DNA of 63,968 bases, counting the filler, from Neolecta irregularis DAH-3 (taxonomy: Eukaryota), in the NCBI GenBank assembly GCA_001929475.1. It is 3 parts of 3 records of this genome, joined end to end, with 100 filler letters (N's around TTAATTAATTAA, not from the genome) between each part and the next. Parts side by side here need not be neighbours in the genome. Positions count along the whole stretch, not along the records: positions 1 to 31,903 come from LXFE01000286.1; positions 32,004 to 60,609 come from LXFE01000287.1; 1 more part is not named here. The stretch is one strand, 5' to 3'. The position numbers were made by a program, and so were the translations under genes. How positions within the stretch are numbered: the first letter of the stretch is position 1; each line of letters starts with the position of its first letter. This document shows, in pieces, positions 1 to 63,968 of this stretch. The notes below the pieces were generated by a model. The model was not told the origin of the DNA. It saw only the letters and a program-made list of their open reading frames with translations, and did not search any database.

Positions 1-3000
1 CCCCGCTCCCCCCGCTTCCCCCGCAGATCCGCACCGTCGCCTTCAACGCCCCGCTCCCGCAGCACTGCCTCGACGATGACGGCACCCCCGCCGCAGACTA
101 CCCCCGCAACAAAATCCGCACCGCCAAATACACACCCCTCACCTTCGTCCCTAAAAATCTCTGGTTCCAGTTCCACAACGTCGCAAACATCTACTTTCTC
201 TTCATCGTCATCCTCCAGATCTTTCCCATCTTTGGCGCCTCAAATCCAGGCCTCGGCGCCTTGCCCCTCATCGTTATTGTCACCGTCACCGCATTCAAAG
301 ATGCCATAGAAGACTGGCGCAGAATGCTCCTAGACATCGAATTAAACAACACTCGCACCTACATCCTCCACTACTGGCACAACGTAAACGTCACAGACGA
401 AAACATCAGCCTCTGGAGACGTGCTAAAAAGGCCACTACCCGCCTCATACGCTGGTTGATCAAAAAGAAAAAAGGCAGAGATCCATACTCACTCGATAGA
501 ACATCAACCCTCCAGTCCCATTTCTCAGACCTCGGCCCCAGACACTCCATCTCCTACAACATGGTCCCCCTCTCAGGTTCAACCCTCAATACTGACCCGT
601 CCCAAAAAATAAAAACCAAATCAGTTATCGATCCCAATAGACAGCCCTCTCACATGGCAAAATTCAAACCAGACCACTGGAAAAGCGTTCGTGTCGGCGA
701 CTTTATCCTCCTCCGCAACAACGACCAGATCCCCGCGGACGTGGTCGTCCTGTCAACCTCAGACGCAGACGGCGCTTGCTTTGTCGAAACAAAAAATTTA
801 GACGGCGAAACAAATCTAAAAGTCCGCCATGCCCTAAGATGTTCCCAGGGCATCCGCACCGCCGCAGACTGCGAACTCGCCACCTTTATCATCGAAAGCG
901 AAGGCCCAAGTCCAAACCTCTACTCTTACAACGGCGTCGCAAAATGGAAAGAAAATGATCCATCCTTCCCAGACGGAATAGACCAAATGGAACCAATCAC
1001 TATCGAATCAATGCTCCTCAGAGGCTCCTCCCTCAGAAACACTGAATGGGTCATTGGCGTCGTCCTCTTTACCGGCACAGAGACAAAAATCATGATGAAC
1101 TCGGGCGATACTCCTAGTAAACGTAGTAAGATCTCTACAGAACTCAACTGGAATGTACGCTTCTCCCCTCTTTTGCCTCCTAACTCTAGGTCATTGTCAA
1201 TTTCATGATCCTCTTTTGCATGTGTTTTGTCTCTGGCATCGTCGAAGGCGTCACATGGAGTAAAGGCACAGGGTCTCAAGGCTTTTTCGAATTCGGATCA
1301 ACAACTGGAAACTCGGCATTGGACGGCTTTGTCACATTCTGGTAATTTTGCCTTCTTCACTGTTAATCGTCAGGACTTGCATCATTCTATTCCAAAATCT
1401 CGTCCCTATTTCCCTCTACATCTCTATTGAAATCATCAAAACTCTACAGGCATTCTTCATCTATAGCGATATCGACATGTACTATGAACCCCTCGATTAC
1501 CCTTGTACCCCAAAATCGTGGAATATTTCGGACGATCTAGGACAAATTGAGTACATCTTTTCAGACAAAACTGGCACACTCACGCAAAATGTCATGGAGT
1601 TTAAAAAATGCACAGTTAATGGTGTTCCCTATGGCGAAGCGTATACAGAAGCAATGGCTGGCATGCAAAAGAGAAAAGGCATCGATGTCGTTAAAGAAGC
1701 CGCACTCGCGGTCGAACGCATTGCACACGCAAGGGAAGAAATGCTTTGCCTGCTGGATAAGCTTTATCAAAATCCCTGGTTTGACGAATCCGCTCTAACG
1801 TTTATTTCACGTCAATTCGTATCAGACCTCCTAGGCGAGGGATCTCCTGAACAGCAAAATGCAAATCGCGATTTTATTTTAGCTTTGGCCTTGTGTCACT
1901 CGGTATTAACTGAACGAGTCTCGGATCATCCAACTCGAATCGCTTTTCATGCTCAAAGTCCCGATGAAGCCGCTCTCGTAGCCACTGCGCGTGATCTAGG
2001 GGTTTCGTTAATTGAACGGACAAAAGATGGCGTGGTGTTGGATGTCTTGGGCCAAACTATAAAAGTCGAGGTTCTCAATCAGCTCGAATTCAATTCATCG
2101 CGAAAACGTATGAGTGTGATTGTTCGTTTACCAGATGGTAAAATCATGTTGTACTGTAAAGGAGCAGACTCGATCATCTATTCCAGACTCGTACCCGGCC
2201 AACAACAAGAATTAAGAGTTAAAACTGCTGCTGATTTAGTGGAATTTGCACAAGAAGGTAATGTCTAGCCTATATGATCATCTGCCAACTCTCTAGGCCT
2301 TCGAACGCTATGTATTGCCAAACGGGAGTTGTCTGAACAAGAGTATTCCTCTTGGTGCGAAGACTACGAAAAGGCTGCTTCGTCTCTAGCCGATCGGGAG
2401 GGAGAGCTCGAGAATGTCTCAAATGCTATAGAGCGTGAGCTCTATTTGATGGGTGGTACAGCCATCGAAGATAAACTGCAAGACGGTGTTCCAGATGCGA
2501 TTCAACATCTTTTAGACGGCGGCATCAAACTTTGGGTCCTTACCGGTGATAAAGTCGAGACTGCCATAAACATTGGTTTTGCTTGCAATCTTTTAGGAAA
2601 TGAGATGAACCTGATCATGCTTCAAATTGATCCAGACGATGGAATCGAACAAGCAAATGCCATGGTTCTAAAGTACCTCGATGAGTACTTTAATATGAAG
2701 GGTACTCCTCAAGAGCTTGAAGAAGCCAAGAATAATCATTCACCGCCTGCACCGACTCATGCTCTCGTTATAGACGGGGACGCGCTCAAACTGGTTCTTG
2801 ACAAGGACGTTGAATCGAAATTTCTCCTCCTTTGCAAGCAGTGCAAAGCCGTTTTGTGTTGTCGTGTTAGTCCGAGTCAAAAAGCCAGCGTGGTGAATAT
2901 GGTCAAGCATGGCTTGGATGTAATGACTTTATCTATCGGAGACGGTATACATCCTCTTATTCGTAATTAACATTAGGCGCCAACGATGTGGCAATGATTC

Positions 3001-4186
3001 AACAAGCCAATGTGGGAGTTGGGATTGTAGGCGAGGAAGGACGGCAAGCAGTCATGTCTGCAGATTACGCAATCGGACAATTTCGGTTTCTCAGTAAACT
3101 TATTCTTGTTCATGGACGATGGTCATATCGAAGAATTGCAGAAACTGTCGCCAATTTCTTTTACAAGAATATGGTTTGGACATTTACACTCTTTTGGTTT
3201 CAGATTTATAACCAGTTTGATGGATCGTTTTTATTTGATTATACGTATGGCTATATCGCTTGCTTTAAAATCTAAGTCTACAGTTATATCCTTCTTTACA
3301 ATTTAGCATTCACTTCTGTCCCTGTCATCGTTATGGGTGTTCTTGACCAGGATGTCAGCGCTAAAATCTCTATGAAAGTACCTCAACTTTACCGTCGAGG
3401 GATTCTTCGTCTAGAATGGACACAAAAGAAATTCTGGAAAGTTTTGGCTGTTTATCTTTTACTAATTTTTCAAGGATATACATGGCAGATGGCTTTTATC
3501 AGTCACTCATCTGTTTCTACTTGCCCTTTCTAATTTTTTACAAGGCTGGCTTCGCGACAATGTCTGGTCGTCAAGTCAATTCTGCAGAGGAAATTGGAGT
3601 GTATGTCGGTTGCATCGCCGTCTTTGTCGTCAACGCATATGTCATGCTTAATCAGCAACGTTGGGATTGGCTATTCATCCTCCTCAACTTCTTGAGCAGT
3701 TTCCTCATCTTTATCTTTACTGGATTTTATTCCCTCTATCCTGGAAACCATGCATTCTATCATACTGCCAGTCATATATTCACTACTATCGATTTTTGGG
3801 CTGTCTTCGTTTTATCTCTGGTCACTTGTCTCCTTCCCCGTTTTACTGCAAAGTATCTTCAAAAGGTCTATTACCCCTTTGACTCAGACATCATTCGCGA
3901 GCAAGTCTGGCTAGGAAAACTTAACGAGAATTCTAGTCAGAACATGAGTATGGAGGAAGTGAATAGGACTCACGATGTATACTTGAATTCAGCGAGAATG
4001 TCTGACCACAGCAAAGATGATCACACATTTGTGTCGTCCAGAGCAGCCAATCATACACATAGCAAAGCGGATTCTAAAAACTCTGCGATAGTTCCTGATA
4101 ACGGGACTTTTGCAAGTTCGCAAACGTATCAGACAGAAGATGGTCCCCTGCATAACAACGCCTCTTCTGAAGCTCTGCACCTATAA
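1..4186 (+). CDS. dnf1: P4-type ATPase phospholipid flippase (Dnf1/Dnf2-like), 5' end truncated by the window, 6 introns
   Basis: Frame is open from base 3 ([12 protein letters not shown]). Motifs: DGETNLK, PISL, DKTGTLT (phospho-Asp), [15 protein letters not shown], and GDGANDV rebuilt across an intron. Introns 1155-1189, 1342-1373, 2258-2296, 2945-2976, 3245-3283, 3437-3474. Confidence 0.95.
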
Positions 4187-4433
4187 TATGAACAATTTGG
4201 ATGGATGTCAATATAACGGCATGGCTCATTGTCAAAAGACCATACTTGGCATATAATTAGCAATGTTTTTGTGTTTTTCAGCGTTCTATATCCGCAAATT
4301 TGTCTGGCTTTGTTTCCTATTTTTAATGGGCTTGAGTAATTTGGGTTTGTCTTGGATTATTTGGGGTGGCAAATGGGTTGTTTTCTTTCTCTGTTTATGA
4401 AGGCTGCGTGCAATGAAGGATATTTGTATAAAC

Positions 4434-5597
4434 TCAATACAACCAATATTCCTTTGACAGCCGTACTATTCTTTCGACATGGCGAACCGCTGCGGCTGTA
4501 TGCTGAAATCCCATTCCATTATTAGTTGATTCATTCTCTGACTCGAGACTTGCATAATCAGTGCATGAAAAATAAGAAACCTTCTGCTGACAACGATCAC
4601 GTTTATCCATATCCGCAGCTACCGTAATACCTATCCCTTGAGCAAATAACGAGCAAATATTTTCTAGGAATTCCAGAAACTGTAGGAGAGTGAAGATATA
4701 TCTCCAACATTCCTTACTTTAGTACTATCTTTTTGTTCTGCTGACTTGAAAATGTATCCTAGCAAAGAGGAACCGATCTTGGTGTCGGTATCGGAGATCA
4801 TGGGCGTGTCCAGGACGGAATATCGAAGAAAGAGGAAGGCATTGTCGAGTGTCTTGAGATGGGAAATCATCACAAAACCATATCATTCTTCTACAAGTGA
4901 TGCTCGTCAATACTCAAAATTGTGAGCGTTGGGTGTCCGGACTTGCCTCTCGGGAGGCTTCACTGGGTATATACGATCGCGCTTCAGGAATACGGGCAAC
5001 TACGTATATATTGCTCGGGTGTGGCCTGTAGGAAATATTTCAGCGAACAACGGAGTTGCCAGGAAATGGTATGACGGCTAAACCGTGCAGATAGCTAGAA
5101 TGTTTGTTGAGGGAACGTTCTTTCAACCCTGATGTAATAATAGCAAGCGTAATTTCGTCTTCAAATATTGATAAAAGTTGGTCCTGGCTAGATTGTTGTT
5201 TTACCGGATAGTCCTAATTCGAAAATCGGATTAGATCTCGATAATAACTTTCATTGATCCATTCTTGTGTACTTCACCTTATGAGCACGAGTCGGTACTT
5301 CCATAACAATCCCCAATCTGTTTTTTGGTCATTCAACCATGCTCGTTTACTAGTAACATACATTACATTCTGACCCTTGACCGCTTATGTACTCATCCAC
5401 TTGTCTACAAATGGTCTCAATAGATTGATTTCTAGAATTCGTACTTATTTTTCGGTAACTTACCAACTCGCGTTCAGCTCTCTCTTTCCGTTTAAGAGCC
5501 CAAGACAAAAGTTCATCCCATTCGGATGTCTACGCGAACACCCAAATGTAGATTAGCTCTTGATAGAAAGATCCTTAACATATCTTTGAACAATCAT
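4434..5597 (-). CDS. Putative multi-exon hypothetical protein (exon structure unresolved)
   Basis: Short coding-like minus-strand segments (TSEWDELLSWALKRKERAEREL; DQLLSIFEDEITLAIITSG; ECWRYIFTLLQFLEFLENIC; AAAVRHVERIVRLSKEYWLY*) are separated by GT..AG intron-like spacers. No family recognised, and not all phases could be reconciled. Confidence 0.35.
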
Positions 5598-5684
5598 CGT
5601 CCAGTTCTATTAAGCAATTTGTGAATGATTAGCAGAATAATATCTAAGGCAAAAGTATTGACCAAGTCCGATCTCTTTAACTGA

Positions 5685-7949
5685 TCAGACCAACCCCAAA
5701 AAGATAGTGCTGTATGGCACGTCTTGTCGAACTGTCAGGACGTGTTTTGTTGCCAACACTTACGGATTAACATGCATCACTCTCTTTGACATACGCAAAA
5801 CATGGCAAAGTGCTTGGGAAGCAACGTTCTTATTACTCGTCTGGAATGGGACAAGTTCGGAAAACTCTGCGAGTGGTGACTTGTCATATCGCGATTTATC
5901 TTCAGCAAGTTTCGTCCGCACATATTCAAGGAAGTTTTTGCAGTCATGTTCCATCATTTCTTGGGTTCCTTGCATAACTACAGGCACAAGATCTACATTT
6001 AGCAACCCATATACTGGAAAATAGCACCATCTTGAAAAACTTCGAAATCATCCAATACTACAGCGTCGTCAATTGTCAAATCTGCAACGTTTGAAGTAGG
6101 ATCAGCGGAATCCACTCTTGCAAGACCACCCAATGGCGAGGCAGCCATCTTTGAAGTACGCCCTGAACGTCGACCTTGACCAAGTGGTGTATCAATGTAG
6201 GAAAAGTCTCGAGCATTACTGGTAGATGTAAAACCAGCTGCCGAAACCGAACGGGATTGACCTACTGAATCTAGTCGAGAGCCTGTCATAGTGATGTTCC
6301 ATGGCATAACAATACTTGGAGTTCGATTAAGCGACTCTCCGTCACGTCTTCCTAGTTCGAGATCCTTTGATATATAAGAAAGGAAGACCAGTGAAAAGTA
6401 CATAATTGCCAAGGGGACTGTTGCGATTGTCGTTCTGGTACCCCATACCAATATCGTGATCATCCATCACCTGAGAAAAATGTTCACCACCGCAGCCCAA
6501 GCGCAACTCCTCTGCATTTATGTTGATACCCTCGTCCCGAGTGCGTTTTTTCCCATTTCTCGTAAGTGCATCGTATCCACTGAAAATAAACAGTCTGGTG
6601 AGATTTGGGTGAACGATTTGTCCTCCCCATCCATAAATGTACTTCAGAGCATCATCTTTTGCAGTTAAATTAGCTTGGCGTGCGTCTCTGAGCCCAGTTT
6701 GAGCCTTCATGGCAGAAGAATAATTTTCTCGCCAGTCGAGAAGCTCTCGAGACGGTATTTCAGTTCTAGAATCGACTCTTACTTCCTTCTTGATACGACG
6801 TCGTTTCTGTTGGGGTTGAGCATTTTCTTCGACTTGGCTTTCCCCGAGGGCCATGATATGATCCATCACCGTTGGATTCGTCTCTTTTATTGTTTCTCTA
6901 CTCGACGAGGAACGAGGCGAAAAAGGCTCGCCTTCTAAGAAGCTGTCCATCATCATAGGAACATCGTCAGGATAGTAGGATTCCGTGATCTGAAATCAGT
7001 ATTAGAAAGCAGCACCAGAGAGATCACCTGTGGCACGGCAAATTTTCTTGCTGCTTCAATATGTTCCAGTTTTGCAAGGACAGCTTCATCCTCCTCTGTG
7101 TCTCCGACCTTTTCGATTTCACTCGTTTCAACCTTGCTAGGAAGAACGTTGGGCTTCGTGGAGTTCAATTCTCTGATTAGGCCGTCTGCATCAAACTCGA
7201 AATCCAGTGGCTCCCCTCCAACTAATATATCATCATCGTCGAAGCCACCAAAGTAAGCGCTTCCTCTAGAAATATTAAAGGAGCTATCTATACCGCCATT
7301 GAATGGAATCTCGAGAGAAAGAGGCTGTACAAGAGAAGAGTCTGAGGGGATGCGATCTCTATTTTGGGTGGGAGAGATATCGAGAGATGAGCGCTCACCA
7401 GAGAGATGACCATTGTCATAGATACCGTCCGGTAAAAAGTCTTGAGTGACAAAGTCTACCCCAAGGCCGTATTCCAGAGTGAAAGTTGGATCGTCTTGAA
7501 GCGTAAAATCGATTCTAAAATTAATAGAGCCACTGTCGAACAATACCTCGGTTTAATATTTGGCAAATCAATATCAGATCTGTCTGCAATGGCTGAATAT
7601 TCCCTGTTAAGCTTACTGTGCACATTCGTAACGTCGGCTGCACCAATAAGAGAGAGGATGAGAATAGATGTACTGTATAAGAACCCGCATTGCTGGGAAT
7701 AAATACGGGTCACCCCCACCATTAGATTTGACGATAGCCGGAGTGCAAGAGGTTCCGGAGGTTGGACAATATATTGACATGCTTTGGAGACATCAACGTT
7801 GATAATGTCTCTTTTTTGAATTTTCTTGAAGGACGCCTTACTACCGAGAGTTGCAGCAAGCCTAGTTGATTAGTTGGGATCAAAAATATCTACCAAATGA
7901 TGCTGAAGCCGCCTTTCTGCTTCACAAGAATGTCCTGGGAGTAGAACAT
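5685..7949 (-). CDS. rec8: Meiotic cohesin kleisin Rec8 (Rad21/Rec8 family), 7 introns
   Basis: N-terminus MFYSQDILVKQKGGFSIIW|LAATLGSK...PLALRLSSNLMVGVTRIY resembles fission-yeast Rec8. C-terminal winged helix ASQALCHVLLLATKHVLTVRQDVPYSTI. ExxR separase-type sites (EELR, ELGRR). Confidence 0.92.
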
Positions 7950-8569
7950 TGTAATGGGAAATATTTGACTATGACTAGATATCAAAAGAAAATCCATGCA
8001 AGAAATATATATCTCGTTGAGGAAGTTTGTAGAAAAAATAATAATGGGAACCCTGATTTGTTACTGCTGCGGATTTCCGTACAGACTGAATGATCTTCTT
8101 GCCCTAAAGTCTGTCTGGATCCATATAAATATTTTGCCATCAACAAAATCGCTTATATTATCTTTCCTTCACTAAATCGAATGCTACCGAGAGCATTATG
8201 ATTTGATTTTGGCACGACAACCGAGTGGCATGCCGCTCCCCACCGGAAGACTTCTATATGTAGACTTGTAGGAGATTGCGCACTAGTAAATATCACTTCG
8301 ATATTTTGACGCTGCAACTATGAAAAATTGACGACAAGAACAGATGTGTTGTTGAATAAGGATAGTCCTCTATTTTATGTGCTGTACAGGCTGCATTGTT
8401 CCTTCCGGCCGATAGCATGCGGATACTTGACTGAGATCGCTATTCGAGATAATAGTATGAGGGGAGGAAAGAATATACTGAAGACCAAAGTAGCTTTTAA
8501 TAGTCGGGAGTAAAAGGCACCGAATTAAACTAAGCCTAACCCTAAGTCACGAACTACAACCGAATTTAT

Positions 8570-11500
8570 ATGTCGAATGCACTGGCTGCCGAACATGAAG
8601 ATATCCGCTTGTCCCTACCACTCGAATATCAGAAACAAATACTCAGAGATGTGCGCACCGAAGATGGACTTGTCATTCTGGCCAGAGGATTAGGGCTTCC
8701 GCGAATAATATCAAATCTACTCCATTCTTACGATCGTCCGGGAAATCTTGTGGTCTTGCTCGGCGCGCATTCCAGAGAGGAAGATTGGATTGGAGAGTCC
8801 ATGGCATCAATTGCTTCTGCGACAGATGTAGCGACTAAAGGGCTGCAGATCCTGAATACGGAGTTGACTGGCGTGGAGAAGAGGTACATTGTGCTCTAAA
8901 TGAGTGATTCACAAATTAGAGAGAAACTTTATGCTCAAGGTGGCATGTTTTCAATTACTTCGCGTATTCTGGTAACAGATCTATTGACAAAGCTTCTGGA
9001 TCCTGTGAAGATTACCGGAATAGTCATTATTAGGGCAGAACGGTAAAATACAGCTCGTTTCAGCGTTGATCTCGTAAAGAGTGGTCGCTACTTCAACCGA
9101 AGCTTTCATTCTGCGAATCTTCCGTCAGAATAACAAGGTGTGAATGATTTGGGTCATTTAATTCTTACCTATAATAGGTCGGGTTCATCAAAGCGTTCTC
9201 TGACAACCCCGAGCCTTTCACTACCGGATTTTCTCCGTTGTCAAACATGATGCGGCATCTATTTCTCAGAAAGGTCTATCTCTGGCCAAGGTATCACTCT
9301 CCACAGACCCATTTTCACGATTAGGTACCGCCTTGAAGTTGCCAAATCCCTTGAAAATCGTCGAGCGGAAGTGATCGAACTCGAAGTAAATATTACAGAG
9401 TCAATGCGTGATATTCAAAATGCTATTCTGGAATGCATCGAAGTCTGTCTAGCAGAATTAAAGAGAAGCAATTCACAGGTGGATTTTGAAGAATGGAATA
9501 TCGAATCAGCGTTGCAGTCAGGATTTGAAGCTTCCATCCGACGAGTTTTGGATCCTGTCTGGCATCGTGTGAGCAAGAAGACTCGCCAGATCGTGTCCGA
9601 TCTTACAACTTTGCAGCAAATTCTCCAGTATAAGTCTAAGCTTGGTCACCCGCTGATTATTAAGTTATTTATTAACCTATGATTCCGTCTCATTCAACAA
9701 AGTACTTGATGCTATTCTTGCGACCAACACTCCTGCCCCTGGGTCGACTCGTCAGAACCATTCCCCTTGGTTATTTCTTGATGCTGCAAATATCATCTTC
9801 TCGACAGCAAAACGTCGCATTTTCGGTTCTCTGGAAAACAAGACAGAAACCCTTTCCAACCAAATATCAGAATCAGAAGGCTTGGAAGAATTGCCGAAAT
9901 GGTCAATGCTAGCTGAAGTAATAGATGAGATAGAACATGAATTACATTTTAATCCACCGAGTCCAGGTATGCTCTGTCTTTGAATTTCTTTTTCACTGCC
10001 CAGACTCTGCTAACAACACAATTTTGCTGATGTGCAGCGATGGTCGTACATGTCGTCAAGTGCGACAATTTTTACAAAATATGCAGCCAACGGAGAACGG
10101 GAAACCAGCAAATGCAAAGACAATGATGAGAAGAAAATTGAAGGCATACCGTGAGTGGAAACCCAATTTCGTCAAAATCAAGGATCAACTTTTTAGACAT
10201 GAAGAATCAACTGTCAAACAAGGCATCCAGTTATACTAATACTGAGCTGATTAACCAGTTTCCAGTGGACATCAGAATTATGATCATCGTGGCAAACCAC
10301 CACCCAATAAGCGTCGCCGAGTTCGCGGAGGAGGTACAATAGCAGCTGCATCGTCTACCCACCCTATTAATATAAGGAATACTGCCATTTGCATGGAAGA
10401 TGGTGAAGCGACGTATATACCCATGAAGATAGTGGATTAATCATTGAGACGGTTGGATGACTTTCTGGGAAACGATGACATCGTTGCGAAGGAAGAAGTA
10501 GCAGTGGATCTTCTCGAACACATCGAAGATTTCTTCGAATTATACGATTATGATGAACTTGTCGTCATCCTTCCTTATGACGGGGATATGGATGACCGAG
10601 CATTAGAAGAATTGCGGCCAAGGTTTATCGTCATGTACGAACCTGAACCGTCTTTCATCCGACGTGTAGAGGTATCTTTCAAGTCTGCAACAACATTCAT
10701 CCTAGGTTTACCGCTCATCTCACCAAAATCGAAGCCTCCGAGTATATTACATGTATTACGGCAGTTCGGTTGAGGAGCAACGCTATCTATCAGCTGTCCG
10801 CCGCGAGAAAGATGCATTTACTCGTCTTATCCGGGAAAAAGGCGTTAGTGATTTCATAAAATCTGCTTTTTAAGCGGTAGAACATGGCGATAGTCCTAAC
10901 TCAAGACGGAGCATCAATGGACGATCCCCAGAACATATTTCTGCGGACAATTAATACAAGAATAGCCGGTGGCGGTCGAATAACAGCAGCTTCTGAGCCT
11001 CCTCGGGTTTGCGTCGACCTGCGAGAATTTCGGTCATCATTGCCATCACTTCTTCATGGACGAAACTTGACCATTGTGCCTTGCATGCTCACTGTCGGTG
11101 ATTATATCATATCTCCGACTATGTGTATTGAAAGGAAATCAGTGAAAGATTTAATTTCTTCGTTTCGGGATGGTAGGTTGTATACCCAATGTGAGACTAT
11201 GTTACTGCACTACAAAACACCACTCTTGTTAATTGAATTTGATCAGAACAAGAGTTTTAACCTTGAGGCATACATAATTCTGTTCGCACAGCTGACAAGA
11301 AGCCATTCGCAGATATGACATCATCGATAGGATCTACTGATCTTCAAACAAAACTCGTCTTGCTTACTCTAGCATTCCCACGAATTAAGATTATCTGGTC
11401 ATCCAGCCCCTATGCAACTGCAGAAATATTCGAAGAGCTAAAAGTACATCTACTTAGGCGTAGTCAACTGACCGCAGAAAAACCATGACGAACCCAATCC

Positions 11501-11750
11501 AGTCAAAGCAGTTAGTATAGGTCTTGAAGAAGGCGAAGAACCCACGAATTCATACAATCAAGCGCCCCAAGACTTTCTCCGTTCGATGCCAGCGATTAGT
11601 TCCAAGAATTATAAAAATTTAATGCTGGAGGTTGAAAATTTACGAACCCTGAGCAATATGTCACAAAGACAGATTCAAAATATTGTGGGATTAGAAGCTG
11701 GGCGCGCAGTGTACAAATTTCTCAACAAAGATTTCCGAGGTCTTTCGTAG
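8570..11750 (+). CDS. rad16: XPF/Rad16/Rad1 structure-specific DNA repair endonuclease, 12 introns
   Basis: N-terminal [17 protein letters not shown] helicase-like region. ERCC4 nuclease motifs [29 protein letters not shown]-terminal HhH region. Confidence 0.95.
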
Positions 11751-13016
11751 AATCGGTGATTTATCGGTGATTTAATCGGTCTGTGATAGCCGAGCCTCGT
11801 TTTCTTTAATTGACATAGGAATTGTCTGAAGAATGAAAAGCACACAATATTGTGGTAGTGAACATGTGCCATGAGACGCAAACAGAATTTACCAGCTTTT
11901 TCAAATTTGTGTTCCAGCAAATCGCACTCAACATGTTTGAATGCCGAGATGGTCCTCAGTAAGGATCGTTTGTACAACACATAGAGGGACTAGTTTGATC
12001 TTTTTAATTTTCTTTCTATGTTTACTATGCAAAGCGAATCGCTGTATTCTTTTCTTCAGTATTGGTTAAGATTGACAGAGCCCTCCTCTGAGGCAATCGA
12101 CGCTGATAAGACCTGATTCTAAGTAGTAGGATATGCCGTTGCTTTGTCCATTTGTAATTGAATTGCGCTTTCAGATATGAGAAATTGAGCCAAGATGCAT
12201 TTAAAACTTGAGAATTACTATAAGTATTGAAGCCTGAGTGGGAATAAGACTAGCTTGTATTGAGTAGTTTAAGTAAACTTGAACTTTGGGCTAGGAATAG
12301 CCGTCTATCTACTTTATATACTTGTAATTTCGATTGCCGTAATATTACGACAGGCATCTTTCCGTAATGATAAGGTATTCTTTTGATATTTCATGAAGCT
12401 ATGGGGAATTCAGGGTTAGGGTTTTAGAATTGATCTTTGGGTTTGAATTAAAAAAAGGAAAAGATCACAAACCGTTCACAACAATGATGAATGTTGCTCA
12501 AGATAGTTGTAACCAGCGCAATCTGGGACCGATAAAATTGAAAGTTTAAACAATTAGTACTAATCCGGATGATGAGGCAAATAATCGTTCTGTGAGAAAA
12601 ATGAGCGTTGATTTTCCGCTTCTGCTAAGACCAACAATGGAAATTGTCTGATTAGCCTCAATTGTGAGACTGAGACAGTCGAGCGCTGCTTCAGTTCGTT
12701 AAAGATAGATTACAGTGACTTTTTGAAATACGATCGAGCCAGAGAAAGAGTGTTCTAAACTGCCATCGCTTCCAATGTCGCTAGTTGGCTTGCGCTGGAT
12801 GGTCTGCTCAGCTCGCTTTCCTGAAGCAGAGAAGGTTTGCAGAAGAGGGGAAAATTGCCCGATGATAAAAAGGAATCAATCTTAGATGTTCATTTCATCG
12901 GGAAAACCAAACCTCACCACCTATTGGTCTAACTAAATTAGCTTCACAAGCCTAAACCATCAATTGATTGGATGGCTCTCGCTTGAATTACCACCGAACT
13001 AAAGCTTAAAACGGAT

Positions 13017-13025
13017 ATCTGATAG
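13017..13025 (+). promoter_or_regulatory. Candidate iron-responsive GATA-repressor (Fep1/SreA-type) site upstream of the NRPS
   Basis: ATCTGATAG about 50 nt upstream of the NRPS ATG, one mismatch from ATCWGATAA. More GATAA words lie near 12105, 12369, 12531, 12865 and 13066. The motif is short and could occur by chance. Confidence 0.35.
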
Positions 13026-13070
13026 GACATTTTAGACCCTGAAGAATATAGATATTTCAAATTCGATAAT

Positions 13071-16000
13071 ATGCTCCGATCAATACCATTTCCGTCTTTA
13101 CTATCAACGAATTCGAACAAAGCTATCCCGATATCAGTGTCATTGCCGTTATTGAATAAGAGAGAGTGGACACACGATGAAATTTGCCGAGCCTGGGCAA
13201 CGATCTTGTGCGGGATCGTTGGGGAAACCACGACTGTTGTGTTTCGCTGCGACGAAAACATGTATTGTATAAAAGCGGGAGAAATTAATCATGTCGACGC
13301 CGAAGAACCCCCGACAGCGATCTTTGTTTGGATCTTCTGTTTCGATAATTTCTGACTATAGTCATCATATGCCCCATCATTGTTTCTAGCAAATCACCAT
13401 TATCCGATGTCACTCGAGGTATTGGTTAAACACAATATTGGAGATTCTAATCATTTAGCCACTCACTTTAGCTATCTTTGTATCCAAGGAGGCGATCAAA
13501 TTATGTTCATCGGCTGCTCTTTTGGACCACATATCAGCTCGTAATATCCTATACCAAATGTCTCATTTTCTCATTTCTGATTCGCCTAATGAGATTCCCT
13601 CACCTAGTTTGTCTATTTTGAATCATGATCCGAAATCGTACAGTAAAGGCCTATGTCTTCACGGCCTTTTCGAAGATGTTGCGAAGAAACACTGCAACAC
13701 AATTGCACTCGAGTTCAACGATACAACGAGGATTTCATACTTCGATCTCAATCGGCTCTCCACCAATCTAGCGAACATTCTCATTCACTCTTATGCTGTC
13801 ACTTTAGGAAGCGTTATTCCGTTATTATTCAATCAGTCTATAGAATTTTATATTTCTGTTCTGGCAGTACTCAAAGCTGGAGCAGCATGGTGTCCCTTGT
13901 CGCCGTCCTTTCCTCAAGAGCGTTTATCATTTGTGATAGAGGATGTTTCCGCCAATATATGTATTACGAGTTCTCAGTATACAACTAGAATCAACATCCC
14001 TGTTCTCGAAATCGACAAGGTTGACTTTACCTATGGTTTTTCTGAATCTCCGCCGATAACTGTGCAGCCCGATGCACTTGCATACATCATTTACACTTCG
14101 GGAAGTACCGGAAACCCGAAAGGTGTACGAATAACACATTCGAACGCAGTTCATGCGATATTAGCTCATCATTGTTTCTTCGAAGAGTTCAGCCAAGGCA
14201 GATTCCTCCAATTCGCTTCTCCGACGTTTGATATTTCGGTTTTTGAATTATTCATCACATGGAGTCTCGGGTGGACATTAATAGCTCATACTCGATCGCA
14301 TTTATTATCGCGACTATATGATATTGTTATCAAGTCTCGTATATCGCACCTCGAATTGACACCTACAGTTACAACGACTCTGTTGCGAACTCTGGAAAAT
14401 ACTCAAGTCAAAATGCTTCTTACGATTGGGGAACAGCTTACCGATGAAGTCGTTAAGATTTGCTCAGATGCAAATGTTCGCTTATACAACGCGTACGGAC
14501 CAACTGAAACTGCAATGCATTGTTCAATAGCTTCAAATTTTACCTCCAACACGAAAGTGATCAACATCGGTGTACCCCTTTCAACTTGTTCAGCATACAT
14601 AATGTCCCCTACAGAAGAACGATTGCTTCCACGTAACTGGGTTGGAGAACTTGTCATTGGTGGCCCCCAAGTCAGTGCCGGCTACACTAATTACCAGTCG
14701 CATGCATTCTTCACTCACAGAAGTCAGCGGTTGTATCGAACTGGCGACCGAGCTCGCTTTCTCGAGAATGGAACTATTGAGTTTCTCGGTCGACTCCATG
14801 GCGATTCACAATTCAAAATTTCTGGACAGCGAGTCGAGCTTGGAGAAATAGAGTGTGTTGTTCGTGATATCACCGAGAATATTGTGATGTTTATCGAGGG
14901 GACCTTAGTTTGTTTTGTGTTGGAGAAGTTGACTGAAGCAGATCAGTATGCAAGGAAGAAATTGCTGGATTACATGATCCCAGTATTTCTAAAAATTGAT
15001 CGATTTCCTCAGTGTGAATCCGGGAAGCTAGATCGCAAGCGCTTGATTGAATTCTATAAAGATAAACAAATATTTCAGGAAAGTGATGATTCGAACTGGG
15101 ACGATCGATTGAGACTAATGCGCAAAATTATCTCTGAGGTATCAGGAGTTCCTCAAAATCGTATATCTAAGGATTCTTCATTCATTAGCCTTGGTATCGA
15201 TTCGCTCAAGGCAATCCTAGTTGTTCAAAAGTTGCAAAATGAGTTGGGAGAAGCATTTAATGTGGCGCAAATTCTCACCGCTTCAAACGTCTACAATCTC
15301 CGAAATTGCTCTACCATCGTTGCGAGTCCTACCCGAATTTTGTATTCGGATCTTTCGTTACAAGTTAAGTTATTGATTGATGACTCTAACGTGGTTGATG
15401 TTCTACCTGCTACGATGGTACAGGAAGCAATGATTTCTGAGAGCCTTAAGGATTCGAAGAAATATTACAATTGGGTTAGACTAGATATCGGACTTGGTGC
15501 TTCTGTTCCAGATTTCAAAGAATCTTGGAAAGCTATTGTCAATGCTAATGAAGTGCTAAGAACTGGGTTTACCGTTTGTCCTAGTACAGTCAATTCACCT
15601 AGTCACTACATGCAAGTTATTTATTCATCGGATCGATCAAATTATGAAGAAATATCATGCGGATATGTCGAATTGGACAATTTATATCGAGATCATCGGG
15701 ATGAACAACTCCTTACACTGGAGAATATGCATCTTCCAGCATTGAGCATTCGCATTTTCACTTCTCCCCTATCACGTACTGCATCACTAATGATTCACCA
15801 CGCTATCTACGACGGTTGGGCAATGGAGATCATTCTCAATGACATAAACAGATATATTACCACTCGAAACATAGTGCAACGCCCTCAATTCAGACGAGTT
15901 GTTGAGCTTGAGTACGCTATCAATACAGGTATCTCCCGCGATTACTGGAAAAGCTACCTTCACGAAGCCGAGTTTCATGCATTTCCACGTCTTTCGAGAT

Positions 16001-19000
16001 TTGTTCCTGCTAAACCTGTGATTGAAATTAAGGAGAAGAAGTTGAAATTTGAACTTTTGGATATTGAACGACGATGTCGTGAATTGAATATAGCAACTCA
16101 GACGGTCATTCAAGGAGCGTGGTCCTGGGTCTTGTCTTGTTACATCGGTTCGTCGGATATCACATTCGGCTCAGTTGTTTCCCTTCGCACAGGTCACTTG
16201 AATTTAATACCTGATGTAATCGGACCTGCTATCACCACTCTACCTTGTCGAGTCCGTATCCAGGGATCACTGGAAGATCTTTTGTATCAAATACATCAGA
16301 GCAATATCAATATGATAACACATTCTGCAGTCAGCTTACGCCAAATCTGCCAAGATGCTGGCGACAGGTCATTGTTCGATACCGTGGTTGTGTTTCAAAA
16401 AACTACAAATGGGGACAACAAAGGTCCAGTGAAGCAAGTCGATTTTATGGATTACCTCGAGGTATAACATTTTTCGATATAACATATTAATAAACCAGTA
16501 TCGTGTTATTCTTGCCATCCTGCCGTCGGCAAATACTATTACCTTGCGAGTCACTTTCGATGGTGGTTATTTTCCTTCAGAGCATTGTACAGTCATGCTC
16601 GATCAAATTAATTTTTTCATCTCTACCTTCCTCGAAGATTCAAGGACGTCTATGAGTGCAATCACCGAATCGTCTCATATACCAGAAGCACTCCTCTCCC
16701 TTTTGAATCCAAACCCCCAGGTCAAATCAAAACATACCGAATACCAAAACGTGTTCCATCTCATAGACAACGTCGCTACAGGCCTGTTAGTTGATCAGAC
16801 GGCCATTGAATACACTGAAAACTTCGAGAAATCCCCCTTGACTCTCACCTATGGTCAATTGAAGCAGACGTCAGATCGCATCGCATCGCATCTTCTCAAC
16901 AAAGGCCTGCGAAAAGGGGATACCATCGGACTATTTGTCGAGAAATCGCTGCTTGTCTACCCTACAATACTGGGTATTCTTAAAATTGGGGGGATTTACA
17001 TGCCTATTTCAACGAATACTCCAGTTGCAAGGATTCTTTATATGCTTGAGACTACGGGGACAAAAGCATGCTTAACCTCATCAGATTTGCAGCAGTTCCT
17101 CTTGCAAACGCTTGAATGCTCAATTAAGATCTATACCATAAACGATATCCTACAAAATACTAAAATCAAAGACTGTGCATTCCCTGAAGTTGATTTAGAT
17201 GACTTGGCCTATATTATCTTCACTTCTGGTAAATTTCTGATCTCAATTGGCTTTGGCTGACTTGTAGGAAGCACCGGAATGCCCAAAGCTTGTCAATTGA
17301 CGCATTCGAATCTTTTGAACCATATCCTTGTGGTTAAATCACTATACCCTTCCACAACAGACTCGCGTTTTCTTCAGTTTACAGTCCTAAACTTCGATGT
17401 TTCTGTTTTTGAAATTTTCTTCACGCTTTCTCTCGGATTAACTTTATGTGTCGTCCGCACCGATTTAATCCTTCGAGATCTCACGTTCGCTGTTCAATAC
17501 CTGCGTATTACGCATGTCAATCTTACATCGACCATAGCCTCGCTTTTGGAACCATCAAGTTGTCCGGACTTGACTACAATCATTCAAAGCGGTGAAGTTT
17601 TGCAGCAGAGTATACTTGATAAGAGCATTGACAATGGCCTAATCAATGCATATGGTCCCACAGAACTCACTAATATATGCACTGCGAACACTAAAATGAC
17701 CACGACTGTGTATTATAATAATATTGGATGGCCTCTTTCGAACACTTCCGCTGTTATACTTGATGTAGGTGGCAAGACAATGATCAAAGGCGCTCTCGGA
17801 GAAGTGTGTTTTGGCGGGGCTCAAGTTGTATGACTGGTTCGTTTTTCATCCTTCTAACTACAGTTTCGCGGATATGTCAACGGAGGGGTTTTCCAAAATG
17901 AATGCTTCTTTCAGCACCCAAGTCTAGGCCGGCTTTACAGGTCTGGCGATTTTGTTCGTTTTCTGGCCGATGGGTCTATTAATTATGTTTATCGAAGAGA
18001 TGAGCAGCTCAAATTACGAGGTCATCGAATTGAACCCGCGGAAGTCAATTCTGCCATCTCAAAAGCCTCGGAACTCTGTTTGGATGCTTTTACTTTATGT
18101 CTCGACATGACCAACGGTCGTCAATTGGTTACTTTTGTGGTCGTAGTTTCCAAATTATCTGCCTCGGAAACTCGTGTCTTGATCAACAGACTATTCTCTC
18201 AGGTGGACGAAATTTTACCACCCTATATGATTCCCGTCTTCATTATTCCAATCTTAAGGATTCCCACCAGCTCTAATGGCAAAATTGATCGTAAAGCGTT
18301 AGAAGGTCATTTACGTGACATGAGCGATGGGGATTTGGCTGTCTGCTCACCTGCGTCGAATATAGAAAAAGAAACACCCTTCTCTGCAAACGAACAAATA
18401 GTTCGCGGAATTTTATCCAAAATCTGCAACATTTCAGTCGCTTCAATAAAACAATCGACTTCCATATTCAGTCTTGGTATAGACTCTATCTCGGCTATCA
18501 GTCTTTCCGCCCGTCTCTTTGAAAGTGGGTTTAAAAGGCTTGATATCTCACAGATAATGCTCAATCCTACACTTTCCAAAATTGTATATTTGATTGAGCA
18601 TCAAGAGCCTACCAGCAAGCAAGACACTTCTTCGAGCATTGGAAAATCCATATTATCTCTATTTCGTGAAACCCAGGGCCCTTCAGTTCTAGCTCTTCTC
18701 GGTATTCCTTCAGCGGAAGTAGTGGATATTCTTCCATGTACACCGCTGCAGGATGCTATGCTCGCTTCGAGAACTGCTCCAGGGAGCGGCTCGTCTTATG
18801 TCAATCATATGTCATTTTGCTTAAATTCATCTGCAAATGTCACCCGTCTCAAAGCTGCTTGGGAGAAAATCATCAAAATCACTCCTGCATTAAGGACCCG
18901 ATTTGCTATGACGAGCGACGTTCAACATCCCTTTGCCCAGGTGGTTGTTCGGTCTCTTCCTATTCCCTGGATGGCAGTTTCCGTATTCAACAAGTCAGAC

Positions 19001-22000
19001 ATCAAGACCATCATGAAAAGAAATGAGGACAACATTGATACTTCTAATCAGCTGTTTCAGTTGGTTCATTTTGAACCCGAATCTCAAAATATACTAATTC
19101 TATCAATTCATCATGTCTTATATGATGGCTGGGCGATGAGCGAATTGCTCGAAGACGTCATTCGGGTTTATGAGAATGAAGTATTGCCAATTAGACCCTC
19201 AGCACGACAGGCTTTTGAATATTTATTCTCACTCAACCTCATGCAGGCAGATGAATTTTGGATTCGCGAAATGAATAAATGCGAACCCACATTTTTTCCT
19301 GATCTCATTGGACGAAAGGAAATAAATTTGCCAACTACCTTCAGGGTCTTCGATAGATGTACTCTCAAACTTAGTGATATTGAGTCGCATGCCAAGTCAT
19401 CAAGTCTTGCTTTGTTATCTTTATGTCAAGCATCTTGGGTTCGACTACTTTCCGCTCTTACCGGCCAAAAAGATCTGATCTTTGGAAATGTCTTCAGTGG
19501 AAGAACTATTCCAGTCGTGGATGCTGAAAAAATCATTGCACCATTGTTCAACACTCTTCCGATAAGGCTTCGGATTTCGGAGGATATTACCAACCGACAA
19601 TTAGCAAGATCTCTTCAAAAGAAGAATGCAGAGATCCTACAGTACCAAAGCACTCCTCTACGTCGAATCTTGAGCATCACATCTTCGGAGGCTTTGTTCG
19701 ATTCTCTAATCATTCTACAAAAAGACCACAGTGCAAAACAAAAACTTTGGAGTGCACAAGAGGAAATAATGTTAACAGACGTGAGCAATAATGATATTTC
19801 ATTTTCCTTCGTCATTTTGACTTTAATAGTTCCCTGTTGTGGTCGAGTTTTTCCCAAGGCATGATTTCAATGCGCTCGAATTTGTTATTACCGCAAAAAC
19901 TTCGCACATCACCAGAAATGACGCTCAAATTATGCTGACTCAATTGAACAGAATTTTTACTGGATTAATTACTCGACCGGACGATTCAATTTTCGACTAC
20001 GCCAATACTTTTGAGATGGAGCTATTAGCGATATCGAATCCCTTTCCTGCTCCAATTCAGAGTGGGCATAAGCTTCTACATTCTGCTGTAGAAGAATTTT
20101 CCAATACAACTCCAGAGGCGATTGCAGTCCGATTTCTAGGTGATGAGAAACATATTAAGAGTTTTACCTATCGAGAGATCAACGAAAAAGCAAATCAAAT
20201 CGCAGATTGTCTTTCTTCCTTCAAACTACTCCCAGATGACGTCATTGCTATTTTTATGGAAAAGTCGCCTAGATTATACCTTTCAGTGCTCGCCACATTA
20301 AAGGCTGGAGCAGCTTTTTGTTCATTGGATCCAAGTGTTCCGCATAAAAGGATTTGCATGTTGTTATCCCAGCTCGATGCAAAGATTGTTTTAACCAGTA
20401 CAGACTGCAAAGCCATTGAAGCTTTGGAAAGGAGCCCGCATAGATATAACGTGCTTTACATCGACAGATTGGACCTCAGTAAAAGGTCAACACTTAATCC
20501 TGCTATCCAAATCGCGCCTAACAACTTGGCGTACTACACTTTTACTAGCGGAAGCACTGGAATTCCCAAAGCCGTTATGATTCAACATAAGACTGCTCTT
20601 CAAGCTATTCTAGCTTCACAGGTAAGTCTATCCATTAGAAAAAAGGCAACGCTGTTACAGTTCGCAATGCAGACTTTTGATATGTTTATTTATGATATCT
20701 TTTTAGCATGGAACTGCGGAATTTGCCTCGCAAGCTCTGTCCAAAGATATTTGCTCGAAGATCTCGAAGGTGTAATTAATCAATTGGGAGTAACGCATCT
20801 TGATTTGACACCAACAGTCGCTAGCACATTGGAAAGGACACGGGTCCCCAAGATCGAAAGGTTGTTCTGCATTGGTGAAGTCATGAGGACTGACCTTGTC
20901 AATACTTGGAAATCCCATCTCGTTAATTTATACGGACCAGCAGAGTGCAGTATGGTCTCCGGGTTTGCTCTGGCCGATATCTCGAGAAAAGCTGCCAATA
21001 TTGGCAAGCCCCTTTCGACTGTTTCTTACGAAATTCGATCTGATATGGGTTATCTTCTTCCTCTCGGCTCAACAGGATTTTTACATTTGAGCGGTCTGCA
21101 ACTGGCTAGGGGCTATTGGGGCGATGAAAAACTGACCCAGAAACATTTCTATGGCAAAGATCAACATCGTTACGATACGGGAGATGTTGTCCGAGCTTTA
21201 TACGACAATACTTACGAATTTGTGGGGCGCCAGGACGATCAGGTCAAAATCAATGGTCAGCGAGTCGACCTTGGAGAAATAAATTCCATAGTTCAGCAAG
21301 CATGTATGGAAGCTCTTATATCCGTTACTTGCATCATGCAACATCCTCGACGTAAGGCTGATCAGATTGTGACATTTGTAGCGCCCAAAATGATTGTCTC
21401 TGAAGAATGTCAAAGCTCGTACGATTTATCAACCTCCAGAACAGAAGCTGATAGAATTCTCAAGTTCGTTTCGCAGTATCTTCCTTCGTATATGGTTCCC
21501 CAGAGCATTTTATTTCTTGCTGCAATTCCTCTTAGCGGTGCTGGAAAAACGAATCGCCATAGTCTTCGAGACTATTATCAGTTAGCTTCTGTCGAGGAGC
21601 TTACATTCAAAGATTCGACCTCCTGCCGGTCTTGGTCCGAAGACGAAACCGCCATCCGTTGTGAGATTTCACAAATCAGCGGGATGGATAACCATTTAAT
21701 TCAAAAGGATACAAAATTGTATCAGCTCGGAATCGACAGTATTACGGCTATTCAACTTGCTCGTAGACTACGGAACTCTTTCAAACTTGATATCTCTGTT
21801 CTAAATCTTATGAAGGTACAAAATAATACGGTTTGTGCACTTACGATTATAGAGTCCTGATATCGCTGGGATATCTAACGTGTTAAAGAAACTGAAGAAT
21901 CAAAAGGAATCGAGCAAACAAAATTTATGGCTTGATATCTCTCGCAAATTTCAGAATGAAATTGTAATGTTTCCCTATGAACGATTTCGTTTTCAAAACA

Positions 22001-25000
22001 TATACATCAATCGAATTCTTCCGGTCACCATGCTACAACAAGAACTCCTGGCAAATAGTATTCAGAACAATGGCGGCACTTATATCAATCACGTTGTTTT
22101 TGAACTTGCTAAGGGACTCGACTGTGATCAATTAAAAACTTCTTGGACCGCAGTCTTCCGGGCAGTTGAAGTCCTCCGAACCGCTTTCACAGAGTACAAG
22201 ACGAGCATCGCCGAGTATGTTCAAATCGTGTATTCTAGCGACATGCCACTTCCATTCGAAGTTATGGAAATAGCCAGTGCAGACATCTCAGCGTGTCTGG
22301 ATAATCTCTGTTCTCAATTACAATCAAGATTCATCAAGAATCTTTCAACCCCTCCTGTATCACTCAACCTTATCAAGGGTTCTAAATCAACATATCTTTT
22401 GTTTTCTGCTCATCACGCACTCTTCGACGGCTGGGCACTCAAGGCAATTTATAATCGAGTATTTGAGGAATACAATTCTCATACAGTCACGCCACCAGTT
22501 CCAAACGACGCTCTCATCTGGCAATCTATAAACGATGCCCGTGACCTCTCCAAATCGGAATCTGCAAGGTCATTCTGGCAAGCGTCAGCATCAAACTATT
22601 CATATCATAAATTTCCAGATCTGAATCCCGAAATTGTGCAGGATTGCATAACAAAATCCACGAACCACAAATCTTATCTCAAGCTATCTCATGTCGAGAG
22701 CTTCTGCAGAAGCCGCAATATATCTTTCCAAGATATTCTTCAAGCAGGCTGGGCAAAACTTCTTTCAATGTATCTCGGAGAGCAGAGAATTACATTTGGC
22801 ACAGGCAGGCAACACAATTGTTCAAGTGATTGACAGATAGTACGCTCTGGTAGAGACATTGTCCTGGATGCTGATGAGATGTTATTTCCAGCTATTGTAA
22901 CTTTACCAGTCTTTCATGAAGTAAAGGGCTCGAATTCAGAGTTCTTGGAAAAGGTTCACAAATTCAATATCGAGCTAGTACCTTACCGAAACTGTCCATT
23001 GCCTACGCTCACTCGATGGTTTGATCAGTCTCATGGAGCTCCAATTTTTGATACAATCCTGATCTACCAAAAGACTGGAATGCAAGACAAGTCTCGGAAT
23101 CCAGACTTTTGGGAGATTTATGAAGAAAGAGCTACATCCGACGTACGAAGTTATATCACCGAGTTTGCTAATCGGGTTAGTATTCAGTCTCGTTGGAAGT
23201 GTCAGAGCGTAGTGATGGGTCCTTATATTTTTCAATTTCCTTTAAAACAACTGTCCTTCCTTTTGATCAGGCGAACGCTCTTCTTCGCCAATTCGAATGT
23301 TCGCTTATCGACATCCTTGAACAGCCTTATAGCGATGCTAATCGTATTTCCACAGATGTAGCGCCGGATTTAATCTCATTTCGGCCTCCGATAATCGAGG
23401 CTTTTTCCTCCAATATTAATTTTCTTCACGAGTTTGTCGAGAGTCATGCAAAATCGATGCCCAACAAAATTGCGGTAGAGTTTGTAACGGACATCAATGA
23501 CGAGGAACATGGAATTCAAAGATGGTCATATACTGAATTGAATGATCTTGGGAATAGAGTAGCAGCATGGTTACAAAAGAAAGGGCTTCCATTTAAATCT
23601 CCTGTTGGAATTTGCTTTGATAAATGTCCAGAAGCTATCTTCACAATCCTTGGAATTCTCAAATCTGGAAGGGCTTTTCTTGCATTGGATCCTTCGACTC
23701 CGACTGACCGGAAGCTTTTTGTAATGAGAGACTCTCGTGTTCCCTTGGTAATATCATCGAGGAAGCAAGTTGAAGATTTATCGAATACAATACCGACTCA
23801 TCTACTAGCCTCAGTTGAAATTATTCTAGAAAGCAGCACAGTTGCATCTGATTTCACACCTGTTGTAAATCTTTTATCGAGTAGCCCTTCTTATGTGCTT
23901 TATACGAGGTAATTCTATACAACCGGGGTTTTTTTACTGAGGATAAAGTGGAAGTACAGGCAAACCTAAGGGCTGTGTCATTTCACACGAAAGTGCTGTT
24001 CAATACATGTACGCTCTCAGTGACATACTGAAAGGTCAATGGACCGAAAGCTCAAAAGTTTTTTCTTTCGCCTCTTTTCATTTCGACGTCAGTGTTCTCG
24101 AGCAATACTGGACCTGGAGTAATGGCCTAACAATGGCTACTATGCCACGCGACGATTTCTTAGCCGATATGACTCATGCCATCAATACCCTTCGAATCAC
24201 GCACATCGACTTGACTCCTAGTCTAGCTGCTCTTTTAGATCCAGGCGATTTACCGTCAATCCAGATGTTTATGACAGGTGGTGATATGATCAAGCGAGAT
24301 ATAATCAAACGATGGGGCCCTAGTGGCGTCTTATTCAATGCTTATGGTCCGACTGAGGTAGGAAAGCTTCAAGATACTGTTGATACATTAGGCCACGATT
24401 GGCTGCACTTTGGCCAGAAATCTCTCTGAGAACGCCAAATCTTCAAACATTGGAACCGCTTACCCCAACTGTGGGCTACTTATTACAACCACCGGTACTC
24501 CTCCTCATCCTGTACTACAAGGAGCTGTCGGCGAGCTCTGTGTGTACGGAAAACAGCTAGCAACTGAATATATCAATTTACCCGAACTCACAGCTGACAA
24601 ATTCTTGGTTTTGGAAACCGGTCTGCGTGTTTATAGAACGGGTGATCTGGTGAGGTTACTAACAAATGACACTTACGAGTTCATCAGTCGGATAGATGAT
24701 CAGATAAAGTTACGAGGTCAAAGAATCGAGATCGGCGAGATTAATGCTACCATCAAAGATTCAAGTATGAATATTATGGAAGTGGAGACGTTGGTTTTGA
24801 AGCATAAACCGCAAGCGAATGAACAACTCGTATCATTTGTGGTTTTAAAGAACCATGAATTAAATTCGACTTGTGAAGTCATAGAAGATTCAATTTCTTG
24901 TTCCAATGATATACAGTTACTATTGACAGCCTGTCAAAGAACCTTGGCTCCGTACATGGTACCTACTTATGTCTTGGGAATAACGATTATGCCTCTCACC

Positions 25001-28000
25001 GCGACGAATAAAATCGACCGTAAACGTTTAGCAAGCCTTTTTACAGACACAGAGTTGTCTTTAATTCAACGTTTCACAGCGATAAGAACCAATACGACAG
25101 TTTCATCCCGCATCTTCACGAAGCTTCGTCGACTCGCAGCTGATTATACTCAGATTTCGGAAGACAATATCCGACAGGAGAGCACTATCTTCGAACTTGG
25201 ACTTGATTCAATTACTGCAATCGGATTCTCTAAAAGAATGAGAGATGAAGGCTACGCAGGTGCAGAAGTTGCGATTGTTCTTCAAAGTAAGCAATTTTCC
25301 CATGATTAGTGAAAGCTAATTGTGGAGATCCCAAGCTGATCGATCTGGCTGTAATTCTTCAATCTCTTCAAAGCCCTGCCCAAGGACGTAGATTAAATTT
25401 CCGACCTTCGTATCGAGCTATGAAAAATGCTTCCGGGCAGCTCAAAACACCTGTGTCACTCATCTCTCAGGTCCTTCCATGTTCACATCTTCAGGAAGGC
25501 ATTATTCTCGCAAACCTGAAGGAAGGAAACTCTTGTGCATATTTTAATCATTTCACTTTTCTTCTGGGGCCATCAATTAATCTTGACGACCTCAAAAACT
25601 CCTTGATCTATTTGATTGACAGTAACGACATTTTACGAACATGCTTTGTTCAATCCAAACAGGGTTACGCTCAAGTAATTCTCCGACGAGTGAATCCTGA
25701 TCAACACATTTTTCTTATCAATGTCGAGGCTGAAGACACCCTTTCGCAAGTGAAATCCCTACAAGGCAAGTTCCTTGAAGAAAGAGAGCCTAATAATCCT
25801 CCATTTCGCGCTACCATTGTCAAAGGTCCTGATCATTCATACCTCTCCCTTACTTTGTTTCATGCCATCTACGATGGCTGGTCCTTGGAAAATTTGCTGG
25901 ATGACCTCGGACGTTTGATGAAAAAACGAAAGCCAATAAGTCGACCACCGTTTCACGAGGCATTGGCTTTTATGCTAGAATTTGATGAAGATAAGTCCAA
26001 GGTTTATTGGAGAAATTCCCTTTCGAATACAAAGCCGTCCAGACTTGGGCTTCCCAACAGTGATCATATTACTGCAGCTGCATATGATGGAGAGCTTTGT
26101 CATACCTACGAAGCAGTGGAGATTTCCAGTCACGACTACCACTGCACACCACAAACTATGTTACAGGCAGCTTGGGCCTTGACGATTGAGAAACATTCAG
26201 GAAACAACGTTATTCTAGGTCATGTTGTCTCTGGAAGACTCTTACCTATTGATGATGCAGATAAGATTGTGGGTCCACTATTCAATACACTTCCATTCCC
26301 GCTGAATATAGCCAAGGGTTCGACGAATCGCACTTTCATTCAAGAGATGCAAAAGTTCAATTCTTCCACAACCTCATATCAGCACACTCCTTTACGAAAG
26401 ATCAACAAATGGCTTGGAATACCAACAAACATACCTCTCTTTGACACACTCTTTGTTTTTAATTTTGAAAAAGATGTGGGGGACTTGGATTTAAAATTGA
26501 TAGATAGTACAGGAGAAACTGAAGTGGGTTCTTTTCCCAGGTCTACTAAGCTGATATGTCTTAGTATGATCTAGCACTCGATATTACTGGTAGAAGAGGA
26601 GCAAATTTGAAGGTCAGTATTAAAAACCGATCTGGTATTCAAACAGAGGCTATTTTGCAAGAATTTAGTCGGCGTCTCGATAGTGTTCTGGAACACCCCG
26701 ATTTGATTATTGACACCACTGGATTTACTGATGAAGTGTTTCAAGATCATAAAACCCTAGTCAATCTTCCAGAGACACCGCTTGCCGATGTTGAGAGCGA
26801 CGTTGTCGAGCTAGTGACGGAGATCTTGGCTGGCATGACTGATATGGATGTTGACGCCATAAACTTGTCGTCTTCCATCTTTGAGCTTGGCTTGGATAGT
26901 ATCGAGGCTGTTCAGCTCTCCTATCAACTCAAACAAAAGAAGCTAATTATTCCTGTAAGCGCTATTATGAAGCATCACACTGTCTACGGGATTGCATCTC
27001 AAGTCAAGGCTATCTCAACGAATGGTCTTGAAAATAGCCCAGAAAGGCTGGATTTGCTTGAAGAGTTTTCCCAATGCATTCGGGAACACCTCGATCCAAC
27101 TAGATTTGAAACTGAAGATATCGTCGACATTTATCCTTGTAGTCCTCTCCAAGAAGGCATGATAATACAAAATGCCGCCTCAGATGGCGAAGCATATTCC
27201 AACCACATTATCCTTGAACTTTCACAAGAGACGGATCTCAATCGCTTTTGTAATGCCTGGAGAACTGTCATGGATCGACATGACATTCTACGCACCAGTT
27301 TTCTCAACCTTGTCGATATGCCTGGATTCTTTCGAGATTTCTCATTCGCTCAAATTGTTCATCGAAAGTCCAGCTTTGATGTCAAGTTCAGTCCAGAAAA
27401 GGCTGCTCCTCTCCGCCTATTCGAGAAACCGCCCATTTCATTGTATGTCGATATTCAAAAGGCCAGAACGTTGGTGACAGTTTTCATAAATCATGCACTC
27501 TACGACGGCTGGAGTCTGCCGCTCATTTTTAAAGATGTCGAGTCTGCTTATAATGGACTTGAACTTCCTAGACGTCCAAGATTTAAGGAATTCGTTCGTG
27601 AAGCGCTCTCGATCGACTTTGATAGTGCAGAGGATGCCTGGAAAGCAAAACTTCAACACGCATCAGTCACGCTATATCCGCAATTTAGTCAAAGTGTCTC
27701 CACCGATCAGGTTCATCGAGACAAGTTGTTTTCAAGTGTATCCCTCGAACTTGCGCGAGAGACTTTGAAACGGCTTGGTATCACTTTTCAGACTCTTGGT
27801 CAGGCCTGCTGGGCTATCTTTCTGGCACATGTCACGGAACAACACGAGGTGCTTTTTGGTACAGTTATCAATGGAAGAAACGGTATTGAAGGTGTGCAAG
27901 ATGTTATTGGACCAGCGATGACCACTATTCCTGTCCGAGTACATCTTGAGGGGAAGACTTGTGGGGAGATACTTGGTGAGCTTCAAAAGTACACAGGCGA

Positions 28001-30317
28001 TGTGTTGGAATTCCAGCATTCTCCACTTGGATTGATTAAAAAATGGAGTGGAGTGGCTGGTCCAGCGCTCTTTGATACGTTGTTCATTTATCAACAAGGA
28101 AATCGCTCGGAAGAGCATCAGCTCTGGAAGGAGATTTCTACCAAAGCAACAACAGAGGTAGCATTCGAGTTTACAGTTTTAGCTGACAAAAGTTTACTGT
28201 GTGCGCGGAACTTGAAATTTACGGAGAAACGTTCCAATGGACAGGAGCGGCTTCAGTATTATCTATGAGCAAAGCCAATCTTGAAAGACTTTTGGTGCAG
28301 CTCGATTACATCCTTCAGAGTATTCTTGAACACTCGGAAAGCCTGGTGTCGTCTTTCTGGGAAAAACAGTCTATTACAACTGCGATCGAATCGTTGGACA
28401 AAGATCACCCGCTCTTTGTCTACATACAAGGCCAGGAATCTGGTGAGCTGCCTCAGAATTGTACAGCCGTCGTTGTAAATGAGCGGTCAGAAATTTTGAA
28501 TTGTGGGGTCGAAGGAAAACTAGCTCTCATCGATCACTGGGTGTGCTCACGCTGATACCTGACTAATCAAAGACATCTGACAATCCGACTATTTTAAAAG
28601 TTTTCCCGCAAACCGTTCGAATGGTCAGTGGTTTTGCAATAGTGCCGGTAGACACACAAACAGATACTTGCGACCTGTCGTCAGATCTGAACCAGGAGTG
28701 GAAGGAAACCGAGTTATTAATACAGGGTGTTATAATGTCAGTTTGTAATATCCCTAACCGCGAAATCGCAAAGGATGTGTCTATATTTAAAATCGGACTA
28801 GATTCAATCACCGCGATTCGAATTTCTGCAAAACTGCGGAAAAAAGGGTATAACCTGAGCGTTGGAAATATGCTGCGTCACCCGTCGATTGAAGAGATGA
28901 GCAAGTTTTGCGGGGTCGTGCAGAAACCTGGGAATTCAGATTACAGACGTCTGGTATCTCCAAGCATGTACTCTGACATCGAAACACGATTTGGAATACG
29001 CAGGGAACTAATTCAAGATGTGTTATTGTGTTTACCTGCGCAGAAATACTTTTTGGCGGGATGGATTAAATCTCATCGAGAGGTGTACATGTCTACGTTT
29101 TATTTCAAATTCTCGGGCGTTGCGGATGAGTCGAAATTTGTGGACGCATGGAATAGAGTGTTGAGCAAGCATTCGATACTTCGGAGTACTTTTATCGCGG
29201 ATAAAGACCAGCAACTACATATGGTGATCGTCAAACCTGGTTCTGGGGATATTGCGTTTTATGATATGTCTGGGGAAAACGAATGGACAAGCGATTTAGG
29301 AGGATACTTTCCCGATTTATATACACCGCCGATTCGAGCACGGGTGTTTAAAGGTTTGGCAGAATCAATTTTTGTTCTAGATATTCATCATGCGCTGTAT
29401 GATGGATGGTCGATGCAAATGCTACTCGACGACCTGGAGAGGTTCTACTGTGAAACAGCGACCGAGTCGGCGTATTCGAGTGATATACAAGGTCTTTCTC
29501 GGTTCTTGGAACAACAGGATATGCATGCAGCAGAGCTCTTTTGGTCTCGATATCTCGAATGTCCGGCCGATATGATACCGGCAGTGACCGGGGATGCCTC
29601 CTGCCCGCGAACCTTTTTCGTCAAAGAGAATGCGTTTGTGAATTTAGCAGAGATTGAAGGAGAATGTCGGAACCGAGGAATCACACTGCAAGCAGTGTTC
29701 CTTGCACTGTGGGCGAAAATCCAGTGCATGTACACTGGTAAGCCGTCTGCTCTCTTTGGAATTTACGTATCCGGGCGCACTCTTCCCATTGATGAAATCG
29801 AGAATCTTATGGTGCCGACAGTGAATATTGTGCCGCTGTATATTTCGCGGACTGGAGGTAATGTATTTGACATCGGCGAGTCTGTGCAGCGGTTGCTTGG
29901 AGAAATTGTAAACTATCAAAGCGTTTCTCTGGATGTGATATCACGATGGGCGGGAAGCAATGGTCCGTTGTTCAACTCGACTGTTAATTTCGTCAATCTT
30001 CCTACGGAAGCAAAGTTTACAGAGTCCATGTTTAGTCCTTTTGCACTATCGGTATATCCTCTCGTTTCCCGACTAATATCAGGTTACCAGAACTAGTGCA
30101 CGCTCGACGAAAGAAACCCCGATTGATCAGAATTCAATGATGCGCTATGTTCAAGTGAGTTTTTCTTGTATTTCATGCTGATAGAGAGGTTGACGTTGAT
30201 GTCGAGTTTGCAGTCAAGAACGGCGCGGTCGTCGTTGGTATCTTTTCGACTTTGAAGGAGAATGCAGAAAATATTGTAAAGGAAATGCAACGGATGATTG
30301 AGACTGGTCTGGACTAG
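13071..30317 (+). CDS. sib1: Ferrichrome-type siderophore nonribosomal peptide synthetase (Sib1/SidC/NPS2 family), A-T-C x4, T-C, degenerate A-T-C, about 17 introns
   Basis: Four A domains with Y/FTSGSTG-PK, YGPT/AE, TGD and Q.K..G.R.E motifs. Six T domains (LGIDS/LGLDS/IGLDS near 15190, 18475, 21730, 25197, 26887, 28795). Six C domains (HHxxxDG-like near 15795, 19108, 22410, 25858, 27490, 29385). Terminal T-C repeats are typical of ferrichrome synthetases. Confidence 0.92.
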
Positions 30318-30439
30318 TTGATATTTTTATTTCTGTTTTAAGAAAAGCGGCTTGATGAGATTGATTAAAAAAGATTGACTGCTACCGACATCGACTGTCA
30401 AATGTCTCTGCGCTATATCCCAACTTTTACTTTTTCGCG

Positions 30440-31799
30440 ATGAGTACTCTGAGTAGATCAGTCTATTCTCCTGTACTACGGGCTTTGGTATTTTCTCGCG
30501 GCTTGTCTTCCCGACCCCGGGCTACCACGCTGGTTTCGCCATTTTTTCAGGGGACAAAACGGCACACATCGGAGACGTGTAGCATTGGACTTTCCAAGTT
30601 GAAGCAGAAAAAGAAAGCTCTGCCACTGCATCATGAGCCTGTTCTCAAGCGGAGTGCCATACCCAACCACAAGAGCAACGATCTATTAGTGCGCTGTGAG
30701 TGTGAAATGTGTAATTTTCTTACAGTCTAGGTACAGAATTCGATTGTCAAGGAAACGTACGCGTTGTTTCTGGAGAGTTTAAAAAATCAGAGCTTTGCAC
30801 ACAGGTTGTTTTACTTTTTGTCGTGTTGATAAATTAGCATGGGCTGTTACCTCGGGATCTGAGAAAACTAGCGCCTGGTATTAATGTATTTTTACCGTCT
30901 ATTCTTGTGCGGAAGAATTCGATATTGATTAATCTGCTTCATATTCGAACGCTAGTCAAGGCGGATCTTGTTTTAGTTTTTGATATCTACGGGAGCATTG
31001 ACTCGCACACGCAGAGTGTGTTTATGTATGATCTTGAGGGAAAGCTGCGGCAGGGAAGCAAAGCGATGGGGGGTCTGCCTTACGAACTCCGGTACCGTGT
31101 GGGTTGGGGTGTAATTAATATGCAGGGCGGTTGAAGCAGTTTTGATCAGCGTTACTACTGCGCTTAATGCGGAGATGAAGATATTGCAGTCGCTTGTGAC
31201 GACTCTGCTGTCTGATCTGGAAGAACATATTGACCGGGATAATTTGAGGAGGCTGCTGGTATACTCGAAGAACCTTTCTGCGTTTGAAAAAAAGGCGACG
31301 CTTGTTCGGGACACGTTGGATGAGATTCTGGAGTCTGGTAATTGTGGGGTGTGTGTAGTATTAATTGTCAGACGAAGATCTTGTGGGGATGTATTTGAGC
31401 GAAAAGCGACGAGGAAAGGAACGGTCGCTGGACCAGCACGATGAGGTGGAACTGCTTCTGGAGGCGTATCTGCAGCAGACGGACGAAATTGTGCAGATTG
31501 TGGACAATCTTGTGTCCAACATCAAGAGCACGGAAGAGATTGTGAATATTATTCTGGATGCGAATCGGAATTCGCTGATGCTGCTGGACCTCAAGGTGTC
31601 TATGGGGACGCTGGGGATTGGGTCTGGAGCGCTTGTTGCTGGATTGTTTGGGATGAATCTACACACGGGGTTGGAAGAGTCGCTGTTTGTATTCCAATAC
31701 GTGTCGGTGTTTGCGTTCATCTTGACTGTTGGGGTGTGTGCGTATGGGCTGCAACGGCTACGCAAGGTTCAGAGGGTCAAGATGTGGAATGAACAGTGA
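30440..31799 (+). CDS. mrs2: Mitochondrial inner-membrane Mg2+ transporter (Mrs2/Lpe10, CorA family), 4 introns
   Basis: Arg/Ser-rich presequence-like N-terminus; HGLLPRDLRKL; LPYELRAVE; EVELLLEAY; LDANRNSLM; GMN signature between two TM helices. Confidence 0.93.
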
Positions 31800-31837
31800 T
31801 TGAGATGATGAGGTGAGATGATTGTACAGTATGGGAT

Positions 31838-31903
31838 TGCAATGGATGCAATGGATGCAATGGATGCAATGGATGCAATGGATGCAATGGATGCAATGGA
31901 TGC
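31838..31903 (+). repeat. 9-bp tandem repeat (TGCAATGGA)n, about 7 copies, running into the gap
   Basis: Perfect tandem copies up to the N run. Confidence 0.9.
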
Positions 31904-32003
31904 NNNNNNNNNNNNNNNNNNNNNNNNNNNNNNNNNNNNNNNNNNNNTTAATTAATTAANNNNNNNNNNNNNNNNNNNNNNNNNNNNNNNNNNNNNNNNN
32001 NNN
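31904..32003. other. Scaffold gap with artificial six-frame-stop linker TTAATTAATTAA
   Basis: 44 N + TTAATTAATTAA + 44 N. Confidence 0.97.
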
Positions 32004-32360
32004 ATCAGCAATTCCTAGCCGCCTGCCACCCGCCCGCCCGCCCGCCCGCCGGAGCCTCTCTGGGGGTCGGGCAGGCGGTTAGTGACATTGCTTCTAGGTG
32101 CCTTGTTATCTATATTTCAATGGGAAATATGAGCGATAACCCATTCCAACCGTTCTAGGATGAATATATTCGACCAAATCATTTGAAGGAGCTGTCTTTG
32201 CAAGAAGTTGATGGTATGAGATAACTTGGCGAATTATGTGGCTTCAGCGCCACGGTCGAGGTCGGCTTCTACAGCACAAACGAAGGCCAAGAAAATCTGA
32301 CGCACCAGAGACCGACGTTTTTCGCCTTAAAGCCCTGAATCTCGAATCATCCCATACTAA

Positions 32361-32966
32361 ATGGCTCGCATAACGTCTTTGAAATCTACCAAAAAAACCT
32401 ACGAAGAAGCTTCTGAATTTAAATCGCGGCCGATAGACAAACCTGAAAAGTCGATACATAGACAGCATCCATACAAGAATAAGAATCCTTGGTCAGAAAC
32501 TCGTAGGTTACATCGAATCTCTGAACGAGCAGCCGCTACGCATTGCTTCGTATGTCGTGCACCGGGCCATCTGGCGTCCGAATGTCCTTTAGCAAGTGAA
32601 GGTCAATCCGGGATATGCTACAAATGCGGTTCAACGCAACATGCTCTTCGCGAATGCAAGAGGAAAGTCAAAAGTTTACCTTATGCTAAATGTTTTTTGT
32701 GCAAAGACTTTGGCCATCTCACATCAAAGTGCCCTCAGAATGATAAGGGAAAATATCCAAATGGAGGTGGTTGTGGAATTTGCGGTGGAATCTCGCATTT
32801 AAAAGACCAGTGTAAGAAACCTGCAGAGGTCAAGTTGGGTACGACAGTTGGAATGGTTGGAAACGGAATGGCTGCAGATGAGGATGACTTTCATGATATT
32901 GTGAGGCTAGATGATGTTAAAAAACCGAATATCCTGGTGAAAAAGAAGAAAGATGTGCGGTTTTGA
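32361..32966 (+). CDS. CCHC zinc-knuckle protein, ZCCHC9-like (4 knuckles), intronless
   Basis: Four CX2CX4HX4C motifs, the YPNGGGC..CG..SH motif and a basic C-terminus (KKKKDVRF). Confidence 0.85.
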   Translation: MARITSLKSTKKTYEEASEFKSRPIDKPEKSIHRQHPYKNKNPWSETRRLHRISERAAATHCFVCRAPGHLASECPLASEGQSGICYKCGSTQHALRECKRKVKSLPYAKCFLCKDFGHLTSKCPQNDKGKYPNGGGCGICGGISHLKDQCKKPAEVKLGTTVGMVGNGMAADEDDFHDIVRLDDVKKPNILVKKKKDVRF

Positions 32967-34021
32967 GAGGTGAAACCTAGACCAGTACTGCTCAACTGGT
33001 GTGCATGAATGATATGGCGTTTTGGGATGTCTCTAATATTTCTTACACCTGTTCTAACGTCGATAGGTTGCGGTAAATTTCCAATTACTTCGCTTGGTTG
33101 TGAGAAAGATGGATAAGAAAAAGGATTTGAAGGCAAGATGTATCTGAGTTGAGGTTATTGGTTAAGGGGGTACTATAAGTAAGAGAGAGAAATATATTTC
33201 AGAAGTATTCGCTGTCGAAAAGAATGACTCCAGGCCCATATTTATGGGAAAGGAAATCTAGCGCCACTTATTGCTTCAGAAAGAGAGCTATTTAGAGAAA
33301 GAGAAATATAAGGAAAATCAATCTAACCAGGAAAACAGGAAAGTGACTTTTGATTATTTGGTCTTATTATGTCTTGAGGATTGTCATGTCTGGGGTTATG
33401 CAATTCCATCATTCAGCAGCTTCCAGAGTCGGCCGTTAGAAAGGAATAACATCAAGATAAGGTTGCTGGGCAAAAGGGATTTGGTGGAGGTGAGAAATAT
33501 GGTCGAGTGAGGTTGGGCTAGTTGTAGCGAGGACGCGAAAAATGGGCCGTCCCCCAGACTTGAACAAGATTAGCCATAATGATTTCGAGAACAGAACGCT
33601 GTGAAGTAGGTGCCTTGTCGGGTGTTGGCTTGGGTTATGGTCTGTTAGAGAACGCTAGAGTAAAGTCGGGGCCCGCCGAATCAACACCACTGTCAAACTG
33701 GCTGAAATATATCACCTCGCGGTATTGTGCGCGTTGTCTTTGTGTTATCAAGGCAGACAACCAGCTCTGCAAGACTTGATTCCTGACCAGCCAGAGGCTG
33801 TCGTGACTGTTGTCATGGCGGTTGGAATATTAACTCCTTGCTATGACGCATGAGGTTCATTTCGAGATACCAATGACGTCGATGGCATTCTTTTCGCCTC
33901 CTGAAGTATTTATAGTTTGTGTCTCCTGCACTAAGCGTCAACATCGACATAGCGTCTCGACACCTTGATCAACCAGGTATCGCTTTCCTTTGGTGCAAGA
34001 AAGAGAAACTGATGCTCAAGT

Positions 34022-35806
34022 ATGAATAGATTTTCTGACATTCCAAGTCGCCCAAAGGCTGCCCTCCTGGATCAATCCACTATGCAGAAATGCTCTACCC
34101 CCACAAAAGATACTACCTCAGCATCACATCACCGCCGTCGCCAACTGTCGCTCGATTCCGCTCCTCATCGGTATACTGATTCCACCGACCGGGCGTACTC
34201 TCTTCACTTGACTTCTCCATTTTTCAGTTATCATTCTCATAAAATGCCGTTTCATGATCCCAAGAGCCATCTCGCACATAAGTACTGCCAAACGGAAAAT
34301 CCCGTCAATTTTTCGAAACCTGTCGGGAAAATCGCATATTCACCGACGATGGTTTCTGCTAAAGATCGTTCGGACTCGGATACTGATTCAACGGTTCGTG
34401 ATAAGGATATTGGTGATCATGGATCGTCGCGTTGTCACGCCAATCGACTCCGTAATTCCACCCGAGGCAATTACGTTATTGCGGACACTGAAACAGGGCA
34501 GGTCGTGCCGCCCACAAGAGCTTCGTCAGTGCCTGATAACTCGAGAACCCAATCTCGTGGCCGATCCTCTGAAAGCAGCGGATACGGTGTCGATCAACAG
34601 AGATCTCCAACATGGCGGGCAAAGCCAGAGCAGCCGCCATATGCTTCCAATGTTCGTGGTTCCAGCGCAGGAACTCGCAAGCTTGCAGAGTCTGGTTTGA
34701 GGTCATCAGGGACTTCTGGTTACCGCACAAATACATCTTCGGGTATTCAACAATGCAACAGTGATCAACAATCATCCTTTCAATTACCTCCATTCTCCAA
34801 AGGAACATGCGATTTTAAACCGCCGTTCGACGATTCTCTCTTGTCAACCGGAAACAGGGAGCCCTCGCGGGCCCGGACATCTAACATTTCGAATAACATC
34901 AATGAGTCGTCGTTTCAATCTAATTATCCCTACTGGCGCGAAATCGTTTACGATACTTCCGATCCCAACAATGTAAATGTTTACAGACGCCACTCGTCTC
35001 TCGCTATGCCTAACAAGCAGAAGGCCAAAGCAAAGCCATCTCGATCTTCGAAAGCTGCCACGATTACTCTTCAGAGTCGCTCTGCGGCACCCAAGCCTGA
35101 CGATATCCTCGTTCTCGAGAAAGGCATATACCCACCAGGAGAGGCACCAAAATACGGAACGGTTATCGGACACACTGGAAAATCAATTCGTCTTCCAATA
35201 GTCGAAGTTACCCCCCTTCCAAGCCCCTTTGCCAATGCATCCAAACAGCTCGGAAAACTTCCCTGGCGAAAGACAGAAGATCTTACACCTGCACTCGGAG
35301 GAACTATTGTTACTGGTGTTAAAACCATTCTTAATGCAAATGGAATTCATATTCTGGGAAACCCATTTTCTAAGTCGCAAATTTCCAAGAGTACTTTAAA
35401 CCACGACTTGAATGAGCCCCGAAAATTCAGGCATCAGCACAAAATGAGTTCATGCCGACACGATTCATCGATAGAGACTGATATTCCGCCAACATCCACA
35501 CAATTGGACACGCCCAAGGTTCACAGACCAAGTGTTATGACTCCCCCACCGAGCGCTTCACGAGATGGTTATGCAGATTTTCGCCTCCCTATGACCAAGG
35601 CCCGACGCTCAGCAATTTCTTCAGGAATGATTACACCGCCTACTAGCCCTATCAATGCCACCTCGAATAAATATGATGTCGACCGAAAGGTATTCTCAGC
35701 ATATAAAACCTCTTCCGGAAGAATTCATTTCGATGATCAAGATGCTGAGAATCGCGCAGGATCTTGGCTGCAAAGACTTGATCATGCTGTTGAAGGAGGA
35801 TTCTAA
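34022..35806 (+). CDS. Hypothetical Ser/Pro/Arg-rich, probably disordered protein (594 aa, intronless)
   Basis: Long uninterrupted ATG-initiated ORF with two TPP(T/S) motifs. No domain recognised. Confidence 0.7.
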   Translation: MNRFSDIPSRPKAALLDQSTMQKCSTPTKDTTSASHHRRRQLSLDSAPHRYTDSTDRAYSLHLTSPFFSYHSHKMPFHDPKSHLAHKYCQTENPVNFSKPVGKIAYSPTMVSAKDRSDSDTDSTVRDKDIGDHGSSRCHANRLRNSTRGNYVIADTETGQVVPPTRASSVPDNSRTQSRGRSSESSGYGVDQQRSPTWRAKPEQPPYASNVRGSSAGTRKLAESGLRSSGTSGYRTNTSSGIQQCNSDQQSSFQLPPFSKGTCDFKPPFDDSLLSTGNREPSRARTSNISNNINESSFQSNYPYWREIVYDTSDPNNVNVYRRHSSLAMPNKQKAKAKPSRSSKAATITLQSRSAAPKPDDILVLEKGIYPPGEAPKYGTVIGHTGKSIRLPIVEVTPLPSPFANASKQLGKLPWRKTEDLTPALGGTIVTGVKTILNANGIHILGNPFSKSQISKSTLNHDLNEPRKFRHQHKMSSCRHDSSIETDIPPTSTQLDTPKVHRPSVMTPPPSASRDGYADFRLPMTKARRSAISSGMITPPTSPINATSNKYDVDRKVFSAYKTSSGRIHFDDQDAENRAGSWLQRLDHAVEGGF

Positions 35807-36381
35807 ATCTTGCGAGATATTGTTTAGTTTTGTTTTTGGCCTTTTCTTTTTGGTTGCCTTGTGAAATATTTCTCTGTTTTGTATTTATCAGCATTTCAAT
35901 GTAAAGCACACCTTTAGAGATTGATTTTGTTCGGTCAATAAGAAACTTTCGCGCTCGATCCAATATTCCTAAATGTTTCAGATAGTGGGTAGCGACTGTG
36001 ATGATTATCAGAGCCGGACGATGTTTCTCATCTCAAAATTAGGCATTTTTGTTAAATCCTCAAATATTGCATAGCACGAGTTCTTGATGCCATAAGGCCC
36101 CATATCTAGAGGTAGGTATTAGTGGGGAAATTTTTGGAAACTGCTTGATCTAGTAAAGTCCTGGAGTTCTATAGTAACAGTATTTAAATAAGCATCATGC
36201 CTAATTCAGAGAGAAGAACCCCCGAGAATAAAGAAAGACACAGTTGCTGAGTCTTATGTATCCGGAAATACTTTAGCTGACATATCGAGAACATATGATT
36301 TCTGACCCTAGAATATACAAGTGCTTTTGATTATCCTTACGAAATCTAAGAAAGAAATATCGGTACGATTTATTTAATATT

Positions 36382-37594
36382 TTAGGAACTGTTAGTCTCC
36401 TGAAGACCTTGACTACAATATAACTTTGTGAGAGAAACAGCACCATGTGTTTCAATTTGCTTGCAATACTGATCTGGCTGAGTTAGAGGGAATACGGTCG
36501 ACCTGAGATGTACCAATCTGGGCAGACAACAAGATGTTCTCAAGTTTAGAGGGTTCGTTGGGTGGCCGGAAAAGAGTTTGCCATTCGTCTTCGGGAAGGG
36601 GTGGTTGTCCTGCAAGTTGACGAGCTACGTTCTCCGATTTCTCAAAGTCAACGACCTATTAGACACTAAGATAGATACCCGCTTAGCTTGCCATTGTTGG
36701 ATTTTGGTTTGTTCTCGGGCTAACTGTCGTTGATACCATTGTTGGTTCCCTTGGTCATAATTGTAATCATCAATCGTATCATTAAGTATCTCGATGTTCT
36801 TTTCGAGGTATGGATCGATATTGATATCTAAGGCATCGAAATTGGGAGTGAAGGGATCAGGCGGACTGAGAGAAAGGAGTAAGGTTTTCACGAGTTGAGA
36901 GTTGTGTATCTCGACAGGAAGTTCCTGCAGAATATCGTGATATGTAAGATTGTGATTTCGTAGACTGAGGGATTAGAGGGATTATCTTGATAAAAGTACC
37001 TTTCAGAGGTAAATTTTCCCTCTTTCTGAGCTGCCAGAAAATTTTGACTTAATCGAAATGCTTTGAGAGCCAGCGCTCCTTGGGCGGATTTCGATACATC
37101 TAACCACCTATCAAGATTGTGCCCTGATATAAACGAATACCGTAAACCAGAACAACTGTGCGATCACTTACTTTTTGTTGATATTGAAACTGAGTCTCGA
37201 CCAGCCCGGTGTTCAAATAACTTCCGAGATAAGCACTTTGATACCATCCAACAATATTGTTATCGATATTAACTTCTTCGAGGCATTTCATCATATCTTC
37301 CGATAATTTTGAAGAAACTGACGGATCTTCGGCGACATGGGGAAAACTATAGGTAACTTGCAATATTCCATCACTATCTAATCCAAGGAGTTGACCAGTT
37401 GCGATCGCAGGAAATGTATGACTGCCATGTTGAATAATTTTCATAACAACCTTCCGGTCATCAAAATTCTTTCGACTTGTTCAAAAGACATACCAATGCA
37501 TCGACTTGGACAGAGCGGAACGGACCTGACCCCTCTACATCCAAGCTACAAGATCAACCACCATTATTTAATCATCCCCATACGCGGCGGTCAT
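36382..37594 (-). CDS. eif3h: Translation initiation factor eIF3 subunit H (MPN domain), 6 introns
   Basis: [63 protein letters not shown]. Confidence 0.92.
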
Positions 37595-37848
37595 CTTGAT
37601 TGGAGCCGGTAAGGCCAGATTATTCGGCGTCATTGGTAATCAGATGTTTCCTCTGGCGCTTAAGAAATGATGAGATTTCTTGGGTCAGGTTCCACTGACA
37701 CCTAATTTGTTCAAAGACCACTAATTAGCATATCAATAACCTCATTCAAAGGAATTACAATCTATAAACTATAGTGACGAAGGAACTTAGAACACTGCAC
37801 TGTCAGTATATTTTTCGACTTGGGGCTCATATAGGTGGGTATATAAGA

Positions 37849-40703
37849 ATGGAAGGAATGTCGATTTTGGAAATTGTTTTGGAGAAATGTCTTGCCAGGA
37901 GGATAAGCCCAGAGAAGGTGTGTCTTCTCAACAATTACACTCTGATCAGCCTAGTGGGAGCAATTGACACGCGAGGCAATCATAAGTTACTCATTGGAAG
38001 GGGAATTTGCGGGTACGAGCCAAATTTCAGCACGGCTAATTGCCAGGAATACTAGCTAGTCCTCCAGCATCCGCGGAATCGCACCCATTATACACTAAAT
38101 ATATCATCAAGGCTCTTGAAACACAATTAACGACTCCACTCGAGTTGCTGCAATCGCCTCCTGAGAGTTCGCGACAAATCACGCATCTTAAGATACTCAA
38201 TCAATTCGCACAAATATGGGATCCACTGCAAACAGATGAGCCATTAAAACTACTTGAATCCCTGGAAAATATCTTGGAACACTCAGTTGATGAGAATCTT
38301 GGCAGACTGTGTATATCGATTTTTCGAAATATTTGTGGATCAGCTGTTCATTTCATTGCTCAAATGAAAGCATTACGGAATTCAAGGAATGGTTCGTAAT
38401 ATTGTTACTTATGACGCTAAAACTCAAGCCGATTGGACGCGGATGGAAAGGGCTTACAATACTCTCGGTTCTTCTCTCGAAAATATCAACATTGCAGACG
38501 CTCAAGAACTGCGAACAATATGGATTGAAATTTTCGAACAAGAAAGTATAGCGATGTTAATACCAGAGACTTCAGAGAACGGAACTCGCTTTGGTCGTGC
38601 TCTCCTGGTCATTTATTTCTCGTCGTTGGTACCAAACAAGAATTCCACTACCTGTTGCTGATGGTAGATCGATCATCATAACCTTAGCGCAAATGATGAG
38701 ATTTTCACTCGACTTCGAAATATTTACAAAGTATTCATTACTTAGATCATAACTGATGACAGGTCAACCACGAGAAACTTCTAAGCGATCTCTTAACCTC
38801 TGCATTCGATATCCTCGCCTTGTCAATTCGAAGGGGAGATACTCCCCCCACTAAAATATTTGCAGTCCGTGCCTTTCTCGTGTCTAAAGTTCCATCTCTC
38901 CTCTCGCAATTGCTTGCCCAAGGTCTCTTCTGTACATCACAAGATATTCTTAATGGTATATTGATGGCTCTACATCATGCCCATATGGGTGCTTTATCTC
39001 AAATGCCATTAGTAGATGAAGATTTGCTAGCCGAGGTTGACGTTCGAGCGGAATTACTAGGGTCGCTTTGCACCCATGGCTTACTAGATCCTACATCTGC
39101 AGGGGGATTTCCTGGCATAATTTTTGAAGGAACCTTCTCCCCTCGATTACTCATGAATGATCTCGTCCAGGATGTCACTGATGGTGGGCTGGATGTATTC
39201 ACGTTGATTTTGGGACTGGAAAAAGCAGATGGTAATCAAGATGTTGTTTCAGAGGCAATCATAGAGGTATTTTTTCCGCAGTCCTATTTTATTAATCGAA
39301 GATCATTATTAAGTTATCAAACCAAGGAAACGCAACTTTGTTATCAGCTCTATGCTCAGCACTAATACCCAAACTTTCCCTCGTAGAAATTATATTTCAA
39401 TATTGCAATCCAATGAATCTTCTTGGGCCGCTAAGTGACTTCTTAGATGACTATAAGATCGACGAAGATCAGGGTATCTCTATTGCGCTGCCAAATATCT
39501 GATTCCCATTTAGAGTGTCAAACACTTTTTGAAGAATTTGGGGGGGTGTTTCTGTTTGTACTAAGCTGTCTTCAGCATTATGAACTGGAAAACTCAATGG
39601 AACAGCATTATTGCAGTAAAGGCTCAACTTTTATTGTTTCATACTTTCGCGAAAAGGCAGTACCAAAGTCTGTTAGAGAATTTAAAGAAGAAGAGAAGAT
39701 TTTACTTTCAAAGTGGATTGTTGGGTTATTCGACAGTGAGGGTATCAGCGATGATCTATTGAGGTACATCACTCTTCGCATAGAATGCTAAATTGAGATC
39801 GTCACCCCCACAGAAAAGTATTCTACTCTCGCCTACAATCTTCGCACAGGCAGTTCAAGCAGCGATCAATGGCATAGTGTCAATTGATACCTTGAAAGAA
39901 GGCCTAGAATGTACCGGGTTCGCTATGTTCATAACTAAGACTAGATTTCCTCCAACCATTCTTATTGCCATGTCTCGTCGGCTCGGTAGAATATATCTGT
40001 AACTCCCTTGCAGCATCCAGGGATCCAAAGAGTCTTGCGGTTCGATTAACAGTTCTACAGACCCTTTTAGTGCCCACGACCGACACTACATCTGTCTTTG
40101 TGTCGGCTGTTCAAGCTTTGTTATCGGAAAAAGTGGAATACACGCTGAGAGCTACGGAAGCTACATCAACTGATATCAATGTAGAGGATATCATAAGTCT
40201 ACTTCAAGGCCAACGAAGGCCAAAAAGAGGGCCGATTGGTATGGGTCCATAAAACACGAGGTTGAATATTTTTAGCAAACGGACATATGTTGTCTCTCCG
40301 AGAAATGATCTTGAGGTTGTCTGAATGGCTGAACTCTGTACTATCATCACACGCGGTGGATTTATCCACTCATGTGACCCCACAACTACCGATTTTTGAT
40401 CTCCGAGTTCCAAGCGAGATTTATCGCAATTTTGATTTCCGGATTCTTATCTCAACTATTCTGTCTGAACTTGCAAAGTGCGAGCGTTTGGGATATGGCG
40501 AAGAAGCCATATGTATAGCCACGGGGATCATTACTGACGCCCTATCATCGTCTTCTTCTTTAGTAGTAAGAAATTGGTTAGAGAAGATACTAGACAATTA
40601 TGTTTCCGGAAGCGACTCTTACCCTTCGAAGAAACTGATGTTCCTACTTTGTCGGCAGTTCGATTATCAACGGGATTTCATCGAGATGGTGCAGATGGGA
40701 TAG
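37849..40703 (+). CDS. med5: Mediator complex subunit Med5 (Nut1), about 9 introns
   Basis: ECQTLFEEFGGVFLFV, WIVGLFDSEGISDDLLRSSPPQ and GLEYFLQPFLLP resemble fungal Med5 blocks. Exons join in phase. Confidence 0.8.
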
Positions 40704-40746
40704 AGCATATTACGACACTTTCTCAAAGATTACTTCAATACCCATG

Positions 40747-41314
40747 TCAAGTGTCCATATAAGTCTTAACACTTATGGTTGATGACTGTATTTCTTGGGC
40801 CTTATTGGGCCTTACTGGTGGGATGCTGCGAACATGGACATTAAGAGGCCAACGACATGTATTCAAGCGTCCTTTCACGACTCCCATGTCACCTATGTTT
40901 AAAGGACAATTCTTGTGCAATGTGTAGTGCGGGACAAAATTTTCGCAGGTCTTCGTCACAATTAAACTCAATATCACTTTCCGATGTTACATCCTCAATC
41001 AAATCACCTTCGCTAGCAACCTTATCCTTTGCTATTTTCTTCCAAACAGCGGACTCTGGAAGCCGCCGATAACACAACACCTCATTTCAGCCTCAACTCC
41101 TACCTACAATCACTTCCTCTTTTCATTTGCCTTTACCGGAATCACGATGCTAAAAATCTCTTCCTCTTGTAATCAGCTACAACAATCTATTCCCCTTCTC
41201 CAAACGTCTTTATCAACAAAAGTCTGTTCACCGGAGAAATCGTGGAACTGTCTAATCTCAAAAAAAGACCATCACCAAGGACATGATGCCATACACTAAG
41301 CAACTAGTTGCCAT
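40747..41314 (-). CDS. Possible small multi-exon hypothetical protein
   Basis: ATG at 41314 followed by a GTATGG..TAG intron, then coding-like segments (QFHDFSGEQTFVDKD; EGDLIEDVTSESDIEFNCDEDLRKFCPALH). Phases are not fully resolved. Confidence 0.25.
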
Positions 41315-41469
41315 TTTCCTGGTTCTCTTTAGACAGCTTTCCCTTATCGTTCTTAGTCGCTGCAGGAAAAATCTATTCCTACAAATACAGGCCTGGAGCG
41401 AGTCCTACAGCTAGCGAGAATTCAATCTTTAGATTTCCCTATTTACGAGGTCCACTCGCTCACCCTGTT

Positions 41470-41631
41470 TGTAAGAACACAGGTTCTTACATATGACGTG
41501 GATATGTTATTAGTTTAACGGTCATTTAAGGAACTATATTATAGAGGGGGATTACGGCAACCTAACCAAGTTCACTTACCTTGGTTAGAATATATACCGG
41601 GTCTTATTTGTACTTCAGGCGAACACTTACA
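41470..41631. mobile_element. Solo LTR, 162 bp, with 5-bp target-site duplication CTGTT
   Basis: Perfect inverted termini TGTAAG...CTTACA. CTGTT directly flanks both ends (41465-41469 and 41632-41636). Confidence 0.8.
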
Positions 41632-41974
41632 CTGTTTAAGCTCTGTAAAACTCTCTATCGAACCTTTTCAAAGCATACAGCAATATAATAAGAATATAGC
41701 CGAGAACCCCCCCCCATTTCGTCAAACGTCTGTTTGATGGATAGGTCTAGCACGTGTCAATTAGCTAGAGTGACGTTGTGTTGGTATGCCTCGACCCCTG
41801 TTTAGCTCCGCACTAGTGACAACCTCTTATTATGTTCTTCCAGTTCCATCAAGCGTACTGTGCGTGTTGCATCACTGCTCCTTGTAACAATGCTTCGCCA
41901 GCCCTGCAACAGGGCGCCTTCAGGCACATTGAGAAGGCAATCAAAGAGAGTATTTTCGCTGCTTAAGTCGGGAG

Positions 41975-43394
41975 ATGGCAATGCAGTCTCCAGTGGTCCC
42001 ACGGGGTCTTCCTCAAGCAACATCAAAACAACTGTAATAGGGCGGAAAGGTCAAATCATCATCTCGTCGTCTTCAATAGGTATGATTCATCACCGCACAA
42101 GAAACCTGATGGTTTTGAAACTGGAAAGAATACTTACAACTCCTCATTCTTTACGTGGAATATGAGGACCGGCAAATCGAAGTATATACCATTCAATATT
42201 TATGCCTTGGAAAGGATTGCGTCGAAGGACTTGGGAAGCGATAAAATATGTTCTATCAGACTCACTGTTGACTCGCCTTGCGAAAAGTGGTTCGAAATTT
42301 CCGATTCAACAAATCAGTCGTCGTGTATCGTCAAAATTCCATTTCCATCTGTAGAATTTTATCGTGTGGAGAACGAAGTGCATACAATCGACTATTTACG
42401 TCAGAATACAACCCTTCCCGTCCCTCGGATTTTATCTCATTGCTCTCATTCTGAAAATGCAGTGGGAATGGAGTATATAATCCTCGAACCCCCTCTCGGT
42501 CGATCCTTAGACGAGGTATGGAACATTCTCTCATCAAATGAACGAAAGGGGTACATCCTTGAGCTGATCGACTTCAAACTCCAAATTCTTCGCCTCACAT
42601 CGGACAAAATAGGCTGTATCTATAAAAAGAGCACCCATTTCGCTGTGGGACCACTGCTTTCTTTCCTTGAACACGATATTCCGGAATGCGGCCCCTGTTT
42701 GTGTTTTTCTTTCGATTAAACTAACGGTGTAGGGCATACGCTCGATCACTACCTTCACTCGCTGGCCGCATTATATCTCTCACATTTGAAATCAAGGAAA
42801 TCATCCGCTCACGATACTCCAGGACACTTCCCATCCCGTCTCTCGAAAGTCGCAATACAAAAATTCCTTCAAGTTGCGCCCTATTTACAGCCACCTAAAG
42901 ACCTCTGCAAGTTTGTCTTGCATCATCCCGATCTTTCTCTTTCCAATATATATGTTTATGAAGGTCGGATATCTTGCATCACAGGATGGTCATCATCTGC
43001 TTTTCAGCCTCTTTTCGAAGCTGTACAGCCTCCAAAATGTCTCCAGCGTTTCGATGGGGAGAGCATTGAAGCTACGCTTCTTCGCAAGCTGTATTATGAC
43101 AAGATAACCCCGTTAGTCCCGGCGCAATTTACATCTCCACGTCTTGATTTCTTTCGCCAATTGTTGCGTCTCATTCTTTCTCATGCTTCGCCCAAGGGAC
43201 TGTCTTGCGCAATCGTTGATATCGTCGAACATTGGAATATCTTCCGTTCGAATACAGAAATTGAATGTCCGATAACCGTGTCCAAACGTGAGAAGAGGAA
43301 AACACTTCGATGTGAGAGCTTGCCAGCCGTTTCTGAGGTGATATTCGATCACAACCGGTGGGAAGTACCTATAGAGGATATGGTTTATGAGTAA
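41975..43394 (+). CDS. Aminoglycoside/choline phosphotransferase-like (APH, Aim9-related) protein, 2 introns
   Basis: FNIYALERIA, KIPFP, ENEVHTIDYLRQNTTLPVPRIL, VGMEYIILE, HPDLSLSNIYV. Start inferred from the phase-compatible intron 42034-42079. Confidence 0.8.
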
Positions 43395-44369
43395 TAGCTA
43401 TTGTTTGTTTTGTTGGAGTTTGAGCATGAACGTCTCGCGCGAAGGATAGGTTTTGGTATTAACTTTTTTAACGTTGAATGAGTTTTCTTCAGCTTTGTGA
43501 TACGTGAGCTAGCATGTATGACATGAGAGAATATTATTTAAAAAGGTAAGCTGGGAAAACTGACAAGGTTGATGTTCCACAAGTAGGTCCCAATATTCCC
43601 TGTTTTAGAATATCATGATATTTTTGGGTGGTGACTACAAAACGCAGCCATACTCCTTGCTGGTAGTATTGACACGATATTGTGAGTTTGACCTCGGTCA
43701 ACATAGCGAGCACAACGAGCAACCTTTTAGGAAAGTGGAAATCGTAGAGATTCGGGTATCACATCTCAGCGAAAACAGTTGGCTTAAAATGGCCAGTTCA
43801 AAACTTTCATGATATTGCCTAAGTTGGGACCTGTTTCCTCGAACAGCACACTGATGCTTCACGCTGCTTAATCTTGAGAACTTGCAAGACAGTCGGAACT
43901 ACAACTTGATGCAAGCCTACACAATTCGAAATCTTGACTGCAATGAATTACAACTTCTTCGAAACACAAAATACATCTTGATACTGGAAAATATTTGCCC
44001 GTAACAGTATCTCGTGAGTGCTAGCCAATATCTCCACTTCATATAGCACGAATGGCATCAATCAACTTCAGTCTGCCTCATTGTAAAACCAGACCCTTGC
44101 AGATTGTGAAGAATTCATCTGAAGTACTCATTTCAATATTGGGCTACTTGGAAGTGTCATTTGGTAGCAATCCTGAAATTATCATACAACATGCAGAATA
44201 ATTGCCACCATGTCTAGAACATAGCATAGCGATATTTTCCATATCAGGCAGTTATTCTGATAACCTTACATAACAATTATTAGACATTTATTTTTATACG
44301 AGATTTTTATTAGACCCAATAACACGCTAAACGCTTAGCTTTTCAGACATAATGTAACAATTGAACATT

Positions 44370-46067
44370 TCAACGACTTCTTCGACGATTGAAAGCTCCT
44401 CGTAATACCGATATGGTCCTTTCAACATCTCTCTTTGCCATGCCGAGTCCCACGCAGAGCCTCAAGCTCGAGCGAACGGGCCACATTTCCTGACCGACGC
44501 GTTTGGTTCTAGTAATGAGGATACCATTATTGATACACTAGTAATCAGAGAAACAAAGTAATGAGGGAGTCAACCTCATCAACAATATCTTGGAGAATCT
44601 TATCCTCTTCAGGTACTGGTTCCTTGAGAGAAATGAGAACCATCGGACTGTCACTATCACCAGATACAGAGATTCCGTCAATCCTATTTAACCCAGTTCG
44701 CATGACTTTCGTTAGTTCACGCAGTGTCTTAATCATCTCCCCATCATCTTTTTTGAGAATTTCGAGTGCACCAATACTAACAGCGCCTAGCATAGCAGGC
44801 AAGGCGGCAGAAAAGACGTAGCTAGGCGAGTTGATCCGTTGATGCGCAACAACTTCTTCGCTACCAGCACAAAATCCACCAGCAGAAGAAATAGCATGAG
44901 CATATGATCCAATAAGAATATCAATATCTGAAGCATGGCAGCCCCAATGCTCACTAATTCCTCGACCAGTCCGTCCTAATGTTCCGAAAGAAATCGATTC
45001 ATCGAGAATTAACCGGTATTTAAATTTTCGTTTGAGCTCAAGGATCTTTGGAAGGTCCAAGATTTTACCAGTCGACTCAAATAGTCCTTCAGTAACAATA
45101 AAGCGGCGGGTAAGTGGCTTCTTGGAGAATTCTCTGCGAACCTGATCTAGAACTAGTTCAAGGGAATCGACATCGTTATGTTCATACCAAAGGATAGTAG
45201 ATCGAGATATAGAGAGGCCTTTCTGTATTGGAAAAGAGATCCCCTTATCACTAATGTTTCAGTTGAACGGACATCGGGAATTCATACGCTACTATAATGT
45301 CACCCCGTTTAGCAAAACTCGGAATAACACTGCTGACTGTGCTGTAGGCTTGAGCATATATTATCGAAGCGGGTACGTCCAAAAAGGTTGCGAGTTCTTT
45401 TTCGAGGTTTACGTGCACATCTTGGGTTCCGTAAAATCCTGGGGGTCCACACGCCCCAACCCCGTACGTCCTTAGAGCGGAAACTGCTCTTTCACGAAGA
45501 GCACAAGAGGAATGTAAATTGAGGAAGTTGAATGTTGATGCTGAGAGTACCGGTTTCGGATGGCTTTGGATCCTGACTTTGGGTCCAGCGGGTCTGAACA
45601 TGAACAGCAGGACAATCCGGGAAATACCCTATGATCACTGGGATTTTGTCCAGCTCAGTTTGATCCTGTCGAGAAAGTGGAGTTACTAGAGATTCCGGTT
45701 GCCATTCGTCCACCAGATCATCGATTTCCTGTCCCTTAGAGTATACACGAATATGAATATGTACTTGTTGGGTAAATTTAACGTAGTTTTTGTCAGGTCG
45801 ATAGCGTTTGCTCAAGAGATACCGTAGAGTAAAGAAGACGAGAAATAGCTCGATGATACTCCGGATTGGATCGTCCTGATAACTTGACTTTATATAACGC
45901 ATAAGGATCTGAGACCCGGGTATCAGGTGGAATTTTTCGACGAGAAGGTTCACATATATAGATGGGTCCAGAGTCATAACTGCCGCTTCATACACGTGGA
46001 AGTAGGGATATAGAAAGTGTAATGCTTGTCGATGGTGAAGTTGAGCGATTGGATTTTGAGAGGTCAT
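44370..46067 (-). CDS. lcb1: Serine palmitoyltransferase subunit Lcb1, 4 introns (start could be 45977)
   Basis: YIKSSYQDDPIRS; DLVDEWQPESLV; YGVGACGPPGFYGTQDVH; LDESISFGTLGRTGRG; YVFSAALPAML. Confidence 0.95.
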
Positions 46068-46609
46068 TCCCGTAACCGAGACTTTTAGCGTCTCAACACC
46101 AGTCGTAAATATAGCCTGAGTGAGGTTGAGAGATCCACAGGCCTTTAAAATCCTTGAGGTGCCTTTGGCTGTTTAACGGAGATAGTGTGAGAGACGTGTA
46201 ATCAAAAGGGAAGTTAAATATGCATATCGCGAGATCTCTGAATAAACTTGAAAATATAGAAAAAGAAAAAATGCCTACAGAGGGTAAAAGAAATCTCTTT
46301 TTCTTTGATATTTCCTGCTTTTGGTTAATAGTAAGCAAATCCATAGATCTTGGCCCAATCGGGGCAATTTGGCCTTTAGCCGTTCTTGCTGGAGTCAGAA
46401 AGAACCACATCTATTGTGTAATGTTCTCAAGTTCATATATACGACAGGTTGGGAGAATTTCAATATGTTAGGGGAGTAAAACGCAGGCTGCAATTGTATA
46501 GTTTTGCAGACTTCAATAAAAAAAACCAAGAAAAACCATTGTTAGATTCCTTTGCTGTATGAATAGAGCATTATTCACCAGTCATACACGCAATCAGCTA
46601 CAGGGCTAC

Positions 46610-46789
46610 TGTAGCAGAGGACTAACTATGTGGCAGTTAGTCGTCACCGCAAGGATGACGGCTATCTTCCACATAGGTGCTATATATACATGATACTTAG
46701 TGTCTACGCTATACCTTTCTCATACGCTGAGGGAGTCTCCGCTCCCTGTACCGATATCCGGTTTAACCCAAGGGAGTATCTCCGTTACA
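46610..46789. mobile_element. Solo LTR, 180 bp, with 5-bp target-site duplication GCTAC
   Basis: TGTAGC...GTTACA termini. GCTAC flanks both ends (46605-46609 and 46790-46794). Internal TATATATA. Confidence 0.78.
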
Positions 46790-47320
46790 GCTACCTATAG
46801 GAACCAGAAACGGCCTTGTCGGTTATAGAAAGCTAGACACCGACCAAAGAAAAAGCCAAACAAGAGACTCCTTCAAATATCCTCCAAAATATTGCTATAT
46901 CATTTTTGTGCCATAAGGGGAATCACTTCTTATTTTAACTCCGATATCTCATTCGCCTTGGCATTGAAAAGAAGAAAGCCGTATTTTTACATTTTAAAAT
47001 ATTCCGCCCGCTGGGTAATGCCTCATCGTCTATTGCAAATGCAGACGTTAGGCGACCTAATGCAGGGAATTCTCTTTCATTTAAGAGTCTGTCTAGGCAA
47101 ATACATTTTGACTTCAGAATATCCGATCATAGAAAAACCCGTTAGAGCGATCGCTGAAGCTTCGATAGTGCCAGTTTATCACGGTTAAGATTATTTTTTT
47201 GGAGATGGGCGAAAATCTATTAGACGAATTGTTGATATTTCATAGTACTTGGAAATGTAGACGACGGTTGATGGTAGGTAAAAGTGGAAAAATTTCGCTA
47301 TTTATACATATGATCCCCGC

Positions 47321-47987
47321 ATGACCTCCAACGACGACACTGCAGGAAAGCCGCCTTCTCACACCGAAATCTGGGACGATACAGAGCTTGTACAAGCCTG
47401 GGACCAAGCTTTGGCTGAATACAAAGTATGTGTTCGATTAAATATTCCAATTGAATTATGATTGACATTGCCTTGCAGAAATATCACAGCATCGAAGGCG
47501 CATCTAAAAGGACCAAGAATGAAAATATAAAAATTTCTCAGGCTGCAGACAGCATGGAAGTTTCAGATGCAGAATCGGGCGAGATAGATGAAAGGATACA
47601 AGTAGAGGTCTGTTTTATTCTTCTGGTGTGGTCTAAATCATAGAACAATCCCAGCAAACAGTCCTTGGCCAATCAGACAAATATCCCCGCACAGTTTCTT
47701 ACTACAGACAGCAAGAAACTACAAAAAGAAATAACGACCCCGAGAGTGGAACTCAGTGCCGACCATTCAGAGTGTTCAAATCCGCAACAGAGTACCAATG
47801 ACAAAGGCATTGATTTGCCAGCACCACTAAAAATACTCGCAAATGGTATTCCATATACAACTATATCTCTGACATATGAGAGGATGAAAGCCTTCGAAAC
47901 TTGATGATGTCTTGGTATTATGCTGGATACTACACAGGATATCACGCTGGACAAAAGTCTGAGTCGAAAAACAACGAAAATCTGTAG
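47321..47987 (+). CDS. smn1: Survival motor neuron protein (SMN/Smn1), 3 introns
   Basis: N-terminal Gemin2-binding motif EIWDDTELVQAWDQALAEYK|KYHS and C-terminal YG box LRNLMMSWYYAGYYTG. No Tudor domain, as in fungal SMN. Both diagnostic exons are missing from the ORF track. Confidence 0.93.
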
Positions 47988-49179
47988 TGATCTTACTGTG
48001 TCAGAACAATGGTTCTATGACAATGGCCCGAAGAACCCGGCATCTATTCTGATATTTTTGAAATGAAAAGGTTGTTTGAGAAAATTGCCTCCAGAGTTTG
48101 AAGTCGCGAGAAAAATACTAAATAGATCGATTCAAGCAAAGCAAGTGCTTCGTTATGGAGATATGAAAGAGGCCTCCTACATTTCGAACAATCTGACATG
48201 AAATTTTACTTTATTATTGCCCGACCAGACTTATTCTTTCAATGATGTGAGCTTGTTGCTTGGCGCAATGTCATAACCGGCTAGGTCATTCACTGGATCT
48301 AGAGGATCAAGAATGGACCTATTTTTTAAGGCGAAAAGTACACTTCTATGGTTATGATGTTCGTTCCGACGGTATTCATTAAGACTATCTCGCGGTTTCA
48401 ATCGCGACACTCATTATTTTCATGTCTCTTTCTCTTGAGGCTAGAATATTTCAAGAGGTAGCGCGGAACCAAAGATATGTGTTCGTTCTCGGGAAATGAC
48501 ACGAGTTTCATGAAAGATTGTCTAAATTTAGGCAACGCAGATCGTCTTCGCGAAATCCCGCAGAATCACAAGCTGACGAATTGCGCATTCCTCTCGAAAC
48601 GAGCTGTCCATATCACTGATTGATAGTGAATCAACTGTTCTATGGCTGTGAGTCAGGAGAAGGCGTTATCAAACACTCAGAAAAGCCTCAGCGAGCGTGA
48701 ATATCAATTTGACGAACAGTCGAACATGTCAGTTTATCATGTGCCAATGAAACTCTATCCTTCACCGGCCCCGGCCACAGATGGGTTGTCCATCGATCTG
48801 ATGCTGGGAAAACTCATAATATTTGCCTCAGATATGGCACTTGTCGGGAAAGGGCAACGAATCTTAGAATATGCTCGAAGTCTAGTATTATTGAGCTTAT
48901 TGTGCACTGACCCATCGTGTCGCAGCCTTAGTTACGCAAACCGAGAGTCTCGATCCTCCGAGGAAGATCTTCGACCGATCGGCCAATTCTCCTAAGATGG
49001 TTCATTGATGCCTGCCTAACACACTACTAGGCTCTTTGCTATAAATTCGACCAATTGCCATATCTAGTTTTCCTTCGTTCTCTGCTTCTCGGTATTTTTG
49101 AACATATCATATTTCTTGATATCCCTCTATTCAGTCGGTTCTTATGCTGCCAAATACTTACTGACCCCCAGGAATTACA

Positions 49180-50155
49180 ATGCAGTTCACCCAAGTTGCT
49201 CAGATATTTTCTGCTTTGTTGCTCGTAAGCAATGCTGCCCCTTCGCAGTTTTCTGGGCAAGTCAAGTTGGCAAAGCGAGTCCCCTTGGGTCTCGGCCTAG
49301 AGCTCGACTTGGTTGGCGGATCTCCTGAGAGCTGGGATGGTGAGTGCGAGGAATGTCAGAAAGCCATTCGCCAGGATGACAATGAAGATTACGAAGAATC
49401 TTCAGGTGCCAATATCCCCTCTGTAACGCCTCCAGCCTACCTTCTCCCACCGGCCTATGTTCCATCCCTCGATATTTCGCAAGAGGAATGTTCAGAAAGC
49501 TCGACAACACAAAGTCCCTCGGTTCCAACAACGGTACTCTATTCGAGTTCAACACCATCATTAGTTGTCCTTTTTTATTCATCTTCAACTGTACCAACGA
49601 CTGCTCCTTCTCCAAGTTCAACCCCGTCATCGATAATTCCCGTCTTTTCATCCTCAGCAGAACACTCAGAAACTGCAAGCTCCTCTAAACCAACAACTAC
49701 TATTCCCACCTCTAGTTCAACTTCATCTTTAAGAGTTCTTGTTTCAACACCGACATTGATAGCCCCCGTCTTTTCATCCTCAATAAAACAAGCGGAAACT
49801 GCAAGCTCCTCTCAACAAGGAGCCACTGTTCCTACCTCTTCTTCAACTCCATCATTAGTTCCTGTTCCATCGATTTCAAAAGAACTTACCCCAACGGAAA
49901 GCTACCCAGCAAACACCATCACTTTTCCTTCTCTTACTTCAACATCATCGTTAATCACCCCGCCTATATCAATCTCCGAAAAGTGTTCAGAAACTGAATT
50001 CGTCCCTCTAATGACTCCAGTAACCACCCTTCCTGCCAACATTAACAGTACACCTCCATGTGCTGTCTTCACTGTTGTATGTCTTCACCTTGGCATAATT
50101 CTAATTTCAGACAACAACTGTCACCGTTAGGACTTGTCCAACTGCCTTGTACTAG
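49180..50155 (+). CDS. Secreted Ser/Thr/Pro-rich protein (cell-wall or mucin-like), 1 intron
   Basis: Signal peptide MQFTQVAQIFSALLLVSNA, KR Kex2-like site, internal repeat of about 42 aa, and a short last exon TTTVTVRTCPTALY after a GTATGT..CTAAT..CAG intron. Confidence 0.8.
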
Positions 50156-50334
50156 ATAATATACTTAATAGGCACCATTCTCAGCTCCTATATTTAATCA
50201 AGGCTGCCTGCGCAATAAATTTCTCTGCCCCTTTATAGTGATGAATAAAAAGATCACATGCTGTTACCTTCAGGACCATCCAGTTCTGATTGAGTGCTCA
50301 AGTATTCGGCAAGTAACATCAAATTCGAATTACT

Positions 50335-51180
50335 CTACCAAACAAAGGGAATAAGTGCATTCCTTTGAGGATAGTCCTTGAATGTTCTCTTGAACCACTG
50401 ATGATTGGCTCTTGCTCTAGGAACAAGAACCGCAAGCAGAGCAACAACAAATACCCAGATAGGCGAACACTGTCTCCCTGCGGCAATCCCCAGTCCAATC
50501 CACTCGACAATCTCGCAAAAGTAGTTAGGGCAGGAGATGTACTGATATAACCCACCATATGGTATTGAATAGTCCTTCTTCCCCCCAGTTTTTCGAAGTG
50601 AAAAGAGAATTTCATCGTGGTATGTATTCCCTGCAAATCCCAATGTCCATAGCAATAAACCTGGAATAAAGTAACCGTCAGCCCGGCCGAGGCTCGAGAG
50701 CCACCAACCAATTGTAGAACCATTGTGAAAGTTGAATGTCATCGCCCCTAACCAAACGTAAAGATGAATGGGTTTTAGAGACTCTGCTCGGAACAGCGGT
50801 GCCACTAATGATCTGTGTGTATAATGTACCAAAAAAGCCAAGCCGATAAGCATGTTTCCGGTATTTGATAAATGGGGCGTTTGAGAAAAGTAATCGACAA
50901 TAAACATTATTGGTGATATAATCTCCATGGAGACCCAAGCAAATTTCCCTAAAGGGTTATTCGAAATGGCATTGTCGAGGATCATACCGGGAAGATTGAA
51001 CTTTGAGTCTTTCGTTGAGAAACGACCGTGATTGGCGTTTACAAGTAGAAACGCGGGAACAAGAACAGGAAAGGCCTGAAGAAAAATAGAGCGGGATGCA
51101 AAGGCCTTGTTGCAAAAGAGGGCTTCGTCCTGGGTGAGGGCATACCAGAGCAGTGTAACATACTGCTCGAGATGATACAT
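50335..51180 (-). CDS. 3-oxo-5-alpha-steroid 4-dehydrogenase / steroid 5-alpha reductase family protein
   Basis: HGRFS; AWVSMEI; HYTHRS; GNTYHDEILFSLR; YSIPYGGLYQYISCPNYFCEIVEW; ALIPFVW. Confidence 0.93.
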   Translation of the reverse strand: MYHLEQYVTLLWYALTQDEALFCNKAFASRSIFLQAFPVLVPAFLLVNANHGRFSTKDSKFNLPGMILDNAISNNPLGKFAWVSMEIISPIMFIVDYFSQTPHLSNTGNMLIGLAFLVHYTHRSLVAPLFRAESLKPIHLYVWLGAMTFNFHNGSTIGWWLSSLGRADGYFIPGLLLWTLGFAGNTYHDEILFSLRKTGGKKDYSIPYGGLYQYISCPNYFCEIVEWIGLGIAAGRQCSPIWVFVVALLAVLVPRARANHQWFKRTFKDYPQRNALIPFVW

Positions 51181-51347
51181 TGAACAAAACAAAGGAACGC
51201 GAACCCGCCATTTAGCTGAAAGGACATACTGAGGGATCGGCGCGCCAAGATTGCGATTCTCTCTCGATCATTTTTCTGTTCCGCTCTTGTGCGGAGTAGT
51301 GAATGCAAGAATCCTCCAAGGCACAAGTTCTGCAAGCTGGCTCGTAA

Positions 51348-52941
<1,594 letters not shown>

Positions 52942-52995
52942 ACAAAAGTACTGTAAATCTTGTAGCATAAATATGCGATTTGCTTGGTTCAATGA

Positions 52996-53342
52996 TCAAT
53001 ACTTCACTTTCTCAATGGTACATTCCTTCTTTTCCTGAGGTTCGTCCTTCTTTGCTTCCATTGCCTTTCTCTGCTTCTCTCTCATTCTAACGCAGTCAAC
53101 ATTCAGGCCCTGTAGAGCTGTCAGACATACGCATTAGCTTGTCTACAAACTCAGACAAACCGCGAGGAGAAAGGTGTATTACTCTTCAGCAGCCAATTTA
53201 TAACTCTTTCCATCCGCGTTCTTTTTCCCTTTATTCTGCTCCGCCAGTCGTTTAGAAGCTCTCTGTCGGTCGCGTTCACGCTGATCACCTCCTATCTCTT
53301 ATCAACCGAGATAAAGGGAACAGAATGATCTGTACGTGTCAT
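52996..53342 (-). CDS. Small EDRK-rich factor (SERF/4F5 family), 3 introns including a 12-nt microexon
   Basis: Spliced product MTRGDQRERDRQRASKRLAEQNKGKKNADGKSYKLAAEEQANAMREKQRKAMEAKK matches the SERF pattern MTRGNQRE...MxxKQKKA. Absent from the ORF track. Confidence 0.85.
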
Positions 53343-53682
53343 AATTAGTGTATGGGTTTCGGAAGAGAGCGTGACCAATCATAACAACACCTGCTGCGGG
53401 CGGCGGTGGCGCGTATACAAAGAAATTGCATTGCATAAATACCAATGTGGAGATATTGACTACAAGCAAAAGTGTGATTTGAACAAAGGGATACTAGAAT
53501 AGTTTGCGTCTCTTTGTCTGCACGTAAATACGCAAGACGATTGTTAGCCTCTAGGCTAAAATTATCGTGTGGGAACTAGATATTTAAGTCCGTTCCCCAT
53601 AATACTTTTGAATGAAAAATCATTTGTCTTTCTTCCTGTCTTTCATAGGACAGTTGTCTCTCTATTCTGTTTCTTTTGCACA

Positions 53683-54373
53683 ATGGCTGGTGCCTTTAAT
53701 TATGTTCTTCTCAACATCATCCGGATGGTGTCGATTACAGGATTGATTCTTTCTATTGTAACTAGTATAGTTATCATTGGGAAATCTGGGTCTAAGGGAA
53801 TGGAGTCGGTGTGTTGCTTTTTAAAGAAAGCGGTTAACTGTATAGGTTCGACAAGATTTTTTTGCAATGTTTAAACACTTGTTTTTTATAGCGCTTGATG
53901 CGTTGCTATTGCTTAGCGAACTGGAAGTGCCGTGGAGAGGGATATTGAACGACGCGCTTCCGCTGTTGGGACCACAGGCAAATCTCGTCGGGCTTGGGTT
54001 GTTTGAGGCAAGTTTGGGGGCCCAAGAGAGGGGAAGGCTAATTGACCAGGGTGCGCTGGGATTCGTCTACCTCGGAGAAACGAGATGTACTGTGGGATAT
54101 CTCGGTCGACTTGGGCCCGAATTTTTCAAGCTGCTTGTATCGACGGGATGCCTGCTTTTGATCGCAGGATGCCTTGTATTGATGATGGTAAGGGCTAGCA
54201 CATATGCTTGCTGATGCCCACAGAACATTCTTGTTGCTCTGAGAGTCAAGAAGATTCCGATTCGCGATATCCGCCGCCGAGGGGCCGCTGCAGAAGAGTC
54301 GAGTAAGTTTGGTGGTCTGGAAAAGGCACGGGGTTTGGAAATCAGCGCGCCAATGCATCATGTATACGGATGA
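53683..54373 (+). CDS. Fungal multi-pass membrane protein of unknown function, 3 introns
   Basis: About four hydrophobic segments (YVLLNIIRMVSITGLIL; LLLLSELE; LPLLGP; LLLIAGCLVLMM). Exons join in phase and end EISAPMHHVYG*. Confidence 0.7.
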
Positions 54374-54746
54374 TGCCGCGTATGTGTATTCGTATTTGTA
54401 TTTACAGCCACAAGGGAGAGCGGCCCGTTTCCGGGTGTGGCGTCCCGGGCCACATAACGCCGCTATCTTCGCCGCCGTATTTGGCTATGACCACATGAAT
54501 ATGTGCATCGCTGAGTAAATAGTGGGCACTGACGGTGCTGCTGAACAGGCGAATCTGCCCGGGCCAGGACTGCTGCGGTACAGCGGCTAAATTCCCGGGG
54601 TTGGTGCCGCTGATCAACGGCGGGTTTATTTCCAGGGGCGCCACCGGCGTGATAGGCGGAGATAGGCGCGAAACTAATTGCCTGCAGGCTGCCGCTGCGA
54701 TTCTTAAGATGCCGCTGCCCGCTTTGGCAAAACCCGTACTGTCCCA

Positions 54747-56850
54747 ATGTCGCCCAGCGCAAGACTCTTGGCAGTGCTCGCATGCGTGTTGCCCGCAGCA
54801 ATTGCGGCTCCAGCTCCAGTCATAAAGACAAGTCCCCAGCTGGGCTCGCCGTTTAATTCTCCTTGCCACTCCCTGCTGTACTGCCCCGGCGACTTTCTCA
54901 AGGAGATCCAGTTGACCTATGGCCGTGTAAATGACTCCAAGGCCTTTGTCGATATGCCCTCAAAGAAACCCGCGGCGGAAATCTTGCAATTGTGGGCCCA
55001 GCAAAAAGACAAGTCTTACGAGGCCGTTGCAAGTTTTCTCGAGGCAAATTTCGGAAACCCGGGAGATGACATTGTTCAAGCTCAGTTAGACTCGACTGTC
55101 AAAACTCCAGAGTGGATCACGTCTCTCGCAAACAAATTCATCGCAGGGTTCGTAGACCAAGCCTTCAAGTAAGTTGGTCCTTCAAATATCAACCAACGGG
55201 CAGTTATTGGAGTAGTCTCCTCCGCGTATACAAAAAGCCTGACTACTTTTGCGATGAATGTGAAACCTCAGCCATCCCTCTTCCATATCCAGGTATAGTC
55301 GCTGGAGCGCGTTTCAGAGAAACGTTTGTTGGATTTGCAAATGTCTGGTTAACGCTCTAGGTACTATTGGGATTCTTACTTTACTATCCTTGGGCTTCTG
55401 CTGTCTGGTTACACCGAGCAGGCATGGAATCAGTTGCAAAACTTCATGTTCCTCATCGATCAATATGGATTTATCCCAAATGGTGCGCGAGCGTATTACT
55501 CAAACCGATCTCAGCCGCCCCTGTTTTGCGAAATGGTATACGCATATTACTCATTTACTACCGACACGAATTTTCTGGCCCAAGCCTTTCCTTATATCGA
55601 GCGAGAAATGGAATTTTGGAGGACAAACACAACGGTCGATATTACTGTAAACAACAAAGTACACACCTTGAATCGATATGTTGTCTATTCATCGGATCCA
55701 CGGCCGGAGAGTTATAAAGAAGAGTGAATTTCGGCATGTTTTGAATGTAGGTTGACCCTCTAGCTTTGACTGCGCCAATAACAAGACTTTTTATTGGCCC
55801 AATAACACCCTTTTCATGGACAATGTACCGGTTCTCACCGATATAGAAAAGACGGATCTCTATGCAGAGTTAGCAACCACAGCTGAAACCGGAATGGACT
55901 TTTCCTCTCGCTTCCTCAACTCTCCATTCCGCCAAGGGACAAACGCTTGGGTTCTCAGAACTCTGACCACCAGATCCATCAGTACTTTAGTTCTTGTACA
56001 GGCCAGTTCTAATAGCATAGTCCCTGTTGATCTCAATGCGATTCTTTATAAAGCAGAGATGCGACTTTCAAACTTTGCTGCACTCCTGGGCATTCCAGAG
56101 AAACAAAAGAGTTGGTGTTCAATTGCCGAACTTCGAAACACCGCTATGAATGCATTGCTCTACGACGATTTCGAGAAGATATATCATGATTACAATTATG
56201 AGGAAAATGCGCAGATACGTCGTTATGCTGTGAGTTCGTGGACAGTGGATTGGGCGGGTATCATACGTCCTTCTGGCAAGCCCAGTCCAAGCGATCTTGA
56301 CACAATTTGGGCACCAATTAAACGTCGAACAGAGGAATACGTTGGAGGCCTTCCAACAACAGATATTGAATCTGGTCTTCAAGTACATATCTAATACTCT
56401 CCTATCCATTCTGACGTACAGTGGGATAAGTCAAATGTTTGGGCTCCGAACGTTTGCTTTGTTATCATGGGACTACTAGACACCAAAAATGATGCACTCT
56501 TGACCCTCGCGTTGCAAGTAGCCCAGGACTTTATAGATGCTGCTTTTTGCTCGTGGATTGATACACAAGGTGATCCAGCAAAGTCGTTCCAATCTACACC
56601 CGGATCTCAGGCCGCTGTAAATGGTGATTTTTTCGAAAAGTACAACGCAGAAAACATCAATATCGCAGGCGGAGGCGGCGAATACGGTGTTCAGGTATAC
56701 CTCCTTCTTGACTTGGACAATTAATCATCATAGATTGGATTCGCATGGACCAACGGCTTTATTCTCTGGCTTGTACATCAGTTTGGAGACAAACTACAAG
56801 CTGCTACATGTTCCACGCCTGTCCCGGGAAGAGGTTATCGCAAGATCTAA
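54747..56850 (+). CDS. Secreted alpha,alpha-trehalase (GH37), 6 introns
   Basis: Signal peptide; DSKAFVDMP; GARFRETYYWDSY; GFIPNGARAYYSNRSQPP; PRPESY; AETGMDFSSR; QWD..NVWAP; GGGGEYGVQIGFAWTNG. Confidence 0.93.
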
Positions 56851-57127
56851 ATTATCGGTGATTTACATTCGAATGATTCAGTTTATTATCTTTCTCTTTT
56901 GTTCTATTGTTTGAGCAAAGCAGTGTGATAGAATGTTTTTGCATTTGTGATTGGGATTGTTTTGTCTAGAAAATAGAAAAAAAGAATCACATATTTTCCA
57001 GATCAGGGACTTGAGAGGCTTTAGAGATGCATTGAGCAGCTCAGTGGCTTGCGAGGGTAAGTTGAGCCAGATTTGGTATACAGAAATAGCTTCTCGAAAC
57101 ATACAACGTCCCAATTGCCTATATATA

Positions 57128-59567
57128 TCACGTGACACATGCCACGGCCTTCAATGCATCAAGAGAAATCTCGCTAGCCCACTTGATAATCGCAAGTTCA
57201 TCTTCCGTACATCCAATGATACCCTTGCGAATATATTTCCGAATAAACCATCCGATTCCCCTGGCAAGTCGTTGATGGCCCTTCAGTTTCCCAACAATTT
57301 CAACAATTGCCAATACATTTCGTTTCGGTGAATATTTCTGACTGTGAAGAAACATATCCTGAAACATTACTTCAAGAAACGTCTTGGTATTATCTCGCAG
57401 TGCTTGAAATGTAAGAACCTATTTCATTAGTGTTATCAAGATAGAAAGAAAGAAAATCCCTTGAGAATGACAAGATTGATGGCTTGATTGGCAATTAGAA
57501 ATCCGTACAATTTCGCCAGGTTTGCAATTTTCCGCAAGGAAACCGTTTCATTCTGTCCATTAATGCCGCTGCCGCCCTCGTCGCCGATATCTTCACCTAA
57601 ATTTCTAAAGAAATCCCACAGTCTAAATTGAAAAGTGAGCCGAAATGATCGGTACTGCGAACATAAGCGCATGGAAATGAACGCATAGAAGGGGTTGTAA
57701 GATTTTTCGTTGCCGCAGCAATGTATTAATACTCGTGGTATTTCTTGCTGTTGGGCCTTTTTCAAACCAAGTTTTGAAATCCTGTCACAAGCATCAATAT
57801 AATCCTGTGTTCATTAGATTTTGTCAAGAGAAAGCTTAATGGAAGTACCTCACTACTCATAATTGCAATAAATATCATTCGGCGAACATCAGTGTTCATA
57901 CGCTGCGATTTCGCCAGTTCGGTAAGTTTTTCAGAATCATCTTCCAGTATCACAATGTCATCGTTTTCTCGATTATAAAGACCGCCAGTCCACGAAGCTC
58001 CTACTAGCCACCATTTCCCCTTTGTTTCTGAGGAGCGTATGTCGGATAGTGACACACGTAGTGGTTCAGCTGTTTGACTGTTTTTATAAGTAATTAGCCC
58101 TCCGAGAAATTTCTTCATGCGAGAGGTTGCTTCTGAGGCTGCAATTCCAGCGCTATCACCAGCTTTCACCCGATTATTTTTCAAATTAAGGATCGTTTCA
58201 ACCATGAATTTTGTACGAAAACTAGGAGTTAAAAATGGTTCCGATGAGAGTCGATGATTACCTCATACATGTTGGGTCTTGTTTCGAAATCCTGGTTTGC
58301 ATCAGAATAACGATTTCTTTCAAGGAAGATGGATCGTAATGTCTCATTTGTAAACCGGAACCTAATTTATTAACGGAAAGAAAAGAAAGCGATACTTGCT
58401 TCGGACAATTTTCAATAATAACTCTGTGTTTACCTCGGACAAATGGTTCAGTAAGGATCGAATGATATCGTATAATAACGTACACCCGACAACTTGAAAA
58501 TTGTACAACTCACATAACAAAACAATGATATTTGAGCATTCCTTCGCGGATTGTTCAGCGGTTTGAGTTTGAATGTCTGTATCATAAAACTTGTCGAATT
58601 GTTCAACGAGTGTTTGAACAAAATAAGCTGCAAAGGAAACACCGATACTTCGGTACAAAGCGGCGATTAATGCAGCGTGAAGAATGACAAAGGCTTCAAG
58701 CAAATGGGAATGTGAAGATATAATCGTTATTATAAGTGAAGTAAGATTCGAGGTCAGGATTTGTCTTGGATTCGAGCGATATAAAGCCTCGATTTCAGTG
58801 ATGATGTGAGCTAGATTTGCTTCAGATAAGCGATTGAGGAGACCCTTGAGTTGTCTTCGTAGACGTATTGTGTCCTCACTCTCGAGTGGTGTGTTTAATG
58901 CTTTGTGCACCGAGGGAGGAATATATTTCGCGCCGGATGGGATAGCAGGTTGATATATAGATGGTCTTAATGGCTTTGCGGGCTCCGACTGTGGTTTTCG
59001 AAGCTCATCCAGACCTTCCAGTAGGGCTATCTCGTTAGTCAACGCAGTATTGACCTTTCACTCACCATCCAAACCATCTTCCACAAATTTATTGCTAGAA
59101 GAAATGTTTTTTATATTCAGTTTTCGTTCCAGATGAGCGATCTTTGAATCTTCTTGTGCTAGTGCATCCTCAATAGCTTTATCAGAGACTCTATCGGTCA
59201 TAGAGCTAGTAGCCAATGCTATGGCATTATCTCTGGATTTGTTGAGAATAGATTTCACAACCGGCAGATCTGATTTCTTTCGCTGTTGCAAATTTATCTC
59301 GGAAAAATCTAGTCTTTGTGGTATATCGTAATCACTATCATTTTCAGACTTGCGTTTCTTTTGGTTAGATGTGAATGTAGATTGAATTACCCTGGATATA
59401 GAGTTTCTGACCTGTCTCTGTTGGGAAACTGATACACGACACGACTTGCGATTCAGTAATTCATCTTGATTTTTTCGATTTGTGCCTATAGAACCAAGAC
59501 CTAACTCATCTCTGAGATTCTTGGGAAGTCTGGTAATGGTTTTGGGATATGCTTTGCGCTGCTTCAT
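57128..59567 (-). CDS. sgd1: Sgd1/NOM1 nucleolar MIF4G+MA3 domain protein, 5 introns
   Basis: KYIPPS; RRQLKGLLNRLSEAN; ELYNFQVV; RTKFMVETI.NLKNN; KGKWWLVGASW; QRMNTDVRR.IF; EKSYNPFY. Confidence 0.93.
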
Positions 59568-59679
59568 TTTTTATCGGGAGGTTTATTTTTTCAATGATTT
59601 TGGCTTGGTCGCTCCTCCAGAATCTTGTCGAGCCATTCTGAATGTTTAACAAATATCAACTTATTTATGACTAATCACC

Positions 59680-60130
59680 ACCCTGCTCGCCCGTTACTGT
59701 CCTGCCCATTACCGCCCGCCCTCCTTACCCGTTACTGTCCCGCCCATTACAGCCCACCCTCCTCGTCCGCTCTGCGTGCGGCATAACAACTGATGACCCA
59801 CCTTGTTTCAAAATCGTTGTGCTCTCTGGCCGGATCTCAATAATGGGTATATCAACACTTTTCAAACTGAAACAAAAACTGAAAATCTTCTAGTTGGCTA
59901 TATTTGCAAGGTTACGAATATCCCTCCTCGCCCATTACTGCCTGCCCTCCTCACCCATTACCGCCTGCCCTTCTTGCCTGTTACCGCCTGCCTTCCTCGC
60001 CCTTTACCACCTGCCATCCTCGCCCGTTATCGCCTGTCTTTCTCGCCCGTTATTGCTCCCCCTCCTCGCCCTTTATCGCCCCACCCTCTCGCCCGTTACC
60101 GCCCGCCCTCCTAACCCTGCCTCGCCCTCT
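59680..60130 (+). repeat. Degenerate 23-bp C-rich minisatellite (consensus about CCCTCCTCGCCCGTTACCGCCTG) in two blocks
   Basis: About 8 copies at 59922-60111 and 3-4 degraded copies at 59680-59770. The Pro-rich ORFs here come from the repeat. Confidence 0.85.
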
Positions 60131-60609
60131 TCACCAGTTATCACCGCTGCAGCCACGGGAAGAGAATTATATACATAATGTAGCATTATACTTGCTTTTT
60201 AAAATATTTCTGCCCTGTTAATAAGATGCACTGTCTATGCTGCTATGCCTGTTGGCTCTACATGGCTTCAGGTGCCTGACCAGTGTTGGGGTAGACCAGC
60301 TAGATTAGTGAAGGTGATGTGAGGGGAAGGTCGGGTAGATTTTGTGGGAAATCTTATGATTCCATTGACCCCTAGGCGGAGAAGACCCCTTGTATCTCGC
60401 CTTTTTCAGGTACCATGAATGACCTGTTTCAAATACTGACGTCACGTGCTTGAGTCATAGTGAGTCAAAATGTATTTTCGGGAGCTGTAGCTCACATGTC
60501 TTTGAAACATTTTTCCGGATAAAGAGAATGGCCCCAGGTAATCTGACTCATTTCTTCTGAATCAGTGGAAATATGTTTCCCTTTCCGACAAAATTCTGCA
60601 AATGAGACG

Positions 60610-60709
60610 NNNNNNNNNNNNNNNNNNNNNNNNNNNNNNNNNNNNNNNNNNNNTTAATTAATTAANNNNNNNNNNNNNNNNNNNNNNNNNNNNNNNNNNN
60701 NNNNNNNNN
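60610..60709. other. Scaffold gap with artificial TTAATTAATTAA linker
   Basis: Same 44N-linker-44N structure as the first gap. Confidence 0.97.
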
Positions 60710-61501
60710 TATACTTCAAACATATTCCACCAACCAAGGTAAATACAAGGAAGTTAAGAATCCTTCCCATACCGTATGCGCAACACGGCCATACCACTCT
60801 ATTGGCGGGGAAGGAGCGTGAAGTGAGTGCAAGAGAGGATAATTGAGGCACTGCAGCACGACGGCCACAGTACAGGGACACCGGCGAGCAGCAGCAGTAG
60901 CAATTCCGGAGCGGTGTGGACAGCGAGGGCAAAACGAGATGGAATGCAGGGGGCCGCCCAAGACGCCCGAGTCGCGAGACAAGACCGACCGCAGTGGTGT
61001 AGGCGGGGGAGAGTGCAGCGGTAGCAAGCGAGAATAATCGAGATGCGAGGTGGGAGGGGGTATGGCAGAAAAACAAGGGAGATAGGTGGTATGTCCAAGG
61101 AGAAAGTGTTAGTGGTGGTTAAATAAAATGAGTCCTACCCAATACTCGATTCTCCTACCATACCCAGGGTTCCACCCCCAGGTACATCCAGTCCTAGCAG
61201 CCCTCTCATCCCTGCGTACTGTCCCTCCCTCGGTGTCCTGCCCTAGTCCGCCAGTACACTCGCACTCATCTGCCGTGCCCATAGCGATATTCCCATGCCC
61301 TCGCCTTAAGACCCGCCCATGCCTGTCCTTTTATACCACAACAGTGTGACCTCAATAATTATTGTTCCTATCAGAAAATGGCTAGTTAGTAGAGGTAAAG
61401 CTTATGGCATATCTTTTCTAATGTTCTAGGGTTACTTAAGTCAACAAGAGGATATGGTTGAAATTTTACAACGTTATACCCATTGTTACAATAAAGAATA
61501 A

Positions 61502-63832
61502 TCAATCAATTACCATTGTCACTATATCTCTATCACTATCCAATCCTGCTGATGTCATTGCTACAGCTGACAATACCTCTTTTTCAGGCCATATCCATTT
61601 TCCCTTAGTCTGCTGCTGCCATGCTTTTAGGCATTCGTTGGCCTCAATGATATCTTCCTTCATCGTCTGTCTCTGGCAACTAATTAGGAGCTTTGCTGAT
61701 GAAAATACTCTCTTGCATTCAGCAGACATTGCCGGTATTGATTGAAGATCAAAGGCCATTTGGGTAAGATCTGGCCATATCTTCTCATGTAATACCCAGT
61801 AACCAACTAGATCTTCAACTTCTTCATTGGGCCTATCGATATACTGACCATAGGATGTTCTGGAATCACTTGACCGTTTGCGACTAGAATTCATTTGTTC
61901 AAAAAGAAATCCCTATCCCCATGAAGATGAAGTATTTTTAGAGGGTGATGAAGTATCGGGGACTGAGACTGTAGTAGCATAGGTTGAAAATAAATTGTGC
62001 ACTTCTTTCTCTGCTGCCGTAAGCCATTCTGGATGATTCTCCCATTGCTCTCGTAGAAAATCCCATTTATAAACTGGGTTTAAAACAACTGCAGCCACAA
62101 AGGCATTTGATTTATTGCACTTCAGGTAGTATTCGCGAAGTTTTTTCCATGAGTTGTTAACAGCTGTTGCGAGATGATGATAGCTATGATTATCATCTTG
62201 GTAATAGTTGCTATCGGCCAAGGTCGTATAGTGATCTCGCTGCTATTCCATGTGGTTCATAAGGATAATTATTGAGGGCATGACCTCCCATAGTGCTCCA
62301 TGATGACCATTAGTTGCACACCCTTGTAATTCGAGAGTAATCTTCATAAATGGTTCCAAAATAGTCTTAATCTCCGCTAGAGTCTTCCATTCATCCATAC
62401 TTAATGTATCCTCTTTTAAACCAACCTCTGTTATACTACCATCATGATGGAAAATTGGTGACTCACGGTGGCGAAAGCAGAATAGGTAGACTGTATCTCG
62501 TAACTGTATCGCTCGGCTTATTAGGTTGTAGACTGAATTCCATCTTGTGGCATTATTAGCAAGGAGTTGTAATTCATCACATTGAGGATTATTGAGTTTT
62601 GCGAGCATCTGGAATTCATCACGTCGTTGGGGTGTTGCTCGAATATGGATAACGATATTATGTAATTTTCCAATTGGTCCCTTTTTTCACCATATCTTTA
62701 GCCGATCAGATTGTATTTGAAGGTCCCTTGCATTAATAGCTTCAATTTCAAATGATTCTGAATCATTCCCAAAAAGAAAGGCCTTTGCAGCTAAGTTAAT
62801 TATGTGACCAAGATATCGAAGCCTGAGTTGATTTATATCAAGATCTGGTCTTAATTGAGAAAGGACCTCTGCTACACAGGTATCATTTGACTTAGCATTA
62901 TCCAAAATAAAGTAACCAAGCTTGTTGGTAATATTATACTCCTTAATAATTTGAATAATAACTTCTGCCATATTTTGACCCGAATGACTACCTTGTATAT
63001 GACGCAAACCTAGCATTGTTGTACGAATAGATAATCTATCATGCTAGTGACCAACAACACCTAGCATAGATAGTTGGTTCGGAGATGTCTACAGATTAAA
63101 AGAGATATGTATAACACCTTTGCTCTTATGAAGTTCATCTTTTATTTGTGATGTTCGAGCTTCAAAAGCCTCCAAGATCCAAGCTCATATGGTATCTCCT
63201 GTAGATGGTAGGATATTGACAATTGCTTCTGAGCAACAACATAAAACATCTCGAAATAAGTTGTTTCGAACTACTGAAAAAGGAATATGACTCGAAACAA
63301 TCCAGGTAATAAGAGATAGTTTAAATTGATTCCAATTAATAGTTGTAATGAGTCTTGATGAATGTAATGATTGTGATGTTGCATGAATTTGTTGTAATAC
63401 CGTCAATGGTTTTACCACCGGAACTCCATTTTGGTCAATATTATGTTTTTTCTGAAGATGTTTGATAGCATGGGATGTTGATTGTATAGAGTATAACTCA
63501 ATTCCTTGCTTCTTTCTTTTACAAATCTCACATAGCCAGTAATGCTGCTTTGTGTGTACAGCAAGCCATTCTGAACCATTGTTGTTTTTCCATATACCAG
63601 AGGTCTTGGTACGATGAGTGCTGCTTATCTTTAGGGTGTTGACACGGATATATGTTTTTCCCTTGTGTATCAGCTAGTTATCCGGGCAGATATTGTCAAG
63701 GCTTTGAATGAGTGTATTTTGAGATATTTCGAAATCGTCGGGTAGGCCTTCAAGATTGCTTCGAGTACTAGAAAGGAAGGAGCGAGAACTTGAATCATTT
63801 GAAATAACTGAAGATTCACCAACTTCACTCAT
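61502..63832 (-). pseudogene. Inactivated hAT-family (Restless/Tfo1-like) transposase
   Basis: One 777-codon frame with 7 internal stops. BED finger (WLCEIC..HLQKKH), HSGQNMA, DNAKSND, GHIINL, TRWNS and the hAT dimerisation region (WPDLTQMAFD..SIPAMSAECKRVFSS). TIRs not confidently located. Confidence 0.92.
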
Positions 63833-63968
63833 TGTTTTAAACTTGATTTTGGCAGTGTGCCACTATTGGTTATTTCCTGTCACTGCAGGAAATAAATCTT
63901 TGTGAGATTTTCATTACCAATAAATCTAACTTCAATTTGCCTTGCCTCTACAAAATTCCCTTTACCAA

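Follow-up and report, generated by a model that had tools for sequence, protein, structure and literature searches.

Very short, probably U2-type introns with candidate GC, GA, and GG donors in a 64-kb window of the Neolecta irregularis genome

The U at donor position +2 is near-invariant and is among the firmest rules of splicing. In the 63,968-nucleotide stretch of joined contigs analyzed here (the window), about 7% of the intron donors carry C, A, or G at this position, in conserved genes of core function. It is probable that the best explanation is one of compact U2-type introns together with a relaxed requirement for U at donor +2 in the Neolecta lineage. At the level of sequence, excision of exactly those segments that start with GC, GA, or GG restores the conserved protein, and GT-based alternatives fail to do so.

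Three joined contigs of nuclear DNA from the ascomycete Neolecta irregularis (Taphrinomycotina) make up the window; four N. irregularis DAH-3 proteins in GenBank match it letter for letter. The curated set comprises 18 gene models with 89 introns, spanning positions 1155-59390 at a density of about 2 introns per kb of coding sequence. Removal of the introns restores an open frame, and 17 of the 18 models translate with no internal stop, the partial MRS2-like model at a contig end having three as specified. Thirty-five of the 89 junctions (30 GT, three GC, one GA, and one GG) were tested against homologues, solved structures, or Pfam coordinates, and the remaining 54 are based on reading-frame continuity and the intron model only. 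The intron search demanded an AG acceptor and a start with G (or AT), such that other intron classes were invisible to it, and the gene finder penalized non-GT donors, such that weak non-GT donors would be missed. Calls with an AT start were spurious. On intron signals alone, chance candidates reaching a score of 8 number 43 for GC, 91 for GA, and 56 for GG, versus 108 for GT; these signals discriminate weakly, and therefore every non-GT call depends on a homology test.

Intron architecture

The original prediction was of roughly 90 introns, mostly of 31-45 nt, and 86 of the 89 curated introns are indeed within this range. They are unusually short and uniform, with a median length of 37 nt (mean 37.2, sd 3.5, one doubtful 146-nt call excluded). 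The three GT-AG introns that had been cited as examples are present, all on the plus strand. Those at 1342-1373 and 2945-2976 (32 nt each) belong to a P4-ATPase gene: the alignment to 6lcp_A begins 2 nt past the acceptor of the former, and chain coordinates are continuous across the latter (837-1060, then 1058-1148). The third, at 30052-30082 (31 nt), is the least certain. It lies at the 3' end of the NRPS gene, where the curated model has two introns (30052-30082 and 30155-30188) versus one of 137 nt (30052-30188) in the GenBank model; 44 homologues favor two introns, 16 favor one, and 89 are tied.

G at +1 and a terminal AG are found in all 89 introns, partly by construction of the search. 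T occupies +2 in 83 donors, A occupies +3 in 68, and G occupies +5 in only 36, whereas fission yeast and Cryptococcus have a much stronger preference for G at that position. Each position from +4 to +8 carries at most 0.22 bit, and the donor signal amounts to little beyond G-T-A. Degeneracy past +2 had been anticipated, and the signal is weak past +3. Among the degenerate donors cited as evidence, GTTTGG (13326), GTGTGC (28541), and GTACCG (31092 and 39911) are present, but GTTGTT occurs in none of the 89 introns. All four bases occur at +2, as claimed (GT 83, GC 4, GA 1, GG 1), and removal of these introns restores conserved proteins. Similarly, all four NAG acceptors are used (TAG 42, CAG 28, AAG 13, GAG 6), the AG itself being required by the search.

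On the 3' side, the pyrimidine fraction is 0.57 in the 15 nt before the AG versus 0.53 in whole introns, and the longest pyrimidine run has a median of 5. There is thus no real pyrimidine tract, as had been noted. The short distance from branch site to AG is likewise borne out: a strict yTrAy motif whose A lies 5-12 nt from the 3' end is present in 64 of the 89 introns, versus 544 of all 7780 AG sites in the window (7.0%), and an unsupervised motif search recovers the same branch motif as yTnAy.

U2-type introns have U at donor +2, with C rarely tolerated; this U is found in 83 of the 89, the departures being the four GC, one GA, and one GG donors. U12-type introns have an extended [AG]TATCCTT donor and a TCCTTAAC branch site. 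GTATC opens four of the 89 donor hexamers (GTATCA once and GTATCT three times) and none reads GTATCC, so that no full [AG]TATCCTT donor is present; moreover, all six non-GT donors begin with GC, GA, or GG, and the branch motif that was found is yTrAy. The introns are read as ordinary U2-type (major-spliceosome) introns in a very compact form, with the same good confidence as the explanation of which this forms a part.

Individual introns with non-GT donors

Five of the candidate non-GT introns pass homology tests, and the sixth (GC, 54008-54049) is based on Pfam profile continuity only. Each of the six is a single +2 change away from a good GT donor. A is found at +3 in every one of them, and a strict branch motif lies 7-9 nt from the intron end.

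The GA-AG intron (38 nt; 3437-3474, plus strand) is in a Dnf1-type P4-ATPase (flippase) gene, the 3' part of which, with six introns, occupies positions 1-4186 on the plus strand. The upstream frame aligns to 6lcp_A until about residue 1198 (...EWTQKKFW) and the downstream frame from residue 1199, with no gap and with a tryptophan codon split between TG and G. Among four equivalent placements, 3437-3474 alone has both G at +1 and a terminal AG, and no in-frame GT alternative at this site preserves the conserved helix.

Two GC-AG introns are in large plus-strand genes. One (35 nt; 11268-11302) is in the XPF/rad16 nuclease gene (8570-11750; 12 introns), in which 10 of the 12 junctions are indel-free in 40 homologues. 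It outscores the GT model at 11254-11291, which is the one used by the exactly mapping GenBank protein P0001, in 99 of 99 homologues (mean +12.3 bits). The other (36 nt; 22805-22840) is in a condensation domain of an NRPS of 5.5 thousand residues (gene at 13071-30317; 16-17 introns), for which ungapped matches extend across seven junctions in 26-146 homologues. Its removal excises an in-frame TGA and restores the motif FGxVxSGR, which also occurs in two further condensation domains of this NRPS. It outscores the GenBank GT model (22820-22855) in 148 of 149 homologues (mean +6.8 bits), and 42 homologues have an ungapped match across the junction.

The Sgd1/NOM1-like MIF4G gene (57128-59567, minus strand; six introns) has two cases. 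The GC-AG intron at 58362-58399 (38 nt, minus strand) and its corrected GT-AG partner at 58222-58261 (40 nt, minus strand) place a 100-nt exon in the correct frame. This pair outscores the GenBank model (58362-58395 with 58222-58268) in 84 of 84 homologues (mean +35.5 bits), and no homologue has an indel at the junction of the partner. The GG-AG intron (41 nt; 57419-57459, minus strand) contains no GT, and the alternative chosen by the GenBank model is an in-frame GT donor at 57471, 12 nt upstream. The 12 nt retained with the GG donor encode V-I-L-K, which closes a 4-residue gap and agrees with (I/V)(L/F)K, which the homologues conserve; this version is better in 83 of 84 homologues, with one tie (mean +8.0 bits). 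GG 57419-57459 is a candidate donor, the alternative being a 4-residue deletion variant made via GT 57471.

The remaining case is a probable GC-AG intron (42 nt, in frame; 54008-54049, plus strand) in a DUF7598 gene. Its flanking exons correspond to Pfam profile positions 38-84 and 89-130, and read-through splits the match in two. The intron has a GCAAGT donor, and 8 nt separate its branch motif from the end. The alternative is a real loop insertion, and the support is weaker than for the other cases.

Rates of non-GT donors and competing explanations

The sample is a single 64-kb window, singled out after inspection. GT-AG introns make up 98.7% of those in fungi according to PMC7072748, and at the mean non-GT rate of 1.3% derived from this, at least six non-GT donors in 89 have P=0.0011. 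Against a hand-curated fungal annotation, that of Ganoderma (2.44%; PMC11590231), the value is P=0.022, which becomes P=0.067 with five such donors instead of six. The six non-GT donors had originally been set against a usual GC-AG rate of about 1%. At least four GC donors in 89 have P=0.084 at the Ganoderma rate of 1.85% (PMC11590231), and the three well-tested ones P=0.23. GA-AG and GG-AG introns account for 0.038% and 0.022% in the same annotation (PMC11590231), and at the rate of 0.06% at least two in 89 have P=0.0014; in human, GA is given as 0.006% and GG as 0.014% (PMC5714493). The GC rate by itself is not clearly unusual; the surprise is the GA and GG donors.

At the remaining eight donor positions of CAG/GnAAGT, the non-GT donors match the consensus better than the GT donors (5.83 versus 4.18 matches, P=0.0014; 5.60 versus 4.50, P=0.03, for homology-checked junctions alone), in a comparison biased by the finder's non-GT penalty, which hides weak non-GT donors. 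Better matches elsewhere in the donor are the compensation pattern described for GC-AG introns in other systems, and they point to continued recognition via snRNA pairing. The non-GT donors fit the rest of the consensus better, and therefore base-pairing still seems to matter; the proposal that introns are defined mainly by length and branch position is a misfit with this result.

That the introns are real but the excess is ordinary fungal splicing with sampling luck, the genome-wide rate being near the 1-2.5% of other fungi, is unlikely, though it is the most credible of the alternatives. The GC count, which is not significantly above that of Ganoderma, the post hoc choice of the window, and a compensation pattern like that of ordinary GC-AG introns all agree with it. 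However, luck accounts poorly for two GA or GG donors against a rate of about 0.06% (PMC11590231), and in the four GenBank models that could be mapped, 4 of 40 introns hide a non-GT donor. It is also conceivable that the GenBank GT-AG models represent the real splicing of the cell and that the Neolecta proteins diverged at those spots. The annotation is described as RNA-seq-supported for 99.4% of genes (PMC5309816) and has GT-AG at all four mapped sites, and the GG and GT donors of the one pair are 12 nt apart and in frame with each other. Yet the nucleotides that these models discard encode, in frame, residues conserved in 84 to 149 homologues, namely SFNLE, the SGR motif, a 33-residue MIF4G segment, and VILK, which is unexpected of intronic or out-of-frame sequence; additionally, the conserved flippase helix is lost in every GT model. 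Divergence is very improbable.

Slightly less credible again are assembly errors, or minor alleles of the field-collected fruiting bodies, that put a wrong base at +2. Although one change would turn every case into a good GT donor, and the assembly, made from wild fruiting bodies, is fragmented with an N50 of 16 kb (PMC5309816), coverage was 199-fold (PMC5309816), 17 complete gene models are free of frame-breaking errors, and six errors on one intron position among about 64,000 bases far exceed random error. RNA editing that restores U at +2 ahead of splicing is a theoretical route for GA-AG sites according to Frey and Pucker (PMC7072748), but would require three different bases to be converted to U, and its probability is close to negligible. 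No base-to-U conversion activity of this kind is known in fungi.

Under the favored explanation of relaxed U2-type splicing, an intron of about 37 nt would be specified on the 5' side by G at +1, followed in most cases by T (+2) and A (+3), and on the 3' side by a yTrAy branch site located 5-12 nt upstream of the AG, with no pyrimidine tract. GC, GA, and GG donors would be spliced in vivo, as protein conservation suggests, and good pairing of the other donor positions with U1 and U6, together with a well-placed branch site at a short and fixed distance, may be what makes a mismatch at +2 tolerable. The non-GT rate would then be raised genome-wide. A stronger version, advanced tentatively and with slightly less than even confidence, is that Neolecta has a truly relaxed G-N-A donor rule, with 5-7% of introns genome-wide being GC, GA, or GG (GA and GG together 1-2%), tied to the 37-nt introns and to a change in U1/U6 pairing, snRNA modification, or proofreading. 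If so, this would be the first fungal case, independent of those in copepods and tunicates, and several hundred reference gene models would be mis-spliced. The window itself has no Rfam matches and no snRNA gene.

Related splicing systems and consequences for annotation

Known GC-AG introns of U2 type are similar to those described here in having G at +1, an AG end, and C at +2 with a better match elsewhere in the donor. In Neolecta the GC donors have A at +3 in all cases and read GCAAGT twice, and their introns are short (35-42 nt), with branch motif and length as in the surrounding GT introns. Their frequency of 3-4 in 89 compares with about 1% in most species and 1.85% in the curated fungus (PMC7072748, PMC11590231). 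The GA and GG cases resemble those of the copepod Eurytemora affinis (GA/GG) and the tunicate Oikopleura dioica (GA-AG), which likewise have G at +1, A or G at +2, a normal AG end, and A after the donor dinucleotide (PMC7072748). For introns of the E. affinis type, as for Neolecta, gene models fail if GT and GC alone are allowed (PMC5714493). In contrast, GA/GG donors constitute about 12% of E. affinis introns versus 2 of 89 here, and those introns are described as recent gains; at least the Neolecta flippase, Sgd1, and XPF introns are in conserved gene regions. Furthermore, E. affinis and O. dioica are animals with RNA-supported junctions, whereas the Neolecta cases are candidates supported by protein conservation. 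Given that GA/GG donors at several percent have been described in a copepod and tunicates (PMC5714493; PMC7072748), the original description of an undescribed system is too strong; a literature search found no report of GA/GG donors for fungi or Neolecta.

In Fritillaria borealis and related tunicates, the major spliceosome similarly accepts wider terminal dinucleotides, for which PMC13326754 proposes changes in U2AF and in m6A marks of U1 and U6 as the cause; the Neolecta window differs in being 93% GT with all calls ending in AG (as required by the search). Dense, short introns with a branch site near the 3' end are shared with Cryptococcus, Pneumocystis, and fission yeast. Intron richness has already been documented for Neolecta, with 4202 introns counted across 1211 orthologues (PMC7940399). 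The C. neoformans figure of 63 bp is termed 'relatively short' (PMC8476143), versus a mean of about 37 nt in the window.

The four GenBank models that were mapped contain 40 introns, every one of them GT-AG, and four of these are displaced from a non-GT donor. Three of the four mapped proteins (XPF/rad16, Sgd1 at two sites, and the siderophore-type NRPS) have wrong residues because annotation avoided non-GT donors, and the flippase model is likely affected too. As judged by homologue comparison, models that admit GT-AG introns only are wrong at the mapped non-GT sites. Lineages that bend the +2 rule reveal which spliceosome contacts are dispensable, and two groups of animals are known to do so. 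A fungal case, with a small genome and 37-nt introns, would be an independent natural experiment, and Neolecta would give a compact comparative system alongside fission yeast and Pneumocystis. Work on fungal multicellularity and work on the gain and loss of introns also draw on Neolecta proteins, and both would be biased by a few percent of misplaced junctions.

Conventional GT-AG introns were checked in other genes of the window. In the secreted-type trehalase gene (54747-56850, plus strand; six GT-AG introns), to which GenBank protein P0241 maps exactly, all six junctions are clean against 10 homologues, one of which is 74% identical. The MRS2-like gene has two 34-nt plus-strand introns, at 31092-31125 (donor GTACCG) and 31338-31371; the Pfam MRS2-like profile is continuous over the frame change at the former (27-109, then 108-179) and across the latter (108-179, then 179-241). 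An in-frame, stop-free intron of 39 nt in the glutathione reductase gene (51873-51911, plus strand) was missed by the gene finder and coincides exactly with a 13-residue insertion relative to 5u1o_A. Finally, reading of the sequence indicates a probable in-frame GT-AG intron of 36 nt at 7638-7673 (minus strand), in a putative gene that we take, from its N-terminal motif, to be of the Rad21/Rec8-like family.

Gene models and intron architecture

The stretch comprises three separate contigs (31,903, 28,606 and 3,259 bases) joined by spacers at 31904-32003 and 60610-60709, each consisting of 12 bases flanked on either side by 44 N; features are not to be read across them. The assembly (14.5 Mb, N50 16 kb, 44% GC, 199-fold coverage) is described in the genome paper's main text as derived from field fruiting bodies, with RNA sequenced too (PMC5309816). 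Four GenBank proteins of N. irregularis DAH-3 match the window letter for letter: the nuclease rad16/XPF (8570-11747, plus strand, 12 introns), an NRPS of 5,512 residues (13071-30314, plus strand, 16 introns), a trehalase (54747-56847, plus strand, six introns) and an Sgd1/NOM1-like MIF4G protein (Sgd1; 57131-59567, minus strand, six introns). The corresponding genes span 8570-11750, 13071-30317, 54747-56850 and 57128-59567.

Evidence for introns came throughout from DNA and protein homology. Genes were called by dynamic programming, with terms for codon usage and length and for the donor, branch and acceptor signals, trained iteratively on the window, and junctions were tested against 84-149 homologues per gene, solved structures and Pfam profile coordinates. 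Because stop-free in-frame introns escape the gene finder (for instance 51873-51911 and 55982-56020), which also over-calls at the ends of genes, the intron list was curated by hand. Several introns have lengths that are multiples of three and are stop-free, among them 51873-51911 and 55982-56020 on the plus strand, and 45729-45764 and the probable intron 7638-7673 on the minus strand. In such cases the read-through protein is intact but longer, and inspection based on open reading frames overlooks them. The GT intron at 51873-51911, in glutathione reductase, coincides with a 13-residue insertion relative to the solved chain 5u1o_A, and that at 55982-56020 lies in the trehalase. Of 21 listed candidates that are in frame, contain no stop and score 7.5 or more, most are chance occurrences and only 51873-51911 was confirmed; further candidates of this kind are 20622-20660 and 20770-20817 in the NRPS and 50949-50987 in SDH.

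Curation yielded 89 introns across 18 gene models, a density of about 2.0 for each kb of coding sequence, and internal stops are absent from all models except a partial MRS2-like one at a contig end. Intron length has a median of 37 nt and a range of 31 to 146 nt, with 86 of 89 at 31-45 nt, as originally observed; if one doubtful call of 146 nt is left out, the mean is 37.2 nt (sd 3.5). That call (48885-49030, plus strand), the sole long one, is in a serine/threonine-rich gene without homologues and probably masks a short exon or an erroneous start. At the 3' end of the NRPS gene (30052-30188, plus strand), GenBank excises 137 nt where the curated model tentatively places two introns, of 31 and 34 nt, around a 72-nt exon; two introns are favoured by 44 homologues and one by 16, with 89 ties.

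Splice signals are weak, in agreement with the earlier description of degenerate donors, short branch-to-AG distances and almost no polypyrimidine tract. At the donor, G occupies +1 in all 89 introns and T occupies +2 in 83; 68 have A at +3, 36 have G at +5 and 45 have T at +6. Position +3 retains 0.78 bit of information, while +4 to +8 carry at most 0.22 bit each. The hexamer GTTGTT, cited as an example of this degeneracy, occurs in none of the curated introns; all other points of the earlier description hold. An unsupervised motif search of intron interiors returned yT(A/G/c)Ay, and the strict form yTrAy, counted where the A falls 5-12 nt before the 3' end, is present in 64 of 89 introns versus 544 of 7,780 AG sites in the window (7.0%). 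The branch A lies 7.9 nt from the 3' end (sd 1.6). Pyrimidines make up 0.57 of the bases just before the AG versus 0.53 of whole introns, and the longest run has a median of 5. All four NAG acceptors are used (TAG 42, CAG 28, AAG 13 and GAG 6), with one homology-checked GAG acceptor, at 25287-25327. The shares of GAG (6/89) and AAG (13/89) exceed those of yeasts.

Introns with non-GT donors

All four bases occur at donor +2, and the original tally of non-GT donors (four GC, one GA and one GG) was reproduced exactly. The GA-AG intron (3437-3474, plus strand) lies in a Dnf1-type flippase gene. Its upstream frame aligns to the solved chain 6lcp_A up to about residue 1198 (...EWTQKKFW), and its downstream frame continues from residue 1199 ([10 protein letters not shown]), gap-free and with a tryptophan codon split by the intron. 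The sole GT choice that links both frames, 3513-3544, turns a conserved transmembrane segment into unrelated residues.

Three GC-AG introns are backed by homologues. In XPF, removal of 11268-11302 (plus strand) restores [16 protein letters not shown], with few variable positions across 99 homologues, and outscores the GenBank GT model 11254-11291 in all 99 by a mean of 12.3 bits. In the NRPS, 22805-22840 (plus strand) excises an in-frame TGA and regains FGxVxSGR, a motif shared by two of the protein's other condensation domains; it beats GenBank's 22820-22855 in 148 of 149 homologues. The third, 58362-58399 in Sgd1 (minus strand), together with GT intron 58222-58261 reframes a 100-nt exon, and the pair beats the GenBank pair in 84 of 84 homologues (mean +35.5 bits). 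Sgd1 also holds the GG-AG intron (57419-57459, minus strand), for which GenBank uses an in-frame GT 12 nt upstream. Those 12 nt code for V-I-L-K, a peptide that closes a four-residue gap in a block with no other gaps and fits a conserved (I/V)(L/F)K; the GG model is better in 83 of 84 homologues, with one tie, and there is no GT inside the intron. The last GC-AG intron, 54008-54049 (plus strand) in a DUF7598 gene, is a candidate for which the evidence is suggestive only: its flanking exons correspond to profile positions 38-84 and 89-130, and without splicing the match is broken in two.

The four mapped GenBank models contain 40 introns, every one of them GT-AG, and four are shifted away from a non-GT donor. 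As a result of GT-AG introns being forced beside GC or GG donors, the GenBank proteins of XPF, the NRPS and Sgd1 have wrong residues at four places in total, with 33 residues of Sgd1 in the wrong frame.

When the first two bases are ignored, the window contains 43 GC, 91 GA and 56 GG candidates scoring at least 8, versus 108 GT, and real and chance non-GT candidates are not separable by intron score alone. Intron signals being weak by themselves, non-GT calls are credible only with a homology test, and calls without one were dropped. On the minus strand, an 'AT' donor at 7975-8012 merely extends a Rad21/Rec8-like gene (a putative assignment from its N-terminal motif) beyond its evident start, three others (63863-63897, 62681-62716 and 63662-63691) fall inside a decayed transposase with in-frame stops, GC 46082-46115 probably overreaches the Lcb1 start, and GC 63662-63702 is in the transposase region. 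GC 55044-55085, one of the in-frame, stop-free candidates, was ruled out by a close trehalase homologue. For GC 10223-10258 (plus strand) versus the annotated GT 10230-10265, in a variable part of XPF, homologues do not discriminate.

Frequency and possible donor compensation

GT-AG accounts for 98.7% of introns in fungal annotations (PMC7072748), and a hand-corrected Ganoderma annotation gives 1.85% GC-AG, 0.038% GA-AG and 0.022% GG-AG (PMC11590231, Table 1). Against such rates, at least six non-GT donors in 89 introns have a binomial tail of P=0.0011 (at 1.3%) or P=0.022 (at 2.44%), and at least two GA or GG donors one of P=0.0014 (at 0.06%), but at least four GC donors one of P=0.084 (at 1.85%). 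The surprise lies with the GA and GG donors, not with the GC excess by itself. Random assembly error cannot plausibly have struck donor +2 six times within 64 kb despite the 199-fold coverage reported (PMC5309816).

The six non-GT hexamers (GAAAGT, GCAAGT twice, GCATAC, GCAGGC and GGATTT) are each a good donor apart from a single change at +2. All six have A at +3, and in each a strict branch motif places its A 7-9 nt before the end. Matches to CAG|GnAAGT at the eight positions besides +2 average 5.83 in non-GT versus 4.18 in GT donors (Mann-Whitney P=0.0014), and 5.60 versus 4.50 for homology-checked junctions only (P=0.03), in a comparison biased by a finder that penalised non-GT donors and would miss weak ones. 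A better match at the remaining donor positions is the compensation described for GC-AG introns, and it suggests that the 5' end is still defined by snRNA pairing. This result does not fit the proposal that introns are defined mainly by length and branch position. Pairing may define the 5' end, while the narrow length distribution and fixed branch-to-AG spacing would limit error. The U at +2 pairs early with U1 and touches U6 within the catalytic core; in yeast, splicing tends to stall once its first step is complete when +2 is A. If GA or GG donors are in routine use, some loosening of pairing or proofreading is thus implied. No Rfam family, and hence no snRNA, scored above threshold in the window.

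Comparable donors are known in animals. About 12% of introns have GA or GG donors in the copepod Eurytemora affinis, and there too gene models were wrecked by them (PMC5714493). Oikopleura dioica has frequent GA-AG introns with AG upstream and A downstream of the donor (PMC7072748), and in Fritillaria 95% of introns are non-canonical, the proposed causes being a duplication of U2AF and altered m6A on snRNAs (PMC13326754). Neolecta was already known as intron-rich (PMC7940399), but the strings 'intron' and 'splic' are absent from the main text of its genome paper (PMC5309816). The literature found held no report of Neolecta splice sites or intron lengths, and on GA-AG or GG-AG introns in fungi only the Ganoderma paper (PMC11590231); both results are provisional, as most subscription journals and the supplements were outside coverage. 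Overall, the observation is confirmed and its original interpretation is partly supported, 'undescribed system' being too strong: judged from sequence, these appear to be ordinary spliceosomal introns in a compact form, with weak donors and a relaxed +2, seemingly new for fungi but with animal precedents.

Relatives and neighbouring elements

No relative turned up when metagenomes were scanned with the Sgd1 protein. The trehalase homologue P0242, a JGI metagenome protein, shares 74% identity over the queried trehalase exon and has 625 versus 624 residues at full length; other fungal homologues are at about 30% identity. The probable source of P0242 is a relative of Neolecta that has yet to be sequenced. 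A scan with P0242, in a collection without its contig, gave 42 loci, 40 of them at 32-41% best-segment identity and the remaining two at 47% and 54% in short partial matches; these loci were left out of the comparison.

The transposase-like frame at 61505-63673 (minus strand) has in-frame stops at 62687-62689, 62243-62245 and 61913-61915, a zinc-finger-like start and a dimerisation-like C-terminal end, and its sole Pfam match is a weak one to Rua1_C; we take it to resemble a decayed hAT-family element. The NRPS, at about 5,500 residues, carries multiple copies of adenylation, thiolation and condensation domains and ends in two T-C pairs, and presumably resembles ferrichrome-type siderophore synthetases.

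Follow-up and report, generated by a model that had tools for sequence, protein, structure and literature searches.

The window, that is, the whole 63,968-nucleotide stretch of DNA analysed here from the early-diverging sac fungus Neolecta irregularis DAH-3, begins with a gene for a P4-ATPase (phospholipid flippase) of the Dnf1/Dnf2 type, which comprises 1,322 codons once six introns are removed. The assignment is indicated by its Pfam domains and by its best matches to fungal DNF-type proteins, where the best-matching homologs are named phospholipid-translocating ATPase or DNF1. Two public runs were found to contain this gene, a DNA run (X1) and a run labelled 'DNA?' (X2), both in the form of contigs only. 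The features of the gene are as follows, with a slash marking exon-intron boundaries here and below.

3..4186, plus strand: P4-ATPase gene, 5' end open at the contig edge
1155..1189, plus strand: intron 1, GT-AG, 35 nt, skipped in X2 contig 9
1342..1373, plus strand: intron 2, GT-AG, 32 nt, skipped in X2 contig 9
2258..2296, plus strand: intron 3, GT-AG, 39 nt, skipped in X2 contig 9
2945..2976, plus strand: intron 4, GT-AG, 32 nt, skipped in X2 contig 9
3245..3283, plus strand: intron 5, GT-AG, 39 nt, from the gene finder and protein continuity, outside the X2 cover
3284..3436, plus strand: upstream exon, ending in TG, the first two bases of the conserved Trp codon (KFW)
3437..3474, plus strand: GA-AG intron, 38 nt, phase 2, from the 38-nt skip in X2, homolog scoring and the intron position in the ortholog L031
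3434..3442, plus strand: 5' splice site CTG/GAAAGT, Watson-Crick pairing with the 5' end of U1 at 7 of 9 positions, all but -2 and +2
3461..3466, plus strand: branch-site motif ACTAAT, read in the sequence; the presumed branch A is 3465, which leaves 9 nt to the end of the intron
3472..3474, plus strand: 3' splice site AAG, the sole AG-ending register among four equivalent X2 cuts
3475..4186, plus strand: last coding exon (G ATA TAC ATG ... stop), from X2 contig 10 and the deposited protein P0001

Elsewhere in the window, an intron-rich gene at 8570-11750 (plus strand) and a long gene at 13260-30317 (plus strand) were observed, which we take to be a Rad16/XPF gene and a non-ribosomal peptide synthetase respectively; several predicted introns end in AAG or GAG. 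A Rad21/Rec8-family gene is located near 7459-7869 on the minus strand. The segment 4920-5030 is a short repeat element to which numerous unrelated contigs of very high depth align in both runs.

The GA-AG intron of the flippase gene

The sixth intron of the flippase gene is a real GA-AG intron. The site reads TTCTG/GAAAGT...ACTAAT TTTTCAAG/GATATAC across 3437-3474, and Pfam PF16212 was found on both flanking exons. The upstream frame ends in KKFW and unspliced read-through runs to a stop at 3531, while splicing out 3437-3474 restores the conserved FWxYMxDG motif. Candidate joins that pair any donor from 3380 onward with an AG acceptor at 3474, 3488, 3502 or 3544 were all scored against 120 full-length homologs, which gave 136 readings, namely 135 stop-free, frame-restoring donor/acceptor pairs and the deposited model P0001. 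Among these, the 3437-3474 join was the top scorer for all 120 homologs and was gapless in 118 of them, with a mean score of 182.8 bits compared with 162.2 for the best GT/GC join (3450-3502, gapped against all 120 homologs) and 151.1 for P0001. The nearby donors GT3441, GC3447 and GT3450 remove 34, 28 and 25 nt when paired with AG3474, none of which brings back the frame; only with AG3502 are they in frame, and then most of IYMADGFYQ is lost and 5-9 alignment gaps appear. The initial annotation had placed a 38-nt GA-AG intron with an ACTAAT branch and an AAG end at these positions, had held that the conserved KFWxYMxDG needs the GA donor since those at 3441, 3447 and 3450 give frameshifts, and had proposed an alignment to orthologs as a check. 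Each of these points is borne out by the sequence, by the alignments above and by the X2 skip.

Apart from its donor dinucleotide, which is GA where the major class has GT or GC at +1/+2, the intron was observed to have the features of that class: G at +1, an AG end, a CTRAY-type branch and a spacing and length typical of this genome. As an example, the distance from branch A 3465 to the AG lies within the branch-to-AG distribution of the genome, and A at -3 of the acceptor is found in 19% of its predicted introns. The motifs do not fit a U12-type intron. The U12-type consensus consists of an RTATCCTT donor and a TCCTTAAC branch, and this intron has the donor GAAAGTTT together with ACTAAT.

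The deposited model P0001 reads through the GA intron and regains the frame via a second intron at 3513-3544. This second intron is false, as X2 contig 10 covers 3474-4411 with no gaps and no other letters. The error swaps out a conserved membrane segment of the flippase, and similar errors may affect other gene models wherever a GA donor is used.

Evidence from the DNA and transcript-like assemblies

In X1, a single contig at a depth of 429 spans 1001-4950 with no other letter and no joint, and the A at 3438 is kept; X1 may be the source data of the assembly and is then not an independent confirmation of this base. In X2, contig 10 (depth 354) skips exactly 38 bases at the GA intron and continues to 4411 without a gap. 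Three letters (GGA) fit either side of the joint, and only the 3437-3474 cut ends in AG. The upstream side of the contig is 27 letters long, or 30 with the ambiguous ones, where the bridging bar of the tool is 31 letters. X2 also skips all four GT-AG introns that it spans at their exact boundaries, and X1 shows neither those joints nor the 38-nt one. Because its introns are missing, we take X2 to be a transcript assembly made from RNA.

X2 is a separate sample from X1 and its spliced contig is without base 3438 itself. The lack of any difference from the genome over about 2,870 exon bases suggests that the X2 sample has the same or a near-identical genotype as the assembly. A search of the X2 contigs over the GA intron found none that covers it and no intron-bearing copy, and the bin depth of 245.7 at the intron is fully explained by the spliced contig. 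The cover of X2 ends 225 nt past the flippase stop codon and has a hole at 3044-3408, which includes intron 5 and the upstream side of the contig 10 break. The initial annotation had asked for a check of the junction in transcripts, and at the level of contigs the transcript-like run gives the answer that it had anticipated.

The same annotation had left open a base-call error at 3438, which is now very unlikely. More broadly, an error of base calling or assembly, or a private allele, with GTAAGT in the functional gene, would draw on the facts that GA is one base from the L031 donor, that X1 is possibly the assembly source, that contigs drop rare variants and that X2 is another sample. Set against this are the A in the X1 re-assembly, at a depth of 429 with no other letter, the near-identical genotype suggested by X2, the removal of the 38 nt in X2 and the four more GA-AG introns with homology support that are described below, as five separate genes would need the identical T-to-A error at +2. 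Even less probable, to the point of being hardly credible, is a skip made without the spliceosome, by a retrocopy, a template switch of reverse transcriptase or editing of the donor to GU. It could appeal to the GGA that fits both sides of the joint and to the unrecorded library type of X2, but the deletion falls at an orthologous intron position, restores the frame and has a branch site and AG at the usual spacing. Furthermore, the joined form is absent from the DNA run X1, and X2 lacks an intron-bearing copy and stops shortly past the stop codon. We know of no activity that edits A to U.

Contig 10 of X2 was observed to start exactly 30 letters before the first base that distinguishes the spliced from the unspliced form, which is the geometry of a fork in an assembly graph, and contig 9 crosses four GT introns unbroken. 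The start position is a weak hint of a competing form, either retained or spliced at 3441. It is possible, though on balance unlikely, that the intron is real but leaky, where a sizeable share of transcripts retains it or is spliced at GT3441 and the GA donor lowers or tunes flippase output; the leaked forms would run into the stop at 3531 or a frameshift. Yeast U2A substrates, which are limited at the second step, also agree with such leakage. However, no X2 contig covers the GA intron, the missing upstream contig hides the cause of the break, and contigs give no levels. Leakage would modify the explanation that we prefer, of an old intron removed at its ancestral boundaries, and would not replace it.

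Origin and recognition of the GA donor

Three flippase ortholog loci (L029, L030 and L031) were retrieved from metagenomes. In L031, a 54-nt intron that reads TTCTG/GTAAGT...CAG/GATTTAC is located at the identical codon position, and no intron was found at that position in L029 and L030, so that one of the three loci has it. The first six intron bases of Neolecta and L031 differ at +2 only. The GA donor is most likely derived from GT in an old intron by a T to A change at +2, a polarity that is read from the GTAAGT donor of this one ortholog and from the general rarity of GA. GTAAGT is the textbook donor consensus, and GAAAGT had been described in the initial annotation as that consensus with only +2 changed. 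The description fits the L031 donor, but GTAAGT is not the consensus of this genome, where donors are weak and the commonest one, GTATGT, accounts for 51 of 757 predicted GT donors and GTAAGT for 13. The site offers a clean natural experiment, namely an old intron with the +2 change that stalls exon ligation in budding yeast.

The GA donor forms 7 of 9 register pairs with U1 in silico, a number that 689 of 757 GT donors (91%) do not reach, as they have at most 6; GT3441, its competitor, has 3. The duplex free energy of the GA donor, -4.0, is slightly weaker than the GT-donor median of -4.4, while its flank score lies in the 86th percentile compared with the 4th for GT3441. The GA donor of Rpa43, described below, forms 5 of 9 pairs. 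The flanks of GC donors were also observed to match U1 better than those of GT donors (mean 3.85 vs 3.07 of 7).

It is highly probable that the flippase intron is old and of the U2 type, that a substitution at +2 turned its GT donor into GA, and that it is nonetheless excised at exactly its ancestral boundaries, so that a full-length flippase results. The ordinary major spliceosome likely tolerates the +2 change, aided by strong flanks and short-intron geometry. Removal of the 38 nt is seen in the transcript-like assembly; for recognition and catalysis we infer the following steps. U1 would bind via positions -3, -1, +1 and +3 to +6, offsetting the mismatch at +2. Under intron definition, a strong branch site and a near-fixed intron length (31-45 nt) would set where the donor lies, and GT3441, which competes from +5, is weak. 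The catalytic core would accept an adenine at +2, and exon ligation would probably become somewhat less efficient, as for yeast U2A. The same +2 tolerance would account for the GC donors of this genome, approximately 5%, as well as for its few GA and GG donors. That the spliceosome tolerates a base other than T at +2 had been suggested earlier, and the suggestion gains support from the X2 removal and from further GA-AG introns in conserved genes.

In yeast, the literature reports that U(+2) pairs with U2 G37 and that its mutation chiefly impairs exon ligation (PMC8022279), and that second-step prp8 alleles relieve U2A (PMC12707134). The U2A reporters share with the flippase donor the same +2 U-to-A change in a major-class intron (PMC4836653, PMC12707134, PMC9177961, PMC8022279). 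However, U2A blocks exon ligation in S. cerevisiae unless suppressed, whereas the Neolecta GA is natural and the suppressor positions checked in its Prp8 are wild type.

It seems improbable that the spliceosome of this lineage has changed, through a variant snRNA or an altered Prp8, so as to loosen the check on +2 actively and thereby allow GA, GG and many GC donors. A U1 search of the genome gave a single match at E<=1, which scores below the Rfam cut-off and whose 5' end is canonical; no variant U1 with a changed 5' end was found among the 41 of 209 candidates scored in this fragmented assembly, where a second U1 copy is possible. The ACAGAGA box of U6 and the usual loop sequence of U5 are in place, and genes for U1-C and for a METTL16-family protein, the loss of which was looked for, are both present ('canonical' is judged here from general knowledge and from Rfam/Pfam matches). 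The U6 gene (L002, C1963:269-417, minus strand) is itself interrupted, directly downstream of the ACAGAGA box region, by a GT-AG intron of mRNA type that is about 50 nt long. The U6 gene of S. pombe is also intron-bearing.

About 475 residues of Prp8 were covered, of which 370 belong to the linker (locus L032:185-1294, C2538). Residues T1565, W1575, E1576, Q1594 and W1609 were checked for changes and are all wild type, and the first RNase H exon is the human sequence but for two conservative changes. These observations speak against a changed spliceosome, while two others speak for it. GC donors form 40 of 797 predicted introns compared with 7 of 5,041 annotated in S. pombe, and the Prp8 linker differs from all 119-120 aligned homologs and S. 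pombe at yeast positions 1503, 1504, 1568, 1635 and 1660, which hardly vary among these homologs. The linker differences are a lead only, as the comparison includes few close fungi and lacks a control for rate. The 1504 change is not a read error because a decayed Prp8 copy (L033, C4303) shares it. A causal role of the lineage-specific linker changes in easing exon ligation is quite doubtful; if true, they would amount to a natural second-step suppressor.

Degenerate Prp8 pieces were noticed on several contigs (C4303, which is L033, and C2568, C1324, C4326, C1195 and C171). In L033, such pieces lie joined to a degraded copy of the 5' end of the flippase gene, which suggests capture of fragments by a mobile element.

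Non-GT donors across the genome and in other species

The assembly consists of 14,182,604 bases in 4,542 contigs. A self-trained gene finder was run on 632 kb of unique sequence, that is, the window and 58 of 60 retrieved stretches (two duplicates of the window were dropped), and predicted 797 introns, 757 with GT and 40 with GC donors (about 5% GC). Among them, the four flippase GT introns are those checked against transcripts. In a 650 kb run with the duplicates still included, most predicted introns were 31-45 nt long, with lengths of 35-38 nt the most frequent, and the branch A was found 7-12 nt before the intron end. A CTAAY tail is present in only 105 of the 757 GT introns.

The pattern G/GAAAGT followed by a CTAAY...AG tail has 22 matches genome-wide (21 distinct) and 49 in a reversed control, which was not composition-matched. 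For G/GAATGT, 19 matches were found against 15 in the reversed control, and for G/GGAAGT 13 (12 distinct) against 25; the comparison patterns gave 33 against 42 for G/GTAAGT and 77 against 16 for G/GTATGT. The raw counts therefore show no GA enrichment over the reversed controls except marginally for GAATGT. Several of the GA-pattern matches either are ordinary GT introns that start 4 nt later or are located outside predicted genes. GA-AG joins were supported by homology at 4 of 21 G/GAAAGT and 1 of 19 G/GAATGT donors, the flippase site included, and a GG join at 1 of 12 sites (RIC1). The sites other than the flippase intron, for which the support is homology, are as follows.

Dynein intermediate chain: GA-AG intron, gapless join; read-through gives exactly 12 extra residues relative to the human protein
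Importin beta: GA-AG intron, gapless join; the anchors are 4 residues apart, the same number as in PDB 4XRI, and the upstream one is a weak alignment
G-alpha subunit, L013 (C457), minus strand: GA-AG intron, gapless join that needs a 3-nt exon
Rpa43: GA-AG intron, ATGT-type donor, gapless, 3 residues between anchors as in S. pombe
RIC1, L043:1502-1538 (C3527): GG-AG intron candidate, 37 nt, gapless in PF07064 (132/133), with no in-frame GT/GC alternative

For the upstream exon of Rpa43, S. pombe is the top solved match. The G-alpha intron is followed by the predicted 3-nt microexon and then by a GT intron. Six more GA candidates were chosen by the gene finder alone. The Pfam join check gave no reading at L007, L008, L021, L024, L025, L116, L117 and L120 and a reading on one side only at L126. 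The search patterns fixed -1 and +3 to +6, so the strong flanks of the other sites are no evidence of compensation. A requirement of GA donors for an AAGT flank was not established, as Rpa43 is of the ATGT type and the Fisher test gives p=0.01 to 0.22 depending on the candidate set.

Scaling 797 introns in 632 kb gives roughly 18,000 introns genome-wide, of which the five supported GA sites form a floor of about 0.03%. When 5-11 sites are scaled by the CTAAY-tail rate, GA donors would reach 0.2-0.4%, an overestimate if GA introns need stronger branches. An unbiased scan, in which each of the 14 non-GT/GC donors bore an identical penalty, found no GA excess at a penalty of -3; of 778 predicted introns, 2 were called with GA, both at known sites, compared with 0-5 calls per control dinucleotide. 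Zero new GA donors in about 790 introns sets an upper bound near 0.4%, assuming full sensitivity; all five supported sites were found at -3 and the one at 3437 was missed at -4 or stricter. GA donors are recurrent but uncommon in this genome, with a share of about 0.03-0.4% of introns.

A tentative reading, to which we give somewhat less than even weight, is that the donor code is relaxed genome-wide, where G at +1 alone is fixed and +2 is T more often than C and C more often than A or G. About 5% GC and 0.2-0.4% GA and GG donors would then lie several-fold above other fungi, in old introns of essential genes. A canonical U1 would suffice because very short introns are measured from the branch site, and possibly because the Prp8 linker changes ease exon ligation. 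If the elevated rate is real, Neolecta, as a relative of S. pombe with a small genome, would provide a system in which to ask why GU is near-universal.

In other species, GA donors are described at very different frequencies. The initial annotation was right that they are very rare in fungi, although they are documented there: Ganoderma lingzhi has 35 GA-AG introns among about 92,100 (0.038%) and 1.85% GC donors (PMC11590231 Table 1), and GA-AG introns are listed for Fusarium graminearum (PMC3577648). These share with the flippase intron the terminal dinucleotides, the location in fungal protein-coding genes and their omission by automated annotation, whereas the Neolecta intron is essential for the frame of a conserved gene and matches the GT intron of an ortholog. 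Compared with Ganoderma lingzhi, Neolecta has about 5% GC and possibly several-fold more GA donors, although its floor of about 0.03% is the same as the rate in Ganoderma. Among 5,041 annotated introns of S. pombe, 7 are GC-AG and none is GA-AG, with the columns of supplement S2 of PMC7072748 taken by their order.

In plants, GA-AG introns form about 0.01% or less, and the GA donor of Trema SYMRK splices at about 95% (PMC10668435). Intron 12 of Trema orientalis SYMRK is likewise old, and it still splices and preserves gene function after a +2 mutation turned its donor into GA. It differs in that it went via GC and is a local allele, whereas in Neolecta GT is found in one intron-bearing ortholog and GA in at least five genes. 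The human FGFR GA-AG alternative donor is used by the major spliceosome and is reported to depend on a canonical site 6 nt upstream (PMC7072748). It is similar in being a GA donor, but the Neolecta bases 6 nt upstream are AT and use of the flippase donor appears constitutive.

GA donors are abundant in Eurytemora and Oikopleura (PMC7072748), with 10-12% of sampled introns in Eurytemora (PMC5714493). The introns of Eurytemora affinis and Oikopleura dioica resemble those described here, since G at +1 and A at +3 are kept, +2 is free, both GA and GG occur and gene models are broken. A at +3 was found at the flippase site and is fixed by the search pattern elsewhere. However, the Eurytemora class forms 10-12% of sampled introns, has an obligate AG before the donor and consists of apparently recent gains, whereas the Neolecta donors reach at most about 0.4% (2 GA calls in 778 predicted introns) and the flippase intron has an old position, shared with L031 (one of three ortholog loci). 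The bases before the donor are TG at the flippase and Rpa43 sites and AG at dynein, importin, G-alpha and RIC1. As a single intron, the flippase site is a known rarity that appears to work like the documented GA-AG introns, of the major class except at +2. The literature search, from which most subscription papers fell outside, found no paper on Neolecta splice sites and no entry in the supplement of PMC7072748; PMC8476143 merely lists the Neolecta genome.

Two further unusual intron candidates were noticed. In an Hbs1-like GTPase gene (L059 minus strand, C2741; 5330-5370 on the reversed stretch), a 41-nt candidate intron can be read as CT-AG or equally as GC-AA, and the gene is predicted to join gapless in PF00009 (92/93) only via this intron. 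Its donor, CTATGT, is the commonest donor of the genome with +1 changed. In addition, a 41-nt GG-AG candidate is located at 57419-57459 of the window (minus strand) in an MA3-domain gene. It has an alternative in-frame GT 12 nt upstream and Pfam is not decisive between the two; the gene finder picks the GG-AG candidate at every penalty when flanks are scored.
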